From Gammaproteobacteria bacterium (GTDB taxonomy: Bacteria > Pseudomonadota > Gammaproteobacteria > UBA4575), in contig CBDEUS010000001.1 in NCBI GenBank assembly GCA_965243395.1, positions 576,001-640,000 on the forward strand: a stretch of DNA of 64,000 nt, written 5' to 3'. The position numbers and the translations under genes were made by a program. The notes under the pieces were generated by a model. The model did not search any database, was not told the origin of the DNA, and worked only from the letters and a program-made list of their open reading frames with translations. Below, one piece after another: positions 1-64,000 of the stretch; positions within the stretch are counted from its first letter, which is position 1; the number at the start of each line of letters is the position of its first letter.

Positions 1-1
1 A

Positions 2-463
2 TGGGAAAAATGTGAGCAAGACATGCAAAAATGGGAGCATGAACTTTTAAATCCTAAAGTTGATGAGCGTGCAGATATCTGGTTGCCAACAGAACATTAT
101 CCAGGCTTTGATCCAAACGGTGTTACTTGTCCAACACCTGTTCAACAAACTTTAGACACTATATCTAATTTAACAAAATCCGACTCCAATTCTAATTGGC
201 TAAAAGAAAATAAAAACAATTTAGAAAAACTAACCAAGAATCCAATTACTTTTTCTATGATCGTTGCAACAGTATTTACCGATCTTGAATTATTAAGTGA
301 TCAGGGTGAAATGTTATATCTACTTTTAAGGCTACCGGGTGCTGGAGTGCATGCATTAGAGCAGAAAGAGTATGGTTGGAGAAAATATCCTTTTTTTACT
401 GACGGTTTGCAAATAGAGAGTGTTGATTCTCAACAAGTCAAAGAAGAGTCTGATAATGAATAA
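2..463 (+). CDS. Citrate synthase/citryl-CoA lyase-fold protein, 5'-truncated by the window edge
   Basis: Frame is open from base 2 (WEKCEQDMQ...). PGF motif and C-terminal LLRLPGAGVHALEQ resemble the citrate synthase RxxGxxAHxxEQ motif. Confidence 0.55.
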   Translation, partial: WEKCEQDMQKWEHELLNPKVDERADIWLPTEHYPGFDPNGVTCPTPVQQTLDTISNLTKSDSNSNWLKENKNNLEKLTKNPITFSMIVATVFTDLELLSDQGEMLYLLLRLPGAGVHALEQKEYGWRKYPFFTDGLQIESVDSQQVKEESDNE

Positions 464-1253
464 TAAAACATTACTAGATTATGAGGATAGATGGATCACT
501 TCTATGGGTGGTTCTGTTCCTGGAGAGAATGTGAAACTTCGAGGTAAAGATTTACTCAATGACTTTCAAAGTAATAGTTGGATGCAAATCCTGTTATTTG
601 GCATAACTGGAAGAATGTATGGTAAAAAAGAGTGTGAGCTATTTGAAGCAATTTGGAGTATTTCAACAAGCTATCCAGAACCAAGAGTATGGAACAATAG
701 AGTCTCTTCACTTGCCGCAACTGTCAGAACTACGGGTAATCTTGGTATTGCTGCAGGAATTGCAGTTTCGGAAGCTGAAGTATATGGACAAGGACCAATG
801 GTATGGGTAATGAGCTTCTTACTTAGGGCTCATGAAAAATATACAAAAGGAAATACTCTTGATGATGTTATAAAAAGTGAACTCAATAATTACAATCGTA
901 TATATGGATTTGGAAGACCGATTGCTAATGATGATGAACGTATTATTCCGTTAATGGAAACAGCGCGAAAATTAGGTTTTTCAGATGGTAAATACACACA
1001 ATTACTATTAGAAATTAAAGATAAATTAAAACACGGTCCAAGAAAGTTAGAAATGAATATTGCTGCACTTGATGCCGCTTTGTGCGCAGACCAAGGATTT
1101 AGTATAAGAGAATTTTATTATTTTATGAGCCTATGTTTTTCTGCCGGAATTATATTTTGTAATATTGATGGTCATGATAAAGATGAAGGCACATTCTTTC
1201 CCTTTCGTTGTAACCGAATTGCATATGATGGCACAGGTATACGCGAGTGGTAA
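456..1253 (+). CDS. Citrate synthase/citryl-CoA lyase-like protein
   Basis: W-x-T...LRGKDL N-terminus, IYGFGRP..D.R and MNI motifs. ATG at 456 overlaps the upstream stop (coupled). Confidence 0.65.
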   Translation: MNNKTLLDYEDRWITSMGGSVPGENVKLRGKDLLNDFQSNSWMQILLFGITGRMYGKKECELFEAIWSISTSYPEPRVWNNRVSSLAATVRTTGNLGIAAGIAVSEAEVYGQGPMVWVMSFLLRAHEKYTKGNTLDDVIKSELNNYNRIYGFGRPIANDDERIIPLMETARKLGFSDGKYTQLLLEIKDKLKHGPRKLEMNIAALDAALCADQGFSIREFYYFMSLCFSAGIIFCNIDGHDKDEGTFFPFRCNRIAYDGTGIREW

Positions 1254-1294
1254 ATTATTAATAGAAATTTATATTAAAAAGCTAGTAGAGAAAA

Positions 1295-2326
1295 ATGGAA
1301 AAAATTCGTGATTTAGAAGTGCCAGATATAGATGACATAAAAGTTTGGGATGTTATTGCTGGATTGTATGGATATCAAGGTTTTCTTTTTGCATATGACA
1401 TTGGTTTATTTTCCTATTTGAATGATGGTCCTAAAACATTTACTGAAATAACAGAGAGATTGAAACTAGAAAAGCGACCGACTGAAGCACTGCTTAGCAC
1501 TTGTGTGAGATTGGAATTTATTAAAATTAATAAATTATCTTCTATAAATAAATATGAGTTAACCGAAGTTTCAAAGTATTACTTAGTTAAGTCTAGTCCT
1601 TTCTTTTTTGGCGCCGCATTTGACTTAGCGGTCAATAATTTCATAGCCTACAATGATGTAAAAAAAGCCATGTTAACAAATAAACCAACTGCTTATGATG
1701 GAAAAGATATTTTCGAAACGCATGAGAAACAAGAAGAACTAGCAAAAAATTTCACGATAGCAATGCACAGTGCCAGCATGGCCCCTGCACTATGTTGGCC
1801 AAAAAAAATAGATTTGTCTCAATATTCTAAATTTCTTGATATTGGCGGAGGGTCTGGCGCTCATACAATTGGTGCATTGTCAAAATGGGAAAACCTTTCT
1901 GGAATTGTTTTAGATCTTGGACCTGTGTGTGAAGTTTGTGAAGAAATTTTAGCTAAATCAAGTCTGGACAATCGTGCAAAAACCCATACTGGCGATTTCT
2001 GGGAATGCGAATTTCCCGATGCTGATGTGCATTTTTATTCACAGATATTTCACGATTGGGGGTTTGAAAAGTGTGAATATCTAGCGGAGAAAAGCTTTAA
2101 AGCTTTACCTAAAAATGGGAAAATTATTATTCATGAAATATTAATGAATAACGACATGTCTGGGCCGTTTATGGCATCTGCATTAAGTATTTCTATGCTT
2201 GCTTGGACTGAAGGGAAACAATATTCAGGCCTTGAGCTATCTAATATGCTAGATAAATCAGGTTTTAGATCAGTCGAAATAATTCCAACATTTGGATACT
2301 GGAGTATTGTAGTAGGTACTAAATAA
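1295..2326 (+). CDS. SAM-dependent O-methyltransferase (Methyltransf_2 family with dimerisation domain)
   Basis: LDIGGGSG, GDFW and IFHDW motifs, N-terminal winged-helix dimerisation region. Confidence 0.85.
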   Translation: MEKIRDLEVPDIDDIKVWDVIAGLYGYQGFLFAYDIGLFSYLNDGPKTFTEITERLKLEKRPTEALLSTCVRLEFIKINKLSSINKYELTEVSKYYLVKSSPFFFGAAFDLAVNNFIAYNDVKKAMLTNKPTAYDGKDIFETHEKQEELAKNFTIAMHSASMAPALCWPKKIDLSQYSKFLDIGGGSGAHTIGALSKWENLSGIVLDLGPVCEVCEEILAKSSLDNRAKTHTGDFWECEFPDADVHFYSQIFHDWGFEKCEYLAEKSFKALPKNGKIIIHEILMNNDMSGPFMASALSISMLAWTEGKQYSGLELSNMLDKSGFRSVEIIPTFGYWSIVVGTK

Positions 2327-2605
2327 CTCCCAATATCTTCACCGTAATAATTAATATAAAAATTTTTTTGTCGCGCCACTTGTCTTCAAAAAACTACCTT
2401 TCAGTATGAAGTTGGTTTGATCCGCGGTATCAATCATCCGATACAAGTTGTCATTATTGTTCACGTAACTCCTTAAAATAAGGTGCATTAATAAGTATTT
2501 TCGCTTGCTGTGCGAGGTTGATACTCGCCCAAATACAATTTTCTATCCTCATGGTGATGAGTAAGTGAAGGGAATAACTTATGTACGACATCAAGGAGTG
2601 TCAAC

Positions 2606-4693
2606 ATGAAACATTTTATATTTTTAAATTATAAACTCTTTTTATTAAATTTTATTTTTCTTTTTACTATTTCAACAAATGTGTATTCTGATTTTGATGA
2701 AGAGGAAGCACTCATTGAACTTTATGGTGACGAAGAAGTTATTAGTATAGCAACAGGTAGTGCACAACCCATTTCTCGTGCTCCTGCTGTAGCATCAGTA
2801 ATTACTGCGAAAGATATAAAGGAAATAGGCGCAACAGATATCGATGAAGTTCTGGAAACCGTTCCAGGTTTGCATGTTTCAAGGCGCGCATTGGGATATC
2901 TACCTGTTTATACGTTTCGTGGCGTATTTAGTTCTGTGAATCCTCAGGTGTTAATGCTTGTGAATGGAATCTCAATCAATAATTTATTTGTTGGTGATAG
3001 AAACCAGGCATGGGGTGGTTTCCCAGTTGAATCAATTTCGCGAATTGAGGTGATACGTGGACCTGGCTCAGCCGTTTACGGTGCTGACGCTGTTGCAGGT
3101 GTAATTAATATCATCACTAAAGAAGCATCAGAAATTGATGGGTTTGAATTTGGTTCACGTTTGGGAAGTTTTGACACGCGAGATGCATGGGCTTTATATG
3201 GTGGAGAAGTAGGGGGTTTTGATGTGGCATTTTCTGCCGAGTTTCGTGATACCGACGGACAGGATGAAGATATAAATGTCGATGCCGCAACAATTCAAGG
3301 TACTTCTTTAGCGCCAGGTTCTGTAAATACAGGCACACAAAATTTCGATACACGTTTAAGCGTTACAAAAAATAATTGGAAGTTTCGTGCGGGCCTGCAA
3401 AAGCGAGATGATAATGAAACAGGTGCAGGGCTTGCGGAGGCATTAGACCCAAATGGAGAATTTAAGAGTGATCGCTGGAATGCAGATATAACTTACCACA
3501 ATCCAACATTTAGAAATGATTTAGATGTAACAGCACAAATTAGCTATTTAAATACTTCTCAAGAAGTAGCAGAGGATCTGCTTTTGTTTCCTCCTGGCTC
3601 ATTTCTACCGGGACCCGTGGGGCCATTTCCAGAAGGAATAATTGGTAACCCCGAAGTTTGGGAACGACACTGGCGTTATAATTTAACTGGAGTGTTTACT
3701 GGTTTTAGTGATCATACGATACGTACTGGAATTGGCTACACGCATCAAGATATTTACAAAGTAGAAGAAGAGAATAATTTTAGTCCTTTGGGATTTGGCG
3801 TATTAACCGATGTAAGTGATACACCATTTGTTTTTCTTCCCGAAAAACATCGCAATAATAGTTTTGCTTTCTTACAAGATGTTTGGCAAATAAGTAATGA
3901 TTGGGAATTAACTGCAGGACTGCGTTACGACGACTACAATGATTTTGGAGATACATGGAATCCACGTGCAGCACTTGTTTGGGCAGCACGACATGACTTA
4001 ACAGCAAAGCTTTTGTATGGCGAAGCATTTCGTGCGCCTTCTTTTGCAGAGTTTCGTAATCAAAATAATCCAGTAGCGTTAGGTAACGATGACCTCGATC
4101 CTGAGGAAATGGAAACCATCGAGTTAGCGTTTGACTATAGACCTAAAGATAATCTCAAGCTTGGTTTAAATTTGTTCCGCTATGAGTGGGACGACATCAT
4201 TCGATTTAATGATATAGGTGGAGGATTATTCCAGGCTGAAAATGTCGGCGAGCAAGAAGGCTATGGTTTTGAATTTGAATTTGATTGGAGAGTGTCTAGA
4301 ACACTAAATATCTTAGGTAACTTTGCGCACCAAAATTCTGAAGATAAATCTATAGATGAAGATGCAGGTCAGGCACCTGAAAACCAGTTTTATGTTCGAA
4401 CAGATTGGGAATTTAAACCTGGTTGGCATATTTCTCCTCAGTGGAATTTTGTGATGGATAGAGAACGTGTGGACAGCGATACGCGAAGCGACATTGATGA
4501 TTACGATATTTTTGATGTTACATTAAGAACAAATGCATTTAGCAACCGTTGGGAATTAGCTGTTTCAGCGAGAAACTTGTTTAACAAGCGTGCATTTGAA
4601 CCAAGTCAAAATAGTGCGTTCGGTGCTGCAATTCCTGGTGACTTACCGTTAGCCCGAAGAAGCGTTTGGGGAGAGCTAAGATTTAATTATTGA
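2606..4693 (+). CDS. TonB-dependent receptor
   Basis: Signal peptide, plug motif RIEVIRGPGSAVYGADAVAGVINIIT, NLFN motif, C-terminal aromatic residue. SD AAGGAG. Confidence 0.92.
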   Translation: MKHFIFLNYKLFLLNFIFLFTISTNVYSDFDEEEALIELYGDEEVISIATGSAQPISRAPAVASVITAKDIKEIGATDIDEVLETVPGLHVSRRALGYLPVYTFRGVFSSVNPQVLMLVNGISINNLFVGDRNQAWGGFPVESISRIEVIRGPGSAVYGADAVAGVINIITKEASEIDGFEFGSRLGSFDTRDAWALYGGEVGGFDVAFSAEFRDTDGQDEDINVDAATIQGTSLAPGSVNTGTQNFDTRLSVTKNNWKFRAGLQKRDDNETGAGLAEALDPNGEFKSDRWNADITYHNPTFRNDLDVTAQISYLNTSQEVAEDLLLFPPGSFLPGPVGPFPEGIIGNPEVWERHWRYNLTGVFTGFSDHTIRTGIGYTHQDIYKVEEENNFSPLGFGVLTDVSDTPFVFLPEKHRNNSFAFLQDVWQISNDWELTAGLRYDDYNDFGDTWNPRAALVWAARHDLTAKLLYGEAFRAPSFAEFRNQNNPVALGNDDLDPEEMETIELAFDYRPKDNLKLGLNLFRYEWDDIIRFNDIGGGLFQAENVGEQEGYGFEFEFDWRVSRTLNILGNFAHQNSEDKSIDEDAGQAPENQFYVRTDWEFKPGWHISPQWNFVMDRERVDSDTRSDIDDYDIFDVTLRTNAFSNRWELAVSARNLFNKRAFEPSQNSAFGAAIPGDLPLARRSVWGELRFNY

Positions 4694-4735
4694 TCATATA
4701 TAAAAAGTAAATTTTGGATTACTTTGATTTGATTA

Positions 4736-5716
4736 GTGATTACAAAATTGAATAACGCTCGAATCAGTTCGCCATTAACATTTCTGCGTAGCATACAAAA
4801 AGCTATGTTGTGCTTTTTGGTGTTTGCAATATTTCTATCATTTCCAAGTTTTGCAACTACGCCCTCTGTTGCAGTGATCTATCCAGAGTTACGCGCTCCT
4901 TACAACAAGATTTATGATGATATTGCAGCAGGAGTGGAAACAAAAGTTAACGGTCGCACTATGCGATTTAAGCTAACTAAAAATTATTCTCCCAGCCAAT
5001 TAAACGATTGGGTAGCAAGAAATAATATAAAAGTGTGTGTTGCACTGGGGAAAGGCGGTGAAAAGGCGATTGGGCAATTAACGCATGATATTCCTGTTGT
5101 GCTTAGTGGTGTAATAAAGCCAAAGTCACCGATTTATGGCGGCATTTCTTTGGCTGCATCACCAAAAAAATTATTCACAGAATTAAAAAAACAAAATTCA
5201 AAAATCAAAAAAGTTATTGTTGTCTACAATCCTAAAAAATCAGAATGGCTTATTAGACAAGCACAATCTGATGCTGTACAAAAAAATTTACAACTAGTCA
5301 CCTATATGACCACGAGTCTTTCAGAGTCAGCAAAAATCTATCGGGAAATTTTTTCTAGAGAAGACATAACAAGTTCGGCGATTTGGCTTCCGCCTGACAC
5401 AACATCCGTGGATAAAAAAACTATTTTATCTTTTATTCTTGAGCAGTCATGGGCAAAAAATGTAACTGTATTTTCAAGCAGCCCCGCACATGTTAACAAA
5501 GGTGTTTTGTTTGCCATGTATCCTGATAACAAAAAATTAGGAGAAAGTCTGGGAGCATATGCATTAGATAAACTTAATGGTGGTTCAGGGTTAAACAAGA
5601 TGGTTCCGGTTGAAGACTTGAAAATTGCTTTTAACAAACGAACTGCAGAACACTTAGGTATTAAATTTAGAAGTGATGATTTGCGTCGATATGATGCAGT
5701 CTTTCCATCAAAGTAA
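4736..5716 (+). CDS. Periplasmic ABC-type substrate-binding-like protein with no cognate permease
   Basis: Signal peptide. VIVVYNP, AIWLPPD, V..G.L and FNKRTAEHLGI motifs of the ABC_sub_bind family. True start may be the ATG near 4805. Confidence 0.7.
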   Translation: MITKLNNARISSPLTFLRSIQKAMLCFLVFAIFLSFPSFATTPSVAVIYPELRAPYNKIYDDIAAGVETKVNGRTMRFKLTKNYSPSQLNDWVARNNIKVCVALGKGGEKAIGQLTHDIPVVLSGVIKPKSPIYGGISLAASPKKLFTELKKQNSKIKKVIVVYNPKKSEWLIRQAQSDAVQKNLQLVTYMTTSLSESAKIYREIFSREDITSSAIWLPPDTTSVDKKTILSFILEQSWAKNVTVFSSSPAHVNKGVLFAMYPDNKKLGESLGAYALDKLNGGSGLNKMVPVEDLKIAFNKRTAEHLGIKFRSDDLRRYDAVFPSK

Positions 5717-5721
5717 TTGCA

Positions 5722-8700
5722 ATGAATCCATTTAAATTATTTAAACAGTTTTATACAAGTGGTTTTAAAGAACAGCTTGTGACTGCCTTTTTGATTGGAA
5801 TTTTCATTACAGCTGCATTATCTACTTTCTTAATAACATTTTTGACTTCTAAGAAGGTAGAAGAGAAGGTTGAAAGTGAAGGTTTTCAAATTACTCGAGA
5901 TTTTGCAGAGCGAAACACATTGGCATTATTGTACTTGAGTGAAGAAAGCGCAAAAGAAAATGTTGAAGCCATTAAGAATTTCCAAGATGTTAAAGGCGCG
6001 GCGGTGTTTGATCTACAAAGGAAAGCGCTCATAGAAGATGGTGAAAACACATTCCCTGAAGAAGGGGAGCAGTGGCCTGCAGATATAAAACTGATTTCAG
6101 AAACATATGGAGCTTGGTATTTCGTTTCGCCTGTTTATGCGAGTGGTACTGACCCAGATATTGCAGAATCTCCTTTTATTGAAGAGGTTCAAGAACGCGA
6201 ACTATTAGGATATGTGCGTGTGCAAATGAGTAAAGATAGTTTGCATGCTCTTGAGGCTACAATTTTAAAGATAAACATAATGATTTCTTTAATGCTGTCT
6301 GTGATTTTGGCATTTGTATTATGGAAGACTACTGATCGAGTCATTAAACCTTTAAAGCAACTAGCAGGATTCATGCGTGAAGCCGAAGAGGGCAATATGG
6401 GTATACGCTCTGAGTTATGGGGGCCCAGAGATATCACGATGATGCAGAATGCTTTTAATACCATGATTAAAGCATTAGGTGATCGTGAACATAATTTAGA
6501 AAGCGCTCGTCAATCAGCCCTTCAATATGCTCATGCAAAAGGAGAATTTGCAGCCAATGTGAGTCATGAACTACGTACTCCTTTAAACGGGATTATCGGA
6601 ATGCTTGATATTCTCAAAGGGACTGAACTTAGCGCTAAGCAAAAAGAATATGTAAATGTTGCGCAAGATTCTGGTGATGCTTTACTTAGCTTGATTGATG
6701 ATGTGCTTAATTTTTCTCGAATGGAATCTGGGAAAGTTGAAATTCAACATGAGCAGTTTAATTTACGTGAGATGTTAGACGACATTGTTGGTATTTTAAC
6801 TGGTCATGCTTCTTCAAAAGATTTAGATATTGCCTACATCATTGATAAAGATGTACCAAGTCATCTTAAGGGTGACGTGAGTCGAATTCGTCAATTACTC
6901 ATTAACCTGGGTGGTAATGCAGTCAAGTTTACGGAACATGGTGAGATTGGCTTCAGAGTACATAGAGTTCCTGTGCAGGGCGAGCATTTAGTTTTGCGAT
7001 TTGATGTAACAGATACGGGTGTAGGAATATCTGATGATGCACAAAATAAAATATTTGATGCATTTCAACAGGCAGATGCATCCACAACCAAGAAGTTTGG
7101 AGGCACTGGGTTAGGTCTCGCAATATGCAAACAGTTAGTTGAATCTATGCGTGGTGTAATAGGTGTTGAAAGTGAAGCAGGAAAAGGCAGTACATTTTGG
7201 TTTGAGATTCCGTTTAAAGAAATGCCAGCAAAAGTTGACACATTTAGCATTAGACACTCAACGGCATCCGGATTACGCATATTTATTGTTGATGACAGTG
7301 AAATGGTGCGTGCAAATCTCAAACAAACTTTCGAGGAATGGGGTTCATTTGTTGAATGCGCAGAAAACGGTAATCAAGCCATAGAAGTATTGCATACTGC
7401 CAGCGAACATCAGAAACCATTTGATGTGGCATTTATAGATGAATTGATGGGTGATACTAATGGCATAGAATTGATTCGTTCAATTACCAAAGATTCAAAC
7501 ATTTCGCCTATGAAATTAGTATTAATGACCAATCAGATTAATCCTGAGGCATTTGTTGAACGTTTTAGGGAAATTGATGCATATGTCAAAAAACCATTGC
7601 GTCAATCGAGTGTATTTAATTGCATTGCAGATTTAATCAACATGCCTGTACTGCAACACACCGATAAAAAAGATATTGCTCCCGGAGCAACAGATATTCC
7701 AGACTTTAATTCAACCATATTGATTGTTGAAGATAACCGCGCTAACCAACAAGTTGCACAAGCAATGTTAGAAAGACTTGGTTGTAAATGTTCAATTGCA
7801 GGCAATGGAATAGAAGCATTAAAACTCCTAGAGCTTGCTAAATATGATGCAATTTTTATGGATTGCAATATGCCAGAAATGGATGGTTATGAAACTACAA
7901 ATAAAATTCGACAGTTAACTGGAGAAGTTTCACAAATTCCTATTATTGCAATGACTGCAAATGTGCTCAAAGGTGATCGTGAAAAATGTATTCAAGCAGG
8001 CATGAATGATTATACAAAGAAGCCTTTAAAGATTGAAAAATTAATAGAAAAACTTAGCCGTTGGATAGAAGTTGAGCCAATAGAAAACATTTTGGGCATG
8101 GAGTCTGACACTGATGTTCAACTAAGCATGATTAATCAAGCTACTTTAATCGACACGGCTGAGCACGAATCAATAGATAGAGGAGCAATAGAGACATTGC
8201 GAGAGAATGTGGGTGAGGGCTTCAACGATATGGTTCAGGTTTATATTGATGACATGGAAATTTTGCTGAGGTCACTTGAGAAAAGTGTGCAAGAAAAAGA
8301 TCCAAATTCTCTGCGTCATTATGCGCACAGTATAAAAGGTAGTAGTTCTAACTTTGGTGCTGCGAGATTAGTGCATATAGCTAAACAAATAGAAGCGATA
8401 GGAAAAGATGATTCTGTAGAAGGAGCGCATGAATTAGTTCAGGCTATATTCCCTCAAGCAGCATTTGTAATTAGTGAATTAAGAAAAGAAATTAATTTAA
8501 CTAAAGAAGATACCTTGCTGATGCAGAAAAGCACTGAAAAGATTTTAATAGCAGACGATGATCGAAGCATGCGTGTTGCTTTACAAAACGTCTTGGCTAC
8601 TGATGGTTATGAGATTGAATCTGTATCGGATGGTGTTGAAGCAGTGAAACGTTGTGAGCAAGGTATGCCGGGGTTAATACTTTTAGATGCTTTAATGCCT

Positions 8701-10242
8701 AACTTAAATGGATTTGATGCTTGCAAAAAAATTCGCATGCTTAAAGGCGGTAAACATGTACCGATTCTAATTGTTACTGCATTAGATGATGATAGCTCCA
8801 TTGAAGAAGCATTTAATTCTGGTGCGACTGATTTTATTCCGAAGCCAGTACATTTTGCGGTAATGAGACAAAGAGTTTCACGGTTGTTAAAAGCGAGTCG
8901 CGCAGAAGTACACGTTCGCGAGCTGGCCTATAATGATTCGCTAACAGGTCTACCAAATCGAACCATGTTCATTGATCAAATGAACAAACTAATCAGAAAA
9001 GTGCGTCCACAAGCACATATGCTTGCTGTGCTATTTTTAGATTTAGATCGTTTTAAATATGTTAACGACTCATTAGGTCATAACGTTGGTGATAAGTTAT
9101 TAAAACAAGTAGCTGAAAGAATATTAAGTTGTGTACGTTCTGTAGATACTGTTGCGCGTTTAGGTGGCGATGAATTCACTTTAGCATTAGATGGTATAGA
9201 GGATAAAACTGTAGTGGCAAATATTGCAGATAAGATTTGTCGTAGAGTCGGAGAGCCTTATTCTTTCTCAGGAAAAGAAATTTATGTGTCAGCAAGTATT
9301 GGTATCTCGCTACATCCTGATGATGGTGAGGATATTGGTGAATTAATGAAACGCGCAGATACTGCAATGTTTAAAGCTAAGGAGCATGGTGGAAGCTACT
9401 TATTTTATGAACCTGAAATGGAAGCAGTTGTTACAAACAAAGTAGAAATTGAGCAAGATTTACGTCATTGCTTAGATAGAGAAGAACTAGATGTCTTCTA
9501 TCAACCAAAATTAAACTTACAAACGCGCAAAGTGGCGGGACTTGAGGCGCTGGTTCGATGGAATCACCCAGATAAAGGTGAAGTAGGCCCCAATGATTTT
9601 ATTCCATTAGCAGAAGAGACTGGTTTAATTTCAGAACTTGGTTTGTGGGTATTGATCAGTTCTTGTGTGCAAATGCAATCTTGGATTGATAAAGGTCACG
9701 AACCTGTTCCAGTTTCAGTGAATCTTTCAGGGAGACAACTTGAAAATGGCGATATTGCATCACAAGTTGCGCATGTTTTAGCAGAATCAGGATTAAAGCC
9801 AGAGTATTTAGAGCTAGAAATAACCGAGAGTATTATTATGAAAAGACCTGAAGAGGTCATTTCAATACTTCATCAACTTAAAGCCATGGGAGTAAAACTT
9901 TCTATTGATGATTTTGGAACTGGATATTCATCATTAAACTATCTGCGCAAATTCCCCATTGATTTACTGAAGATTGATAAGGCTTTTGTTCGAGATATAG
10001 AATCCAATAAAGAAGATCGATTAATCGTTAAAGGAATCATTGCTCTGGCAAAGAGTTTGAATCTCGAAGTATTGGCGGAAGGGGTTGAGACTGCCGAGCA
10101 GCAAAATTTCCTTGAGCAGGAGGGTTGCGACTATATCCAGGGGTTTTATATCGGCAAACCGATGAAAAGCTCAGAATTTGAACAAGAATTTATACTTTCC
10201 AACCGAAGCAATATCAAACTGCTTTCTAACTATCGTAAATAA
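5722..10242 (+). CDS. Membrane hybrid histidine kinase fused to diguanylate cyclase/phosphodiesterase (2TM-HAMP-HisKA-HATPase-REC-REC-HPt-REC-GGDEF-EAL)
   Basis: [27 protein letters not shown]; three receiver aspartates (FIDELM, FMDCNMP, LLDALMP); AHSIKGSS; RLGGDEF; EALVRW; DDFGTGYSS. Confidence 0.93.
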
Positions 10243-10278
10243 TAGTTGGCTGAAATTTGGCCGACTAATATTATTTTT
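10243..10278 (+). terminator. Probable intrinsic terminator
   Basis: TAGTTGGC/GCCGACTA stem right after the stop codon, followed by an A/T-rich tract. Confidence 0.4.
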
Positions 10279-10745
10279 ACAGTATTTTTCTAAATTGAGC
10301 TGAAATTTTGCGTTTAGGTAGCAGTTAACCATTAATTTAATAAGGTTAATTGCTTAATTTGTGATACTTCTTGCACATTTAATATACAATTTTCAGCATA
10401 TACTCACAAAAATCCCAAATTCAATTTTTACGTTATTTCGAATTTAAGCCATAATAATTTGCTTACACAAATGCTTGCAAAGTATTGGTTTGCTAGTGTA
10501 GTTTAGCGGTCTTATCTAATACTGCTTATTAGGCGCTCAGCTACTTGGCGGTATAACAATAAATATAAGAAAGCTGACACACTTTAACTAAAATTATTTA
10601 AACTAGGCACTGGTAGTGGGGTTTTGAACCGTGTTCAAAACTAGTTAGTAGTCACGATAACTGCGAGACTAATAACACTAATAGAAAATAACTATAATTT
10701 AATACCAGTAATCAGATGGAGCGAATAGGGGTTTGAATTTTTAGC

Positions 10746-12626
10746 ATGGATACATTTCCTAGTCTTTTTTCACAACAAATCAGGACACGACCAAACGACC
10801 CATCGATTCGTTATAAGCGATATGGATTATGGAAAACGTGGAGTTGGGGAGAAGTTGGTGAAAACGTAGAAAGTTTTGCATGTGGTTTAGCGTCCCACGG
10901 TCTCAAGCCAAATGAAAACGTAGCAATAATTGGTAACAACATTCCTCAACTATATTTCGGAATGCTTGCAGTGCAATGTTTAGGTGCAGTTCCGGTACCT
11001 ATTCACCCAGATTCAAATGCTGAAGAGCTTGTTTATGCGTTAAACAAATGTGGAGCGAAATTGGCTTTAGTGCAAGATCAGCAACAAGTAGATGGATGCT
11101 ATGAGATAAAAGATCAATGCCCCAGTTTTGAACAAATGATTTATTGTGATGGACGTGGGATGCAAGAGTACCAATCCTCACGTTTGCATAAAGTAGAGGA
11201 TGTGCAAGAAGCTGGAAGAAAATTTGCGAGTGAGCATCCAACGTTTTTAGATGATATTCGTGATAAAACTTCACACGATTCTAGTGCTTTTATTCTATTT
11301 ACGGCAGGTACTACTGATAAACCACGTGGTGTCATTCATACACATGAAAGTTTAATTGGTACGGCTACAGCCTTTGCAGATCAAGAAAAAATTCAGCAGG
11401 ATGATGAATCATTAGCCTTTATGCCTCTCTCTTATGCAGCAAATATTTTATTTACTTATTCGCTTTGGTTGTTGAAAGGCCTCACAATCAGTTGTCCTGA
11501 GAACAATGAAACGGTGATGGTAGATTTTCGTGAAATTGGACCAACCATTGCATATGCACCGCCTCATTTTTATAAACAACTTTATTCTGAAATTACTGCA
11601 AGAGCACAACGGTCTAACGCTAAGTCCTTTGATAAGTGGTTTGGGTATGCGCGTAAATCCCGTGAAAAAGTATTAGATGGTGGTCAACAAAGTGGCGGCT
11701 TGAATTCGCTACAAGCAAATTTATTGATGTTTGCACCTCTCAAAAATGTATATGGCTTATCTAAACTCCGCCAAGCTTATACAGGTGGAGATGTTATCAG
11801 TAGTGAGGTGTTTAACTTTTTCCGTGGAATTGGCGTTAATCTAAAAAAATGTTACGGAACCACTGAAAGTGCGGGTTTCATTTGTGTACAAAATACTGCA
11901 CAGGCTGATTCACGGTCTGGTGAAAATAGTATGGGTGTTCCATTGTCAGGTGTAGAAGTAAAAGAGCTTGAAGATGGTGAACTGGCTTTTAAAGGAGTAA
12001 ATACTTTTAAAGAATACATAAATGATCCTGCTGCCACATCAGCTGTCAGAACTGCTGACGGATGGGTTCGCACAGGTGATGTTGGTGAAGTCGATAGTAA
12101 TGGTGTCGTAAAAGTAACAGATAGAACTGATTCTGTCGGCAAATTCACATCCGGCAGTTTATTTGCACCACACCGTATTGAAAGCGAGTTGAAATCATCC
12201 CCTTACATTAAAGAAGCGGTTGCACTAGGTGAAGGTCAAGAATCTATAGCGACATTTATTGTAATAGATGATATTACGGTTGGAAGCTGGGCAGAAGCAA
12301 ACAATATACGCTTTACAGGCTATGCAGATCTAGCAACTAAAGACGAAGTATATAATCTCGTCAAAGAGCATGTTGATAGTGTTAATGCAAAAATAAAAGA
12401 TATATGTGGTGATGCATGCCCACCAATTTCTCGTTTTTTGCTTATGCATCGCGAATTCAATGTTGATTCTGGTGAAGTCACGCGATCGCATAAAATTAGA
12501 CGTGATGTAGTTATGGGTCGTCATCAAACTCTTGTAGATGCGTTGTATTCATCGCAACAAAAAGTTGAATTAAGAGATGATGCAAGTGGAGAAACCATTG
12601 CAGAATTAAAACTAGAATCTGCGTAA
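10746..12626 (+). CDS. Long-chain acyl-CoA synthetase-like AMP-binding protein
   Basis: FTAGTTDKPRG (divergent P-loop), YGTTE, WVRTGDVG and C-terminal KIRR. Typical partner of the adjacent Liv-type ABC system. Confidence 0.82.
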   Translation: MDTFPSLFSQQIRTRPNDPSIRYKRYGLWKTWSWGEVGENVESFACGLASHGLKPNENVAIIGNNIPQLYFGMLAVQCLGAVPVPIHPDSNAEELVYALNKCGAKLALVQDQQQVDGCYEIKDQCPSFEQMIYCDGRGMQEYQSSRLHKVEDVQEAGRKFASEHPTFLDDIRDKTSHDSSAFILFTAGTTDKPRGVIHTHESLIGTATAFADQEKIQQDDESLAFMPLSYAANILFTYSLWLLKGLTISCPENNETVMVDFREIGPTIAYAPPHFYKQLYSEITARAQRSNAKSFDKWFGYARKSREKVLDGGQQSGGLNSLQANLLMFAPLKNVYGLSKLRQAYTGGDVISSEVFNFFRGIGVNLKKCYGTTESAGFICVQNTAQADSRSGENSMGVPLSGVEVKELEDGELAFKGVNTFKEYINDPAATSAVRTADGWVRTGDVGEVDSNGVVKVTDRTDSVGKFTSGSLFAPHRIESELKSSPYIKEAVALGEGQESIATFIVIDDITVGSWAEANNIRFTGYADLATKDEVYNLVKEHVDSVNAKIKDICGDACPPISRFLLMHREFNVDSGEVTRSHKIRRDVVMGRHQTLVDALYSSQQKVELRDDASGETIAELKLESA

Positions 12627-12677
12627 ATTTGAATTAAAGAATTATAGAAACTGAAAAGAAGCAAGTGAGAACAATAA

Positions 12678-13466
12678 GTGAGTAATGGAGCGAACGGCAA
12701 AGAGCCACATATGATAATCGAGAACATCGATTTGGCTTTTGGTGGCACAAAGGCGATTACAGATATTAGTTTTACTGTATACAAAGGAGAAATTTGTGCA
12801 GTGATCGGTCCAAATGGAGCAGGGAAAAGCTCAATGTTGAATGTTATTAATGGTGTTTACATTCCCCAGCAAGGCTCAATCACATTTGAGGGTAAAAAGT
12901 TTAGAAAAATGAAGCCTCACTCAGCTGCGGTAATGGGGATTGGACGAACTTTCCAAAACATTGCTCTGTTTTCAGGCATGAGTGTGGTTGAAAACATCAT
13001 GACTGGCCGGAACTTGATGATGAGATCTACCTGGGTTGAAAATGCATTGGGTATTGGCAGATGTAAGCGAGAAGAGCTCGAACATAGAGAAGCATGTGAA
13101 GAAATTATTGAATTTTTAGGTTTGCAGTCCATACGTAAAACTCAAGTGTCTGCATTGTCCTATGGTTTGCAAAAACGAGTTGAACTTGGTCGTGCTTTAG
13201 CTGCAGAGCCCAAAATGTTATTACTTGATGAACCTATTGCCGGTATGAATATAGATGAAAAATTAGATATGGCATGTTTCATACAAGAAGTTAACTATAA
13301 TCGTGGTACAACAATTGTTTTAATTGAGCATGATATGGGTGTGGTGATGGATATTTCTGATCACGTTGTCGTAATGGACTATGGCGCAAAAATTGGTGAT
13401 GGCACACCTGAAGAAGTGAAGAATGATCAAAAAGTGATTGATGCTTACTTAGGCGTAAGTCACTAA
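12678..13466 (+). CDS. Liv-type ABC transporter ATP-binding protein (LivG-like)
   Basis: GPNGAGKS, RTFQN, LSYGLQKRVE, LLLDEP, IEHDM. Confidence 0.9.
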   Translation: MSNGANGKEPHMIIENIDLAFGGTKAITDISFTVYKGEICAVIGPNGAGKSSMLNVINGVYIPQQGSITFEGKKFRKMKPHSAAVMGIGRTFQNIALFSGMSVVENIMTGRNLMMRSTWVENALGIGRCKREELEHREACEEIIEFLGLQSIRKTQVSALSYGLQKRVELGRALAAEPKMLLLDEPIAGMNIDEKLDMACFIQEVNYNRGTTIVLIEHDMGVVMDISDHVVVMDYGAKIGDGTPEEVKNDQKVIDAYLGVSH

Positions 13467-13490
13467 ATGCGAATGCGGAGGAGTTTTTAA

Positions 13491-14489
13491 GTGGAAGTAT
13501 TGACAAATATTTTATCTCAGCTCGCACTGATCTTTTCTACAGACGCGATAGGAGGCATGTTCACTCCGTTTGGTATGGAGACCCTAATTGCTGGAATGCT
13601 ATCCGGCATAATGTATTCACTGGTTGGAATTGGATTCGTACTCATCTATAAATCTTCTGGCGTATTCAATTTTGCCCAGGGCACTATGCTGTTATTCGCT
13701 GCATTAACCTATGTGAGTTTGACTGAACGCCAAGTTAACCCAGTGATGGCTTTTGCAATTACAACTGTGGTGATGATCATCATGGGTATTATCATTGAGC
13801 GGACTGTGATGAGGCCGTTGGCTAACCAAGATTTGCTTTCATTGTTTATGGCAACGGTGGGCCTAAATTATTTCCTGGAAGGGCTGGCGCAAGGCACATG
13901 GGATTCTGCCGTGCATGGGTTAGATCTTGGTATACCTAGTGACCCTATTTTTGTTGCAGATGTTGCAAAAGAGTCATTTGGTTGGGAAAGTCCATGGTTT
14001 GATATTTTAGTGAGCAAGTTTGACGGTTTTGCTGCTTTGACCGCTTTGGTTATGGTGGGTGGTCTCTATGCATTTTTCCAATATACACGCACTGGTTTGT
14101 CGTTACGTGCGGTATCTGATGATCACATGGCAGCTCAAGCTGTGGGAATTCCTTTATCAAAAATTTGGGCGATCGTGTGGGCGGTTACCGGTGTGATCAC
14201 ATTTATCGTAGGCATGATTTGGGCGGATCGCCTAAGCGTATCATTTACCTTAACCTGGGCTGTACTGAAAGGTTTACCGGTGATTCTTATCGGTGGTTTG
14301 ACCTCTATTCCAGGATGTATTGTTGGTGGGTTAATTATTGGTGCAAGTGAAAAACTAGGGGAAATTTATTTTGCAGAATTGTTTGGCGGACAAGGAATTG
14401 AACACTGGTGGGCGTATTTAACTGCGCTTGTGTTTATTTTAATTCGACCAACAGGAATATTTGGCGAACGCGAAATTGAACGTGTTTAG
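13491..14489 (+). CDS. Liv-type ABC permease (LivH-like)
   Basis: YSLVGIGFVLIY..SGVFNFAQG, TRTG..LRAV, RPTGIFG motifs, multiple TM helices. Confidence 0.88.
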   Translation: MEVLTNILSQLALIFSTDAIGGMFTPFGMETLIAGMLSGIMYSLVGIGFVLIYKSSGVFNFAQGTMLLFAALTYVSLTERQVNPVMAFAITTVVMIIMGIIIERTVMRPLANQDLLSLFMATVGLNYFLEGLAQGTWDSAVHGLDLGIPSDPIFVADVAKESFGWESPWFDILVSKFDGFAALTALVMVGGLYAFFQYTRTGLSLRAVSDDHMAAQAVGIPLSKIWAIVWAVTGVITFIVGMIWADRLSVSFTLTWAVLKGLPVILIGGLTSIPGCIVGGLIIGASEKLGEIYFAELFGGQGIEHWWAYLTALVFILIRPTGIFGEREIERV

Positions 14490-14528
14490 TATAAGAATAA
14501 TATAAAGAAAACTAACTAGAGAAAGTTA

Positions 14529-15641
14529 ATGTATTACCGAGAGACAGGACAAAACGTCAGCACCTATGCTGAAGACCGTCGCATGGTACCAGTGCGAGAA
14601 GATCGCTGGATCATGTGGGCGTTTTTAGCATTTATGTTTTTTGTTGTGCCATTTTGGGCCAATGACTATTGGTTTAGTGCAATTTTAATTCCAATGATGG
14701 TGTTGGGAATTGCAACCTTAGGATTAAATATTGCAACCGGTTATACAGGGCAATTGTCATTAGGCAGTGCTGGCTTTATGTGTTTTGGTGCATTTACAGC
14801 ATTCAACTTGTTGTTCCGCGTAGAGTGGATGAACATTTGGTTAGCATTTTTATGTGCAGGTATCGTTGCTGGTTTGGTTGGTATTATTTTTGGTTTACCT
14901 AGTTTGCGAATTAAAGGATTTTACTTACTCGTATCAACATTATGTGCACAGTTCTTTGCTGAATGGTTCTTCAATGCTTATCCATGGTTTTTAAACTATA
15001 CAAGCTCAGGTGTTGTAGCACTGCCGCCATTTCACTACAGATTTTTACCCTTCCAAGATCAGATATTTGATTTTTTTGGACTTGAAAAAGATTACAACGC
15101 TTATGTATGGAGATACTTAATCGCCCTCATTGTGACGGTACTGCTTACTGTTGCTTGTAAAAATATGATTCGCAGTTCCACTGGTCGAAATTGGATGGCG
15201 GTACGAGACATGGATATCGCTGCAAAAGTTATTGGAATTCCAGTCGGTAAAACAAAACTTAATGCATTTTTTGTAAGCTGTTTTTATACCGGAATTGCTG
15301 GTGCGATGTATTCATACTGCTACATCGGCAATCTCGACTTCATGATTTATAACTTAAGAAGATCATTCTTAATTATGTTTATGCTCATCTTGGGTGGCCT
15401 AGGTTCAATCTTAGGCTCATTCCTAGGGGCAATATTCGTATATGGATGGCCTATTGTAGTGACACGATTCGGTGATGCTGTGTTTGGCGGGGGATCTTTA
15501 GATACTGCATTTGTGGAAAATAATTCAAAAATTATTGTTGGAACGATTATTGTTTTATTGCTTATTTATGAGCCAATGGGTTTTGCGGGGCTCTGGAATT
15601 CAATTAAACATCGTTTAAGAATTTGGCCGTTTAAAACATAA
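14529..15641 (+). CDS. Liv-type ABC permease (LivM-like)
   Basis: GLNIATGYTGQLSLG, LRIKGFY, GR.W.AVRD and LGGLGS motifs. Confidence 0.88.
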   Translation: MYYRETGQNVSTYAEDRRMVPVREDRWIMWAFLAFMFFVVPFWANDYWFSAILIPMMVLGIATLGLNIATGYTGQLSLGSAGFMCFGAFTAFNLLFRVEWMNIWLAFLCAGIVAGLVGIIFGLPSLRIKGFYLLVSTLCAQFFAEWFFNAYPWFLNYTSSGVVALPPFHYRFLPFQDQIFDFFGLEKDYNAYVWRYLIALIVTVLLTVACKNMIRSSTGRNWMAVRDMDIAAKVIGIPVGKTKLNAFFVSCFYTGIAGAMYSYCYIGNLDFMIYNLRRSFLIMFMLILGGLGSILGSFLGAIFVYGWPIVVTRFGDAVFGGGSLDTAFVENNSKIIVGTIIVLLLIYEPMGFAGLWNSIKHRLRIWPFKT

Positions 15642-15753
15642 TTAATAAAATTTTTTGTATTTGTTTATATAAATAATTTAAACAAGTATGAGAAAGTAAG
15701 TAGCTTGCGCAAGCTATTTTTTAACAAAAAAAACTTCCTTTGGAGGAGTACAC

Positions 15754-17103
15754 ATGAAGAAAAAACTATTAACGTTAGTAGTGGCATTAGGATCGATGCT
15801 AGCGGTGAGTACGGCGGTACAAGCCGAAGAGACCATGTACGTACCGATTCCAAGTTATCGCGTAGGACCATACGCGGCAGGTGGAACGGGTTATTTTGGT
15901 GGCATCCTAGACTACTACAACCTACTTAATGAAAGAGATGGCGGCGTCAATGGCGTGAAGCTGATCTGGTCAGAGTGCGAGACTGAGTATTCAGTGGAGC
16001 GCGGAGTAGAGTGCTACAAGCGATTAAAAGATCGTGAAGGTGGTGCGGTATTCTTTGACCCATTATCAGTAGGTATCTCAACTGCATTGATTGAGACCGG
16101 ACGTAAAGACAAGATGCCCATTATTGCGGTGAACCACGGTAAGACCGCGGGACAGCGTGGCGACATCTTCCCTTACTACTTTATGCCTGGCATCAACACC
16201 TATGACGAGCACTCTATTATGGTGCACTTCATTGGTGACGTATTAGAAGGCGGACGTGACAACCTGAAAGGCAAGAAAATTGCCATGCTTTATCACGGAT
16301 CTCCATACGGTCGTGAAGCGATCGACTTTATGGACAGCATGTGCGAGAAGCACGGTTGTACGCATCACCCTCTAGAAGTACCTCACCCAGGTAACGAACA
16401 ACAATCTCAATGGTTGAACATTCGTAAACTTAAGCCTGACTATGTACTACTCAGAGGCTGGGGTGTAATGAACCCAGTAGCGATGCAGACTGCGGTACGT
16501 ACCGGTTATCCAGTAAGCCGTCTAATCGGCAACATCTGGTCTAACTCAGACGAAGACGTGATTCCAGCAGGTAAAGCGGCAGATGGTTATCAAGCGATTA
16601 CCACCCACCCTGCAGGCACCGACTTCGCAGTCGTACAAGAAATCATCAAGACTGTATATGGCGCTGGAAACGGAGACCTACAAGATAAGTCACGTTTAGG
16701 CTCTGTGTACTGGAACCTTGGCGTATTAGCGGGTGTGGTACACACTGAAGCGCTACGCATTGCCCAAGCACGTTTTGGCAACCGTCCATTGACTTCAGCG
16801 GAAGCACGCTGGGGCTTTGAGAACCTACGTTTAGATGCGGCACGCATTGAAGAGCTAGGCGCAACCGGTCTTGTACCTGAGTTGAACCTTACCTGCTTAG
16901 ACCACGTAGGCGGTCACCTTGCGAAATTCCAGCAATGGGATGCCGGCAAGCGTCAGTGGAACATCGTATCGGATTGGATTGAAGGTGACGTACCGTTATC
17001 TCAAGCCATTATTGATGCGGGTGCCGAGCAGTATGCTGCGGACAACCAGATTGAGGCACGTCCTTGCACTGCTGACAACAATGATGATGATTTTGACTTA
17101 TAG
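15754..17103 (+). CDS. Liv-type ABC substrate-binding protein
   Basis: Signal peptide, YRVGPYA, N..DGGVNGVKL, ECETEY and GWGVMN motifs. Strong SD GGAGGAG. Confidence 0.88.
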   Translation: MKKKLLTLVVALGSMLAVSTAVQAEETMYVPIPSYRVGPYAAGGTGYFGGILDYYNLLNERDGGVNGVKLIWSECETEYSVERGVECYKRLKDREGGAVFFDPLSVGISTALIETGRKDKMPIIAVNHGKTAGQRGDIFPYYFMPGINTYDEHSIMVHFIGDVLEGGRDNLKGKKIAMLYHGSPYGREAIDFMDSMCEKHGCTHHPLEVPHPGNEQQSQWLNIRKLKPDYVLLRGWGVMNPVAMQTAVRTGYPVSRLIGNIWSNSDEDVIPAGKAADGYQAITTHPAGTDFAVVQEIIKTVYGAGNGDLQDKSRLGSVYWNLGVLAGVVHTEALRIAQARFGNRPLTSAEARWGFENLRLDAARIEELGATGLVPELNLTCLDHVGGHLAKFQQWDAGKRQWNIVSDWIEGDVPLSQAIIDAGAEQYAADNQIEARPCTADNNDDDFDL

Positions 17104-17151
17104 GATGATCTATAAGATTTAAATATAAGTTATAAATCGCTTATTTCTTCT

Positions 17152-17187
17152 CAACCGGCTAACATTTTTATTGTTGGCCGGTTGTTT
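17152..17187 (+). terminator. Stem-loop after the binding-protein gene (terminator or mRNA stabiliser)
   Basis: CAACCGGCTAACA / TGTTGGCCGGTTG inverted repeat followed by TTT. Confidence 0.65.
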
Positions 17188-17287
17188 GAAGAAAAATGTA
17201 GAAAAAATTAGAGTTAATTCTGATTTGTTATAGAGCTAAGATTTACAATAAATCAGAATTATCTTGTAAAAGATTTAGGGAAAAAAT

Positions 17288-18094
17288 ATGAGTGATACAC
17301 CATTACTATCTATCAATAACATTGAAGCAGTTTATGGCGGTGCTATTCTTGCGCTTCGTGGTGTTTCACTAAACGTGAATAAAGGCGAAGTCGTTTCTTT
17401 ACTTGGCGCAAATGGTGCGGGTAAAACAACTACTTTAAAAGCATGTTCACGTTTACTTGAAGCTGAGCGTGGAGAAGTAACCAAAGGCACTATTGAATTA
17501 AATGGAGAAGACATTTCAGAACTTAACGCTTTTGAAATGGTGAAAAATGGTGTTGTACAGGTATTGGAAGGTCGACATATCTTTGCGCATTTAAGTGTTG
17601 AAGAGAATTTAAAAACAGGTTCATTTATTCAAAACATGAGTAAGGCTGAACAACAAAGAGGTCTTGACCATGTTTATGAACTGTTTCCACGCATTAAAGA
17701 GCGCCGTAAAAACCCAGGTGGTTTATGTTCAGGTGGTGAGCAGCAGATGATAGCCGTGGGCCGCGCTTTAATGTCTAAGCCAAGTCTTATTCTTTTAGAC
17801 GAACCTTCAATGGGTCTTGCACCGCAATTCATTGAACAAATCTTTGAGATTGTTAAACGTTTAAATGAAGAAGAAGGCGTAAGTTTCTTGGTTTCCGAAC
17901 AAAATGCGATGGTTGCCCTACGTTATGCATCGATTGGCTACGTAATTGAAAATGGTCGTGTAGTAAAGAAAGGCTTAGCTAAAGAGTTACTCGAATCCTC
18001 GGACGTAGCAGAAATGTACTTAGGCGGCGGTAAGGATGCGGTTTCGTTTGATGGAGTGAAGTACTATCATCGACGACGTCCTTGCATGGTTTAA
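17288..18094 (+). CDS. Liv-type ABC transporter ATP-binding protein (LivF-like)
   Basis: GANGAGKTT, SGGEQQM, LLDEPSMGLAP, EQN. Confidence 0.9.
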   Translation: MSDTPLLSINNIEAVYGGAILALRGVSLNVNKGEVVSLLGANGAGKTTTLKACSRLLEAERGEVTKGTIELNGEDISELNAFEMVKNGVVQVLEGRHIFAHLSVEENLKTGSFIQNMSKAEQQRGLDHVYELFPRIKERRKNPGGLCSGGEQQMIAVGRALMSKPSLILLDEPSMGLAPQFIEQIFEIVKRLNEEEGVSFLVSEQNAMVALRYASIGYVIENGRVVKKGLAKELLESSDVAEMYLGGGKDAVSFDGVKYYHRRRPCMV

Positions 18095-18110
18095 TTGCAA
18101 GGAATAAATC

Positions 18111-18209
18111 TAATACGCTGACTCTTCGTTGCAGCCATTTTCTCGGTACTCATTTACAATCTGTAAACTCCGTTCCTCGAAAATAACTGCGCCTCAATTC
18201 AGCGCATTA
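18111..18209. repeat. Long imperfect palindrome (REP/MITE-like intergenic element)
   Basis: Nested inverted repeats: TAATaCGCTGA/TCAGCGcATTA, GCAG..ATTTTC/GAAAAT..CTGC and TTTACA/TGTAAA. Confidence 0.45.
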
Positions 18210-18454
18210 CCTATTATTCTTTAATAATTTAGATAAGCTGCTTCATTCCAAAACTTTTTCTGTTGCTAATGCACCAGCGCGTAACTGCGCTAATCAAAAG
18301 CTTTGCGCTTTTTTTCTCAGCATGTTTGCTGAATATCTTAAGAAATACGGAAAATGTATTCCGTTCTCACTCAGGCAAATAATAACTATTATATAAGCTA
18401 GCTAAAGCAATAAAATTTCTGTCGGGCAAAAGCGAGTTTTAATTAGATATAAGA

Positions 18455-18826
18455 CTATTTATCAATGCTCCATATGCCTGCGCCACGTGAAGCTATGTAC
18501 AAAAAGACAAAGCAATAAAGCGCGGCTAACACTCCGCCATTCTCAATTGGGAATAGACCGTACATACCATGCGCCATCCAATAAGCAACTGCCATTGTGC
18601 CACTGCAAATAAATGCAGCCGGGCGAGTAAATAGACCAATCATAACCAATACTCCACCCACTATTTCTATAGCAGCGGCACCACTTGTTAGGTTATTTAA
18701 TGGTCCATACGGATAATCATTTGGGAAGTTAAAAAACTTCTGGGTTCCATGCCATATAAATAAAAACCCAGTTACTATTCTTAAAATTGCATAAGTTTGC
18801 TCTTGAAAATTACTCATAAACTTCAT
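18455..18826 (-). CDS. DoxX family membrane protein
   Basis: LRIVTG.LF..HG.QK, EIVGG, GLFTR..AF, MAVAY and GAG.WSID motifs. Confidence 0.88.
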   Translation of the reverse strand: MKFMSNFQEQTYAILRIVTGFLFIWHGTQKFFNFPNDYPYGPLNNLTSGAAAIEIVGGVLVMIGLFTRPAAFICSGTMAVAYWMAHGMYGLFPIENGGVLAALYCFVFLYIASRGAGIWSIDK

Positions 18827-18900
18827 ATTTCAATCCTCCTGCATTTATTTGAGATTATTAATGAATATTGTATATTCTCTTTGTGTAGTTACCAGACATT

Positions 18901-19854
18901 TTAAGCAGCTTTTTCAAGTCTTGATAGCCAAACATTTAGGCCTGCAGCGTTGAGGCTTAAGTCGGGTTGTAGAAATTTTGTAAACTGTTCTATTTCTTCT
19001 TTTGAGTAATTAGACGCTAGTCTTTCTTGTAGATAGTTTTCTATATCTTCGCGTATCATTTTTTCTGAATCTTCTGCGTGAAGGTACTGTTTTGTAATTT
19101 CGGTATATCTAGCAATATCTTGTCTTAGTTCTTTAGCGAGGTTTAATACATCAGTAACACATCCATAATGAGTTAAGTAAATATTTTTGGGCTTATGAGC
19201 TAGAATTTTGTCGAGTGACTCATACCATGGCTCTGGTTCGAATTGAACAGGAGTTGTTGTAGGTAAAATAAAATCTACGTTATCTTTTTGCATTTCGCGA
19301 TACGATAATCCAAACGTATCGCCGCTAAAAATCCCATCGCTAGTTTTATCATACACACAAAAGTGATGACGGGCATGCCCAGGGGTATCAAGAAATTTTA
19401 ATACTCTATTTCCAAGTTCAATTTCATCATTATCTTTTGCAGTTACGACTCGTTGTTCATTGATTGGCATTACTTCGCCAAAATATTGATTAAACTTTTC
19501 TTGTCCGTAGACTGTAGTGGCGCCAGCAATCAGTTTTCCAGGGTTAATCATGTGTGGTGCGCCGCGTGGGTGTATCACCAGCTTTGCATTTGGCAATTCA
19601 CTCATGAGCAGGCCTGCGCCTCCTGCATGATCTAGATGTACATGAGTTGGGATAACATAATCAACATCTTTAATATTTACATTTTTAAGTTTTAATATTT
19701 CAAGCAAGTATGGAACGGTATGCCCCGTTCCAGTGTCGATAAATGCAGCATGACCATCTTGAATCATTAGATAACAAGCGGCATGTCCTGGATATAAGTA
19801 CATGGTATCGATACAAGTAATACCAAAACCATATTCATGCAAAATGGGTTTCAT
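18901..19854 (-). CDS. Metallo-beta-lactamase-fold hydrolase
   Basis: THVHLDHAGG, TPGHARHH, FSGD and LTHYG motifs. Confidence 0.88.
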   Translation of the reverse strand: MKPILHEYGFGITCIDTMYLYPGHAACYLMIQDGHAAFIDTGTGHTVPYLLEILKLKNVNIKDVDYVIPTHVHLDHAGGAGLLMSELPNAKLVIHPRGAPHMINPGKLIAGATTVYGQEKFNQYFGEVMPINEQRVVTAKDNDEIELGNRVLKFLDTPGHARHHFCVYDKTSDGIFSGDTFGLSYREMQKDNVDFILPTTTPVQFEPEPWYESLDKILAHKPKNIYLTHYGCVTDVLNLAKELRQDIARYTEITKQYLHAEDSEKMIREDIENYLQERLASNYSKEEIEQFTKFLQPDLSLNAAGLNVWLSRLEKAA

Positions 19855-19873
19855 AAAGATTCAAGTAAATAAT

Positions 19874-20356
19874 CTATTTGAGCAAGTCCGTTGCACTCAC
19901 GATAATCCCGTCTTCGTCAGCATATAAATAATGTCCGGGCACAAAATCTACATCTGCAAAATGTATGGTTAAATCTTTTTCACCAATACCTTTTTTGTCG
20001 GTTTTCATCGGTAGAGTTCCTAATGCTTTGCAGCCAATATTTATTGTCGCAATGACGCCAGAATCTCGAATACATCCGTTCACAACAATGCCAGACCAAC
20101 TATTATCCGCACCTGCTTGTGCAAGTAGATCACCAACTAGTGCGCGTCTTGTTGAGCCACCACCATCAATGACCAGCACTTTACCGTTTCCTGGTGATTT
20201 AAGCGCTTCGCGAACTAAACTATTATCTTCAAAACATTTAACGGTATAAATTTCTCCAGTAAATGAAATATTTCCGCCATAATCTTTGAATAGTGGTTGA
20301 GCGACGGAGATGTTTCCTTCATGCTCATCGCATAAATCTGCAGTTTTAAATTGCAT
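19874..20356 (-). CDS. rraA: RraA family protein (RNase E inhibitor / HMG-aldolase-like)
   Basis: TADLCD, KCFEDNS, VLVIDGGGS, GCIRDS and LYADEDG motifs. Confidence 0.9.
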   Translation of the reverse strand: MQFKTADLCDEHEGNISVAQPLFKDYGGNISFTGEIYTVKCFEDNSLVREALKSPGNGKVLVIDGGGSTRRALVGDLLAQAGADNSWSGIVVNGCIRDSGVIATINIGCKALGTLPMKTDKKGIGEKDLTIHFADVDFVPGHYLYADEDGIIVSATDLLK

Positions 20357-20632
20357 GCTTTATTTCCTTAATTACTATTAGATGAAAAATTGTTTTGGTC
20401 TAACCGGTGCACCTAGTCTAAATATACCCCATGATAGATAGCAAGGTCGCATTTGAGACGTTCTCAAATAAGAAACTTATTTACCCATTCACGACTTGCA
20501 TGACCTATCTCCCAAAATTAATGGTCAGTCTAAATTAGGATCTGTTAATATACACGGCCCGATATTATCTGGACTTATTTCCGGGGCTGTAAATTAAAAT
20601 ATTCACATAGGGGTTTTTTTAAGGAGAGGATT

Positions 20633-21958
20633 GTGAGCAAGAGCAGAGCAGAGCAAGTAAAAGAATTAGAACAAGATTGGGCAAATAACCCACGATGGGC
20701 AAACGTTAAGCGTGATTACAGTGCTGAGGATGTAGTTCGTTTGCGTGGCAGCATTCAGCCCGAACATACTTTAGCGCGTAAAGGAGCTGAAAAGCTTTGG
20801 GAGAAAGTAAACGGCACGGCAAAGAAAGGGTATGTAAATGCATTTGGTGCGATTACTGCTGGCCAAGCCATGCAACAAGCGAAAGCAGGATTAGAAGCCG
20901 TATATTTATCGGGTTGGCAGGTTGCAGCGGATGGCAACACTTCTGAAACGATGTATCCTGATCAATCACTCTATGCTTATGATTCTGTGCCAACTATGGT
21001 ACGTCGTATTAATAACACGTTTAAGCGTGCAGATGAGATTCAATGGAAAAACATTGCAGATGGAAAAATGTCTGAAGATGATGCCATTGACTATTTCCTA
21101 CCAATTGTAGCGGACGCCGAAGCAGGTTTTGGTGGCGTGCTGAATGCTTACGAACTAATGAAAAATATGATTGCAAATGGTGCGGCAGGTGCGCACTTTG
21201 AAGATCAATTAGCAGCGGTGAAAAAATGTGGTCACATGGGCGGTAAAGTTCTCGTTCCAACACAAGAAGCTGTTCAAAAATTACTAGCAGCACGTTTAGC
21301 TGCCGACGTGATGAATGTCCCTACTATTGTGTTAGCACGAACGGATGCTGAAGCGGCTAATTTGTTGACAAGTGATTTTGATGAGAACGACAAACCGTTT
21401 TTAACGGGAGAGCGTACACAAGAAGGTTTCTACCGTGTGAAAAACGGTTTAGAGCAAGCTATTAGTCGAGGTGTTGCTTACGCACCTTATGCAGATTTAG
21501 TTTGGTGTGAAACGGGTAAGCCTGATATAGGTTTTGCACGTGAATTCGCGCAAGCTGTTCAAGCTGCAGTACCGGGTCAAATCATGTCTTACAACTGTTC
21601 ACCTTCATTTAATTGGAAGAAGAACTTAAGTGATTCGCAGATTGCTAGCTTCCAGGAAGAATTATCCGATTTAGGTTATAAATTCCAGTTCATCACTTTA
21701 GCGGGTATACATCTAAACTGGTATCGCACATTCGACTTGGCTTATAACTATGCGCGTGGAGAAGGTATGAAGCACTACGTTGATATGGTTCAAGAGCCTG
21801 AGTTCGATGGTCGCGAGCGTGGCTATACTTTCGTCTCTCATCAGCAGGAGGTGGGTGCTGGTTATTTTGACGATGTCACTACAGTGATTCAGGGAGGCTC
21901 GTCTTCTGTTACTGCATTAACCGGTTCAACCGAAGAAGAGCAATTCGACGAAAAATAA
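20633..21958 (+). CDS. aceA: Isocitrate lyase
   Basis: KKCGHMGGK catalytic motif, [19 protein letters not shown] and TEEEQF. GTG start with SD AGGAGAGG. Confidence 0.97.
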
Positions 21959-21975
21959 TTAAAGTAGAACTTAGC

Positions 21976-22012
21976 AAAACCCGGTATGTGCTTAACACAT
22001 ATCGGGTTTTTT
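21976..22012 (+). terminator. Intrinsic terminator of aceA
   Basis: AAAACCCGGTATGTG-loop-CACATATCGGGTTTTTT. Confidence 0.8.
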
Positions 22013-22110
22013 CATGTCTGTGTATTGAAATATCTTGTAGTTTAAGCATGTCTCTTATACATATAAACTATAATCGACCATAATATATAAAACTAATTAA
22101 AGGACTCTTA

Positions 22111-23469
22111 ATGGCGAATCAGCCTTACCAACATGTACAAGTTCCTGCTGATGGAGAAGCTATTCAGCTAAATTCAGATAACACCATACAAGTACCTGAC
22201 AATCCTATTATTCCATTTGTTGAAGGTGATGGAATTGGAATCGACGTAACTCCTGTGATGCGTCGTGTTGTGACCGCAGCAGTTGATCAAGCCTATGAAA
22301 AAAAGCGCCGTATTCGTTGGATGGAAATTTACGCAGGCGAAAAAGCATCACGTTTATATGGGGCCACTAGTTTTTTGCCGGAAGAAACACTTGATGTTAT
22401 GCGTGACTATGTCGTTTCTATTAAAGGCCCGCTTGCAACCCCTATTGGTGAAGGCATGCGATCTTTGAATGTATCCATAAGACAAGTGCTGGATCTTTAT
22501 GCTTGTGTACGTCCTATACGTTATTTTTCAGGTACACCTACACCATTGCGAGATTCAGGAACGACAGACATGGTTATCTTTCGTGAAAATACAGAAGATA
22601 TTTATGCGGGTATCGAGTGGGAAGCGATGAGCGCGGATGCAAAAAAAGTAATTAAGTTTTTGCAAGAAGATATGGATGTAACGAAAATTCGCTTTCCTGA
22701 AACATCTGGAATTGGTGTTAAACCTGTTTCAAAAGAAGGTTCAGAGCGGTTAATTCGCAAAGCAATTCAATATGCAGTAGATAATGACAGAGATAATGTT
22801 TCCTTAGTGCATAAAGGAAACATCATGAAATTTACCGAAGGTGCATTTCGAAACTGGGGATTTGATTTAGCCATGCGTGAATTTGGTGCAGAACTTATCG
22901 GTGATGGGCCTTGGTGTAAATTTAATAATCCAAACACAGGAAAAGAAATCATCATTAAAGATGTTATTGCCGATAACTTCTTACAACAGATACTTTTGAA
23001 TCCACAGGACTACGATGTAATTGCGACATTGAACCTAAATGGCGACTACATTTCTGATGCGCTTGCTGCACAGGTCGGAGGAATTGGTATCGCGCCCGGG
23101 GGTAACATTTCAGATAGTGTTGCAGTATTTGAAGCGACTCATGGAACAGCTCCTGGTTTTGCCGGTAAAAACCGAGTAAATCCTGGTTCGATTATTTTAT
23201 CGGCAGAGATGATGTTACGTTACATGGGTTGGGATGAGGCGGCAGATTTAATTGTGAAAGGTGTTGAGGGTGCAATAGCTGCCAGAACTGTAACCTATGA
23301 CTTGGCACGTGCGAGGGCAGGATTTACGGCAAGGGGAGTACAAGGGCGACGCCCGGGGACATCTAAAGAAGTACAAGAAGATCTCGAACGTTTAATGCCG
23401 GGAGCCACATTGGTCAGTACGTCTGGTTTTGGTGAAGAAATAATCAAAAACATGTCTTTAGAGCTCTAA
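22111..23469 (+). CDS. icd: Homodimeric isocitrate dehydrogenase (atypical coenzyme site)
   Basis: [54 protein letters not shown]. Confidence 0.95.
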
Positions 23470-23608
23470 ATAAATCGATTTACTGGTCGATATTTATAAT
23501 TACTTTAAAGTAATACAAGGGCTTAGCGCAATTAATTAGATATTATTTAACATCTCGTGCAAAAATAGAGGTGTTTTATTAGTATGCTCATTCAATTTAG
23601 GATTAAAC

Positions 23609-24298
23609 ATGCGGATTGCGCTACTTGAAGACGATCTTGATCAAGCCAATATCATCGAAGTTTGGCTAAACGATGCTGGGCATCATCCCTATATTTATCA
23701 TGTTGGTAGTCAAATAGTAGGTGCCCTGAACACTGAAAGTTTTGATGTAATCATGCTTGATTGGGAAGTGCCTGACATGAGCGGGTTGGAAGTATTGCGT
23801 TGGGTACGTGAAAACCTGGATTGGGCCTGCCCTGTGATTTTTATTACGCAACGTGACCAAGAAAGTGATGTAGTTGCAGCACTTGAAGCGGGTGCTGACG
23901 ACTATATGTCAAAGCCGGTAAATCGTGCCGAAATGTTGGCACGCATCAGTGCAATACATAGAAGAAATAATCCTCCCGAAGAAGATGAATCCGTTCTTGA
24001 AATTTTGCCTTATATAATAGATTTAAAAAAGCGAACCATAGTTTGCAACGGTGCTGAAATAGACTTGACTCAAAAAGAGTATGAACTTGCATTATTTATC
24101 TTGCGCAATGTTGGTAGAGTCTTATCGCGTGGTTATTTACTTGAGCGTGTATGGGGCAAGAATCCTGAAATAAACACACGAACTGTAGACACTCATGTGA
24201 GTCGATTGCGGCGTAAGCTTGCATTAAATAAAGAAAATGGCTGGAAGCTTACATCTGTTTATCAACATGGTTACCGTTTAGAGCCTGACACTGATTAG
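23609..24298 (+). CDS. OmpR-family response regulator
   Basis: LLEDD, MLDWEVP, GADDYMSKP, LTQKE and TRTVDTHVSRLRRKL motifs. Confidence 0.92.
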   Translation: MRIALLEDDLDQANIIEVWLNDAGHHPYIYHVGSQIVGALNTESFDVIMLDWEVPDMSGLEVLRWVRENLDWACPVIFITQRDQESDVVAALEAGADDYMSKPVNRAEMLARISAIHRRNNPPEEDESVLEILPYIIDLKKRTIVCNGAEIDLTQKEYELALFILRNVGRVLSRGYLLERVWGKNPEINTRTVDTHVSRLRRKLALNKENGWKLTSVYQHGYRLEPDTD

Positions 24299-24387
24299 TG
24301 TTTGTTTTAAACCTTCGAAATAATTTTCTTAAATTTAGCTGTGAGTATTGGTCTATACTTGCTACGACAGTCATAAATAACTAGTTA

Positions 24388-24723
24388 ATGGTGAATATGT
24401 CTGATCTTTCTACCAAAGCAAAACAAAAGCTACATGAGCTAAAACAAGAATATGTAAAAAGTTTTCCTGAGAAGTCAGAAGAGATTAAAAATTATTGGAC
24501 TAAAAACGATTTGAGTGAGTTGCGCATTCAGTGTCATAAACTTGCAGGCTCGGCAGCTTCTTTTGAATTTCCAGATGTGTCTTTCGCTGCCAAGACATTA
24601 GAGGCGCTGTGTAAAACACGTTTAGAAAATAACCGTGCAAATTCGATTTTATTAGAAAATGATAAAACTCTTGTTAATGCTTATAAGGTATTAATGGATA
24701 CTTTTAATAAATATAATAAGTAA
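24388..24723 (+). CDS. Stand-alone HPt domain protein
   Basis: HKLAGSAASF...S..A..LE histidine-phosphotransfer motif. Confidence 0.75.
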   Translation: MVNMSDLSTKAKQKLHELKQEYVKSFPEKSEEIKNYWTKNDLSELRIQCHKLAGSAASFEFPDVSFAAKTLEALCKTRLENNRANSILLENDKTLVNAYKVLMDTFNKYNK

Positions 24724-24950
24724 ATTGCAGCAAGTACCGAGTTTCGCATCACAGTTATTTTAGGTAAGGATAGTAAATACCCACCATAGAACAATTAGGC
24801 CAATAGTCTGTCTAAATTAACCCTTAGTATCGAATAGGATTCAATAGTCTTTGTATAAATATTATTATTGGCAGCTTATCGCCATTTTTATATAAGAAAA
24901 TCAGATATTTCCAGTGGCTAAAATATAGTCATTACACTCTCATTGCATTA

Positions 24951-25682
24951 ATGAAGATTCAGATAATTTCAGATGTCCACCTTGAATTTGGTAGTTTTGA
25001 GCTGCCTGAGAAAGAATGTGATGTGCTCGTTGCCGCAGGTGATATTGGGGTTGGTGTGGAGGGTCTAGAGTGGTTGCAGACCCTAGATGTGCCGGTGATA
25101 TATGTTGCGGGTAATCATGAATATTGGGGTTATGAGATGTACGATTTACAAGATGATTTCATAAACATCTGTAAAGGTAGCAATGTTCGCTATTTAGAGA
25201 AGAAAAGTGTTGTAGTTAAGGGGGTGCGATTTCTGGGATGTACATTATGGACAGATTTTAATGGTTGTGACGATGAAGAAATAATGGATGATCTTCAAAA
25301 TATCATGAATGATTTTAGATATATATCAGTGGACGATACGACAATCACCCCAAAGGGCTTGATAGAGATTAATCATGCGAGTGTAAAATGGTTAGATCGT
25401 GAGCTTTCTAAAAAGCATGATGGCCCTACCGTTGTAGTTACACATCATGCTCCTACAAAAAAGAGTTGGGCGGCTGACCCTGATGATTATTTGAAGTTCG
25501 CATACTGCAATCAGTTAGATTCTATGTTAAAAGAAAATCATATCGATTTATGGGTGCATGGCCATATTCATCATGCATGCGACTATACAAAACACGGTAC
25601 ACGAGTAATATGTAATCCGAGAGGTTACAAAGGCTATCAAACTGTAGATAATTTTGATGCAGCTAAAACATTCAAAGTCTAG
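24951..25682 (+). CDS. Calcineurin-like metallophosphoesterase
   Basis: SDVHLE, AGDI, GNHE, VTHHAP, HGHIH and NPRGY motifs. Confidence 0.88.
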   Translation: MKIQIISDVHLEFGSFELPEKECDVLVAAGDIGVGVEGLEWLQTLDVPVIYVAGNHEYWGYEMYDLQDDFINICKGSNVRYLEKKSVVVKGVRFLGCTLWTDFNGCDDEEIMDDLQNIMNDFRYISVDDTTITPKGLIEINHASVKWLDRELSKKHDGPTVVVTHHAPTKKSWAADPDDYLKFAYCNQLDSMLKENHIDLWVHGHIHHACDYTKHGTRVICNPRGYKGYQTVDNFDAAKTFKV

Positions 25683-25720
25683 CTATTGGTGTAAATTATA
25701 TTCTTTGGTAATACGGACTT

Positions 25721-26059
25721 ATGGCAACTAAAAATATTTTTAAAGTAAGTTTTTATAATCAGAGTAATGTTTATGAAGTTTATGCAAGCAAGGTTTATCA
25801 GTCAGATTTACATGGTTTTATTACGATTGAAGAGCTCAAGTTCAATGAACGCACGAGTGTTGTTGTAGACCCTAGCGAAGAAAAGCTTAAAACCGAGTTT
25901 GAGCAAGTCAAGCGATTTTTTGTTCCGATGCATGCCATCATTCGAATTGATGAAGTCAAAAAAGAAGGTGTCGCGAAAATTTCCGAAGCAGGTGAAAATA
26001 TCGCTCAATTTCCTTCACATATCTATAACGCAAGTAGCGACAAAGATAACAAATCATAA
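25721..26059 (+). CDS. DUF1820-like conserved protein
   Basis: F.NQ..VYEVYA, VVVDPSEEKLKTEF and PMHAIIRIDEV.K.G motifs. Confidence 0.75.
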   Translation: MATKNIFKVSFYNQSNVYEVYASKVYQSDLHGFITIEELKFNERTSVVVDPSEEKLKTEFEQVKRFFVPMHAIIRIDEVKKEGVAKISEAGENIAQFPSHIYNASSDKDNKS

Positions 26060-26086
26060 GCTGTCTTGATTGTTTGACAGCGGAAT

Positions 26087-26177
26087 TGGCGGAGAGAGAG
26101 GGATTCGAACCCTCGGTGCCCTATTAGGACACACTCACTTTCCAGGCGAGCCCGTTCGACCACTCCGGCATCTCTCC
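26087..26177 (-). tRNA. tRNA-Ser (anticodon GGA)
   Basis: Reverse complement GGAGAGATGCCGGAGTGGTCGAACGGGCTCGCCT-GGA-AAGTGAG...GGTTCGAATCC...TCTCTCCGCCA, with long variable arm and encoded CCA. Confidence 0.97.
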
Positions 26178-26463
26178 AATTAATAAGTATAACAACTATC
26201 TGAATAAGCTAGGCGGTATAAAATCCGAATTGAGCGTGATTAAAATGCATCTTATTTAGTCAGTTAAATCTCATATAATCGCCATTTGTTCTCATATCTT
26301 AATATCTAATCTTTCTAAACTTTCCATTTGGGTCTTTAGCAGTTTATATTCACTTTTCGTCGGACTTGATAAATTCATACTACAGCCATGTGTAAACTAA
26401 ACTTTCATATGTTTATTATTTTTTAAAATTTACATCCTCTAAAAATGTATATTTGGGGCTACT

Positions 26464-26712
26464 GTGAAAGCTGATTTAAAAAAATACAAAAAATATACAA
26501 TTTTATTTAATGCTAAAGAAACGGAAACAGGTGAATACAAGCCTGTAGCTTCTATATTTAAGTCCGGAGAAGATACAACAAAATTGAGCATTGAAAGATC
26601 ATTTGCTGATCGCAATGCAGCCCTTTCTTTTGCGCTAGGAGCAGCAGAGGAGACGGTAGATGCGAAAATAAATGGCAATAAACCGGATTTTAAACTCCTT
26701 GTAGGCGAATAA
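26464..26712 (+). CDS. Small hypothetical protein
   Basis: 82-aa ORF with GTG start and plausible composition. Confidence 0.5.
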   Translation: MKADLKKYKKYTILFNAKETETGEYKPVASIFKSGEDTTKLSIERSFADRNAALSFALGAAEETVDAKINGNKPDFKLLVGE

Positions 26713-26721
26713 TTTAGCTTG

Positions 26722-27135
26722 CTAGATTGTTTCTTTTATACACTCCCTTAATAAAGAGTTGGGTAAAACGATACACTTGTTAGCATAGAGTTTTTTCAAC
26801 TCATTTAATTTTATATAAATTTCTTTTTTCCAAATTAGATCATAGACAGAGCTATCGTTTTCCTTATTATTTTCTATAGCTAAAGCTCTTCTATTTATTT
26901 CGTTATCTAATTCATCATAAGAAATCCTAGAATTTTTATAATAAGCTTGAAGTTCATTTGTTTGAATAAAATATTTGAACATCTCTTCCACTAGATGATT
27001 GTCTGATGGTATTGGTATTTCAGGCCGGTTTGTCATTAGCAATGACTTGGCATAGGTTTGGTAGTACTCTTTGTCCTCTAGTTTTGAGACCAAACTAGAA
27101 AGTAAAATAAATTTTGAGTCTAATTCACTAGCCAT
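26722..27135 (-). CDS. Hypothetical protein
   Basis: 137-aa ORF with no recognised motif. Confidence 0.5.
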   Translation of the reverse strand: MASELDSKFILLSSLVSKLEDKEYYQTYAKSLLMTNRPEIPIPSDNHLVEEMFKYFIQTNELQAYYKNSRISYDELDNEINRRALAIENNKENDSSVYDLIWKKEIYIKLNELKKLYANKCIVLPNSLLRECIKETI

Positions 27136-27226
27136 TGATACTTAATATATTTGTATTTACTATTAAATATAGTTTGATGATTCTATAGTAAATGTTCTTA
27201 CCAATTAATTGAATAAATACCGCACT

Positions 27227-27655
27227 ATGAAAAGAGTTTTATTAGTCATAATTATGATGAATTTCATGGTTGCTTGTGAGAGTGATCAAACAGTTTATGC
27301 GTATGTTGTAGTAAAGCCTACTGAAGAAGATAGTGTCGTAAGTGAATGGCGTCCTGTTATGCGTGTTGCATACCATGTTGACAAAAATAAAGTGGTTAGT
27401 GAGGTAGCGGGATTGCTAGATGAATACCATGATTGTAATGTTGAAGATAAGAACAATTGGGAATGCAGCTACGAAGATGACATGGGAAACAATTCATTTG
27501 GCTTTAAAGACGGAATGTATTGGGACCAGCCAGGGTGGGGTGAGGATGTAAAGCATGTTTCTCGCTGGGAATTCAATATGATTCGTTGCAAGTGGTATCA
27601 GTATGATAATGGACGTTTTAAGGGCATGTTCTCTTGTTTGAGAACCTATATTTAA
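27227..27655 (+). CDS. Putative lipoprotein
   Basis: MKR plus hydrophobic stretch plus MVAC lipobox-like motif. Several Cys and Trp residues. Confidence 0.6.
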   Translation: MKRVLLVIIMMNFMVACESDQTVYAYVVVKPTEEDSVVSEWRPVMRVAYHVDKNKVVSEVAGLLDEYHDCNVEDKNNWECSYEDDMGNNSFGFKDGMYWDQPGWGEDVKHVSRWEFNMIRCKWYQYDNGRFKGMFSCLRTYI

Positions 27656-27695
27656 TATCAATAATGTCTATGCGCGTCCGATCTTATCCAAAAAC

Positions 27696-28574
27696 GTGAA
27701 AAATGATTTTTATATTGTCGATGTATTTGCGGGAGAGAAATATTCCGGTAATCCTTTAGCGGTTGTTATTCTTAACAATGAGCTATCTCAAGAGGCAATG
27801 CAAAAAATAGCAGCAGAAATGAATTTTTCTGAAACTAGCTTTGTGTGCCCAAAGCCTTTAACTAACGGACAATTTCAGGTTCGAATTTTTACTCCTTCTA
27901 AAGAGTTAGATTTTGCAGGACATCCCATATTAGGAACTGCCGCTGTAATACGAAAACATTTGCTATCAAAGCAAGAAGAGGTGGTTAACTTAAAGCTTAA
28001 CAAAAGTAATATTTCCGTTGTTTTTGAAGCGAATGACGATGAAGAAAGAGTCTGGTTTGAAGCGCCACCCATTTCTTTAGATGAGACAATTGACCATAAT
28101 CTTATGGCGGAAGCTTTAGGCATTGGTATTGAAGATATAATTACGGAATTACCTATACAAAAAGCATCTGCAGGCACATCGGCAGTAATCGTTCCACTGA
28201 AAAATCTTGATGCGCTTAAAAGATCAAAGCTTGATCTAAAAAAATATGGCCCTTTATTGGAGAGAGGATTCCCACCTCTCACTTATCTATTTACTAAAGA
28301 AACAATAAACTCTGATAACGATTATTCTGTGCGATTTTTCTTTGACGCGCATGGGGTGCGAGAAGACCCTGCCACAGGTAATGGCGCAGCTTTTTTTGGA
28401 AAATACTTGCTCCAATCTGATTATTATTCAACTGATTCAGTGCTGAAAATAGAACAAGGATATGAAGTTGGCCGACCTTCATTAGTACTGTTAAGCATTC
28501 AAAAAATTAATGCTTCGCACGTAATCAGGGTAGGAGGGCGTGTTATTCCTATTGTCAACGGTAGTTTGTTGTAG
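27696..28574 (+). CDS. PhzF family isomerase/epimerase
   Basis: VDVF....GNPLAV, EMNFSETSF, RIFTP..ELDFAGHP, EDPATG and EQG.EVGRPS motifs. Confidence 0.92.
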   Translation: MKNDFYIVDVFAGEKYSGNPLAVVILNNELSQEAMQKIAAEMNFSETSFVCPKPLTNGQFQVRIFTPSKELDFAGHPILGTAAVIRKHLLSKQEEVVNLKLNKSNISVVFEANDDEERVWFEAPPISLDETIDHNLMAEALGIGIEDIITELPIQKASAGTSAVIVPLKNLDALKRSKLDLKKYGPLLERGFPPLTYLFTKETINSDNDYSVRFFFDAHGVREDPATGNGAAFFGKYLLQSDYYSTDSVLKIEQGYEVGRPSLVLLSIQKINASHVIRVGGRVIPIVNGSLL

Positions 28575-28586
28575 CTTTGGAATCTA

Positions 28587-28943
28587 ATGGTTTCACGAAG
28601 TAAATTATATGTTCAGCTTGATGCATTAGAGCTTGAACTTGAAGAAAAATTAATTCCACATTTGGAAAATGCCGCTAATGGAAAGAATGATCTAGTTTTT
28701 TGTGTGAGTGATTTTAATCCATTTGAGGAATTAAAAAATAAAACTGATCACACGACAGAACGTTTGATTCATATTGGTAGACAAATTCTGACACTAAAGA
28801 AAAAGCTAAGGGAAGAATCAGAAGGAAGTATTGCAGAAAGAATTTGCTGGTATTGTCGTGAGTGGGGAAATTCAGAAAGTACTCATCGGAATAATGCTCA
28901 AGAATTGGCAAAACAATTCATTAATGAGATACGCAAGAATTAA
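28587..28943 (+). CDS. Hypothetical protein
   Basis: 118-aa ORF, 12 nt after the PhzF gene on the same strand. Confidence 0.6.
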   Translation: MVSRSKLYVQLDALELELEEKLIPHLENAANGKNDLVFCVSDFNPFEELKNKTDHTTERLIHIGRQILTLKKKLREESEGSIAERICWYCREWGNSESTHRNNAQELAKQFINEIRKN

Positions 28944-28964
28944 ATAAAAGTAACGGTTAATTCA

Positions 28965-29429
28965 ATGGATTTAGGTGAGCTTGAGAAAAAAATATATGCT
29001 TTAAACGATAGAAGTATGTGGTTGTCTTTGCATGAGCAAGTCTTAAAAAATCATGAAATTGTCAGTTCTGAAGAAGATAAGGTAAAACTACTAGATCTGC
29101 ACAAAGTATTGCTTGATAAAGTTGAAAAATGGTTACCCGATTCAATTGATTTGGATAAGTTTAGAGAACTTAGATTACAAGAATACAACAAAATGTTATT
29201 AAGTGAAGCTACTATTGGTGGCACCCTTTGTGTTGAAACACTATATGATTTAACACAGCGTGAGTTGCAAGCGGGAAGAATGTCGCCCACTCATGAACTT
29301 ATAGAAACTGCTATTCAAGCCACTGCTGCGGAACATTATTCTCGAGATCAACTGGTAAGGCAAAAAGAGAAAATCCAGAATTTACAAGAACACTCTGTAC
29401 TTAATAAATTAAGTCGTCTGTTTAAATAA
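28965..29429 (+). CDS. Hypothetical helical protein
   Basis: 154-aa ORF in the same run of genes. Confidence 0.6.
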   Translation: MDLGELEKKIYALNDRSMWLSLHEQVLKNHEIVSSEEDKVKLLDLHKVLLDKVEKWLPDSIDLDKFRELRLQEYNKMLLSEATIGGTLCVETLYDLTQRELQAGRMSPTHELIETAIQATAAEHYSRDQLVRQKEKIQNLQEHSVLNKLSRLFK

Positions 29430-29443
29430 AAATTACAATCACT

Positions 29444-30649
29444 TTAAAACTCTACCGCCAATTGAGAAGTGATCGTGTTGCCACCGAATTCATCGGTACC
29501 GCCTTCCGAGGCGCTGTAATCCTCATCATGGGCCCATTCGATCGACAGTGCGGTTGCATCAAAAATCTCAGCTGATAAGCCACCGATTATACGTTCCTTC
29601 GGAAGCTCCAGTGCCACGGCTTCATCCGTACCCTGATAAGCCAGGGCTGCAGTCATCGGAATACCGCCTACATTAAAGCTATAGCCAACCTCAAAGTTAA
29701 ATGCTTCAGGTTCAGCACCGCCCGACTCAAATGCAAGCTCATCGGCCTCAAAGTCATCCGTGGCTTGGATGTATTCTGCAATCACATTGAAAGGTCCATA
29801 ACTGTACATAGCATCTATAGAAATGCCGCCTACATAATCACTATAGTCGACGGCTGCTGCATCAATATTATCCTGAATCACCTCTTGCAAAGTATCCGAA
29901 TCACCAATGTCATTGATGTACCCTAAGTTAATCGCAAAGTTTGAACCACTTTCACTCTCATGTGCATACCCAGCAAAGACCCCGAAGTTATCGATATCAC
30001 TATCGCCATCTTCAGACAGATCACCATTAAACACATATACACCACCTGTAAAACCATTGGACTCGATGCCGGCCAAGATAGAAGACTCGCGCGTCTCGGC
30101 AATCTCAAGCGTGAGAGGATCGGAGATAAGATTTGTTTCAAACGTGCCAAAGGGTTCATACATCAAACCGCTTTGTATAAACCAAGCACCCTCTGGAGGA
30201 GCGATGGTAATAACCGCGACATCAACTTCTAAATCGGTGTCATCTTCTTCAAACAATAGAGTGGTTTCTGCCGACACCCAATCATTTACTTGGGCTGCCA
30301 CCCCAAGTTCTGCTGTCGCTAATACAATATCACTGTTGCTATCGCCTTCATCGGGATCATTGTGAGAAGCTTCGACTTCCATTAGCCCACTAATTTCAAT
30401 ATTGCTAAACCAACCGGAATCCTTTTCATCAGATTTCACATTGGATACCAGTTCATTTATTTGTTGGGATTTTGCTTCAATAACTTGATTCTGTCTTTCA
30501 ATTACTGTGCTTTGTTGTAGAACCATGCGTTCAAGCTGTTCAAGACGGGCCTTTATTGCAGAAAGCTCATCCTCAATGCTCCCCGCAAAAGAAGGACTGC
30601 ATAAAATTGATATCAAAAATACAGATAGACAATTAAAAATTAATCTCAT
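29444..30649 (-). CDS. Outer-membrane porin, LbtU-like
   Basis: Signal peptide, N-terminal coiled coil, SGLMEVEA, PFG.FET..ISDPLTLE..ETRE and C-terminal QLAVEF. SD GAGGAGG. Confidence 0.75.
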   Translation of the reverse strand: MRLIFNCLSVFLISILCSPSFAGSIEDELSAIKARLEQLERMVLQQSTVIERQNQVIEAKSQQINELVSNVKSDEKDSGWFSNIEISGLMEVEASHNDPDEGDSNSDIVLATAELGVAAQVNDWVSAETTLLFEEDDTDLEVDVAVITIAPPEGAWFIQSGLMYEPFGTFETNLISDPLTLEIAETRESSILAGIESNGFTGGVYVFNGDLSEDGDSDIDNFGVFAGYAHESESGSNFAINLGYINDIGDSDTLQEVIQDNIDAAAVDYSDYVGGISIDAMYSYGPFNVIAEYIQATDDFEADELAFESGGAEPEAFNFEVGYSFNVGGIPMTAALAYQGTDEAVALELPKERIIGGLSAEIFDATALSIEWAHDEDYSASEGGTDEFGGNTITSQLAVEF

Positions 30650-30770
30650 AGAGTTCCTCCTCTTCTTATCATTTTTTTTAACTCTAATTTTTTTATAGAC
30701 AATAAAGCCCGTAGGTGATCGAAAGTACGATCACCTTGAGTATTTGTTTGCAGTAGTAAATTAAGTTACT

Positions 30771-31478
30771 TTAATTAGCAGTAGCACCAACAGAAGAATT
30801 TGCTGTACGTTCTGCAAAGCGATTAAAAAATAGTGCGCTCAAAGCTCCTAAAATTATCCAAAACAACGCATTTGTGGCTAATGTGGCTATATGAAAATTT
30901 GTTCTTAGTTCTTGCGGAGCTAATCCTTCATGCACTTCGGGTTGTGGTGCACCAAAAATATGTGGCAACGCAATTAACGCAATACCAAAAAGCTTTAAAA
31001 AAGGTTTAGGTTGAAACGCAAGTATCCATAATCCTGCTGCAGTTAAAATTACGGTCAAAACCCACCAGACTTGGCGCTGCTCTAACCCCGCAGCAGCATC
31101 TCCAGGAAGCTCTGGTGGTAGCCCAAAAGAAGGCGCTAGATTAAACACGAGCCATCCTGCAATGCCCCATAGAATTCCTTTTTGCCAAGTTATCGAACCG
31201 CGTAATGTGTATCCAACTACTAATAAAAGAGCAAAGCCAATTCCTATAACAACACTGCTAGATGCTGTAAAAAAGGTACGTTCAGCACCATCATCTGGTG
31301 CCCAAGCTTCTGCTTCTTCTTCACCATGTCCTGCGGCTGGCTCTTCTTCAGATACCTCGTAAGTTTCTGCTTCGAAAATCATCGGCACAACGCTGAAATG
31401 TTGAATGCCCGCAAGCACTAATCCAGCAATGACTCCAGAAAACAAAGCGCTTAAAAAAATTTGATTAAATAATTTCAT
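30771..31478 (-). CDS. cbtA: Cobalt transporter subunit CbtA
   Basis: P.I..AE.YE, W.P.DG.ER, AP..GLPPELPG, RQ.WW and PHIFGAP motifs. Confidence 0.9.
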   Translation of the reverse strand: MKLFNQIFLSALFSGVIAGLVLAGIQHFSVVPMIFEAETYEVSEEEPAAGHGEEEAEAWAPDDGAERTFFTASSSVVIGIGFALLLVVGYTLRGSITWQKGILWGIAGWLVFNLAPSFGLPPELPGDAAAGLEQRQVWWVLTVILTAAGLWILAFQPKPFLKLFGIALIALPHIFGAPQPEVHEGLAPQELRTNFHIATLATNALFWIILGALSALFFNRFAERTANSSVGATAN

Positions 31479-31502
31479 AATATTTGTGAATTGCTAAATT
31501 GA

Positions 31503-31700
31503 TTAGTGGCATGGAAAAACCATGCTATGGCGGATGTCATGTGCGGCATTATGTATAACTTCAGGGCTTGCAAATCCAATAACTGCAAGTATGAAAATGC
31601 TAACTAAAACAGCTGCAGAAATTGCATAGACAGATGCCCAGGGTAATACATGAGTATGATTCTGTTCAGTTTGACCAATATATTTATTAACAGTAGTCAC
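31503..31700 (-). CDS. cbtB: Cobalt transporter subunit CbtB (copy 1)
   Basis: TM helix plus HNAAHDIRHSMVFPCH. GTG at 31700 with SD GAGGAG. Confidence 0.88.
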   Translation of the reverse strand: MTTVNKYIGQTEQNHTHVLPWASVYAISAAVLVSIFILAVIGFASPEVIHNAAHDIRHSMVFPCH

Positions 31701-31773
31701 AAGTTTTCTCCTCGACTGAAATATTGTTATAAGACTGCACATTAGTAATTTAATGTATGCAGCCTATTTATTT

Positions 31774-31843
31774 GAAAAAGTTTATAGAATGTTATCTATA
31801 ATTCAAGACTATTTAATAACTATTTCAATAGTAATTTTCTATA
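31774..31843 (-). promoter_or_regulatory. Putative CynR-type operator and sigma70 promoter of cbtB-cbtA-porin
   Basis: Minus strand tATAG-aaaatta-CTAT...agtcTTGAAT-N16-TAAACT, with the same operator spacing as the scnB and porin sites. Confidence 0.55.
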
Positions 31844-32014
31844 GTAAAAAAATTACGTGAATCGATCCAATTCCTAATTTAAAACGACGAAAACCTATAT
31901 ATAGGTTCGATCTTAATCGTTGATTTGAGAAGATTAATTATAGATTTGCAATTTCAAGGTAGTTATTTTTCATAGCGAATAGCTATGAAACTATCGATGA
32001 AATGTGTAAATCAC

Positions 32015-32773
32015 TTACTTTATGAAATGAATTTTAGTCGCAATGATCCTGGAGTTTTTAATTTCCACATAACGGTAAGCTGGAGGAGGGTCAAGTAAAC
32101 ACTGCATTACTTCATTGTTCGTTTTAAATTGATGGCAAGTCGAAGGAGTTGAGATTAGATGAATATTTGATAGTTTTAGATTAATTTCCTGGTGGATGTG
32201 TCCAAACATCACCAAAACATTTTTTTCATGCTGTTTAAGTAATTTCATAAATTCATCTTGATTATGCAAACTTAACTTATCTAGCCATTTGCTATTTACT
32301 TTAATTGGTGGATGATGAATAGCAATAATAAATGTTTGTTTGCTTTTGCTATTTAATATTTTTTCTAGCTGATTCAGATTATATTCACTGATGAAACCAT
32401 GATGCTCATTATCGACACAACTATTTATTAAAACTAGCGTAGTCTCTCCAAAATTGATCATGTTAATAGAATGAGTGGGTGAGTTTGACACACACTTTTG
32501 CAATAGTTGTGGTGAATCATGATTGCCCGGGACACAATAGATTGGCACTTTAATTTCTTGAATAATTGATCTGAATATTGAGTAACTCGCGGCATTTCCT
32601 GTTTGGGAAATATCGCCTGTAACTAAGATAAAACTGATATCTGGATAGGTGCTTGTGCATGCAGATAATACGGATTGCAAGCTATTCTTGGTATTTATCC
32701 CGCGAAACTCGCCATTAGTATCATCTAATAAGTGTGTATCAGTGATCTGAATAAACTTTAAGTTTTCTGGCAT
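32015..32773 (-). CDS. CpdA/Icc-like metallophosphoesterase
   Basis: QITDTHL, TGDISQ, PGNHD, HHPP, FGHIHQ and TPSTCHQF motifs. Confidence 0.85.
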   Translation of the reverse strand: MPENLKFIQITDTHLLDDTNGEFRGINTKNSLQSVLSACTSTYPDISFILVTGDISQTGNAASYSIFRSIIQEIKVPIYCVPGNHDSPQLLQKCVSNSPTHSINMINFGETTLVLINSCVDNEHHGFISEYNLNQLEKILNSKSKQTFIIAIHHPPIKVNSKWLDKLSLHNQDEFMKLLKQHEKNVLVMFGHIHQEINLKLSNIHLISTPSTCHQFKTNNEVMQCLLDPPPAYRYVEIKNSRIIATKIHFIK

Positions 32774-32903
32774 TATTATGAAAATCTGTATATGTATGCA
32801 GATATTTAAATACTACGAATAAAAAACTCGTTGTGTATACTGTTTAGCTACACGATGAACTTAAATTGCTAGTATTGCAATTATATTAGGTGCAGATTTT
32901 TCT

Positions 32904-33170
32904 GTGAAAAATTTTATTGATTTTCTGGTAGATGCTATAACCAAAGGTACAAGGCCTTTTCGTATCCTGTTATTTGGCGGCATATTTATGGCTTTGATTC
33001 TCATGAATGTGCTTGCATTAATATTGAATATTGATACGAAAATAGGTGGAGATGTAAATCTCGAAAATATTTTGTTAATGATTTTTTCTTTATTTTTGGG
33101 GTTTGGAATTTCTTACAGCATTATTCATTTTGCTGATGCAAGTAAGCGAAAGCGTAACAGAAATAATTAG
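32904..33170 (+). CDS. Small two-TM membrane protein
   Basis: Two hydrophobic helices and a basic C-terminus. Confidence 0.5.
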   Translation: MKNFIDFLVDAITKGTRPFRILLFGGIFMALILMNVLALILNIDTKIGGDVNLENILLMIFSLFLGFGISYSIIHFADASKRKRNRNN

Positions 33171-33179
33171 TTTAATTGC

Positions 33180-33485
33180 TTATTTCCATACGAAAATATA
33201 TTCAGTATTGTCCACACTGGATTTATTAATACCAATTATTATTTCTGCGTCTTGAAGTTTTAGATTTTTGTTTATCGAAGAGCCGTAGAGAAGCTGCCGA
33301 AATTGTTTGTAATCTAAATTCTGATCAATGTAGTTATTTTCTTGTAAATACGAAAACAATTTCGGCAAAGTAAAATGCCATTTATCAAGCTCGAAGCTAA
33401 AGTAAGCGCTTTTTTTTAATTGATTGAGCTCTTTCTCATCTTTTTTTGCCACTCTTTGAAAAAAAGAAGTAAGGATTTTTTCCAT
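33180..33485 (-). CDS. Hypothetical protein downstream of cynS
   Basis: 101-aa ORF starting 18 nt after the cynS stop. Confidence 0.55.
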   Translation of the reverse strand: MEKILTSFFQRVAKKDEKELNQLKKSAYFSFELDKWHFTLPKLFSYLQENNYIDQNLDYKQFRQLLYGSSINKNLKLQDAEIIIGINKSSVDNTEYIFVWK

Positions 33486-33503
33486 AAGAGCTCAAAGATA
33501 AAT

Positions 33504-33947
33504 TTACCAATCTGTATATTTCAGGAATTTTCCATTCAATGTAATTACAACACGATCACCTTTAGGGTTCTCTTCTTTATCAATATCCATCGAAAAATCA
33601 ATTGCACTCATGATGCCATCGCCAAATTTTTCACCAATGATTTCTTTGATAGTTTCTCCATAAACTCCAACGATTTCGTGAAAACGATAAACAACAGGGT
33701 CAGTTGGAATCGCTTTATCCCAAGATTTATAAGGATATTCTTGTAAGCAAGTGCAAACATCTTCTCCAAGGTCTAATGCACTGCATATACTTTTTGCAAC
33801 TTCTTCTGTAGTGCTATTCATTCCAAAACAAGCAGATGTAACCCAGGTAGTACCTTTGCCTACTTTACTCGCTAAATCTTCCCAGGATATTCCTTTAGCT
33901 TTTCTTGCTGCAATAATTTGCTCTTTCATTTGTTCTTTATTCATCAA
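33504..33947 (-). CDS. cynS: Cyanate hydratase (cyanase)
   Basis: PTDPVVYRFHE, EKFGDGIMSAIDF and GDRVVITLNGKFL cyanase signatures. Confidence 0.96.
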   Translation of the reverse strand: MMNKEQMKEQIIAARKAKGISWEDLASKVGKGTTWVTSACFGMNSTTEEVAKSICSALDLGEDVCTCLQEYPYKSWDKAIPTDPVVYRFHEIVGVYGETIKEIIGEKFGDGIMSAIDFSMDIDKEENPKGDRVVITLNGKFLKYTDW

Positions 33948-34162
33948 TCTCTGCTCCCAGTTAATAAAATAATTTTTAATTATCTCAAGATATACAATTC
34001 AATCATTGTTTTATTTTCTATTCCAGAGAGTTGTGAAAAAAGAAAAAACATACGCGCATAGACAAAAAGCGATTGCACTTTAATCGTGCATTAAACTGAA
34101 AAAAACTATTATTAATCGTTATTTGCTATAAGCCTTATAACAAATAACAATACTGAATTAAC

Positions 34163-35098
34163 TTAATTTGAAATATCAAATTCATTTTGCAGCATACGTG
34201 CAGTTATATCTGAAGCTATTTCAATAAACGCGCGACTTGAAGGGCTTTTGTATCTGCCTTTATGCCAAATTAAGCTAACTGTTTTATGAGGGATTTCGGG
34301 TATAAGTACGATTGAGTATAAATTAGTGTTTTTACGGATAATTGTTTCTGGAAGTAAAGTAGCAAGCTTACCTAGTTGAACCATTTCAATAATTACACTT
34401 AATGAGTTTGTTTCAACGGATATGCGTGGTTCAATTTGATAAGTTTGGCAATAACGGTCGATATGTCTGCGAAGGGCAAAGTTGCTATTTAATAAAGCAA
34501 GTGACTCATTGCCAAAATCTAATGCACTCATTTCTCCTGAGTTATGACGTGGATGATTCTTGCCGACTGCCAAACATAAAGATTCTTCAAATAAAATATA
34601 ATTTTCGATATCTGTAGATTCATCTTCTTCTAGAGATGGACGTGTAAACGCAATGCCAATATCAATCTTGTCTTCGCCTACAGCTATTTCTAAATCATCT
34701 TGAGACATTTCCAAGGTACTGATTTTTATTCCCGGATGAAGATTGTTGAAATGGGATAGCAATGAGCACGTAAGGTGGTCTGTAATCGGTGTCCAACCTA
34801 AACGCAATGACCCTTTGCTTAAATTTTTTACATCATGAATAGCTCTTGTGCCTGCATCGAGTTCTCCCCACGCACGACGAGCATGGAATAAATACACCTC
34901 ACCCGCATCAGTAAGGCGAACCCCCCTCCCAGTTCGATCTATAAGTGGAGACTCAAGAATCTCTTCTAAATGTTTGATTTGCTGTGAGAGCGTTGGTTGA
35001 GAAACGTGCAACGCATCTGCAGCGCGTGTATAGCTACCTTGTTCAGCAATTGCGATTAGATACTGTAATGAGCGAGGAAAAACATTTCTTTGTTTCAT
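34163..35098 (-). CDS. cynR: LysR-type regulator, CynR-like
   Basis: R.LQY..AIAE.GSYTRAA.ALHVSQPTLSQQI, LTDAGE.Y and G.RAIHDV..LS.GSLR match CynR. Adjacent to cynS. Confidence 0.88.
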   Translation of the reverse strand: MKQRNVFPRSLQYLIAIAEQGSYTRAADALHVSQPTLSQQIKHLEEILESPLIDRTGRGVRLTDAGEVYLFHARRAWGELDAGTRAIHDVKNLSKGSLRLGWTPITDHLTCSLLSHFNNLHPGIKISTLEMSQDDLEIAVGEDKIDIGIAFTRPSLEEDESTDIENYILFEESLCLAVGKNHPRHNSGEMSALDFGNESLALLNSNFALRRHIDRYCQTYQIEPRISVETNSLSVIIEMVQLGKLATLLPETIIRKNTNLYSIVLIPEIPHKTVSLIWHKGRYKSPSSRAFIEIASDITARMLQNEFDISN

Positions 35099-35161
35099 AG
35101 TAATTTCTTATAGGATTTATAACTACAAAGACTTGGACTAATAATATACCACCATTAGACT
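35096..35161 (+). promoter_or_regulatory. Putative CynR operator and sigma70 promoter of the scnBAC operon, overlapping the cynR start codon
   Basis: cATAG-taatttc-TTAT-aggattt-ataactacaaagac-TTGGAC-N17-TAGACT. Confidence 0.65.
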
Positions 35162-35291
35162 TGTCATATAGCTAATCCTATATCCCTTAAGATAAGCATA
35201 TTAGCAAATACTAAAATATAAGGGATTGCTTAGGTTTGAGCGTGGGTTAGTGGAAATAATCGAACTATAAAAAATGAAGGAGTCCGGGATT

Positions 35292-35723
35292 ATGTCAGAA
35301 GCCACACGAAAACGTGTCTTAAATCATCTGGATTATGTAGGTTTATTGCAACCTGCGATTCACACCGAAACACATGCACCGTCACCTGATGAAGTAACGG
35401 ATGATCAATATCGTGCATACACTCGTCCATCACATGATATTGGTGGAGAACGCGATGTTTCAATTCAGTGGGAAGAGAAAGAAGAAGAGATTTGGGAGCA
35501 CAATACATTTGTGACATGTGAAGTGCTGGCATGGCGTGGTGTTTGGAATGCAGAGGAGAGACGTCGTCGTCAAAATGTGGATGTAGGTCAAACTCAATAT
35601 TTGGGACTTCCTTACTACGGCCGCTGGTTACTTACAGCTGCATTAATTTTAGTAGATAAGCAATTTGTTACCCTGACTGAATTACATGAAAAGATTGACG
35701 AGGTTAGTAAGCGCTATGAGTAA
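35292..35723 (+). CDS. scnB: Thiocyanate hydrolase beta subunit
   Basis: RAYTR..HD.GGE, EKEEEIWE.NTF.TCE.LAWRGVW.AEERRR and YYGRWLLTAA.ILVDKQFVTLTELH match Thiobacillus thioparus ScnB as recalled. SD AAGGAG. Confidence 0.93.
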   Translation: MSEATRKRVLNHLDYVGLLQPAIHTETHAPSPDEVTDDQYRAYTRPSHDIGGERDVSIQWEEKEEEIWEHNTFVTCEVLAWRGVWNAEERRRRQNVDVGQTQYLGLPYYGRWLLTAALILVDKQFVTLTELHEKIDEVSKRYE

Positions 35724-36084
35724 GCCACATTATGATTTAGAACATCACGTTAAAAAAGCAACTGGGATTGGAGATCCGCAATGCTTTAAAGGTGAAGCGG
35801 GCGATCCAAGATTTAAAGTTGGGGATAAAGTTAAAATCCGTGATCTACCCGATGTCTTTTACACACGTACACAAGCTTACACGCGAGGTTGCGAGGCTAC
35901 AGTCGTAAGACTCGTTTATGAAACTCCTCCGGCAGAAGATGAAGCTTGGGATAACACTGAAAATGTAGAGTGGATGTACAGTTTACTGTTCAAACAAAAA
36001 GATCTATGGCCCGAGTATGCGGACACATTTTCGCAGGACACTCTAGAAACTGAAATTCCGGAACATTGGTTGGAACCTGCATAG
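35716..36084 (+). CDS. scnA: Thiocyanate hydrolase alpha subunit
   Basis: ATGIGDPQCFKG, DLPD.FYTRT..YTRG and QKDLWPEY.DTF..DTLETEIPE motifs. ATG overlaps the scnB stop. Confidence 0.93.
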   Translation: MSKPHYDLEHHVKKATGIGDPQCFKGEAGDPRFKVGDKVKIRDLPDVFYTRTQAYTRGCEATVVRLVYETPPAEDEAWDNTENVEWMYSLLFKQKDLWPEYADTFSQDTLETEIPEHWLEPA

Positions 36085-36134
36085 CATTACAAGGTTTATC
36101 AAAGTTTAAATAAATACTATAAGAGGAATAAAAC

Positions 36135-36830
36135 ATGGCGGATAAACATAAAGCTGCACCAATGGTAGATGAAGTCAGTGAGTTTGAAATCCTTGAAATC
36201 GCGGTTCGCGAACTTGCAATTGAAAAAGGTCTGTTTACTCAGGATGACCATAATGCCTGGACAGACTACATGCATACTTTAAGTCCGATCCCTGCCGCAC
36301 GCTTGGTGGCTAAAGCGTGGCTAGATCCAGAATATAAAAAACTTGCGATTGAGGACGGAGTTAAAGCGAGTTTAGAAGTAGGTATCGATTGGGTTAAGCA
36401 AATGCCTACTCAATTCGGTACTCCAAGTGACTACTGTAATTTACGCGTTATGGCAGACACACCAACCTTAAAACATGTAGTAGTGTGTACTTTATGTTCT
36501 TGCTACCCACGTCCAATTTTAGGTCAGTCACCTGAATGGTATCGCACACCTAATTATCGTAGACGCTTAGTAAGGTGGCCTAGGCAAGTGCTATCAGAAT
36601 TTGGCTTACAAATACCTGATGATGTTGAAGTGCGTGTAGTTGATTCTAATCAGAAAACTCGTTATATCGTTATGCCCGAGCGACCTGAAGGAACGGATGG
36701 TTGGACAGAAGATCAGCTAACTGAAATTGTTACACGCGATTGTTTAATCGGTGTGGCACTACCCAAACCAGGCAAGACTGCTAACGACCCTCGCCCGGTT
36801 CGAAAAGCACTTAAACCTTATGGCCACTAA
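36135..36830 (+). CDS. scnC: Thiocyanate hydrolase gamma subunit (cobalt-binding)
   Basis: Nitrile-hydratase-type Co ligand motif VCTLCSCY, plus APMV.EVS.FEILE, TQFGTPSDYCNLRV and RRRLVRWPRQVL. Confidence 0.95.
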   Translation: MADKHKAAPMVDEVSEFEILEIAVRELAIEKGLFTQDDHNAWTDYMHTLSPIPAARLVAKAWLDPEYKKLAIEDGVKASLEVGIDWVKQMPTQFGTPSDYCNLRVMADTPTLKHVVVCTLCSCYPRPILGQSPEWYRTPNYRRRLVRWPRQVLSEFGLQIPDDVEVRVVDSNQKTRYIVMPERPEGTDGWTEDQLTEIVTRDCLIGVALPKPGKTANDPRPVRKALKPYGH

Positions 36831-36836
36831 TTAAGA

Positions 36837-37238
36837 ATGACTTCAATTAACCCGGAAAAAATCGAACTCGATGAGGAGATGTCCCAGCGCAATTTGGATA
36901 ATTCTCCTATTGCTGTGTTAGAAGAAATTAAACAAGAAGGTAAAGGACGCACTTGGCAAGATCTCAGTAAAAAATGGGGTGTAGAGAACCCCGACCCACC
37001 TTGGAAAGTTACATTAGAAGCGACTTGTGATGTGTTATCGGAAGTGTCATGCGCTCTGCCAGGCATAGAAAGGCGTTGGGAAGAAGATGATCTCGTCGAA
37101 GAACTTTATAAAGATGTTCCTTATCCTGAACGACAATTATTAGCCTTGGTGCATTCTATGATTCGTCGAGGATTGATTGATGAAGAAGATTTAAGAAAAC
37201 ATATGAAGGTGGTAGATAAGCGTTTGCATATGGCATAA
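36837..37238 (+). CDS. Thiocyanate hydrolase activator (P15K-like)
   Basis: ~15 kDa gene directly after scnC, with ERR..ED.L....Y...PYPERQL.AL...GLIDEE.L resembling the nitrile hydratase beta/activator N-domain. Confidence 0.75.
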   Translation: MTSINPEKIELDEEMSQRNLDNSPIAVLEEIKQEGKGRTWQDLSKKWGVENPDPPWKVTLEATCDVLSEVSCALPGIERRWEEDDLVEELYKDVPYPERQLLALVHSMIRRGLIDEEDLRKHMKVVDKRLHMA

Positions 37239-37318
37239 AAAATTCAAAATAAAAAAAGCTATTTAAATAGCTAAAGAATAAATTAAATATTTCAAAGTAT
37301 TTAGAAGCAGAGGAGCAG

Positions 37319-37681
37319 ATGTTAAAAATTTTTATGAAATCTTCTTGGGGGAGCGACGACCCAACGCGTGCTGCTATGGTTTTAGGTCATAGTCATGCCT
37401 TAGCAAGTGCAGGTCATAACGTGCGTATTTTTTTGTTAGGCGAAGCAGTTTGTTTAGCTCGAGAAGTTGTGCGTGAAAATTTGAAGCCTGTGGGTTGGCC
37501 ATCTGTTGCTGAGCAATGGAAAAATGCTTTAGACGAAGGGGTGCGAATAGAATTTTGTGGTGCTTGCTCTAGAGCCAGAGGTATTACTGAAGAAGATATG
37601 GCTAATGCCGGAGGACAGCCTGGTAATCCGGATACTTTTGTGGAAGACACTGAATGGGCAGATAGGATTATTGCGGAGTAA
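37319..37681 (+). CDS. DsrE/DsrF-like protein
   Basis: V.IFLLGEAV.LA and CGACSRARGI motifs. SD GAGGAG. Confidence 0.8.
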   Translation: MLKIFMKSSWGSDDPTRAAMVLGHSHALASAGHNVRIFLLGEAVCLAREVVRENLKPVGWPSVAEQWKNALDEGVRIEFCGACSRARGITEEDMANAGGQPGNPDTFVEDTEWADRIIAE

Positions 37682-37846
37682 CTCTCTTATTAATATGTAT
37701 GAAATTAAAAATAAGGAATACATTTTTAACATGGAGGAAATAAGTTGCCTATTTTTCATAATATAAAAGGAAGTTTAATTTCGTTAACAAATGCTGAACA
37801 AAATGCAAAGCATTTTGGAACTACATTTACAGATAAGGAAACAAAC

Positions 37847-38638
37847 ATGGCGGAGCGCAATGGCGTACATATTAAAGTAAAGGATTTAACTCATAGATAT
37901 GATGCAAAAAGCCCACTTACTTTCGACAAAGTAAATGTAGAAGCAGAACCAGGAGAATCAATTGTAATTATTGGGCGTTCTGGTTGTGGTAAATCAACAT
38001 TACTACACATTATCGCGGGATTGCTTGGTGGTTATACTGGAACCAACCAGATAAATAACAAAGATGTTAAAGCTGCATCATCAAAATGGATCATGATGTT
38101 CCAAGCACCACATCTATTTCCTTGGATGACGGTAGAACAAAATGTTGGGACTGGATTACGTTTTGCAGGTTGGTCGAAAGATAGGATTTCTGAACGTGTA
38201 AAAGATGCAATTAGTTTAGTGAATATGGAAGAGTTTGCGCATAAAAATACGCAAGACTTATCAGGTGGACAACAACAACGTGTGGCTTTAGCACGGTCAC
38301 TGGTGATGGAGCCAGAAATGTTGCTATTGGATGAGCCATTTTCAGCTTTGGATGCGTTTACACGTGCTGCCTTGCAAAAAGACGTGCGCGCGATATCAAA
38401 GCAACTTGGATTTAACATTGTCATGGTGACGCATGATATTGATGAAGCTGTAATCATGGCCGATCGAGCGATGATCATGGCAGGTTCGCCGGGGAAAATG
38501 ACGCACGACTTAAAGATAGATCTTCCGGATCCTCGTGATCGTGAAGATCCTGAAGTACAAAAGTTACGAGCACACGTAATGCAAGAGTTTCAGGAAGCTG
38601 CAGGCTCGCCCAAGGGCAGCGAAACAGAGGAGAGTTAA
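37847..38638 (+). CDS. Nitrate/sulfonate/cyanate-type ABC ATP-binding protein
   Basis: GRSGCGKST, LFPW.TV..NV, LSGGQQQR, LLLDEPFSALD and VTHDIDEA. ATG at 37847 with SD AAGGA. Confidence 0.9.
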   Translation: MAERNGVHIKVKDLTHRYDAKSPLTFDKVNVEAEPGESIVIIGRSGCGKSTLLHIIAGLLGGYTGTNQINNKDVKAASSKWIMMFQAPHLFPWMTVEQNVGTGLRFAGWSKDRISERVKDAISLVNMEEFAHKNTQDLSGGQQQRVALARSLVMEPEMLLLDEPFSALDAFTRAALQKDVRAISKQLGFNIVMVTHDIDEAVIMADRAMIMAGSPGKMTHDLKIDLPDPRDREDPEVQKLRAHVMQEFQEAAGSPKGSETEES

Positions 38639-38745
38639 GAAAGTGCAGTTTCTACAGTCGAAAAGGTCGACAAACAATGCCTAGATACGCGGTCTAGGTA
38701 TTTTGAAGAGAAAACTACGAGAGTAACGATGAGAGGAATTCCAAT

Positions 38746-40029
38746 ATGAAGAAAATTTATCAAAAACATGGTGAGGGGATTGTTCATGATGATCCTAATC
38801 TCGCCATTGAGTATGACCCTTTGTTTAGAGGTGCTCTAGGCACGGGCTTGAACCGGCGTGAGCTGTTACAAGTGGGTGCTGCATTAGGTACTGCGGGGAT
38901 GTCAATGCCGGCATTTTCCGCAAAGAAAAAGTGGGACCCAGTTATTAAGATTGGTTACATCCCAATTACAGATGCGGCAGCATTATTAATTGCGCATGAT
39001 CAAGGTCTTTTCAAAGCTGAAGGTATTGATTCCAAAAAACCAACACTGATTCGTGGATGGTCGCCTTTAGTAGAAGCTTTTGCTGCACATCGTTTCAACC
39101 TTACCCATATGTTGATCCCAATTCCTGTGTGGATGAGATACAACAATAAATATCCGATTAAAATTACCGCATGGGACCATACAAATGGTTCCGCAATTTT
39201 GGTTGGAAAGAATAGTGGTATTAATGAACCAAAAGATTTTGGTGGTAAGCAATTTGCAGTACCTTACTGGTACTCAATTCATAACATTGTTTCTCAGCGA
39301 ATCATGAAGGCAGCTGGTATCAAACCAGTAATTAAACCTCAATCTGCCAAGCTTGCTGATGACGAATGTAACTTCCTGGTTCTTGCACCACCTTCAATGC
39401 CGCCTGCGCTTGCCGCCGGAACCATTGATGGCTATTGCGTAGCAGAACCTTTTAATGCATTAGGTGAATTAAAAGCGGGTGGTAAAGTCTTGCGCTTCAC
39501 GGGTGATGCATGGAAAGGGCATCCATGTTGTGTTGTGGTAATGCATGAAGACGATGCAATGGATCCAGATCGTGCTGCATGGGCACAAGGCATACATAAT
39601 GCTGTGGTTAAAGCACAAATTATGCTTGCTGAAAATCGTGAATCCATGGCTGAACTGCTCTCTAAGGATGGTAAAGGCTATTTACCAGTACCTAAAGAAG
39701 TTGTGAAGCGAGCAATGATGTTCTACGACCCAGCTTATTACAACAATCCGCTTGCAATTAAGCATCCTGAATGGGATCAAAATCGGATTGATTTCCAAGC
39801 ATGGCCTTATCGTTCAGCAACGGAACTTGTTGTAAATGATTTGAAAGAAACTGTTGTCACAGGTGATGCTAAATTCCTAGACACACTTACTCCACAACAT
39901 GTTGCAGATGACCTAGTCAATTACGACTTTGTTAAAACATCTTTGGAATCAAATCCTAAATGGAGAAACGATAAGAGTGTTCCACAGGAAGGCGACCCCT
40001 ATGTTCGCACGGAGACATTTGTACTTTAA
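38746..40029 (+). CDS. NrtA/CmpA/CynA-family oxyanion-binding protein, Tat-exported
   Basis: NRRELLQ twin-arginine motif, IGYIPITDAA.L, DGYCVAEPFN and W.GHPCC motifs. Confidence 0.85.
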   Translation: MKKIYQKHGEGIVHDDPNLAIEYDPLFRGALGTGLNRRELLQVGAALGTAGMSMPAFSAKKKWDPVIKIGYIPITDAAALLIAHDQGLFKAEGIDSKKPTLIRGWSPLVEAFAAHRFNLTHMLIPIPVWMRYNNKYPIKITAWDHTNGSAILVGKNSGINEPKDFGGKQFAVPYWYSIHNIVSQRIMKAAGIKPVIKPQSAKLADDECNFLVLAPPSMPPALAAGTIDGYCVAEPFNALGELKAGGKVLRFTGDAWKGHPCCVVVMHEDDAMDPDRAAWAQGIHNAVVKAQIMLAENRESMAELLSKDGKGYLPVPKEVVKRAMMFYDPAYYNNPLAIKHPEWDQNRIDFQAWPYRSATELVVNDLKETVVTGDAKFLDTLTPQHVADDLVNYDFVKTSLESNPKWRNDKSVPQEGDPYVRTETFVL

Positions 40030-40869
40030 ATGAGCAATGGAGATGCAAAAACTGAATTGATTGATGCTGGGGCAGGAGGCGTACCCAACCCACAACAATC
40101 ACTAGCTAAATCCTTTGGAACAAGTTTGTTCTACTGGGCGGCTGGCTTATTTATTCTCTTCGTACTCTGGTGGATTGGGGGTTATCTCATTGAGATAAAC
40201 CCCAATACCACAAATTTTAAGGATTTTGGACCCATACCAACGTTCCAAGCCTTTCCAGAGTTATGGGGTGAAGGAAAAATACAAGCTGCAGTCTATACAA
40301 GTGGGTTTCGTCTAGGTGCAGGATTACTGATTGCTATAATTGTTGGAATTCCAATTGGTATTTTACTTGGCAGAAGTAAAGTATTTCGTGATTTAAGTAA
40401 TTCTCCGTTTCAGTTAATTCGTATGATTAGCCCGCTATCTTGGGAGCCAATTGCGGTAATTGTTTTTGCTACCTGGAATGGCGCAATCGTATTCTTAATC
40501 TCAATTGCGGCAGTTTGGCCCATTGTATTTGCCACCGCAGCAGGACTTGCAAAAGTAGATCCTGCTTGGTTTAAAGTCGCAAAAAATCTTGGTGCAAAAC
40601 CGTGGCATATGGTTACTCAAATAATTTTACCTGCTATCATGTTTGACATCTTGACAGGTGTTCGTCTCGCACTTGGTGTGGGATGGATTGTTTTAGTACC
40701 TGCAGAATTTTTAGGGGTGACCTCAGGTTTGGGCTATTCTATTGCAGATGCACGTGAGACTTTATCGTATGACCAGCTAACGGCTATGGTGTTAGTCATA
40801 GGTATCATGGGTTATATATTAGATAGCTCGTGTGCAATGCTTATTAAAAAATATAGTTGGCATCACTAG
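40030..40869 (+). CDS. Nitrate/sulfonate-type ABC permease
   Basis: GIPIGILLG, R.ISPL.W.P, A..LGA, LPA....I.TG.R.ALG.GW..LVPAE motifs. Confidence 0.9.
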   Translation: MSNGDAKTELIDAGAGGVPNPQQSLAKSFGTSLFYWAAGLFILFVLWWIGGYLIEINPNTTNFKDFGPIPTFQAFPELWGEGKIQAAVYTSGFRLGAGLLIAIIVGIPIGILLGRSKVFRDLSNSPFQLIRMISPLSWEPIAVIVFATWNGAIVFLISIAAVWPIVFATAAGLAKVDPAWFKVAKNLGAKPWHMVTQIILPAIMFDILTGVRLALGVGWIVLVPAEFLGVTSGLGYSIADARETLSYDQLTAMVLVIGIMGYILDSSCAMLIKKYSWHH

Positions 40870-40921
40870 TAATGCTAACTAATTAAAAATTGATTTAAAT
40901 TTCTATCTAGGAGAAAAAACT

Positions 40922-41116
40922 ATGCAAACTCAAACAACTACACAAAGCACTATACAAGTTGCTTCGCGTACCTCAGCATTATCGAAACCGCTACAAATTG
41001 CTTGTGCAATTTTGCTTGGTTCTGTAATTCTTTATGGTGTAGGGTTTATGAATTCTGCAGCTGTGCACAATGCAGCGCATGATATTCGTCATACGCAAGC
41101 ATTCCCTTGCCACTGA
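40922..41116 (+). CDS. cbtB: Cobalt transporter subunit CbtB (copy 2)
   Basis: TM helix plus HNAAHDIRHTQAFPCH. SD AGGAG. Confidence 0.85.
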   Translation: MQTQTTTQSTIQVASRTSALSKPLQIACAILLGSVILYGVGFMNSAAVHNAAHDIRHTQAFPCH

Positions 41117-41141
41117 TGCGTAATTAGTTAAGTATGTGAGT

Positions 41142-41164
41142 GTGATGCTTTGGATAAGCATCAC
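41142..41164. terminator. Stem-loop between convergent genes
   Basis: GTGATGCTT-TGGAT-AAGCATCAC. Confidence 0.5.
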
Positions 41165-41239
41165 TACCTTATTTTATTCTATTGAATGGTAGTAAGCGCT
41201 ACTATAAGTTGAATACTTAACTAAAGTTGGTAACTAAAA

Positions 41240-42217
41240 TTATTCTAAATTTGTCCAGGTAGGGAATTTTTCTGTAAATTCGTTAAGAACTTTTAGATGT
41301 TCTTCAACAAATTGGGCTTGTTGAAATACATCTGCTGCAACCTTATCAGGGAATGATGTGAGCTTATACACTCTTTCTACGCCAATTTGCGAGGCAAAAT
41401 AACGTAATTCAGAGAGTATCAATGAACTTAAATCAAAAACATCTGATGTGTTTATAGGTACTTGTACATCATTGCCTAAATCCAACATGTCTATACCAGA
41501 ATCCTTAGCTATTTCCTGAATGGTGCGGAAATTTCGAAGCATAATATTGTAAGAATCAATTGGCGCGGTGCCCGCTTGATAGGCAGGCAAAGTTGGTGCG
41601 TTTAAACTCCATACAGGAGCAATTTTATCAAGAATATCAACAATATATGCGTTGGCTTGTTCGACAATAGCATAAACATCGCCTTGTTCAATGGGTTGCT
41701 CCAATATTAGATTTAACTGCCGATTAGCCTGAACAATTTGCTTGAATACATCCGTAAGAGATTTTTTAGTGTCTTTAGTGACATTTATTTGTTCTGCTGT
41801 ATCTTCCCTAATACTTAAACCTGCTTTCGCACAACGAATTTGGCTCCATGCATCATTAACAATTTCATAAACGTCTTTTGCAGTTATGTTTTTTGGTATT
41901 GAGTACTGGGCTGCAAGAGGTGGTGCAAAAAGTGATTGAATTGTTTCGTGACAAAGTCTTCCAGCCTTTTGGCGTAAAGTGAGTGCTTGAAAATAGACTT
42001 CTCGAGGATAAACATTTTCAACTGGAATACTTTCTCGAGCATCAATACTGGCTTGCTTATGTTTTCGAATAAGTTCTATTTCATGTTGTACCTGCTCAAC
42101 CATTTGATAGGCGAGAATAGGGCTGAAGTTATTTGTTGCACTTATTCCTTCGCATGGAATAAAAAATAATGTGATGGACAGAATGGCGTAGAATTTGAGA
42201 TTGTTATTGTAAAGCAC
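41240..42217 (-). CDS. Exported hypothetical helical-repeat protein
   Basis: Signal-peptide-like N-terminus and a recurring (P/T/A)xD/E-V-Y/F motif. Confidence 0.65.
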   Translation of the reverse strand: MLYNNNLKFYAILSITLFFIPCEGISATNNFSPILAYQMVEQVQHEIELIRKHKQASIDARESIPVENVYPREVYFQALTLRQKAGRLCHETIQSLFAPPLAAQYSIPKNITAKDVYEIVNDAWSQIRCAKAGLSIREDTAEQINVTKDTKKSLTDVFKQIVQANRQLNLILEQPIEQGDVYAIVEQANAYIVDILDKIAPVWSLNAPTLPAYQAGTAPIDSYNIMLRNFRTIQEIAKDSGIDMLDLGNDVQVPINTSDVFDLSSLILSELRYFASQIGVERVYKLTSFPDKVAADVFQQAQFVEEHLKVLNEFTEKFPTWTNLE

Positions 42218-42613
42218 ATTTATTCCTTATCTTACTCAAAGTCTTTTCGCAACAAGTATACGAATTGTAAATTTTCAAGCCTGTATTTTTAGCAAGTAAC
42301 ATAATTTTACCAGTGCGCAATTAATGGCGCACTTAGTATTTTTTGATAAAAAATATTTAAATTTGTTATTAGTAATAATTTTATAGCCCTTATTACACTT
42401 CTAGAATTCTAAAATATAACTTAATTTTGAAATATTCCGTTTAATTGAAATAGTTAGGTTTTTTTGATTTAGCGTCTATGTTTAGGTTTTATTTAGTTTT
42501 TAAAAGTCTTGGAATTAAGGTAGAGGCGTGTCTAATCAATAAGGATATTAAACGTATAAAATCGAAAAAACCTATTTTAAGTCTGTTGCAATGCATGTGC
42601 AGACAACAGGCAT

Positions 42614-42653
42614 AAAAAAACCAGGACTGTGTTTTAATAACAGTCCTGGTTTT
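42614..42653 (-). terminator. Intrinsic terminator of the porin gene
   Basis: Plus strand AAAAAAACCAGGACTG...CAGTCCTGGTTTT gives a hairpin plus U7 on the minus strand. Confidence 0.8.
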
Positions 42654-42668
42654 ATATTTTTAATTGAC

Positions 42669-44228
42669 TTATTTATATCTGTACTGGAAGAACACCCATA
42701 TCTTTTCAGTGTCTACTCCAAAGTCATCAGCATCATAATCAGCGTACTTGATTGCACCAAGTAAGCCATTTACGCCAAACAAATTAGGTTTACCCCATAA
42801 GAAGTTAATCTCATCACCGTAATCGTCAGGACCAAAATCATCGTCTTCTGCTTCATAGTCATGATATGCAAGGACGATTTTATTTTTACCAATGTAATCG
42901 CCAAAGAGTCCTAAAATTTGTAGGGTGATACTAGTATCCTCAAGACCTCCTACTGGTGTAGCGGAACCGCCAGGAGCTGCAACAAACACATCGGCCCATC
43001 CATTGAAAGCATGCACAGTAGCAAGAGGTGTTTGTACGGCATTTACACCATTGCCTTCTAAGACTTCACGACCCACTCTGATTTGATATGTAGGTTCACC
43101 AACTGGTAAAAATCCAATATTATCGACCCGAGTTCCTCCCCATTGAAGGCCTAATTCGAAGTTGTAGTAGTCGTTATCATCAAAATCTGCAACTTCTGCA
43201 CCGGTAACAGGGCTTTCGCCTGCATCATCAGTTGGATCTTGATTGGCCCATTCAAACTCAGTTTGTAGATCAAACGAATCACCAATTTCATGTCTACCCA
43301 CAAAACGTAACCCTAATGTGTCTGAATCAAATACATTGCCAGTTATAAATGGTGGGGCAATACCATTACCTTCTGGAAAAGGTGTTCTAGGGTTGTCATT
43401 AAAATCAAGTAAATAACCATAGGCAGTTAATTTGCCAAATTCTGGGAATGTGTATGTAAGGTTGATTAAATGGCCGTCATCAAATTTCCATTCGTTAAAG
43501 ATAGAATTCTCGCCGAATAAACGCTTAACTTTCTTAACATATGAGTAGGAAATGCCAAGATTTTTAATAGAGTTGTTATCAAACCTAAATGCATTCATGG
43601 AGACATTGTTATTACGCCATATCACATCCCCCACCCAGCGGTGATTATCGTAAATTATAGTTTGACGTCCTAGTTTAAACGACGTGTTGCCATCACAGAA
43701 TCCGGGAGTATTCGGGCAACTACCTGTACCACTGCGCCAGCCTATATAGGCTTCATTGATTTCACCAAAATCATTATCAGGAATGATGGCATGTCCCTCC
43801 GCATTTCTGTTACCAACGATTGGATTTGGCCCTGGGCCTAGTGGCGGAATCCGGAAATCATCATCAAGATTGAGTGAGTTATCGTTCCAATTCTTTGCAG
43901 CTTCTAATTCCAAACGCCCATAAAAGCCATGATAACGGGCAGTGGTAAATCCGAATTGTATTCTTGTACTGATAAGATCGGCATTTTCTGCACTAGATAA
44001 AACAGTTCCGTCTCGATCTTCATCCACATTTTCCAAACGGGTTCTGATCCAAAAATCTTCATTACCTTCAGTAAACATAGCCCCTAAACTTCCAACTTCA
44101 GGATAAAGTTTATTGTGCGGTGTAAAATGTGCATTGGGGACATCAGGGAAACCTACGGCTCCCACACTTTGTGCCAGTAAGAAAGTAACTACTGCTATGA
44201 GTAGTGAGAGTGGTTTTAAATAGACCAT
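42669..44228 (-). CDS. Alginate-export (AlgE)-like outer-membrane beta-barrel
   Basis: R.R.E.VD, EINEAY, KLGRQ.I..DN.R.VG.V.WR.N, QTPLAT.HAFNGWAD.F and KYADYDAD motifs. ATG at 44228 with SD GGAGGAG. Confidence 0.78.
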   Translation of the reverse strand: MVYLKPLSLLIAVVTFLLAQSVGAVGFPDVPNAHFTPHNKLYPEVGSLGAMFTEGNEDFWIRTRLENVDEDRDGTVLSSAENADLISTRIQFGFTTARYHGFYGRLELEAAKNWNDNSLNLDDDFRIPPLGPGPNPIVGNRNAEGHAIIPDNDFGEINEAYIGWRSGTGSCPNTPGFCDGNTSFKLGRQTIIYDNHRWVGDVIWRNNNVSMNAFRFDNNSIKNLGISYSYVKKVKRLFGENSIFNEWKFDDGHLINLTYTFPEFGKLTAYGYLLDFNDNPRTPFPEGNGIAPPFITGNVFDSDTLGLRFVGRHEIGDSFDLQTEFEWANQDPTDDAGESPVTGAEVADFDDNDYYNFELGLQWGGTRVDNIGFLPVGEPTYQIRVGREVLEGNGVNAVQTPLATVHAFNGWADVFVAAPGGSATPVGGLEDTSITLQILGLFGDYIGKNKIVLAYHDYEAEDDDFGPDDYGDEINFLWGKPNLFGVNGLLGAIKYADYDADDFGVDTEKIWVFFQYRYK

Positions 44229-44359
44229 GGTAGCTTGCTCCTCCCTTGAAAGAATTAGACCGGTCGCGCTAGGTATTCCAGTCACACAACTAAGTTATGC
44301 TTAGTTTTTATATTTCTTATATGCAAATTTTATAGGTTTTTAACACCTACTCACTTAGC

Positions 44360-44426
44360 AATATAAAAGAATGGTCGTTTACCTTCCAAGACTTTGTTGC
44401 TATTGAATCTATAGGTAAATGCTATG
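44360..44426 (-). promoter_or_regulatory. Putative CynR operator and sigma70 promoter of the porin gene
   Basis: Minus strand cATAG-catttac-CTAT-agattca-atagcaacaaagtc-TTGGAA-N18-TATATT. Confidence 0.65.
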
Positions 44427-44747
44427 GGAAAACGAAGTTTTATGAAATTTCATTGTCCTTTACTACAAACTTAAGGGTTAATGAGATAAATAAGCTTGTA
44501 AAGACATAAATTTTGAGCAGTTTAAGTGTGCTTTTCTAAAATTACCTGCAATTTGAAGTTAATAAGCACAATGAGCGGTTAATCTGAGTATGAAAATGTC
44601 TCATTTTGGGGTATACCACATTTATTTTAGGGTTATCTTCTACACGCTCTAAAACAAGCTAGTTGTATTTCTGCTCTACATGGTTTTATAGCAGTGCAGT
44701 TAATTCCTTACCAATTGTTTTAATCTTTATCTAAAGCAAATCATTTA

Positions 44748-45353
44748 TTACTGTAATTCAATCTCATTTTCTGTCAGCTCTTGTTTCAGAGTTGCTAAAT
44801 TTTTTTCCAGTAAGACCATGGTTGTATTTTTGAATTCGATAATTTTTTCATCAAACTTGTTTGCTATATAAACGGTGTCGTTTGTGGGACCTCTTTTATT
44901 GAGCTTTTCAATTACAAGCTCAGAATATTTATAAAAACGAGTTACGCCAGCTAAAATTTCAGGGGGCGTAGTTAATAATGCTGGCGAAGATTTTAGGGAG
45001 TCCCAAACGAAGTACTCGGGGTGGTTTGACCATTGGCTATTTTTATTATAGCGGGCACCACCTTTGCGATAGTTGTTTATGATTTCTTCATATACGCTTA
45101 TATTGTAATTCAGTTCATTACGTAACGAAGTACGAACATAATAACTGTCACGATCGGCTCTTACTGACTCAAATTGAATTGCCGTTTCGAGTGCCGCATG
45201 TGCGGCTAAATAAACACCAAGTACAGTAGAAAAGACAACAAAAAAGTTACCTATCCAAAATTCCCAATTTGCTTTGCCCAGTCTCGCTTTTGCTCTGGTG
45301 AAAAATTTCGTTGGTGAGAGCAATGCTATTAAAGCCATAATTCCTTCTCCCAA
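44748..45353 (-). CDS. Hypothetical membrane-anchored protein
   Basis: One TM segment (STVLGVYLAA) followed by a helical soluble domain. Exact start uncertain. Confidence 0.6.
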   Translation of the reverse strand: MGEGIMALIALLSPTKFFTRAKARLGKANWEFWIGNFFVVFSTVLGVYLAAHAALETAIQFESVRADRDSYYVRTSLRNELNYNISVYEEIINNYRKGGARYNKNSQWSNHPEYFVWDSLKSSPALLTTPPEILAGVTRFYKYSELVIEKLNKRGPTNDTVYIANKFDEKIIEFKNTTMVLLEKNLATLKQELTENEIELQ

Positions 45354-45453
45354 TGTATGGAATATTGTTTATATCTAAATATAAAAATTTAGGTCATGCT
45401 TTAATCAATATTTGCTATGTTTTAATACGACGAGCTGTAAGCTATAGTCGTTC

Positions 45454-45565
<112 letters not shown>

Positions 45566-45601
45566 CTATTATACTGAACAGATTATCAAAATAGCCCCAG
45601 A

Positions 45602-47197
45602 ATGAGTTATCAAGCACTTGCCCGAAAATGGCGTCCTAAAAACTTCACAGAAGTAATTGGCCAATCTCATGTTGTGAAGGCATTAGCCAACGCATTAGAC
45701 CAGGATAGAACTCACCATGCGTACTTATTTACAGGCACGCGTGGGGTAGGGAAAACAACCCTGGCACGAATTTTTGCTAAATGTCTGAATTGTGAAGAAG
45801 GTGTGTCATCGTCTCCTTGTGGACAATGCAGTGCATGTGAGGGGATTGATACAGGGCGTTTTATTGATTTAATTGAGGTGGATGCAGCCTCGCGAACCAA
45901 AGTGGAAGATACTCGTGAGCTTTTAGATAACGTTCAATATAGTCCTACGAGTGGACGGTTTAAAGTTTATTTGATTGATGAAGTGCATATGTTGTCAGGA
46001 CATAGTTTTAATGCCTTGTTAAAAACTTTAGAAGAACCTCCGCCGCATGTGAAATTTTTACTGGCGACTACAGACCCACAAAAACTACCGATAACTGTAT
46101 TGTCGAGATGTTTGCAATTCAATCTAAAGCGGCTTTCTAATGAGGCAATTTCTAAACAGTTGGAAAAGCTACTACAAAATGAAGAAATATCGTTTGAAAA
46201 AAATGCATTGCATGCATTAGCACGAGCTGCTGATGGAAGTATGCGTGATTCACTAAGTTTGTTAGACCAGGCAATTGCTTTTAGTGATGGGAATGTTAGT
46301 GATGAAGCAATTCACGAAATGCTAGGGACTGTGCCAAGAGAATATTTGCATCAGATTATGCAAGCATTATCTAAGTCAGATGCGTTAGAAGTAATGAAAT
46401 GTACTCAAGAATTAGCACAACTTTCAGCAGATTTTAACAGCTTGTTTGAAGACATTATTGAGGTTTTGCATCAAGTTGCTTTATCGCAAGCAGTACCAAG
46501 TATGCTTGAGACTATAGAGTTTGATGCAGAAATCGTTAAACAGTTGGTAAATAGTTTTGATCCAGAAGATGTTCAATTATGTTATCAAATTGCACTTATC
46601 GGCAAACGTGACCTTTATTTAGCTACTTCGCCTCAAAGCGCATTGGAGATGACCCTGTTGCGCATGATTTCATTTCGACCTGCACCTAGTGTTGAGAGAG
46701 ATATTAACCAGGCTAAAACGGCTGTCACTGCGCCTCAAAAAACTACAGCAACACCCCCGCAAAAAAAGCAAAAGGTAAAAAAAAATCATAAAAAGCTAAT
46801 TGAGCTTGCAGAAAATAATGAGATATGGAGTGAATTAATCGAAAATATAGATTTGCAAGGAGTATCATATTCGTTGGCTTCTAACTGTAGTGTAGATTCA
46901 GTAGACGATAATTTCGTTTGTTTACATCTAGCTAGACAGCATGAAGGAATTGCCACAGAAGGAGCTAAACAACGTTTAGAGGCAGCCTTGCGAGAATATT
47001 TTAATTGTGATTTGCGATTGAAATTCGATATATCAGATGATGAGCTCGAAACACCCGCGCGCAAAAAAGATCGTGTAAAAGAAAAAATCCAATCTCAAGC
47101 AGAGAAGAATGCAGAAGAGGACGATGCTGTAAAAGCGTTAAAAGCACAATTTGGAGCAGAAATTATTGAAGGTTCTGTCAGACCAATAGAAAATTAG
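45602..47197 (+). CDS. dnaX: DNA polymerase III subunits tau/gamma
   Basis: MSYQALARKWRP, GTRGVGKTT, zinc cysteines, IDEVHML and SRC. Confidence 0.97.
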   Translation: MSYQALARKWRPKNFTEVIGQSHVVKALANALDQDRTHHAYLFTGTRGVGKTTLARIFAKCLNCEEGVSSSPCGQCSACEGIDTGRFIDLIEVDAASRTKVEDTRELLDNVQYSPTSGRFKVYLIDEVHMLSGHSFNALLKTLEEPPPHVKFLLATTDPQKLPITVLSRCLQFNLKRLSNEAISKQLEKLLQNEEISFEKNALHALARAADGSMRDSLSLLDQAIAFSDGNVSDEAIHEMLGTVPREYLHQIMQALSKSDALEVMKCTQELAQLSADFNSLFEDIIEVLHQVALSQAVPSMLETIEFDAEIVKQLVNSFDPEDVQLCYQIALIGKRDLYLATSPQSALEMTLLRMISFRPAPSVERDINQAKTAVTAPQKTTATPPQKKQKVKKNHKKLIELAENNEIWSELIENIDLQGVSYSLASNCSVDSVDDNFVCLHLARQHEGIATEGAKQRLEAALREYFNCDLRLKFDISDDELETPARKKDRVKEKIQSQAEKNAEEDDAVKALKAQFGAEIIEGSVRPIEN

Positions 47198-47268
47198 GTG
47201 AACAGAAAAACACAATGACAAAATTGCATATTAAATTTTGTATAAATTTAGAATTTTAAGGTGAAAAA

Positions 47269-47592
47269 ATGAAAGGTGGATTAGGTAATTTGATGAAGCA
47301 AGCGCAAAAAATGCAGGAAGATATGCAAAAAGCGCAAGAAGAATTAAAAAACTTAGAGGTGGAAGGTCAAGCAGGTGGAGGGATGGTTAAAATTACAATG
47401 ACAGGGAAGTATGCCGTGCGTAAAGTGCAAATTGATGACAGCTTGTTAAATGATGATAAGGATATGCTTGAAGATCTCATTGCAGCGGCTATTAATGATG
47501 CTTCTAATAAAGTTGAGGCTCTAACTAAAGATCAAATGTCGGATTTAACAAGCGGGTTAAATTTGCCTCCTGGAATGAAATTACCTTTCTAA
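47269..47592 (+). CDS. ybaB: YbaB/EbfC nucleoid-associated protein
   Basis: [28 protein letters not shown] and PPGMKLPF. Lies between dnaX and recR. Confidence 0.95.
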
Positions 47593-47603
47593 AAATTTTA
47601 TTT

Positions 47604-48227
47604 ATGTCATTCGGTTTATCAGGTAATGGCTCGCAGCCACCGTCACTTCTCGACAGCTTAATTGAATCACTTAAATGTTTGCCAGGAGTGGGGCCAAAGT
47701 CTGCGCAAAGGATGGCTTTTCATTTATTACAGCGTAATCGCGAAGGTGCAAAAACTTTAGCGACTAATTTAGAAAGAGCAGCCAAAGAAATTGGTCATTG
47801 TGCAAGTTGTCGTACCTTTACCGAGCATGAGCTTTGTGCGATATGCAGTAATAATAGCCGTGTAAGGGAACAAATTTGTATTGTTGAAAGTCCCGCTGAT
47901 GTTTTTACAATTGAAAAAAGTACCGACTACAAAGGCTTATATTTTGTGTTAATGGGACGCCTTTCGCCATTAGATGGTATTGGTCCTAAAGAATTGGGGT
48001 TAGATATTTTAGAGAAACGTTTAGCAGAACAAGAAATAGAAGAGATGATATTAGCTACAAATTCTACTGTTGAAGGTGAAGTTACTGCGCACGTGTTAAG
48101 TGAAATGGCGCGCAAACATGAAGTTAAAACTACACGGCTTGCTCAAGGTGTTCCTGTTGGAGGCGAACTGGAATTTGTAGATCAGAATACTATTGCTCAG
48201 GCGTTTAATGCACGAAAGCATTATTAA
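47604..48227 (+). CDS. recR: Recombination protein RecR
   Basis: [12 protein letters not shown]4 zinc finger, [16 protein letters not shown] and GVPVGGELE. Confidence 0.96.
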
Positions 48228-48239
48228 TTCAGAGTTAAT

Positions 48240-49118
48240 TCAGATATAAGGTTTGATCAAATTCTGATAAGAAATATAACGTTCTTTATTAATTATATTT
48301 TTATCTACTGCTAATTTGATTGCGCAATGTGGTTCATTAATGTGTTTGCAGTCATGAAACTTACATTGACTGCTAATTTTGTCAATTTCGACAAAACCTT
48401 GAATAATTTTTCTGGCATTAAGCTCGGCTGCTGAAAAATTTCTTACGCCCGGCGAATCAATTAATTCACCACCATGTGGAAAATCATATAATGTTGTTGT
48501 GCTGGTAGTATGTTTACCTTGAGCAATTTGATCTGAAATTGACTGAGTTTCAATGTCGAGGTCAGGTATGAGTGCATTGATTAAAGTTGATTTCCCAACC
48601 CCAGATTGACCGACAAAAACACAAGTTTTGTTTTTAAGTTGATCTGCTAAATTATCTAGACTGGATAAGTCATTTTTCTTTGTCTCAATTACCGGGTAAG
48701 GGAGATCTTTATATTTAATCTGTATCATAGACGTCACTGATTTTGCATTATTTAAATCCATTTTATTAATTGCAATGAGTGTTTCAGCGGGTAGTAGTTC
48801 TGCTGCCACTATGTAATGATCGATTAACTCTGGCGATGGTTCGGGTTCAACAGCACATACAACTACTATAGTGTCAATATTCGCAGCTACAGTTTTTGTC
48901 ATATGTTCAGTTTGTCTTACTAATTCATTTTTGCGTGGTAGTTGTTCTAAGATTTGGTCTCGATCCTGCTCATTGCGATAACATAAAACATTATCACCGC
49001 ATACTACGTGACTGAACTTTTTTGTAGAAATGCATGTATGTCGTATGTTGTTCTTATCTTTTACGACAAGGTGTGCACCATGGCGACTAACAACTTTTGC
49101 AGGATATTTTTCGATGAT
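48240..49118 (-). CDS. rsgA: Small ribosomal subunit biogenesis GTPase RsgA (start uncertain, probably non-AUG)
   Basis: NKMD, GQSGVGKS, GKHTT, DSPG and C.F.DC.H..EP.C motifs. The OB-fold sequence continues in frame upstream of the ATG at 48902, up to a stop at 49155-49157. Confidence 0.88.
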   Translation of the reverse strand: MIEKYPAKVVSRHGAHLVVKDKNNIRHTCISTKKFSHVVCGDNVLCYRNEQDRDQILEQLPRKNELVRQTEHMTKTVAANIDTIVVVCAVEPEPSPELIDHYIVAAELLPAETLIAINKMDLNNAKSVTSMIQIKYKDLPYPVIETKKNDLSSLDNLADQLKNKTCVFVGQSGVGKSTLINALIPDLDIETQSISDQIAQGKHTTSTTTLYDFPHGGELIDSPGVRNFSAAELNARKIIQGFVEIDKISSQCKFHDCKHINEPHCAIKLAVDKNIINKERYISYQNLIKPYI

Positions 49119-49131
49119 AAATTTAGAAAAG

Positions 49132-49422
49132 TTAAAAGTTGTAATACATCTTGTTTAAGTATGATTGAACAGTATTAATTTGTTGTTCTGACCAATTTAG
49201 TTCAAGACTACTTTGGCAACGATTTACTTGTTTGGTTAATGCTTCGCTGGAAGTTACATTGCGATTTTTGCGAGTATATAAGACCGAACCATCTCCGCCA
49301 GTCATGGCCGCATGGCATGCAATACAATTTTCTTCATGCAAGAGTGAGCCATTTTCTGCGAGGGTAAGCTGCGTAGCACAGATAAATAGCAAAGGAGCAA
49401 TTAGGTGAAGTTGAATTTTCAT
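49132..49422 (-). CDS. Small monoheme c-type cytochrome
   Basis: Signal peptide, CIACH heme motif and YLN..YY.F C-terminus. Confidence 0.85.
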   Translation of the reverse strand: MKIQLHLIAPLLFICATQLTLAENGSLLHEENCIACHAAMTGGDGSVLYTRKNRNVTSSEALTKQVNRCQSSLELNWSEQQINTVQSYLNKMYYNF

Positions 49423-49498
49423 TTAAAATAAAAACGTATAGCTATAATAATTTGCCTTGTAGATAGGTATGATATACAAAACCAGCAGGGAAATACCA

Positions 49499-50047
49499 AT
49501 GTCTGTAGACGCTGAGAATTTAATATGGATTGATTTGGAGATGACAGGATTAGACACCATGTCTGATCAAATTATCGAAGTCGCCACTATTATTACGAAT
49601 AAAGATTTAGAGGAAATCGCAGTAGGCCCCGTCATAGCGATTCGTCAGCCAAGCACATTATTAGAGGCTATGGATGAATGGAATACTACGCAGCATACTA
49701 AATCAGGATTGATAGAAAGAGTTAAAAATAGCTCTGCAAGTGAGCAGGATGCAGAAACGGCCACAATAGATTTTTTGCAACAGTATGTTCCTGAAAATTC
49801 TTCACCCATGTGTGGAAATAGTATCTGTCAGGATCGTCGTTTTCTGGCTCGCTTAATGCCGAAACTAGAAGCGTATTTTCATTATCGCAATCTTGATGTG
49901 AGTACTTTAAAAGAGCTTGCGCAACGCTGGTACCCAGATGTGGCTAAAGGTTTTAATAAAGACTCGAAGCATCTGGCTTTGGATGATATTCGTGATTCGA
50001 TTGAAGAGCTTAGATATTATCGAAAACACTTGTTACTAAAATCATAA
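49499..50047 (+). CDS. orn: Oligoribonuclease
   Basis: [23 protein letters not shown] and [15 protein letters not shown]. Confidence 0.96.
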
Positions 50048-50057
50048 CAAGTCTTAA

Positions 50058-51695
50058 CTAATAAGTAGCATAAACAGGCTTGGGTAAAGTGCTCACAAGA
50101 TTAGGATCGAGAATAGTATCGATATTTTCTAAAGTTGGATCTGTATCAGGGTAATCTAATGTGTAGTGTAAACCACGGCTTTCTTTTCTTCTCAATGCGC
50201 TACGAATAATCAAATCTGCAACCAGTGTTAAATTTCTTAATTCAATAAGATCACTGCTCACACGGAAGTTACTATAGTATTCGTCAATCTCTGAGGTAAG
50301 CAGATCAACACGATGTTTAGCGCGTTGTAAGCGTTTGTTAGTGCGAACAATCCCAACATAGTCCCACATAAATCTTCGTAATTCATCCCAGTTGTGTGCA
50401 ACTACAATTTCTTCATCCGGTTCGGTTACACGGCTTTCGTCCCAATGTGGAATGTCTACGTCACTACTTACTTTAGGTCCTTTTCTATTAATTAATTCAC
50501 TTGTAGATGAAGCGAATACAAGACATTCTAAGAGCGAATTACTTGCCATGCGATTGGCCCCATGCAAACCAGTGTGAGTGGTTTCACCGATAGCATATAA
50601 GTTTTCAACATCCGTTTGACCTTTTAAATCTGTCATCACGCCACCACATGTGTAATGTGCTGCAGGTACAACTGGAACAGGATCTTTGGCCATGTCATAG
50701 CCAAGCTTTAAGCAACGCGCATAAACATTGGGGAAGTGTTTTTGGATAAAGCTCTTTGGTTTATGACTGATGTCAAGGTATACACAGTCAACGCCCATTT
50801 GTTTCATTTTATAATCTATTGCGCGTGCCACAATATCACGCGGAGCGAGCACACCGCGGGGATCAAACTCATGTGCAAACTCGCTACCATTTGGTAATAG
50901 CAATTTGCCGCCTTCACCGCGAACGGCTTCAGTAATTAAATAAGATTTAGCTGTCGGATGATATAAGCATGTTGGATGGAATTGCATGAACTCCATATTT
51001 GCAACTCGGCAGCCCGCGCGCCAAGCCATAGCAATACCATCACCGGAGGCTCCATCCGGATTGCTGGTATATAAATATACTTTACTTGCGCCACCTGTAG
51101 CTAAAACAATGTGTTTGGCTTTGAAAGTTTTAACTTTATTTTCTTCCGTGTCGAGCACATACGCGCCAACGCACTGATTAGTATTTTTTTTAGCTAAGTG
51201 TTTATGTGTTGTTATTAAATCAATGGCAATATGGTGATCGAATAACTCAATATTGTTTTTCTCTTGAGTATTTTTGATTAAAGCATTTTCTATTGCCCAA
51301 CCCGTTGCATCTGCGGCGTGCACAACTCGGCGGTGGGTATGACCGCCTTCACGCGTAAGATGCAAATATTTTTTTCCGTCTAATCCTGTTTCGTAGGTAA
51401 ATTCAACACCCAGCTCTAACAACCAAGTAATCATTTCTTTACCATGCGAGACAGTATGTAAAACAGCTGATTCATCACAAAGACCAGCACCGGCATCGAG
51501 GGTATCTGCCATGTGTTGTTCTATGGAATCATCGTCGTCCATAACGGCAGAAATTCCCCCTTGTGCCCAGGCAGTACTGCCATCATCAAGTGGACCTTTG
51601 GAAATTACCGCAACGCGATACCCATTATCCAAGCGTAATGCCAGGCTTAAGCCTGCCGCGCCACTACCAATTATTAGAGCATCAAACTCATACAT
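50058..51695 (-). CDS. nadB: L-aspartate oxidase
   Basis: Begins MYEFDALIIGSGAAGL. WAQGG, REGGH, QFHPT, HYTCGG and GLHGANRMASNSL motifs. Divergent from rpoE. Confidence 0.96.
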   Translation of the reverse strand: MYEFDALIIGSGAAGLSLALRLDNGYRVAVISKGPLDDGSTAWAQGGISAVMDDDDSIEQHMADTLDAGAGLCDESAVLHTVSHGKEMITWLLELGVEFTYETGLDGKKYLHLTREGGHTHRRVVHAADATGWAIENALIKNTQEKNNIELFDHHIAIDLITTHKHLAKKNTNQCVGAYVLDTEENKVKTFKAKHIVLATGGASKVYLYTSNPDGASGDGIAMAWRAGCRVANMEFMQFHPTCLYHPTAKSYLITEAVRGEGGKLLLPNGSEFAHEFDPRGVLAPRDIVARAIDYKMKQMGVDCVYLDISHKPKSFIQKHFPNVYARCLKLGYDMAKDPVPVVPAAHYTCGGVMTDLKGQTDVENLYAIGETTHTGLHGANRMASNSLLECLVFASSTSELINRKGPKVSSDVDIPHWDESRVTEPDEEIVVAHNWDELRRFMWDYVGIVRTNKRLQRAKHRVDLLTSEIDEYYSNFRVSSDLIELRNLTLVADLIIRSALRRKESRGLHYTLDYPDTDPTLENIDTILDPNLVSTLPKPVYATY

Positions 51696-51813
51696 ATAAT
51701 GTAAATATAGGCATTTCTTACTTATTCGTCTGACATTGTGGCATATAAGGCGTGATCTGGTTAACAAAATCCTACCACTTAGCGGTAGAATCCATCCCAG
51801 AGTAGGGGAAGTA

Positions 51814-51840
51814 GAACTCTTAACCGATAACATTGTCATA
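51814..51840 (+). promoter_or_regulatory. Putative sigmaE-dependent promoter of rpoE
   Basis: GAACTC-N16-TCATA, compared with the RpoE/AlgU consensus GAACTT-N16/17-TCnnA. Confidence 0.55.
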
Positions 51841-51886
51841 CAGCTACGGATAGTTAAAAATCCGTACTTACAGGAGTTTAGCCCTG

Positions 51887-52462
51887 ATGGGCGAGAATAA
51901 TAACGATAAGGAGCTTGTGAAGCGGGCTCAAAAGGGGGACAAAGTAGCGTTTGATACGCTGGTAACCAAATATCACTTAAAGGTAGTGAATTTGGTGACT
52001 CGCTTCGTGAAAGATGCTGATGATGCTCAAGATGTTGCACAGGAAGCTTTCATTAAGGCATACCGCGGTCTTAAAAATTTTCGAGGCGACAGCGCTTTCT
52101 ATACATGGTTGTATAGAATTGCGATTAACTCTGCGAAGAACTATTTAGTGTCGCAGAGTCGGAAGACACCTGCATTTGCAGTAGATGTTGATGATGCTGA
52201 ACACATGGAATCAGCAACTAATTTGAAAGAGTATGACACGCCAGAAGGCAACATGCTCACAAATGAAATTGAAGAGACAGTTTATAAAGCGATCAAGGAG
52301 TTGCCAGAAGATTTGAAAACTGCAATAACATTACGCGAGTTAGAAGGCATGACTTATGATGAGATTGCAAATGTAATGGAATGTCCAATTGGAACTGTGA
52401 GATCAAGGATATTTCGCGCACGAGAAGCAATCGATAAACACCTTAAACCGCTATTAAGTTAA
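51887..52462 (+). CDS. rpoE: ECF sigma factor RpoE
   Basis: DVAQEAFIKAYR, FRGDSAFYTWLYRIAIN.AKN and CPIGTVRSRIFRARE. Confidence 0.97.
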   Translation: MGENNNDKELVKRAQKGDKVAFDTLVTKYHLKVVNLVTRFVKDADDAQDVAQEAFIKAYRGLKNFRGDSAFYTWLYRIAINSAKNYLVSQSRKTPAFAVDVDDAEHMESATNLKEYDTPEGNMLTNEIEETVYKAIKELPEDLKTAITLRELEGMTYDEIANVMECPIGTVRSRIFRAREAIDKHLKPLLS

Positions 52463-52502
52463 ATGAGGCTGTTAATCTTGTATTACAAGGAATGAATTAA
52501 AC

Positions 52503-53078
52503 ATGAAGGAAACAAATCAAGAGTTATTATCAAAAATATTAGATGAAGATATTTCTGAGTTTGAAGCGCAACGCATCTTGAAAGAAATAAAAACGGACGA
52601 TGAGCTTCGTTCGACATTGCAACGTTATGACTTGATTGGTCATGTAATGCGTAAAGAATTGCCTAAAGGATATAACCAAAACTTTGTGCATAATGTAATG
52701 AGTCAACTCGAACGAGAAGAAATGGATGCACCTGATCCAGAGTTAAATGAAGTTAATACAGAAAGTAAATTTAAAACATTTATTGGTCTAGCCATCGCTG
52801 CATCCGTTGCCGTATTTTCATTTATTGCCTTCCAAAATTTTTTACAGCCAGAGACTGACACTAAACCACCAGCAATTGTTGCTGATCGTGTGGTTGAAGA
52901 AAGTGATATACAGCGTGTAAGCAGTGAAGATTTGCAAAATTTTATATCTAATCCTGAAGCTGCCGCGAGTTTCAATAGTTATATAATGAATCATGCTGAA
53001 TATGCGTCACCACGTGTTTCCGTTCCACATGTGAGAATTGTAGGATACGGAAAAGATGAAATAGAAAAAAACAATTAA
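52503..53078 (+). CDS. rseA: Anti-sigmaE factor RseA/MucA
   Basis: E.LS...D, RY.LIG.VMR, AIAASVA TM segment and Y...H..Y motif. Synteny with rpoE. Confidence 0.88.
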   Translation: MKETNQELLSKILDEDISEFEAQRILKEIKTDDELRSTLQRYDLIGHVMRKELPKGYNQNFVHNVMSQLEREEMDAPDPELNEVNTESKFKTFIGLAIAASVAVFSFIAFQNFLQPETDTKPPAIVADRVVEESDIQRVSSEDLQNFISNPEAAASFNSYIMNHAEYASPRVSVPHVRIVGYGKDEIEKNN

Positions 53079-53085
53079 GCTGCTA

Positions 53086-54066
53086 ATGAATTTATTTCGA
53101 CTGCCCATAATTCTTTTAATTACGTGCAGCCTTTCTCTTGCATCAGTTTCTATTTTTGCTGAAGAGAACAGTCTTCAGCATATACTTGGAAAAATGAATC
53201 AAACTCTAGAGAGAGGAAATTACGAAGGTACATTTGTATTCATGCACAATGGCAATGTTGAAACCATGCGTATCGTACATGGCTATTCTGAAAATGGAGT
53301 GCGTGAAAAACTAGTTTCTCTCACTGGTGATGCACGGGAAGTGATACGTGATCAAGATATATTAACTTGTATTTGGCCGCGCGATAAACTTGTAGTGATC
53401 GAAACGGCAAGCACTACCCATGGTTTACCATCATCTTTGCCTACAGATCTAAATGATTTAGCCTTTCATTACAAATTGACAGAAGTTGGGCAAGCAAGGA
53501 TAGCGGGTCATGATTGTATGATTGTTCGTTTTGAACCTCTCGATGAGTTTCGTTATGGGCATGAATTGTGTGTAGAAGCTCAACAAGGAATGCTTTTGGA
53601 GTCAAAAACGTTTGATACTTCAGGTAAGACTATAGAGAAAATGATGTTTACTAGTTTTCGTATGCGTGATTCGGCTCCTGAAAAGCTATTCGAACCTAGT
53701 GTTGAATTAAATGATTACACCTGGAAAACAGCAAGCGTTGAATTAAATGGTGAACTACAGCCCGACCAAGCATGGAAAATAGAAAATCTTCCGCCAGGAT
53801 TTTCGCTTCAGAGTGTTTCTCGCAGATTGATGAGTGCGAGTAATAATCCGGTACAACATATGGTTTTAACAGATGGCTTAGCTTCGGTGTCGGTATTCAT
53901 TAGTAAAGTTGATAATCCTGAACAGGTTTATAAAGGTGCGCATAAACAGGGTGTGATTAACGCGTATGCAAGAGATCTTAATCAACATCAAATAACGGTG
54001 GTTGGCGAAGTGCCTGAGGGAACAGTTAAAATGATTGGCACGTCGGTATTTTATTCGAATCCTTAA
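53086..54066 (+). CDS. rseB: SigmaE regulatory protein RseB/MucB
   Basis: NYEGTFV, EKL.SL.G..RE, D.FRYG, DGLASVSVF and ITVVGEVP motifs. Confidence 0.92.
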   Translation: MNLFRLPIILLITCSLSLASVSIFAEENSLQHILGKMNQTLERGNYEGTFVFMHNGNVETMRIVHGYSENGVREKLVSLTGDAREVIRDQDILTCIWPRDKLVVIETASTTHGLPSSLPTDLNDLAFHYKLTEVGQARIAGHDCMIVRFEPLDEFRYGHELCVEAQQGMLLESKTFDTSGKTIEKMMFTSFRMRDSAPEKLFEPSVELNDYTWKTASVELNGELQPDQAWKIENLPPGFSLQSVSRRLMSASNNPVQHMVLTDGLASVSVFISKVDNPEQVYKGAHKQGVINAYARDLNQHQITVVGEVPEGTVKMIGTSVFYSNP

Positions 54067-54092
54067 AAAATAATAAAAATTATATTTATATT

Positions 54093-54120
54093 AAACTTTT
54101 TGCTTTTTTTAAATGTCTAT
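54093..54120 (+). promoter_or_regulatory. Possible sigmaE promoter of degP
   Basis: AAACTT-N17-TCTAT upstream of the protease gene. Confidence 0.35.
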
Positions 54121-54201
54121 CTAGACATTGCTAACATGTGATCATGTTAGTGAAAGACTTCGTTATTAAAAGTAAATCACTAGCCAGAATGGAGTGAGGG
54201 T

Positions 54202-55638
54202 ATGAAGAATAGGAATGTTTTTGCTAGTTTATTAATTAGTTTTGCAATTCTAGTAACTTTAACAGTAAATAACGCAGCTGCACGGTATAACCTACCTGAT
54301 TTCACTGAACTAGTTGAAGAACATGCTGATGCAGTTGTTAATATTAGCACGAGCAAACAAACAGAAGTTAGACGGGGTTTGCCGCCAGGGATGGATATAC
54401 CCGAGTTACCGGAGGGCAGCCCATTTGGTGATTTATTTGAAAAGTTTTTTGGTGAACATGGCGGCAATGGTGAAGAGTTTTTCAATTCACGCTCATTAGG
54501 CTCAGGTTTTATTATTTCGCAAGACGGATATGTGATAACAAATCACCATGTTGTTAAGGGTGCCGATGAAATTATTGTTAAACTTAGCGATCGTAGACAA
54601 TTAGTAGCTGAAATCATCGGCAGTGATCCCCGCAGTGATATCGCTTTACTTAAACTTGAAGGAAATGATTTTCCAAGCGTCAAACTTGGTGACTCAGATG
54701 CAATAAAAGTTGGGCAGTGGGTCTTAGCTATTGGTTCTCCATTTGGGTTTGATGCATCCGTGACTGCTGGAATTGTTAGTGCTAAGGGTAGAAGTCTTCC
54801 AAGCGAAAACTATGTTCCTTTTATTCAAACTGACGTGGCGATCAATCCTGGAAATTCTGGTGGACCATTGTTTGATTTAGATGGCAAAGTTGTAGGAATT
54901 AATTCGCAAATTTACACCCGTTCTGGTGGTTTTATGGGTCTTTCATTTGCAATTCCAATTGAAGATGCTATGGATGTTGTTGAACAACTGAAAACGCATG
55001 GATATGTATCGCGCGGATGGTTAGGTGTTTATATCCAGGAAGTGACACGTGAATTAGCGGAATCATTTGGAATGGAAAAACCAACAGGGGCTTTGGTTGC
55101 AAAAATTCTGGAAGATAGTCCTGCCCAGGATACGGATATACAAATTGGCGATATTATTCTTGATTATAATGGAAAAGAAGTTAAGAACTCCGCCTCACTC
55201 CCGCCTATGGTAGGACGCACACGTGTAGGTGAAGTTGTTAAATTAAAAATAATGCGCGATGGAAAAACTAAAACGGTTAAGTTAAAAATTGGGCAATTGC
55301 CAGAGAAAGGGCAAACGTTAGCAGGAAAGAAAGACCTTAAAGACGAGACTGAAGATACTGTTTTTGGCTTGTCTTTACGTCCATTAACTGAAGAAGAGAT
55401 GGAAAATCTGGAACTAGAAAATAATGGGCTATTAGTACTTGATGTGCTAAACGGAGCAGCAAAATCCGCAGGTATACGCAAAGGTGATGTGATTCAGATG
55501 ATCAATGGTGAACCGGTAGACAGTGTAAAAGCGTTTAGCAAGCTCATCGATGATCTTCCAGAAGGAAAATTTGTTTCTATGCTAGTACAACGCTCACATG
55601 GCCCGGAGTTTTTAGCGATGAGAATTCCAGAAAAGTAG
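54202..55638 (+). CDS. degP: DegP/MucD (HtrA) periplasmic serine protease
   Basis: GSGFII, TNHHV, DIALL, INPGNSGGPL and two PDZ domains. Confidence 0.92.
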   Translation: MKNRNVFASLLISFAILVTLTVNNAAARYNLPDFTELVEEHADAVVNISTSKQTEVRRGLPPGMDIPELPEGSPFGDLFEKFFGEHGGNGEEFFNSRSLGSGFIISQDGYVITNHHVVKGADEIIVKLSDRRQLVAEIIGSDPRSDIALLKLEGNDFPSVKLGDSDAIKVGQWVLAIGSPFGFDASVTAGIVSAKGRSLPSENYVPFIQTDVAINPGNSGGPLFDLDGKVVGINSQIYTRSGGFMGLSFAIPIEDAMDVVEQLKTHGYVSRGWLGVYIQEVTRELAESFGMEKPTGALVAKILEDSPAQDTDIQIGDIILDYNGKEVKNSASLPPMVGRTRVGEVVKLKIMRDGKTKTVKLKIGQLPEKGQTLAGKKDLKDETEDTVFGLSLRPLTEEEMENLELENNGLLVLDVLNGAAKSAGIRKGDVIQMINGEPVDSVKAFSKLIDDLPEGKFVSMLVQRSHGPEFLAMRIPEK

Positions 55639-55778
55639 CTTGCTCTAAAGGGATAAGTTACAAGGAAAAGTTAGTAATAACGATTGAAAATAAGCGATAA
55701 TCAGGCCTGCTCGATTAACTAAATAGAAGACTGACAGGCCTAGAGGGGAACTTCATAAAGTATTCCCTAAAATATTTT

Positions 55779-57569
55779 ATGAAGCACATTCGCAACTTTT
55801 CTATTATTGCGCATATTGACCACGGAAAATCTACCTTAGCGGATCGTTTTATCCAGCATTGTGGCGGCTTGTCTGAGCGTGAGATGAGCGAGCAAGTATT
55901 GGATTCAATGGATCTTGAACGTGAACGTGGTATCACCATCAAAGCTCAAAGTGTTTCTTTGCAATATAAGGCAAGCGATGGCGAAACATACCAACTCAAT
56001 ATAATTGATACCCCTGGGCATGTTGATTTTTCATATGAGGTTTCACGTTCTTTGGCTGCTTGTGAAGGTGCATTATTGGTAGTAGATGCCTCACAAGGGG
56101 TGGAAGCCCAAAGTGTGGCAAATTGCTACACAGCTATTGACCTCGGTTTAGAAATTCTTCCTGTTTTAAATAAAATGGATTTAGCGTCTGCAGATCCTGA
56201 TCGTGTTGCTGAAGAAATTGAAGAAGTAATTGGAATTGATGCAACGGATCCTTTACTTGTAAGTGCAAAAACAGGATTGGGTGTTGAAGATACGCTTGAT
56301 GCAATCATAAAACATTTTCCAGCTCCAGGCGGAGATGAAAATGCTCCGCTGAAAGCTTTAATTGTTGATTCATGGTTTGATAGTTATGTAGGTGTTATTT
56401 CTCTAGTACGTGTGATGGATGGTGAAATAAAACCGAAGCAAAAAGTCACTGCCATCTCATCAGGTCGAAGTTATCAAGTTGAAAAAGTTGGAATTTTTAC
56501 ACCCAAACGTACTGAAAGTGAAAGTTTAAAAACTGGTCAGGTTGGTTACATAATTTGTGGTATCAAAGATATTAATGCTGCAAAAGTTGGTGATACGTTT
56601 ACCAGTACGTCAAATTCAGCAGAACAAGCCTTAGAAGGATTTAAAGAAGTACAGCCAAATGTTTTTGCGGGCATGTTCCCAGTAAGTTCAGATGATTATG
56701 AATCATTTCGCGATGCACTGGATAAGTTAAGTTTAAACGATGCCGCATTTAGTTATGAACCGGAAACATCTGATGCTCTTGGGTTCGGTTTCCGTTGCGG
56801 TTTTCTCGGAATGTTGCATATGGAAATCGTTCAAGAACGTTTGGAGCGTGAGTACAGTTTAGATCTCATAACGACTGCACCAACTGTTATCTATGAAGTG
56901 CATAAAAATGATGGTGAAGTTCTGCAAATACATAACCCATCAGATTTACCTGAAACCAGTAAAATAAAAGAAATACGTGAACCTATTATTCATGCTTCGA
57001 TATTAGTGCCACATGATTATGTAGGTAATGTAATTACTTTATGTATTGAGAAACGAGGTGTACAGAAGAATCTTACATATCATGGAAATCAAGTATCAAT
57101 TAATTTCGAAATACCGCTAAGTGAAGTCGTTTTAGACTTTTTTGATAAATTAAAATCAGTGAGCAGAGGTTACGCATCATTTGATTATTATCAGTCCAAA
57201 TTTGAAGGCGCACCATTAGTTAAGCTGGATATTTTGATTAATGGTGAGCGAGTAGATGCTTTATCTGTAATCGTACACAAAGAACAAGCTGCAAATTACG
57301 GTAGAGACTTGGCAGTAAAAATGAAAGATATCATTCCAAGGCAGATGTATGATGTTGCTATTCAAGCTGCGATCGGATCAAAAATTATTGCAAGAACCAC
57401 TACAAAAGCGTTGCGTAAAAATGTAACTGCAAAATGTTATGGCGGTGATGTAACTAGAAAGAAAAAGCTGTTAGAAAAACAAAAAGCTGGGAAAAAGCGC
57501 ATGAAGCAAATTGGTAAAGTTGAAATTCCGCAAGAAGCTTTTTTAGCAGTATTGCGCGTAGAGAAATAA
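55779..57569 (+). CDS. lepA: Elongation factor 4
   Basis: [35 protein letters not shown] and KCYGGD. Confidence 0.98.
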
Positions 57570-57580
57570 GTAACCAATTT

Positions 57581-58498
57581 ATGAATCTTAAAGGAATAAT
57601 AATATGTTTGATGCTTGTTACATATGCATCGGTATCGAACGCAGATTTCCTTAAGGTTACTTTATTGGGCACCGGAAGCCCCAGGCCCAGTGTTGATCGT
57701 TATGGCCCAGCTGTATTGGTAGAAGTGGGCGGTAAAAATTTGTTGTTTGATACAGGTAGGGGCGTAGTGCAGCGATTACGAATGCTCGATGTGTCTATTT
57801 CAGGCATTCAGCAGGTCTTTTTTACCCATCTCCATTCCGATCACATTTCTGCTTTAGACGATGTTTGGCTCACAGGCTGGATTTATCAACGTAAAAATCC
57901 ATTACATGTTTATGGTCCGGATGGTACCCAGTCATTCGTAAAGAATATGCAACAAGCATATGAGTTTGATGCAAATCTACGTCATCAATATGCAGGTTTA
58001 GAATCTAATGCTGCAAAAGTGGTTGCGACGAATATAAAACCTGGTGTGATTTTTTCAGAAAATGGAGTCAAGGTAACTGCATTTTTAGTAGATCATAAAC
58101 CTGTTGACCCGGCATATGGGTATCGAATAGATTTTGGTGATCGCTCCGTCGTAATTTCTGGTGATACAACTTATTCACAGAGTTTAGTCGATCATTCTAT
58201 GGGGGTTGATTTATTGGTACATGAAATTATTGCAATAAAAAATGAAATTCTTGATAAAAATCCCCGTTTGCAGAAAATCGAACGCTATCATACTGACCCG
58301 AAGCAACTGATTAAGGTATTAAATGCAGTAAAACCGCGTGTTGCTGTCATGACGCATGTGATAGTGGTTGGAATATCTGAAGACGAAGTGGTTGAACAAA
58401 TAAATAACAGCTATGAAGGTGAGATATATATGGGTGAAGATTTAATGAGTTTCGAAATTGGCAGTAGTATAAAAGTGATACCATACTCAAAAAATTAA
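57581..58498 (+). CDS. RNase Z/arylsulfatase-like MBL-fold hydrolase, possibly exported
   Basis: LLGTGSP, THLHSDH, V.H.PV.PAYGYR and SGDT motifs. Signal-peptide-like N-terminus. Confidence 0.85.
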   Translation: MNLKGIIICLMLVTYASVSNADFLKVTLLGTGSPRPSVDRYGPAVLVEVGGKNLLFDTGRGVVQRLRMLDVSISGIQQVFFTHLHSDHISALDDVWLTGWIYQRKNPLHVYGPDGTQSFVKNMQQAYEFDANLRHQYAGLESNAAKVVATNIKPGVIFSENGVKVTAFLVDHKPVDPAYGYRIDFGDRSVVISGDTTYSQSLVDHSMGVDLLVHEIIAIKNEILDKNPRLQKIERYHTDPKQLIKVLNAVKPRVAVMTHVIVVGISEDEVVEQINNSYEGEIYMGEDLMSFEIGSSIKVIPYSKN

Positions 58499-58508
58499 TT
58501 TACAACTT

Positions 58509-59327
58509 ATGCAGCTTGATTATTCAAAACCATTATTGATGGGTGTGTTAAATGTCACCCCAGATAGCTTTTCTGATGGGGGCATGTATCCTTCATCCAA
58601 AGATGCAATTACACGTGGATTGGAAATGGTTGAGCAGGGCGCCGATATTATCGATATTGGTGGGGAGTCAACACGGCCGGGAGCAGAACGAATTGATGCT
58701 ACCGAACAAAAACGCAGAGTACTGGATGTAATCGCAGGCTTACGCAAAGAACTTGCCGATACGATTCATATCAGTATCGATACGACACTTTCTGAAGTGG
58801 CTGCTGCGGCACTTGATTCAGGTGCAACGATGCTAAATGATGTCAGTGCGGGTGCTGAAGATGAGGCGATGTTAAATCTTGCGGCTGATGTAAGTGTTCC
58901 AATATGTTTAATGCATATGCAAGGTGAGCCGGGCACAATGCAGGATAATCCAAGCTATGATGATGTCACGCGTGAAGTAGCAGATTATTTACGCCAGCGA
59001 GCTCATTATGCTGAAAGTATAGGTATAAAAAAAGAAAATATTATTCTTGATCCGGGGATTGGTTTTGGTAAGCGTACTCAGCATAATCTTGAATTATTGC
59101 GTAATCTAGAAAATATTGTTGAGATTGGTTATCCCGTGTTGCTTGGAACTAGTCGCAAGCGATTTATGGGCGAACTTGCGCGAGAGGATGACCCGCGAAA
59201 AAGAATGCCTGCTACCTGCGCAACAACCGCTTTAGGTGTTGTTGCGGGGGCAAAAATTTTTCGTGTCCACGATGTTTGGCAAAATCGCCAGGCATTAGAT
59301 GTTACTTGGGGAATTTATAATAGTTAA
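58509..59327 (+). CDS. folP: Dihydropteroate synthase
   Basis: MGVLNVTPDSFSDGG, GGESTRPG, DPGIGFGK, SRKRF and RVHDV. Confidence 0.96.
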   Translation: MQLDYSKPLLMGVLNVTPDSFSDGGMYPSSKDAITRGLEMVEQGADIIDIGGESTRPGAERIDATEQKRRVLDVIAGLRKELADTIHISIDTTLSEVAAAALDSGATMLNDVSAGAEDEAMLNLAADVSVPICLMHMQGEPGTMQDNPSYDDVTREVADYLRQRAHYAESIGIKKENIILDPGIGFGKRTQHNLELLRNLENIVEIGYPVLLGTSRKRFMGELAREDDPRKRMPATCATTALGVVAGAKIFRVHDVWQNRQALDVTWGIYNS

Positions 59328-59587
59328 TTTTTTGATTTGTTTTGAAGTTTTAGTACAGTTTTTTCTTTTTGGTTGTGGCTTAAACGCTTAATTTCAATTT
59401 CTCGAATAGTAGCGCTGCTGCGAGTATGTCCACCTTCGCTATATACAACTCTTAATGGTTTGCGACTTGAAAAAAATTTAGCGCCCCTACCATTGAGATG
59501 TTGTTTAAATCGTCTTTCCACATCAGTGGAGATGCCAGTGTAGTAATAATGATCTTCAGTTTCGATTATGTACACATACCAATTCAT
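59324..59587 (-). CDS. GIY-YIG nuclease family protein (YhbQ-like)
   Basis: WYVYII, YYTGISTDVERRF.QH..G.GAK and A..RE..IK.L motifs. Confidence 0.88.
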   Translation of the reverse strand: MNWYVYIIETEDHYYYTGISTDVERRFKQHLNGRGAKFFSSRKPLRVVYSEGGHTRSSATIREIEIKRLSHNQKEKTVLKLQNKSKN

Positions 59588-59590
59588 AGA

Positions 59591-60229
59591 TTATTCAATT
59601 GTTTGCAATTTTTGATCTAATACGGGCCATACATTTTCAAGAATAATTTTTTGAGCCTCTGCAGTTGGGTGTAAACCATCTTTTTGCATATAATCTATTT
59701 TTAGCGCAACACCATCTAAAATAAAGGGAACGAATGGAATATCATAATCAGTTGCAAGATCCGTAAAGACCTGCTCAAAGCTCTGTGTATATTTTTGCCC
59801 ATAGTTGGGAGGTAGTTTTATTCCCAACAATAACGAGGAACCTACTTCATTACATAAATTTAATATTTGGTCCAGATGCTGCTTCATAAGTTGTGTTGAC
59901 TGACCGCGTAAGCCATTGTTTGCCCCTAATTCAATAATGCATAGTACAGGCTCATGGGTTTCTAATAAATTAGGTAGGCGGGCTAATCCACCTGCGGTAG
60001 TCTCACCACTTACTGATGCGTTAACAACATGCCACTTATTATCTTTTGGATACTTCTCATTTATGCGTTGTTGTAATAAATTTACCCAACCATGTTCGAT
60101 ATCTATCCCATATGCAGCACTTAAGCTGTCCCCAAGAACCAGGATCGTGTTCTCGCGTACATTTTCGTTGGCATAACAATAAGTGAAGCTAACAATATAA
60201 ATAAGAAATACAAAACGGAGTAATATCAT
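59591..60229 (-). CDS. tesA: Arylesterase/acyl-CoA thioesterase I (SGNH family)
   Basis: GDSLSAAYG, NASVSGETT, ELGAN, PPNYG and DGLHP. Confidence 0.92.
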   Translation of the reverse strand: MILLRFVFLIYIVSFTYCYANENVRENTILVLGDSLSAAYGIDIEHGWVNLLQQRINEKYPKDNKWHVVNASVSGETTAGGLARLPNLLETHEPVLCIIELGANNGLRGQSTQLMKQHLDQILNLCNEVGSSLLLGIKLPPNYGQKYTQSFEQVFTDLATDYDIPFVPFILDGVALKIDYMQKDGLHPTAEAQKIILENVWPVLDQKLQTIE

Positions 60230-60905
60230 TTCAGTAACAAGTGTAATTAGTTGTAGTCAGGTTAGTAAAGTTGTCGAATCAGAGGAAGGGCCAATTTCAA
60301 TTCTTGAAGAAATTAACCTTCAAGTCAACGAGGCACAAACTGTCGCAGTAGTAGGGCAATCCGGTTCTGGTAAAACAACCTTGTTAAGTTTATTAGCAGG
60401 ACTAGATATTCCGACCACAGGAAGTATCGAATTGTTCCGACAAACGATTGAAAAACTAAGTGAAGATGAACGTGCAGCGTTACGTAATCAGTATATTGGC
60501 TTTGTTTTTCAAGCTTTTCATTTGGTGCCAGGTTTTACAGCACTAGAAAATGTTATGTTGCCATTAGAAATTAATGACAATAAACAATCAAAAGATATAG
60601 CTAGCACTTTATTAGATCGTGTAGGAATGGAGCATCGAACAAATCATTTTCCAACAACATTATCAGGTGGTGAGCAACAACGTGTTGCCATTGCGCGAGC
60701 GTTTGCCACGACACCGCCTTTATTGTTAGCAGATGAGCCTACTGGCAATTTAGATGCTAATACTGGTAAAAAAATTATTGATTTATTATTTGAATTGAAT
60801 GAAGAAAAAGGTACAGCATTAGTATTGGTTACACACGACCCATCATTAACGGAAAGATGTGATCGCTGTTTTAATTTAGAGTATGGCAAACTAGTTGAGC
60901 TCTAA
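60228..60905 (+). CDS. ybbA: ABC ATP-binding protein YbbA (probable ATT start)
   Basis: Walker A GQSGSGKTT lies in frame upstream of the TTG at 60381. LSGGEQQR and ADEPTGNLD motifs. SD GGAG 7 nt before ATT at 60228. Confidence 0.85.
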   Translation: MSVTSVISCSQVSKVVESEEGPISILEEINLQVNEAQTVAVVGQSGSGKTTLLSLLAGLDIPTTGSIELFRQTIEKLSEDERAALRNQYIGFVFQAFHLVPGFTALENVMLPLEINDNKQSKDIASTLLDRVGMEHRTNHFPTTLSGGEQQRVAIARAFATTPPLLLADEPTGNLDANTGKKIIDLLFELNEEKGTALVLVTHDPSLTERCDRCFNLEYGKLVEL

Positions 60906-60907
60906 GT

Positions 60908-63394
60908 ATGTTTAATTTTTATCGTAAACTTATCGCCAGACAATTGCGTTTGAGTTCAATGCGATTGTTTTGTTTAGCTGTGGCAATTTCTTGTGCGGTT
61001 ACATTCAGTATTACTTTATTAGGTGATCGACTAGAGCAGTTATTTAATCAACAAGCAAAAGAAGTGATCGCCGCAGATCTTGCTCTACAATCTACAACAG
61101 AGCTAAGCAAAGAACAAAAAACTATCATTTCTGAATTTTCACTACAGACTGCTATAACTCTAAGTTTTCAAACAATGTCTAACGCTGGCGACGAATTTTT
61201 GCTTTCAAGCGTTAAAGCAGTTTCCAATGAGTATCCTTTATTAGGGCAATTACAGGTAGCAGACCAACTATATGGAGAAACTATAGCAACTCAAGATGTG
61301 CCTATACCCGGTAATGTTTGGGTTGAAGATCGGGTGCTGAATGAACTTGGGTTGGCTCTCGGCGAGAAAATAAATATTGGAGAGCATAAATTTACCATCA
61401 CTCGTATTCTAGTTTATGAGCCAGATCGAGGAAATAGTTTTTATAGTTTTACACCTCGTGTCATGATGAATATTAGTGATTTAGATGCAACGCAAATTGT
61501 TAAACCAGGTAGCCGAGTTAATTTTCGTTATCTTTTCAGTGGTCAAGTAAATGACTTGTCTGCTTTGCAAAATAAGTTGCAGCCTACGCTACAACTTAAT
61601 CAAGAATTTATAAGTATAGATTCAGCTAATCAAACTTTGGCAGCAACTTTAAATCGAGCATATCGATTTTTACACGTTACTGCACTGATTGCTGTATTAC
61701 TAGGTGCGGTGGCTGCAGCATTAGTAAGTTACCAATATGCAAATGAAATGACCTACCATTATGCATTATTGAGATGCTTAGGATTGCAAGGGAAAAGAAT
61801 GAAGGCCGCTGTGGTATTGCCATTAATTGTATTTAGTCTGATTGCAATTATTTTTGGTTTATTGCTGGGTGCGCTGACACATTTATTGATCCTGAGAAAT
61901 CTAACTGAACTCATTCCGGAGTCATTACCATCTGCAACTAGCAAACCTTATTTACTCAGTATACTTACAGCAGGTCTCGTGGTTGCTAGTTTTGCTTTAC
62001 CATTTTTATACAAATTATTAAATACCGCACCAAAGTTGTTACTAAACCGTGTTGAAGAACAAAAACGCTCCATCCTTGTGAGCATGATTATTATGTTTAT
62101 CGGTTTGATTGTGCTTATTTATATTAGCACTCAGGATGTGAAAATAAGTGTATATATCTTATTTATATTATGCATGTTCATGTTGATTGCGTATGTATTA
62201 ACCAAAGTAGCTATTGGTTGGTTAGTAAAACAAAGTAATGTTTCAAATGTTAAACTAAAATTAACTGCACGAAATTTAAATGCTAACCGCAGAATGGTTG
62301 TAATACAGGTAATAGCAATAGCCATCACATTTTTTTCTTTAGCACTGATTACGACTATTAGAGATGATTTACTAGCATCGTGGCAATCTAAAGTACCTGA
62401 TAATGCTCCTAATATCTTTGTAATTAATCTTTTTGAAAAAGATAAGCAAGAATTTCAAAATACTTTGAATCAATATGAATTAGCACACAGTCCCTTATAC
62501 CCTATAGTTAGAGGACGTCTTAGTGCAGTAAATGGCCGACCCATTCGTGAATATGCAAGCAAAGAGGATGATCGAGACGATGAGTCATTAGGACGTGATT
62601 TGGCACTTACGTGGAATATGCAATTACCACGCGATAATCAGATATTACAAGGCATTTGGCATAGTGAAAATTTAGATAATAATTTTGCAACTGTTTCTGT
62701 CGAACAAGGATTAGCTGAAAATTTAGATATTCAACTCGATGATACTCTAGCGTTTACTGTAGATACGCACACAGTAGAAGCGAAAGTAACAAGTATTCGT
62801 TCCGTAGAGTGGCAGTCTTTCACCCCAAATTTTTATATGATTTTCTATCCTGGTGCGTTAGATGGATTGCCGCTTACCTATATGGGAAGTATACATTTGA
62901 GCCAGCATCAGCGATCTCTTTTGCGTGAGTTTGTGCAAAAATTTCCAAGTGCCACATTTTTTGATGTTGATTTTCTATTAAATCGAATTCGTGGCATCTC
63001 GCAAAAAATTAGTTATGCAATAGAAACGGTCTTGTATTTTGCTTTGTTTGCTAGTGTGCTTGTGTTTATATCAATTGAAATGATATTGCGTAAAAATCGT
63101 ATTTACAGTACTGCAATCTTTAAGGCGGTAGGTGCAAATACCAAACTGATACAAAGCATATTTCGTAGTCAATTTTTACTAATTGGGCTAATTGCTGGGG
63201 CGATAGCCTATACTTTAAATCTTTTGATTAGCTTTATATTATCTAATTATATAATTGAAGGTAACTTTATCGTAAATCCTAAAACAGCTGTATTGTGTTT
63301 AGTCATTACACCTTTATTAGTTTTGTTAGCTGGATATATCTCAATTCAACGCACTAAACAAGTGCCTGTAAAAGAGTTACTTACAGAAATGTGA
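60908..63394 (+). CDS. ybbP: FtsX-type ABC permease YbbP
   Basis: VKAVS..YPL.G, PRVMMN..DL, APN.F.IN, P..RGRL and R.V.W.SF.PNF motifs. tesA-ybbA-ybbP synteny. Confidence 0.9.
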   Translation: MFNFYRKLIARQLRLSSMRLFCLAVAISCAVTFSITLLGDRLEQLFNQQAKEVIAADLALQSTTELSKEQKTIISEFSLQTAITLSFQTMSNAGDEFLLSSVKAVSNEYPLLGQLQVADQLYGETIATQDVPIPGNVWVEDRVLNELGLALGEKINIGEHKFTITRILVYEPDRGNSFYSFTPRVMMNISDLDATQIVKPGSRVNFRYLFSGQVNDLSALQNKLQPTLQLNQEFISIDSANQTLAATLNRAYRFLHVTALIAVLLGAVAAALVSYQYANEMTYHYALLRCLGLQGKRMKAAVVLPLIVFSLIAIIFGLLLGALTHLLILRNLTELIPESLPSATSKPYLLSILTAGLVVASFALPFLYKLLNTAPKLLLNRVEEQKRSILVSMIIMFIGLIVLIYISTQDVKISVYILFILCMFMLIAYVLTKVAIGWLVKQSNVSNVKLKLTARNLNANRRMVVIQVIAIAITFFSLALITTIRDDLLASWQSKVPDNAPNIFVINLFEKDKQEFQNTLNQYELAHSPLYPIVRGRLSAVNGRPIREYASKEDDRDDESLGRDLALTWNMQLPRDNQILQGIWHSENLDNNFATVSVEQGLAENLDIQLDDTLAFTVDTHTVEAKVTSIRSVEWQSFTPNFYMIFYPGALDGLPLTYMGSIHLSQHQRSLLREFVQKFPSATFFDVDFLLNRIRGISQKISYAIETVLYFALFASVLVFISIEMILRKNRIYSTAIFKAVGANTKLIQSIFRSQFLLIGLIAGAIAYTLNLLISFILSNYIIEGNFIVNPKTAVLCLVITPLLVLLAGYISIQRTKQVPVKELLTEM

Positions 63395-63485
63395 TCCGAC
63401 TAAGCTTAAATATTTTGTTATTGAGCTTGAATTTCATAATTTTGGCTACATATTAATAAAATGTAGAATATTTAAGGTAGTTTAA

Positions 63486-63659
63486 ATGGACATTAACCAG
63501 CTTTTGTTTTTTGGAAACCATAACGCAACCAATCAATATTGCACAGTGATCAATGAGCATGGTCTGGTGTATTATTGTGAAACAGATGATGAGAAACACC
63601 CCGAAGGGGAATGGAAGCTCGTCAATTTAGATTTACATGCTATGAGCGTATTACATTAA
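63486..63659 (+). CDS. Small hypothetical protein (57 aa)
   Basis: ORF read by hand (MDINQLLFFG...MSVLH), below the track cut-off. SD-like TAAGGT upstream. Confidence 0.45.
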   Translation: MDINQLLFFGNHNATNQYCTVINEHGLVYYCETDDEKHPEGEWKLVNLDLHAMSVLH

Positions 63660-63679
63660 TCATATTCAATAGAATAATT

Positions 63680-63805
63680 ATGAACAGGAGATTAATCATC
63701 GCAATTATAATTGCTGTATTTGCTGCTGCGGTTTATTTTTTTGAAACTGGAGAAAAAGATCAGGCGGTTACTCCTGTCGAAGCCCCAAATCATGTAAAAG
63801 GTTGA
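63680..63805 (+). CDS. Small single-TM protein
   Basis: MNRR plus a hydrophobic helix, 41 aa. Confidence 0.45.
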   Translation: MNRRLIIAIIIAVFAAAVYFFETGEKDQAVTPVEAPNHVKG

Positions 63806-63815
63806 TGGATATTAT

Positions 63816-64000
63816 ATGCAGATTGAAAATTTTCTTTCGAAACTGAATTCTTCTCCAGACACCATAGAATTCAATGAAACGATGGCTGTAATTGACGTTA
63901 ATTACAACTACACGCCTACTATATTTACAAATGGTACGATATTAAACCAAGCTGGCGAAAATGAAGGTTCTTGCAAACTTTTTGCATTCGCGCAACTGCA
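63816..64000 (+). CDS. HopJ-family protein, 3'-truncated by the window edge
   Basis: Hand translation MQIENFL...IEFNETMAVID.NY.YTPT.F.NG...NQAGENEGSCKLFAFAQL carries the family signature N.GSCK.FAFA. Confidence 0.8.
   Translation, partial: MQIENFLSKLNSSPDTIEFNETMAVIDVNYNYTPTIFTNGTILNQAGENEGSCKLFAFAQL

What the first reader, a model, noticed from the sequence alone, without database searches (positions are those of the whole stretch)
29444..44426. Self-contained thiocyanate/cyanate utilisation regulon built around a cobalt thiocyanate hydrolase
Seen: scnB-scnA-scnC-activator-DsrE-ABC(ATPase, binding protein, permease)-cbtB run in one direction, divergent from cynR-cynS. They are flanked by cbtB-cbtA-LbtU-like porin on one side and an AlgE-like porin on the other. 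Established: SCNase (Thiobacillus thioparus type, nitrile hydratase superfamily, non-corrin cobalt) converts SCN- to COS + NH3, and cyanase converts OCN- + bicarbonate to NH3 + CO2. Inference: this is a full route of outer-membrane entry, high-affinity uptake, cobalt supply, enzyme maturation and catalysis under one LysR regulator. The host looks heterotrophic (glyoxylate shunt, acyl-CoA uptake cluster), so the purpose may be nitrogen scavenging or detoxification rather than lithotrophy. I do not know of a described locus with all these parts together.
Basis: partly seen in the sequence, partly recalled or inferred. Interest (0 to 1): 0.85.

Follow-up and report, generated by a model that had tools for sequence, protein, structure and literature searches.

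The report
Thiocyanate and cyanate nitrogen-scavenging gene cluster
An uncultivated low-GC marine gammaproteobacterium carries a complete cobalt thiocyanate hydrolase and cyanase gene cluster with its own transporter and cobalt uptake genes, a layout whose core is already known from sulfur bacteria, so it is a solid but fairly ordinary find.

Summary
The three enzyme subunits match the crystallised Thiobacillus thioparus thiocyanate hydrolase at E 6e-130, 9e-65 and 2e-57. The cobalt motif VCTLCSC is intact.

The novelty claim does not hold. Berben 2017 (PMC5328954, passages read) already describes scnABC with a hypothetical protein, a NitT/TauT ABC transporter, a DsrE-like protein, a cyanase and a cobalt transporter. 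In my scan, 10 of 10 proteobacterial loci carry scnBAC, the activator and the ABC genes in the same order, and 9 of 10 carry a CynR homologue.

What differs here, and in two other genomes (L006, L007):
- No DsrE_2-TusA-SQR sulfide module, which 7 of 10 loci have.
- No methyltransferase gene, which 9 of 10 loci have.
- A different DsrE-family gene.
- A conserved 101-aa protein of unknown function.
- An AlgE-fold porin.

The LbtU porin and the 325-aa ORF are not conserved with the locus. Verdict: a new member, arguably a sub-variant, of a known kind. Interest is modest.

The parts
35274..35723 (+). scnB, the SCNase beta subunit (N-terminal half of a nitrile hydratase beta subunit). The likely true start is the ATG at 35292, which is preceded by GGAG.
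   Evidence: PF21006, E 9e-17. Matches PDB 2dd4_B at E 9.2e-65, with query residues 7-147 aligned to chain residues 1-141. Sequence read.
35686..36084 (+). scnA, the SCNase alpha subunit (C-terminal half of a nitrile hydratase beta subunit). The start may be the internal Met at residue 11.
   Evidence: PF02211, E 1.5e-19. Matches PDB 2dd4_A at E 2.2e-57, query residues 11-132.
36135..36830 (+). scnC, the SCNase gamma (catalytic) subunit, with the cobalt-type motif VCTLCSCYPR.
   Evidence: TIGR03887, 379.9 bits against a cut-off of 291.45. Matches PDB 2dd4_C at E 6.4e-130. Motif seen.
36837..37238 (+). P15K-like activator (metallochaperone) that resembles the beta subunit.
   Evidence: A homologue lies directly after scnC in 36 of 40 SCNase-type loci. 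Profile-profile match to the ScnB profile: 96.8% probability, E 3e-10 over 78 columns. On its own sequence the match is weak (PF21006, E 0.025).
37319..37681 (+). DsrE-family small protein with a cysteine in FCGACSRARG. Its role is unknown; sulfur handling is possible.
   Evidence: PF02635, 53.1 bits against 22.7. The TusD equivalog is not reached (21.4 against 89.25). Homologues at 78% identity occupy the same position in L006 and L007 only. No PDB sequence match.
37745..38638 (+). ABC transporter ATPase. The likely start is the internal Met at residue 35.
   Evidence: PF00005, E 6.6e-34. The nitrate, sulfonate and taurine-type ATPase models score below their cut-offs. Found downstream of scnC in 10 of 10 proteobacterial loci.
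38746..40029 (+). Periplasmic substrate-binding protein of the NrtA/SsuA/CmpA kind, with a twin-arginine-like leader. Proposed ligand: SCN- and/or OCN-.
   Evidence: PF13379 NMT1_2, 124.6 bits against 24.7. No equivalog model is reached; the best is TIGR01728 at 80.8 against 163.5. Distant PDB matches to NrtA, CmpA and NrtC-type domains. 88% identical to L006 and L007.
40030..40869 (+). ABC transporter permease.
   Evidence: PF00528. The NtrB, TauC and SsuC models score below their cut-offs. Found in 9 of 10 proteobacterial loci; L008 ends before this position.
40922..41116 (+). cbtB copy 2, the last gene of the plus-strand run. A terminator-like hairpin lies at 41142-41164.
   Evidence: TIGR02459, 70.4 bits against 64.4. 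Same position in L001, L005, L006, L007 and L034. Hairpin; note that the terminator count in that region was not above the shuffles.
34163..35098 (-). cynR-type LysR regulator, divergent from scnB.
   Evidence: NF008416 equivalog, 347.5 bits against 277. The best PDB match is E. coli CynR, 2hxr, E 4.9e-39. A homologue of 52% identity or more is present in 9 of 10 proteobacterial loci, and directly divergent from scnB in 7.
35099..35273 (.). cynR-scnB intergenic control region, with the inverted repeat TATAGGATT / AATCCTATA.
   Evidence: Inverted repeat I3 is 9 nt and 100% complementary. Long stretches are conserved with L006 and L007 despite 38% against 56% GC. Regulator binding is inferred, not shown.
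33504..33947 (-). cynS, cyanase.
   Evidence: NF002773, 203 bits against 150; TIGR00673, 170.7 against 113.3. Matches solved cyanases at E 4e-32, with YRFxE and SAI conserved in the alignment. Present in 6 of 10 proteobacterial loci.
33180..33485 (-). Conserved 101-aa protein of unknown function, next to cynS and cynR.
   Evidence: No Pfam or NCBIfam family. Homologues in L001, L005, L006 and L007 share 14 invariant positions. The model is confident (pLDDT 87.7), but no PDB fold match reaches E <= 0.001.
32015..32773 (-). Metallophosphoesterase (CpdA-like, below cut-off). Its link to the system is uncertain.
   Evidence: PF00149, E 2.6e-15. NF008359, 187.7 bits against 225. 51-52% homologues at the same position in L006 and L007 only.
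30771..31742 (-). cbtB copy 1 (31503-31742) and cbtA (30771-31478), a putative cobalt importer.
   Evidence: CbtA TIGR02458, 240.5 bits against 182.9. CbtB Pfam, 54.9 against 27. 66% and 43-46% homologues at the same position in L006 and L007. No cobalamin riboswitch at gathering score in 28000-46000.
42669..44285 (-). AlgE-fold outer-membrane beta-barrel porin. The likely start is the Met at 44222, which gives a signal peptide. It is a candidate anion channel.
   Evidence: as set out in the observation check. A 58% homologue occupies the same position in L007.
29444..30649 (-). LbtU-family porin, same strand as cbtA and 121 bp after it. Probably not a conserved part of the system.
   Evidence: NF033652, 325.4 bits against 90. 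No homologue in any of the 80 loci at E <= 1e-5.
41240..42217 (-). 325-aa ORF with a hydrophobic N-terminus and no family. Probably a lineage-specific insertion.
   Evidence: No family found. No homologue in the 80 loci. In L007 the porin follows cbtB directly.

Best explanation
This is a chromosomal thiocyanate and cyanate assimilation locus in an uncultivated, low-GC (38%) marine gammaproteobacterium.

The proposed route is as follows.
1. SCN- (and probably OCN-) crosses the inner membrane through an NrtA/SsuA-type ABC importer. It may cross the outer membrane through the AlgE-fold porin.
2. CbtAB brings in Co2+.
3. The P15K-like activator loads cobalt into the gamma subunit.
4. The ScnB/ScnA/ScnC enzyme hydrolyses SCN- to COS and NH3.
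5. Cyanase converts OCN- plus bicarbonate to NH3 and CO2.
6. A CynR-type LysR regulator, transcribed divergently, controls expression.

The ammonia is the useful product, so this is nitrogen scavenging.

Shown here: gene identities, gene order, conservation, and near-identity of the enzyme to the solved SCNase. Inferred: the ligands of the transporter and the porin, the effector of CynR, co-regulation, the physiological purpose, and the fate of COS and sulfide.
For: Enzyme. The three subunits match T. thioparus SCNase chains C, B and A at E 6.4e-130, 9.2e-65 and 2.2e-57. The gamma subunit passes the TIGR03887 equivalog cut-off. The VCTLCSCYPR motif is intact.

Activator. It lies right after scnC in 36 of 40 SCNase-type loci and is beta-subunit-like by hhalign (96.8%, E 3e-10).

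Cyanase and CynR. Both pass their equivalog cut-offs and match solved CynS and CynR.

Synteny. Of the 10 proteobacterial loci with ScnC at 71-89% identity, 10 have the ABC ATPase and binding protein after the activator, 9 have a CynR homologue and 6 have CynS. A cobalt uptake gene is present in 9 of 10: CbtA in 4 and CbiM in 5.

Assimilatory reading. DsrE_2, TusA, SQR and a 149-aa partner follow the ABC genes in 7 of 10 loci, and a methyltransferase is present in 9 of 10. None gives a tblastn hit at E <= 1e-3 anywhere in the 64-kb window. L007, which shares the window's architecture and extends 6 kb past cbtB, lacks the DsrE_2-TusA-SQR-149-aa module too, although it does carry the methyltransferase.

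Vertical inheritance. The locus GC equals the window GC (38.5% against 38.2%). The ScnC and LepA hit lists share contig lengths (46971, 67773, 58160, 2650119). This fits a chromosomal, vertically kept locus in this lineage.

Literature. A 'cyanate/thiocyanate module' expressed as an ammonium source is reported for marine Ca. Thiodiazotropha (passages read).
Against: No activity, transport or expression data exist for this organism. The rest of the genome is unseen, so sox, sqr, cbb or a COS hydrolase could lie elsewhere and allow energy use.

No curated model assigns a substrate to the ABC transporter. All equivalog scores are below cut-off.

Cyanate is not an intermediate of the COS pathway, so the co-location of cynS and scnBAC may reflect shared regulation or transport rather than one pathway.

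The promoter scan found fewer sites than the shuffles (30 against 54 +/- 6.5), and the terminator count was not above chance (14 against 12.3 +/- 3.5). The operon structure therefore rests on spacing and conservation only.

The gene trees of ScnC and the binding protein disagree, so the parts have not always travelled together.
Confidence: 0.75

Rival explanations
1. Dissimilatory use. The organism is a sulfur oxidiser or mixotroph that uses SCN- as an electron donor, as Thiobacillus thioparus does. The sulfide-oxidising genes would then simply lie elsewhere in the genome.
For: ScnC and the activator are closest to an Arenicellales MAG locus (L001; 89% and 72% identity; ScnC sister with 98/96 support). 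That locus carries SQR, TusA and DsrE_2. A DsrE-family gene sits in the window's operon. Only 64 kb of the genome is visible.
Against: No SQR, TusA, DsrE_2 or CCG-type gene gives a hit anywhere in the window at E <= 1e-3, whereas 7 of 10 related loci keep them directly after the ABC genes. L007, with the same architecture, also lacks them within 6 kb downstream. The window holds isocitrate lyase, acyl-CoA ligase and Liv-type uptake genes, and no sox or cbb genes.
Confidence: 0.15
2. The ABC transporter, cynR and cynS form a cyanate (cynABD-like) uptake and use system. SCN- is not the transported ligand, and the scn genes merely share the regulator.
For: The regulator is a CynR equivalog and its best PDB match is E. 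coli CynR. The binding protein belongs to the NrtA/CmpA superfamily. From memory, cyanobacterial CynA belongs to that superfamily too.
Against: The ABC genes follow scnC and the activator on the same strand in 10 of 10 proteobacterial loci, including 4 loci in which no cynS was found within reach. This ties the transporter to scn rather than to cynS.
Confidence: 0.2
3. Detoxification. The locus removes toxic SCN- and OCN-, for example from an animal host or from decaying biomass, and nitrogen gain is incidental.
For: The two genomes with the same architecture (L006, L007) are metagenome bins whose habitat I did not establish. High-affinity import of a toxin is unusual, but removal after uptake is known for cyanate in E. 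coli (recalled).
Against: An ATP-driven importer with a periplasmic binding protein argues for acquisition, not avoidance. No efflux component is in the cluster.
Confidence: 0.1
4. The outer flanks (the LbtU porin, the 325-aa ORF, the metallophosphoesterases and perhaps the AlgE-fold porin) are ordinary neighbours and not parts of the system.
For: LbtU and the 325-aa ORF have no homologue in any of the 80 loci. The metallophosphoesterase is shared only with L006 and L007, which may simply be kin. Thiodiazotropha has the porin family, but not within 10 kb of scnC in L002.
Against: The porin keeps its position in L007 at 58% identity, while the genes beyond it differ. Its hit list shares five contig lengths with the ScnC list, two of them under 20 kb (8963 and 19965). 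The 101-aa gene is shared with the more distant L001 and L005.
Confidence: 0.5

Closest known systems
Thiobacillus thioparus THI115 thiocyanate hydrolase (PDB 2dd4) with its activator P15K
   Same: Three subunits in the order beta-alpha-gamma, with a split nitrile hydratase beta subunit and the cobalt motif VCTLCSC. The matches are very strong (E 6e-130, 9e-65 and 2e-57). A small beta-like protein lies directly downstream. P15K is known to me only from citations (Kataoka 2006, seen in reference lists).
   Different: The host is a low-GC marine gammaproteobacterium, not a betaproteobacterial sulfur oxidiser. No activity has been measured. I could not compare with the P15K sequence itself, because it is not in the PDB set.
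scn loci of T. thioparus DSM 505 and Thioalkalivibrio thiocyanodenitrificans (Berben 2017, PMC5328954, Fig. 3 text)
   Same: scnABC, then a hypothetical protein, then a NitT/TauT ABC transporter and a DsrE/F-like protein, with a cyanase and a cobalt transporter gene nearby. My own loci L001-L005, L009 and L010 show this layout.
   Different: The window lacks TusA, SQR, the DsrE_2-type protein, the 149-aa partner and the methyltransferase. It has one permease gene, not two. It uses CbtAB where 5 of 10 loci use CbiM. Its PF02635 DsrE sits before the ABC genes. It adds a 101-aa conserved protein and an AlgE-fold porin.
E. coli cynR / cynTSX cyanate operon (recalled)
   Same: A CynR-type LysR regulator (equivalog score passed; PDB 2hxr is the best hit) sits divergent from the genes it presumably controls. 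Cyanase is present.
   Different: Here cynS lies downstream of cynR on the same strand, and the divergent operon is scn plus the ABC genes. No carbonic anhydrase (cynT) or cynX is in the cluster.
'Cyanate/thiocyanate module' of Ca. Thiodiazotropha symbionts (PMC11171427 / bioRxiv 10.1101/2024.04.05.588213)
   Same: A marine gammaproteobacterium that encodes and transcribes cyanase and SCNase as a source of ammonium. L002 is a Thiodiazotropha locus with ScnC 85% identical to the window's.
   Different: L002 carries the sulfide module and CbiM. That host is a sulfur-oxidising symbiont.
Legionella pneumophila Paris/Lorraine 'thiocyanate hydrolase' lpp1219-1221 (PMC3218107, PMC2859405)
   Same: Also annotated as a three-subunit SCNase with a nearby Ni/Co transporter, in a 38%-GC gammaproteobacterium.
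   Different: Those papers list the subunits in a different order and report the closest homologues in Rhodococcus and Nocardia. In my scan the actinobacterial-type loci carry scnBAC and the activator only, with no ABC genes, CynR or CynS. This holds for L011-L040 with the exception of L034. LepA relatives of the window carry only 'Gammaproteobacteria bacterium' MAG names, none of them Legionella.

Membership tests
Thiocyanate hydrolase (SCNase, T. thioparus type) | Three subunits, in which the nitrile hydratase beta subunit is split into beta (N-terminal half) and alpha (C-terminal half), with gamma homologous to the nitrile hydratase alpha subunit | tested here: met
   PF21006, PF02211 and PF02979 fall on three successive ORFs. 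Each ORF matches the corresponding 2dd4 chain.
Thiocyanate hydrolase (SCNase, T. thioparus type) | The gamma subunit reaches the curated equivalog score and scores above nitrile hydratase alpha | tested here: met
   TIGR03887 scores 379.9 against a cut-off of 291.45. TIGR01323 (nitrile hydratase alpha) scores 208.3 against 249.85, so it is not reached.
Thiocyanate hydrolase (SCNase, T. thioparus type) | Non-corrin cobalt centre motif C-T-L-C-S-C followed by Y-P-R | tested here: met
   VVCTLCSCYPRP is present in the ORF and is identical in the alignment to 2dd4_C. The roles of the individual residues are recalled, not tested.
Thiocyanate hydrolase (SCNase, T. thioparus type) | Hydrolysis of SCN- to COS and NH3 | not testable with these tools
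   This needs an enzyme assay.
Nitrile hydratase / SCNase activator (P15K-like) | A small protein encoded directly after the catalytic subunit that resembles the beta subunit | tested here: met
   It starts 6 bp after scnC. Homologues hold this position in 36 of 40 loci. hhalign to the ScnB profile gives 96.8%, E 3e-10. Its own Pfam score is below cut-off (15.1 against 21.5).
Cyanase CynS | Equivalog score, both domains present, and conserved C-terminal catalytic region | tested here: met
   TIGR00673 scores 170.7 against 113.3. PF21291 and PF02560 are both present. The alignment to solved cyanases keeps YRFxE and SAI. Which residues are catalytic is recalled.
CynR (LysR-type cyanate regulator) | Equivalog score and divergent position next to the regulated genes | tested here: met
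   NF008416 scores 347.5 against 277. The gene lies 175 bp from scnB on the opposite strand. The effector and the DNA site were not tested.
CbtAB cobalt transporter | A CbtA and CbtB pair that reaches the curated scores | tested here: met
   CbtA scores 240.5 against 182.9. CbtB copy 2 scores 70.4 against 64.4. CbtB copy 1 passes only the Pfam cut-off. Both models are 'proposed' (hypoth_equivalog), and cobalt transport is not testable here.
NitT/TauT (NrtA/SsuA-type) ABC importer | An NMT1-type binding protein, a permease and an ATPase, with a substrate assigned by an equivalog model | tested here: inconclusive
   The three components are present. No nitrate, sulfonate, taurine or other equivalog model is reached; the best binding-protein score is 80.8 against 163.5. 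The substrate is therefore open.
T. thioparus-type scn locus (Berben 2017) | A DsrE/F-like protein, TusA and sulfide:quinone oxidoreductase downstream of the ABC genes, plus a methylase upstream | tested here: not met
   tblastn with the L002 and L007 versions of SQR, TusA, DsrE_2, the 149-aa partner and the methyltransferase found nothing in the window at E <= 1e-3. The same queries found 7-9 of the 10 proteobacterial loci.
Alginate export (AlgE) porin family | A PF13372 domain and an 18-stranded barrel, encoded with alginate biosynthesis genes | tested here: inconclusive
   Its own Pfam score is 14.3 against 25.2. Homologues carry PF13372 and all 30 Atlas neighbours are Alginate_exp. The best fold match is AlgE at E 1.6e-14, TM 0.52, with model pLDDT 75. 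No alginate genes are nearby, so it shares the fold family but not the function.
LbtU siderophore porin | The NF033652 score, and a link to legiobactin genes | tested here: inconclusive
   It scores 325.4 against 90. No siderophore synthesis or export genes were seen next to it; its neighbours are cbtA and small ORFs without a family.
DsrE/TusD sulfur relay | The DsrE fold, equivalog-level similarity, and partner subunits (DsrF/H or TusB/C) | tested here: not met
   Pfam PF02635 is passed (53.1 against 22.7), but TusD scores 21.4 against 89.25 and no partner genes are present. It is a lone DsrE-family protein.

The most novel reading that the evidence does not exclude
The window, L006, L007 and many unnamed metagenome contigs may represent a distinct, purely assimilatory type of scn locus. 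In it the sulfide-oxidation module has been dropped. In its place is a dedicated entry route: an AlgE-fold anion porin for SCN- and OCN-, an ABC importer and CbtAB for cobalt, with a lone DsrE protein and a conserved 101-aa protein of a fold not seen in the PDB as new accessory factors. If this is right, thiocyanate is a regular nitrogen source for free-living or host-associated marine heterotrophs. The porin would be the first pseudohalide-selective outer-membrane channel.
Probability: 0.25. Interest if true: 0.55.

Novelty: new member of a known kind. Interest (0 to 1): 0.3.

Why it matters
Thiocyanate degradation has been studied mainly in sulfur-oxidising bacteria from mine and coke wastewater. 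A well-conserved scn/cyn locus without the sulfide module, in a lineage known only from marine-type MAGs, suggests that SCN- is also harvested for nitrogen in nature. This adds a small term to marine nitrogen and COS budgets. It also offers candidate parts that have no assigned function so far: a transporter ligand, a porin, a DsrE-family protein and a 101-aa protein. It does not reveal a new enzyme or a new mechanism.

Tried and rejected
Steps that led nowhere, or readings I rejected:
1. The listing of cluster members, to get source names for the closest ScnC proteins, was not run because the database is switched off. The identity of the organism therefore rests on LepA relatives that carry only 'Gammaproteobacteria bacterium' MAG names and on the nearest ScnC locus being an Arenicellales MAG.
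2. I considered a Legionella origin, because of the LbtU family and 38% GC. I rejected it. No Legionella name appears among the 120 LepA hits at 78% identity or more. The L. pneumophila SCNase genes are described as actinobacterial-like.
3. I considered the cultured UBA868/Arenicellales isolates. They have 49% GC, and the preprint has no mention of thiocyanate, cyanate or cyanase (term search only).
4. Rfam at gathering score on 28000-46000 found no cobalamin or other riboswitch, only SRP RNA.
5. The promoter and terminator scans were not above the shuffles.
6. The 101-aa protein has no family. Its Atlas neighbours are unnamed clusters. No PDB fold match reaches E <= 0.001, and the weak winged-helix-like hits (TM 0.35-0.41) are not evidence.
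7. DsrE has no PDB sequence match at E <= 1.
8. The activator against the PDB gives only E 0.52 to the SCNase beta subunit. The profile comparison was needed.
9. The 325-aa and 201-aa ORFs have no family.
10. I did not run complex prediction, because no open binding claim depends on it.
It was inferred only from shared contig lengths.
12. Kantor 2015 and Kataoka 2006 were not available to read. I saw them only as citations.

Full report
**What is there.** The span 29444-44285 holds 18 ORFs.

On the plus strand, with gaps of 0-165 bp, lie:
- scnB (35274-35723)
- scnA (35686-36084)
- scnC (36135-36830)
- a 133-aa ORF (36837-37238)
- a DsrE-family ORF (37319-37681)
- an ABC ATPase (37745-38638)
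- an NMT1_2 binding protein (38746-40029)
- a permease (40030-40869)
- a 64-aa CbtB (40922-41116), followed by a hairpin plus T-run at 41142-41164

On the minus strand, divergent from scnB across 175 bp, lie:
- a CynR-type regulator (34163-35098)
- cyanase (33504-33947)
- a 101-aa ORF (33180-33485)
- a metallophosphoesterase (32015-32773)
- CbtB (31503-31742)
- CbtA (30771-31478)
- an LbtU-family porin (29444-30649)

To the right, on the minus strand, are a 325-aa ORF (41240-42217) and a 538-aa ORF (42669-44285). Family scores are given in the observation check. It omits the metallophosphoesterase, the 101-aa ORF and the 325-aa ORF.

**The enzyme.** The three subunits match chains C, B and A of the crystallised Thiobacillus thioparus thiocyanate hydrolase (2dd4) at E 6.4e-130, 9.2e-65 and 2.2e-57, over nearly their whole lengths.
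- The gamma subunit passes NCBI's thiocyanate hydrolase equivalog (379.9 against 291.45) and fails the nitrile hydratase alpha equivalog (208.3 against 249.85).
- The metal motif VCTLCSCYPR is identical to the solved enzyme.
- The alignments suggest later starts than the longest ORFs: Met7 for ScnB, which has GGAG in front, and perhaps Met11 for ScnA.
- In the 50%-identity representative library, the family collapses to very few clusters before nitrile hydratases begin. True SCNases are a tight family.

**The activator.** On its own, the 133-aa protein gives only a sub-threshold hit to the nitrile hydratase beta N-terminal domain (E 0.025) and E 0.52 to the SCNase beta subunit in the PDB.
- A homologue follows scnC in 36 of 40 SCNase-type loci.
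- A profile of 22 of these matches a profile of 15 ScnB sequences with 96.8% probability and E 3e-10 over 78 columns.
- This is what is expected of a P15K-type, beta-like metallochaperone. P15K itself is known to me only from citations.

**Related loci.** A scan of one genome per species with an ScnC alignment kept the best 80 of at least 595 matches.
- 40 loci have ScnC at 58-89% identity. The remaining 40 (50% or less) are nitrile hydratases.
- The window's own genome was not among them. The nearest is an Arenicellales MAG (L001, 89%).
- I ran tblastn with 20 window proteins against all 80 loci.

Among L001-L010 (Proteobacteria, ScnC 71-89%):
- 10 of 10 have the activator, the ABC ATPase and the binding protein directly after scnC.
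- 9 of 10 have the permease. L008 ends before that position.
- 9 of 10 have a CynR homologue at 52% identity or more. It is directly divergent from scnB in 7. L010 is cut 736 bp upstream.
- 6 of 10 have cyanase.
- 4 of 10 have CbtA, and 5 of 10 have CbiM instead.

Among L011-L040 (mostly Actinomycetota, 58-70%), only scnBAC and the activator are shared. One fragment (L034) has the binding protein and CbtBA. None has a CynR homologue above 27% identity.

**Already described.** Berben 2017 (PMC5328954; passages read) describes the scn loci of T. thioparus DSM 505 and Thioalkalivibrio thiocyanodenitrificans.
- scnABC is followed by a hypothetical protein, four NitT/TauT ABC subunits, a DsrE/F-like protein, TusA and sulfide:quinone oxidoreductase.
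- Cyanase, a methylase and a cobalt transporter subunit lie upstream.
- PMC5458468 refers to a 'conserved operon' from Kantor 2015, which I could not read.
- A 'cyanate/thiocyanate module' transcribed as an ammonium source is reported in Ca. Thiodiazotropha.

My searches for a description of the specific layout below found none. The library lacks most subscription journals.

**Two layouts.** Using genes from L002 and L007 as queries:
- DsrE_2, TusA, an SQR-like flavoprotein and a 149-aa protein follow the ABC genes in 7 of 10 proteobacterial loci (L001-L005, L009, L010). L008 and L006 end too early to tell.
- A Methyltransf_11 gene is present in 9 of 10.
- None of these, nor CbiM or the CCG protein, has a tblastn hit at E <= 1e-3 in the 64-kb window.
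- L007 has 6 kb of sequence beyond cbtB and lacks the sulfide module too.

The window, L006 and L007 instead share one order: cbtA-cbtB-metallophosphoesterase-(one extra ORF in L006 and L007)-101-aa gene-cynS-cynR | scnB-scnA-scnC-activator-DsrE(PF02635)-ATPase-binding protein-permease-cbtB. In L007 the 538-aa porin follows (58% identity).

The cynR-scnB spacer is conserved in long stretches between the window (38% GC) and L006 and L007 (56% GC). It contains a perfect 9-nt inverted repeat.

LbtU and the 325-aa ORF have no counterpart in any locus. I do not count them as parts of the system, although LbtU lies only 121 bp after cbtA on the same strand.

**The porin.**
- Pfam's Alginate_exp is below cut-off on the window protein.
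- All 30 nearest Atlas clusters are Alginate_exp (score 0.98).
- Many of the 120 listed homologues carry PF13372 or are named alginate export family protein.
- A model built on 34 sequences (pLDDT 75.1, pTM 0.79) is a large beta-barrel. Its best PDB matches are AlgE (E 1.6e-14, TM 0.52), followed by OccAB and OprD-type channels.
- No alginate genes are nearby.
- The porin and ScnC hit lists share five contig lengths (378411, 8963, 459811, 138627, 19965). This suggests linkage in other relatives, but it is only an inference from equal lengths.
- That the porin admits SCN- or OCN- is a hypothesis.

**The 101-aa protein.**
- It is conserved in L001, L005, L006 and L007 (24-44% identity, 14 invariant positions).
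- It models confidently (pLDDT 87.7).
- It has no family and no PDB fold match at E <= 0.001.
- It is the least understood conserved part of the locus.

**Host and history.**
- The window is chromosomal. dnaX-ybaB-recR, SRP RNA, orn, nadB, rseB, degP, lepA and folP surround the locus.
- The locus has the GC content of the window (38.5% against 38.2%).
- LepA relatives at 78-100% identity carry only 'Gammaproteobacteria bacterium' MAG names.
- Four contig lengths are shared between the LepA and ScnC lists. This fits the 20-kb spacing seen here and vertical retention in the lineage.
- The window holds isocitrate lyase, an acyl-CoA ligase and Liv-type transporter genes, and no sox or cbb genes. 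64 kb cannot settle the host's lifestyle.

The gene trees disagree. For ScnC I used 17 rows (the window and L001-L016) and left out the other loci. For the binding protein I used 11 rows (the window and L001-L010).
- ScnC groups the window with L001 (98/96), inside a clade with L002 and L003 (95/95).
- The binding protein groups the window with L006 and L007 (100/99), and the permease agrees at weaker support (84/82).

The enzyme cassette and the transporter cassette therefore have different histories.

**Mechanism and confidence.**
- Shown: the identities, the order, the conservation and the intact catalytic motif.
- Inferred: import of SCN- and OCN- by the ABC system; cobalt supply by CbtAB (no B12 riboswitch precedes it); cobalt insertion by the activator; hydrolysis to COS and NH3; cyanate conversion by CynS; control by CynR; and nitrogen scavenging as the purpose.
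- Open: the fate of COS and sulfide. No COS hydrolase or carbonic anhydrase is in the cluster. The lone DsrE-family protein may handle sulfur, or may not.
- I put about 0.95 on the enzyme assignment and 0.75 on the whole reading.

**Verdict.** This is a correct and careful observation of a known kind of locus, in a new, uncultivated marine lineage. Its accessory layout (no sulfide module, an AlgE-fold porin, a 101-aa protein) is one I did not find described. Interest is modest, at 0.3.

Noticed in passing
window 45463-45559 (+): Bacterial small SRP RNA (RF00169, 63.6 bits against a gathering score of 40), just upstream of dnaX.
   Followed up: no
window 35274-40869, compared with L001, L006 and L007: The gene trees disagree inside the locus. 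ScnC (and, more weakly, the activator) is sister to the Arenicellales MAG L001. The binding protein and the permease are sister to L006 and L007. The enzyme and transporter cassettes have been recombined.
   Followed up: partly
L011, L013-L021, L024-L029 and L031-L033, around position 9100-9950: In many actinobacterial-type loci, the ScnB and ScnA tblastn hits lie in the same frame inside one ORF of about 280 aa. The two halves appear to be fused, as in an ordinary nitrile hydratase beta subunit. High GC can lengthen ORFs, so this needs checking.
   Followed up: partly
window 27696-28574 (+); L009 6897-7778; L004 204-1085: A PhzF-family isomerase gene near the locus has 54% identical homologues inside two betaproteobacterial scn loci. 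In L009 it lies directly beside cynR. I have no functional link to thiocyanate to propose.
   Followed up: no
window 24951-25682 (+); L006 1772-2461; L007 1199-1888: A second metallophosphoesterase, 5 kb to the left of the finding, has 43-44% homologues just upstream of cbtA in L006 and L007. The conserved block may once have begun there. The 25.7-30.6 kb stretch (DUF1820, PhzF, small ORFs, LbtU) may be an insertion.
   Followed up: partly
L001-L009: A Methyltransf_11 gene of about 273 aa accompanies the scn locus in 9 of 10 proteobacterial loci, and is the 'methylase' of Berben 2017. It is absent from the window. Its role is unknown.
   Followed up: partly
window 48240-48902 (-): The RsgA ORF (220 aa) matches only model positions 115-331 of 347. 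The N-terminal part is missing from this ORF, and 566 bp of apparently non-coding DNA follow before orn. Possible causes are a frameshift, an unusual start or a truncated gene.
   Followed up: no
window 5722-10242 (+): A 1506-aa hybrid protein combines a sensor histidine kinase, receiver domains and GGDEF-EAL domains. It sits next to a TonB-dependent receptor and a binding protein.
   Followed up: no
window 50058-52040 (-): The NadB ORF is 660 aa, but the L-aspartate oxidase models match only from residue 116 onwards. The real start is probably later, and an overlapping plus-strand ORF (51887-52462), upstream of the RseB-like gene, was not scanned.
   Followed up: no

Follow-up and report, generated by a model that had tools for sequence, protein, structure and literature searches.

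Gene content of the cynR-scn region

The window, as we call the whole stretch of 64,000 nucleotides that was analyzed, contains a thiocyanate hydrolase (scn) operon encoded divergently from the LysR-type regulator gene cynR, with a cyanase gene (cynS) downstream of the latter (Table 1). The Pfam domains NHase_beta_N, NHase_beta_C, and NHase_alpha were identified in the scn subunits, the two beta domains being located on separate ORFs, and ScnC passes the TIGR03887 model for the gamma subunit of thiocyanate hydrolase (379.9 bits, cut-off 291.45). The order of the scn genes is kept in most of the 80 related loci compared. The regulator carries HTH_1 and LysR_substrate domains and shares 41% identity over 302 aa with CynR from E. 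coli; its closest solved structures, 2hxr and 3hfu, are likewise of CynR. In a preliminary description of this DNA it was called a CynR homologue, and its score against the NCBIfam equivalog NF008416 (347.5 bits, cut-off 277) gives it the status of orthologue.

CbtA passes TIGR02458 (240.5 vs. 182.9), while CbtB passes PF09489 (54.9, cut-off 27) but stays below the threshold of TIGR02459 (55.9 vs. 64.4); by the CbtA and CbtB models, the pair belongs to the CbtAB cobalt transporters. The two genes and that of an LbtU-family porin possibly form one unit (29444..31742); in this stretch, Rfam models gave no match, that for the cobalamin riboswitch included. The secreted protein encoded beyond the scn operon is probably an AlgE-like outer-membrane channel, as judged from its family: all 14 members match Alginate_exp (Pfam PF13372) weakly (best 4.1e-7), the window protein itself with 14.3 bits, under the 25.2 cut-off, and three of the 14 match an Opr porin model. 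A search for PDB sequence matches gave none. Its homologues have signal-peptide-like N-termini, and comparison with them places the true start likely at the invariant Met at residue 20.

Table 1. Genes and predicted regulatory features of the region (positions in the window)
Feature	Position	Strand	Remarks
LbtU-family porin gene	29444-30649	-	NF033652
cbtA	30771-31478	-	PF09490/TIGR02458
cbtB	31503-31742	-	PF09489; start perhaps GTG 31700
Module c, -10-like TAAACT	31784-31779	-	
Module c, -35-like TTGAAT	31806-31801	-	
Module c, IR1 ATAG-N7-CTAT	31842-31828	-	Sequence
Module c, predicted cbtB promoter, degenerate copy	31800-31843	-	3.6 bits, rank 3 in window
Palindrome c2, CATAG-N7-CTATG	31971-31987		144 bp upstream of module c
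cynS	33504-33947	-	Cyanase; downstream of cynR
cynR	34163-35098	-	LysR-type regulator, CynR orthologue; NF008416
Module a, predicted scnB promoter	35096-35139	+	38.3 bits
Module a, IR1 ATAG-N7-TTAT	35097-35111	+	Sequence
Module a, second-site ATAA	35119-35122	+	
Module a, -35-like TTGGAC	35133-35138	+	
scnB promoter, -10-like TAGACT	35156-35161	+	17 nt past -35
scnB	35274-35723	+	Thiocyanate hydrolase subunit
scnA	35686-36084	+	Thiocyanate hydrolase subunit
scnC	36135-36830	+	Thiocyanate hydrolase gamma, TIGR03887
Remaining scn operon	36837-40869	+	Conserved 133-aa ORF, DsrE-like protein, ABC transporter
ABC transporter ATPase gene	37745-38638	+	
ABC transporter binding protein gene	38746-40029	+	
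ABC transporter permease gene	40030-40869	+	
Secreted protein gene (porin)	42669-44285	-	~518-538 aa; weak Alginate_exp family matches
Module b, -10-like TATATT	44365-44360	-	
Module b, -35-like TTGGAA	44389-44384	-	
Module b, IR1 ATAG-N7-CTAT	44425-44411	-	Sequence
Module b, predicted porin promoter	44383-44426	-	35.4 bits

A repeated module upstream of scnB, the porin gene, and cbtB

The preliminary description had proposed that one 42-bp LysR operator/-35 module precedes three separate transcription units. The three 42-mers (35096-35137, plus strand; 44426-44385 and 31843-31802, minus strand) read exactly as quoted there, and the -35-like and -10-like hexamers with spacers of 16-18 nt were confirmed in each (a, TTGGAC-17-TAGACT; b, TTGGAA-18-TATATT; c, TTGAAT-16-TAAACT). 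In ungapped alignment, the copies are identical at 31 of 42 (a-b), 26 of 42 (a-c), and 24 of 42 positions (b-c), with 20 columns shared by all three. When copy a was compared with all 42-mers of the window on both strands, the best non-self matches were b (31) and c (26), followed by 25. The a-b pair was absent among the 25 inverted pairs listed, of 31, by a generic repeat finder (seed 8). TTGGAA-18-TATATT was also picked up by a consensus promoter scan, whereas the promoters of a and c fell under its threshold, which is compatible with activator dependence but no proof of a promoter.

A weight matrix was derived from the DNA between cynR and scnB in 46 other genomes, the window and its sister genome L001 being excluded from the training set. 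The best score in each of 100 random (Markov-1) windows averaged -1.1 (sd 4.5, 95th percentile 6.9, maximum 11.7), and modules a and b, scoring 38.3 and 35.4 bits, are thus far beyond chance. Module c reached 3.6 bits and the next match in the window -3.4; the proposal of one module at three units therefore stands for a and b, while c scores in the range of random windows. The core ATAG-N7-CTAT alone was not clearly enriched in the window, with eight strand-hits (four palindromic sites) against 2.54 +/- 2.35, maximum 10, in 100 shuffles. In the 80 related loci (1.37 Mb), 189 matches of at least 10 bits were found, compared with 0 in the reversed sequences.

Similarity to the CynR operator of E. 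coli

LysR-type activators commonly have their recognition site near -65 and act through another site near -35; the core promoter is weak, and the regulator gene, in divergent orientation, is autoregulated. Because the matrix finds the E. coli operator and the regulator passes the CynR model, the repeated module is, on sequence grounds, a LysR operator of the CynR type joined to a weak sigma-70 promoter. In this reading, a module of ~44 bp would consist of a high-affinity palindrome, ATAG-N7-CTAT (a T-N11-A site), centered near -65, a second and less symmetric site, ATAA-N7-GTCT, 22 bp beyond the first, and a closing TTGGAC-type -35 that would be followed after a further 17-18 nt by a poor -10. 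Counted from the predicted -10 boxes and the E. coli start in the accessible text of PMC5002191, this geometry of sites near -65 and next to the -35 fits.

As had been proposed for a LysR-type operator with its -35, the module is conserved between cynR and scnB in dozens of genomes, and it aligns without gaps with the footprinted CynR operator of E. coli. When the consensus was extended, using 167 distinct modules, a conserved -10-like block emerged at the distance of TAGACT. ATAG, CCTAT, AT at positions 24-25, and the TTGGA-type box (above all T39 and G41) are fixed, while the positions between vary. In L001, 42 of the 44 bases of module a are the same, and module b is kept whereas the DNA further upstream diverges.

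The scn-trained matrix gave the E. coli cynR-cynT operator 28.1 bits, with the next match in 3.5 kb at -15.4; this operator was DNase-footprinted by Lamblin and Fuchs 1994, as cited in the accessible part of PMC5002191, which also gives inverted repeats ATAA-n7-TTAT at -66, -44, and -34 and a phylogenetic footprint. E. coli cynR-cynTSX thus shares with the present locus an orthologous regulator, the divergent layout, 15-bp inverted repeats that are almost identical in sequence (ATAA-n7-TTAT vs. ATAG-N7-CTAT here), the 22-bp spacing between first and second site, and a first site centered near -65/-66, and the cynT -10 TAGTCT aligns with TAGACT of the scnB promoter. This likeness holds for modules a and b and not for c at its 3.6 bits. 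The systems differ in that the E. coli target is cynTSX, at a single promoter, whereas in scn genomes the module stands at several separate promoters, here of thiocyanate hydrolase with its ABC transporter and of the outer-membrane channel, and in relatives also of cobalt importers. Also, the cynR start codon of E. coli is outside the module, ending 8 nt ahead of it, whereas here it lies inside the first half-site of module a (CAT, 35096-35098, other strand). This overlap, already claimed for the scnB copy, recurs in 50 of 74 CynR copies and is compatible with autoregulation.

Distribution of the module in related loci

Modules of at least 20 bits, at most 450 nt upstream and on the same strand, were counted in the 80 loci. 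They precede scnB in 72 of 78 cases, a count that includes the 46 training sites and to that extent is circular, and the remaining six scnB copies have none of this strength. All 15 porin homologues are preceded by a module, which agrees with the porin gene, already proposed as a target, being a conserved one. The corresponding counts were 6 of 13 for cbtB and 6 of 40 for cynS. No module of this strength was found before cynR, scnC, the ABC genes, dsrE, cpdA, or dnaX, the downstream scn operon genes scoring 0 of 76, 11, 73, 70, and 100 copies. The cynS gene of the window has no convincing module either; its best upstream site (-3.4 bits, 34109-34152) stands before a terminator-like hairpin (34090-34074).

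Non-orthologous cobalt importers elsewhere are also preceded by modules, namely CbiM (six scanned), HupE (two), NicO (one), and DUF4198 (one). By these placements, cobalt importers appear to be firm members of the regulon in related genomes. In addition, a CbtA homologue is located at the end of the scn operon in 18 of the 80 loci. Cobalt-type nitrile hydratase clusters can include their own cobalt importer, e.g., nhlF in Rhodococcus. As in such clusters and in the scn neighborhoods described for Thiobacillus thioparus and Thioalkalivibrio thiocyanodenitrificans (PMC5328954, accessible text), a cobalt enzyme of the nitrile hydratase family is encoded here beside cobalt uptake genes. For T. thioparus, the text of PMC5328954 already mentions that genes for cyanase and a cobalt transporter lie upstream of scn. 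That text names no LysR/CynR regulator or operator, whereas the loci studied here share an operator at separate promoters, with an importer type (CbtAB, CbiM, HupE, or NicO) that varies by lineage.

Proposed regulation and alternatives

We consider it quite probable that a CynR-type operator-promoter, with the divergently encoded CynR as its regulator, serves the scn operon and the porin gene; a weak or decaying action at cbtBA is plausible. The sequences show the conservation of the module, its placement, its likeness to the footprinted E. coli operator, and the identity of the regulator, and from them we infer CynR binding, activation, autorepression, transcription starts, and effector as follows. 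The CynR orthologue would bind both sites of the module, most likely as a tetramer. On the model of E. coli CynR, an effector would displace the CynR footprint from the -35 region, whereupon CynR would recruit RNA polymerase; a sliding-dimer model of LysR-type activation is described in the accessible part of PMC5002191. A linear pseudohalide anion, thiocyanate and/or cyanate, would act as effector. CynR binding would also repress the cynR promoter, back to back over that of scnB, for which TATTAG (-10) and ATGACA (-35; TGTCAT after TAGACT on the other strand) are candidates on the minus strand. A TATTAG-like box (TAATA type) past the -35 is present in 19 of 43 modules holding the cynR start compared with 15 of 93 modules without cynR. 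Two units here carry full modules, the scnBAC-ABC transporter operon and the AlgE-like channel gene, while the cbtBA promoter, with a degenerate copy and a separate upstream palindrome, may be under weak or decaying CynR control.

That only two copies are functional here, the cbtB copy being chance or a decayed CynR relic and cbtBA being constitutive or otherwise regulated, is a substantial possibility, if somewhat short of an even one. The score of module c, far from those of a and b, lies inside the random-window maxima and is not significant in a window-wide search (95th percentile 6.9), and its middle (second-site) part departs from the consensus. The equivalent in L001 scores -4.3 bits; one half-site reads ATTG there in place of ATAG, but the -35/-10 block and leader are conserved. 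In L002, the cbtB copy has no counterpart, nothing exceeding -15.2. On the other hand, c is the third best of ~128,000 window positions, exactly at a -35/-10 pair before a cobalt importer gene of a kind that belongs to the regulon elsewhere. In a simulation of 3 million intergenic-like positions, at least 3.6 bits was reached with a per-position probability of 3.3e-7, and c is notable only with the search restricted to the 272-nt cbtB upstream region. Moreover, the palindrome c2, which comprises IR1 alone and lacks a neighboring -35, ranks third in the window, behind b and a, when scored with the IR1 sub-matrix (11.9 bits), and its CATAG-N7-CTAT is kept in L001 despite diverged flanks. Of the regulon originally proposed, hydrolase and porin hold; cobalt uptake holds in part, as a principle borne out by cbtB and the other importers in relatives. 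The cbtB site of the window is degenerate, and its equivalent in the closest relative, L001, is decayed further.

A second alternative is that CynR binds the module with cyanate as effector, as in E. coli, in a cyanate or nitrogen-scavenging regulon that happens to include the hydrolase. We regard this as possible though rather doubtful. The regulator is a CynR orthologue, cyanase adjoins cynR here and elsewhere has its own module or lies in a module-headed operon, and E. coli CynR responds to cyanate and azide according to the accessible parts of PMC5002191 and bioRxiv 10.1101/2020.07.08.193060. Against it, the first and unvarying target is the operon for thiocyanate hydrolase, cynS having a module of its own in so few copies, and the hydrolase yields carbonyl sulfide and ammonia, not cyanate (PMC5328954, accessible text). 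Also, SCN- induced E. coli cynT, although the authors could not exclude contamination with OCN- (PMC12096828, accessible text). The effector here may be SCN- rather than the cyanate of E. coli.

Recognition of the module by a factor other than the neighboring CynR is improbable. A CynR homologue was found in 71 of the 80 loci, and 66 of 74 copies diverge from a module within 400 nt. In nine loci none was found in the stretch fetched, and most of these keep the module before scnB; because the stretches are at most 20.7 kb, cynR may lie elsewhere, and in L046 it is 8 kb upstream of scnB. Both the resemblance to the operator footprinted in E. coli and the embedded cynR start codon argue for CynR. 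Least probable is a copied promoter or small mobile repeat lacking operator function: whole promoter-plus-operator units do recur ahead of unrelated genes, but conservation is position-specific across genomes of 37-63% GC, and the a-b likeness ends within ~60 nt with no terminal repeats seen around a and b.

Returning to control by CynR, we tentatively suggest, as a reading on the doubtful side of even, that the CynR orthologue is a thiocyanate sensor and that, by way of a portable 44-bp cassette, gamma- and betaproteobacteria, including lucinid-clam symbionts and Thiobacillus thioparus, repeatedly added new genes to a complete regulon for thiocyanate catabolism. The recruits would be a dedicated AlgE-like outer-membrane anion channel, CbtAB/CbiM/HupE/NicO, cyanase, and HdrD-like iron-sulfur proteins. 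If so, the non-orthologous importers would feed the cobalt enzyme, and the weak cbtB site would show a target on its way to loss or retuning.

The T-N11-A palindrome, the weaker second site abutting the -35, the weak core promoter, and the divergent regulator gene are ordinary, textbook LysR biology; what sets the present system apart as new is its set of targets and the fact that the entire cassette is reused at more than one promoter. Besides being a natural source of nitrogen and sulfur, thiocyanate is widespread as an industrial pollutant. No paper linking CynR to thiocyanate hydrolase was found in the literature searched, and the accessible text on the genetics of the hydrolase pathway (PMC5328954) names no regulator for it. 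The conserved CynR-type operator supplies a regulator that can be tested, a hypothesis on the effector, and a regulon, which names the outer-membrane channel and the ABC importer as candidate uptake parts and in which cobalt cofactor supply would be wired to enzyme induction. It may also provide parts for a thiocyanate biosensor, and modules of at least 30 bits a marker for pathway genes in uncultured bacteria.

At positions 20-37, modules are more alike within a locus (0.63) than between loci (0.55), a value reached in 0 of 1000 permutations; part of this likeness may stem from common base composition and from relatedness. In T. thioparus DSM 505, the order is module, cbiM, cynS, and a methyltransferase gene.

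Matrix test of the repeated module

A search with a ScnC protein alignment fetched 80 related loci (GC 37-63%), 48 of which carry a CynR homologue divergent from scnB at a distance of at most 900 nt. The cynR-scnB intergenic regions of these loci share the motif CATAGnnAnntCCTATaGGntTgATAAnAAnAAaGTCTTgGAcT, and a weight matrix (the scn-trained matrix) was built from one scnB-proximal site per locus in 46 loci, with the window and its near-twin, locus L001, excluded. The scores of the module copies before scnB (copy a), the putative AlgE-like porin gene (copy b) and cbtB (copy c) are listed below together with the other features considered. The next best place in the window reached -3.4 bits, and the top scores of 100 Markov-1 random windows had a mean of -1.1, a standard deviation of 4.5, a 95th percentile of 6.9 and a maximum of 11.7 bits. 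Copies a and b are far above chance, and since the training set held no porin sites, b constitutes an independent confirmation. Taken alone, the third rank of c is not significant.

Table. Features of the window and their positions
Feature	Position	Strand	Details
Copy a, before scnB	35096-35137	+	38.3 bits; TTGGAC-17-TAGACT
Copy b, before porin gene	44426-44385	-	35.4 bits; TTGGAA-18-TATATT
Copy c, before cbtB	31843-31802	-	3.6 bits, third-best place; TTGAAT-16-TAAACT
Candidate fourth copy, before cynS	34109-34152	-	-3.4 bits
Terminator-like hairpin	34074-34090	-	
CATAG-N7-CTATG palindrome	31987-31971		IR1 matrix part 11.9 bits
ATAG-N7-CTAT site	10681-10695		IR1 sub-matrix 8.2 bits
AMP-binding enzyme gene	10746-12626		
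cynR ORF	34163-35098	-	start codon, CAT 35096-35098
Porin ORF	42669-44285	-	538 aa; listed start GTG 44285
scnB start codons	35274; 35292		first and second in-frame ATG
12-bp perfect palindrome ATGAAATTTCAT	44442-44453		
12-bp perfect palindrome CCTATATATAGG	31894-31905		
Stem-loop, cbtB leader	31733-31765	-	
Small SRP RNA, bacterial (RF00169)	45463-45559	+	63.6 bits; between 201-aa ORF and dnaX
Hybrid signalling protein	5722-10242	+	1506 aa

Background frequency in an AT-rich genome, the chance explanation considered in the preliminary description, does not account for the full modules a and b. For the core ATAG-N7-CTAT by itself no clear enrichment is seen: four palindromic sites (eight strand-hits) in the window (GC 38.2%) versus 2.54 +/- 2.35 in shuffles. 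One such core, 51 nt before the gene for an AMP-binding enzyme, is probably a chance occurrence; neither a second site nor a -35 follows it.

All three 42-mers, their hexamers and their spacers read exactly as first described. Ungapped identity was 31/42 between a and b, 26/42 between a and c and 24/42 between b and c, with 20 columns the same in all three. Among all 42-mers on either strand of the 64-kb window, those closest to a, apart from a itself, were b with 31 and c with 26 matching positions; the next reached 25. A mobile repeat is a very unlikely origin of the module: conservation is position-specific, the likeness of a and b ends within ~60 nt, and no terminal repeats lie around them. 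The longest exact words common to a and b are 6 nt, and a repeat finder (seed 8, minimum 24 nt, 29000-46000) returned mostly chance pairs, the a-b pair being absent among the 25 listed of 31 inverted pairs. Both a and b agree with their L001 counterparts at 42 of 44 positions.

Resemblance to the E. coli CynR operator

Excerpts of PMC5002191 describe DNase I protection of 60 bp by E. coli CynR (Lamblin and Fuchs 1994), together with three inverted repeats of 15 bp, ATAA-n7-TTAT, whose centres lie at -66, -44 and -34 relative to the cynTSX start. In the E. coli K-12 cynR-cynT region, the scn-trained matrix gave 28.1 bits for the footprinted operator and -15.4 bits for the next best place in 3.5 kb. 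This operator aligns gap-free with the module, and the 22 bp from the first palindrome to the ATAA/ATCA second site are the same in both; the E. coli TAGTCT falls one base off from the TAGACT of a. With the predicted -10 boxes as reference, the window modules have their palindrome centred near -65, and the second site adjoins the -35. The earlier proposal of a LysR recognition site combined with an activation site at the -35 fits the predicted -10 boxes and the E. coli alignment, and the module appears to have the standard LysR geometry.

If it acts like E. coli CynR and other LysR proteins, CynR would bind as a tetramer to both the palindrome and the downstream site; on effector binding, the downstream dimer would move away from the -35 and could then assist RNA polymerase at a weak promoter. 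In a consensus promoter scan (threshold 9-of-12) b alone was listed, a and c falling under the threshold as would be expected of activator-dependent promoters.

Regulator and candidate effectors

The LysR-type regulator of the window scores 347.5 bits with the NCBI CynR equivalog model (cut-off 277) and shares 41% identity with E. coli CynR; among solved structures, the CynR effector domain (2hxr/3hfu) is the closest to it. A CynR homologue was found in 71 of the 80 loci. Most copies of the gene (66/74) are divergent from a module at most 400 nt away, and in 50 of the 74 the start codon lies within the opening bases of the opposite-strand module, as noted earlier for cynR and copy a. Modules holding a cynR start begin with C because ATG on the opposite strand requires it; those without cynR mostly begin with T. 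The sequence CTAATA immediately follows the -35 in 19 of 43 modules with a cynR start versus 15 of 93 without cynR. On the opposite strand it reads TATTAG and comes 18 nt after ATGACA, which is TGTCAT, the sequence next to TAGACT, in reverse orientation; we infer that TATTAG and ATGACA are the -10 and -35 of cynR. This would place the cynR and scnB promoters back to back and overlapping, with bound CynR covering the cynR -10 and leader.

The effectors of E. coli CynR are cyanate and azide, according to the available parts of PMC5002191 and bioRxiv 10.1101/2020.07.08.193060, and an excerpt of PMC12096828 reports induction of cynT by SCN- treatment, with cyanate contamination not excluded. Because the invariant target is the thiocyanate hydrolase operon, SCN- is favoured as the effector; OCN- remains a candidate, since cyanase is often in the regulon. 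A literature search returned no paper naming thiocyanate hydrolase together with CynR, and none relevant with LysR. The regulator family, operator type and mechanism are already known; the target set and the use of the module at multiple promoters are new.

Predicted targets of the module in related loci

Across the 1.37 Mb of the 80 loci, 189 matches to the scn-trained matrix reached 10 bits or more and 175 reached 20 bits or more; read in reverse order, these sequences gave none. Modules of at least 20 bits were assigned to genes at most 450 nt downstream on the same strand. A mapped downstream gene was lacking for 60 strong matches, and 23 of their downstream ORFs were scanned against Pfam.

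Table. Genes and ORFs downstream of strong modules
Target	With module
scnB	72/78 (46 = training sites)
Porin	15/15
cbtB	6/13
cbtA	5/28
cynS	6/40
101-aa ORF	1/22
cynR, scnC, 133-aa ORF, dsrE, three ABC genes	0 each
cpdA, 325-aa ORF, 201-aa ORF, dnaX	0 each
HdrD-like CCG/4Fe-4S proteins (Pfam scan)	7/23
CbiM (Pfam scan)	6/23
OprD- or OprB-type porins (Pfam scan)	3/23
HupE/UreJ (Pfam scan)	2/23
NicO (Pfam scan)	1/23
DUF4198 (Pfam scan)	1/23
Methyltransferase (Pfam scan)	1/23
PhzF-like (Pfam scan)	1/23
No Pfam match (Pfam scan)	1/23

Thiobacillus thioparus DSM 505 (L069) has three modules, one before an HdrD-like gene (module at 4760-4803), one before cbiM-cynS-methyltransferase and one before scnB; the second contains the cynR start. 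This order agrees with the gene neighbourhood in PMC5328954, the available part of which names no LysR regulator. In 18 of the 80 loci a CbtA homologue closes the scn operon itself. Cobalt import is thus linked to the hydrolase in many lineages, through differing importers and wiring. HdrD-like proteins, with two 4Fe-4S motifs and CCG domains, lie behind strong modules in L016, L041, L045, L057, L058, L069, L070 and L073; the T. thioparus ORF continues into a Phenol_MetA_deg-type outer-membrane domain.

The cbtB copy

Copy c lies upstream of cbtB-cbtA and an LbtU-family porin gene. The proposal that the CynR homologue also activates cobalt uptake fits strong cbtB modules in six relatives (28.6-47.6 bits; L003, L013, L015, L018, L044 and L046), but in the window itself c scores low. 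In L003 and L018, cynR is divergent from cbtB, not from scnB. The L001 equivalent of c, in which ATAG has become ATTG and the middle part has diverged, scores -4.3 bits, and L002 has nothing above -15.2 bits; the cbtB -35, -10 and leader are well conserved between the window and L001. Within the cbtB upstream region taken by itself, a match such as c would rarely arise by chance (per-position chance ~3e-7 in simulated intergenic-like sequence). The perfect palindrome CATAG-N7-CTATG, 144 bp upstream of c and right after the stop of a CpdA-like gene, ranks third in the whole window by the part of the matrix covering the first palindrome (IR1); its CATAG-N7-CTAT is kept in L001, and it has no -35 at module distance. 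We regard c as a CynR site that is weak or in decay, not as a full copy, and consider a remaining response to CynR somewhat more likely than not.

The palindrome CCTATATATAGG, only partially conserved in L001, lies in the stretch that separates the two IR1-type sites. The 86-nt cbtB leader folds at -17.5 kcal/mol (z -2.5; 3 of 200 shuffles as stable), and its stem, without Rfam match, is mostly conserved in L001.

The putative porin gene

No Pfam model matches the ORF behind b at 0.001. Signal-peptide-like N-termini are seen in its homologues, and all 14 aligned family members match Alginate_exp weakly (best 4.1e-7), the window protein at 14.3 bits, under the 25.2 cut-off; the name AlgE-like outer-membrane channel is therefore fair but unproven. 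A PDB profile search with the family gave no match at E <= 1, and the sequence was not found in the protein Atlas. Since Met20 is invariant against 13 homologues and precedes a signal-peptide-like stretch, the true start is probably near 44228. The palindrome ATGAAATTTCAT, 15 nt upstream of b, lies within a block conserved in L001, beyond which the upstream sequence has diverged; it may bind a second factor.

Hydrolase operon and other features

Copy a is followed by scnB, scnA and scnC, the product of the last passing the thiocyanate hydrolase gamma model (379.9 bits, cut-off 291.45), and then by a conserved 133-aa ORF, a DsrE-like protein and a NitT/TauT-type ABC transporter. GGAG stands 9 nt upstream of the second in-frame ATG of scnB, which may be the true start. 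The cyanase gene cynS is directly downstream of cynR. A fourth copy before cynS was rejected as a working module: the candidate has no -35, precedes a terminator-like hairpin and is not kept in L001. It sits between cynR and cynS at about the same distance as the strong cynS module of L015, and may be a relic of such a module. An Rfam search of 28000-48000 (E <= 1) found the SRP RNA alone, with no cobalamin riboswitch or other known RNA for the cbtB, scnB and porin leaders. Elsewhere in the window, the hybrid protein combines a histidine kinase, three receiver stretches, and Hpt, GGDEF and EAL domains.
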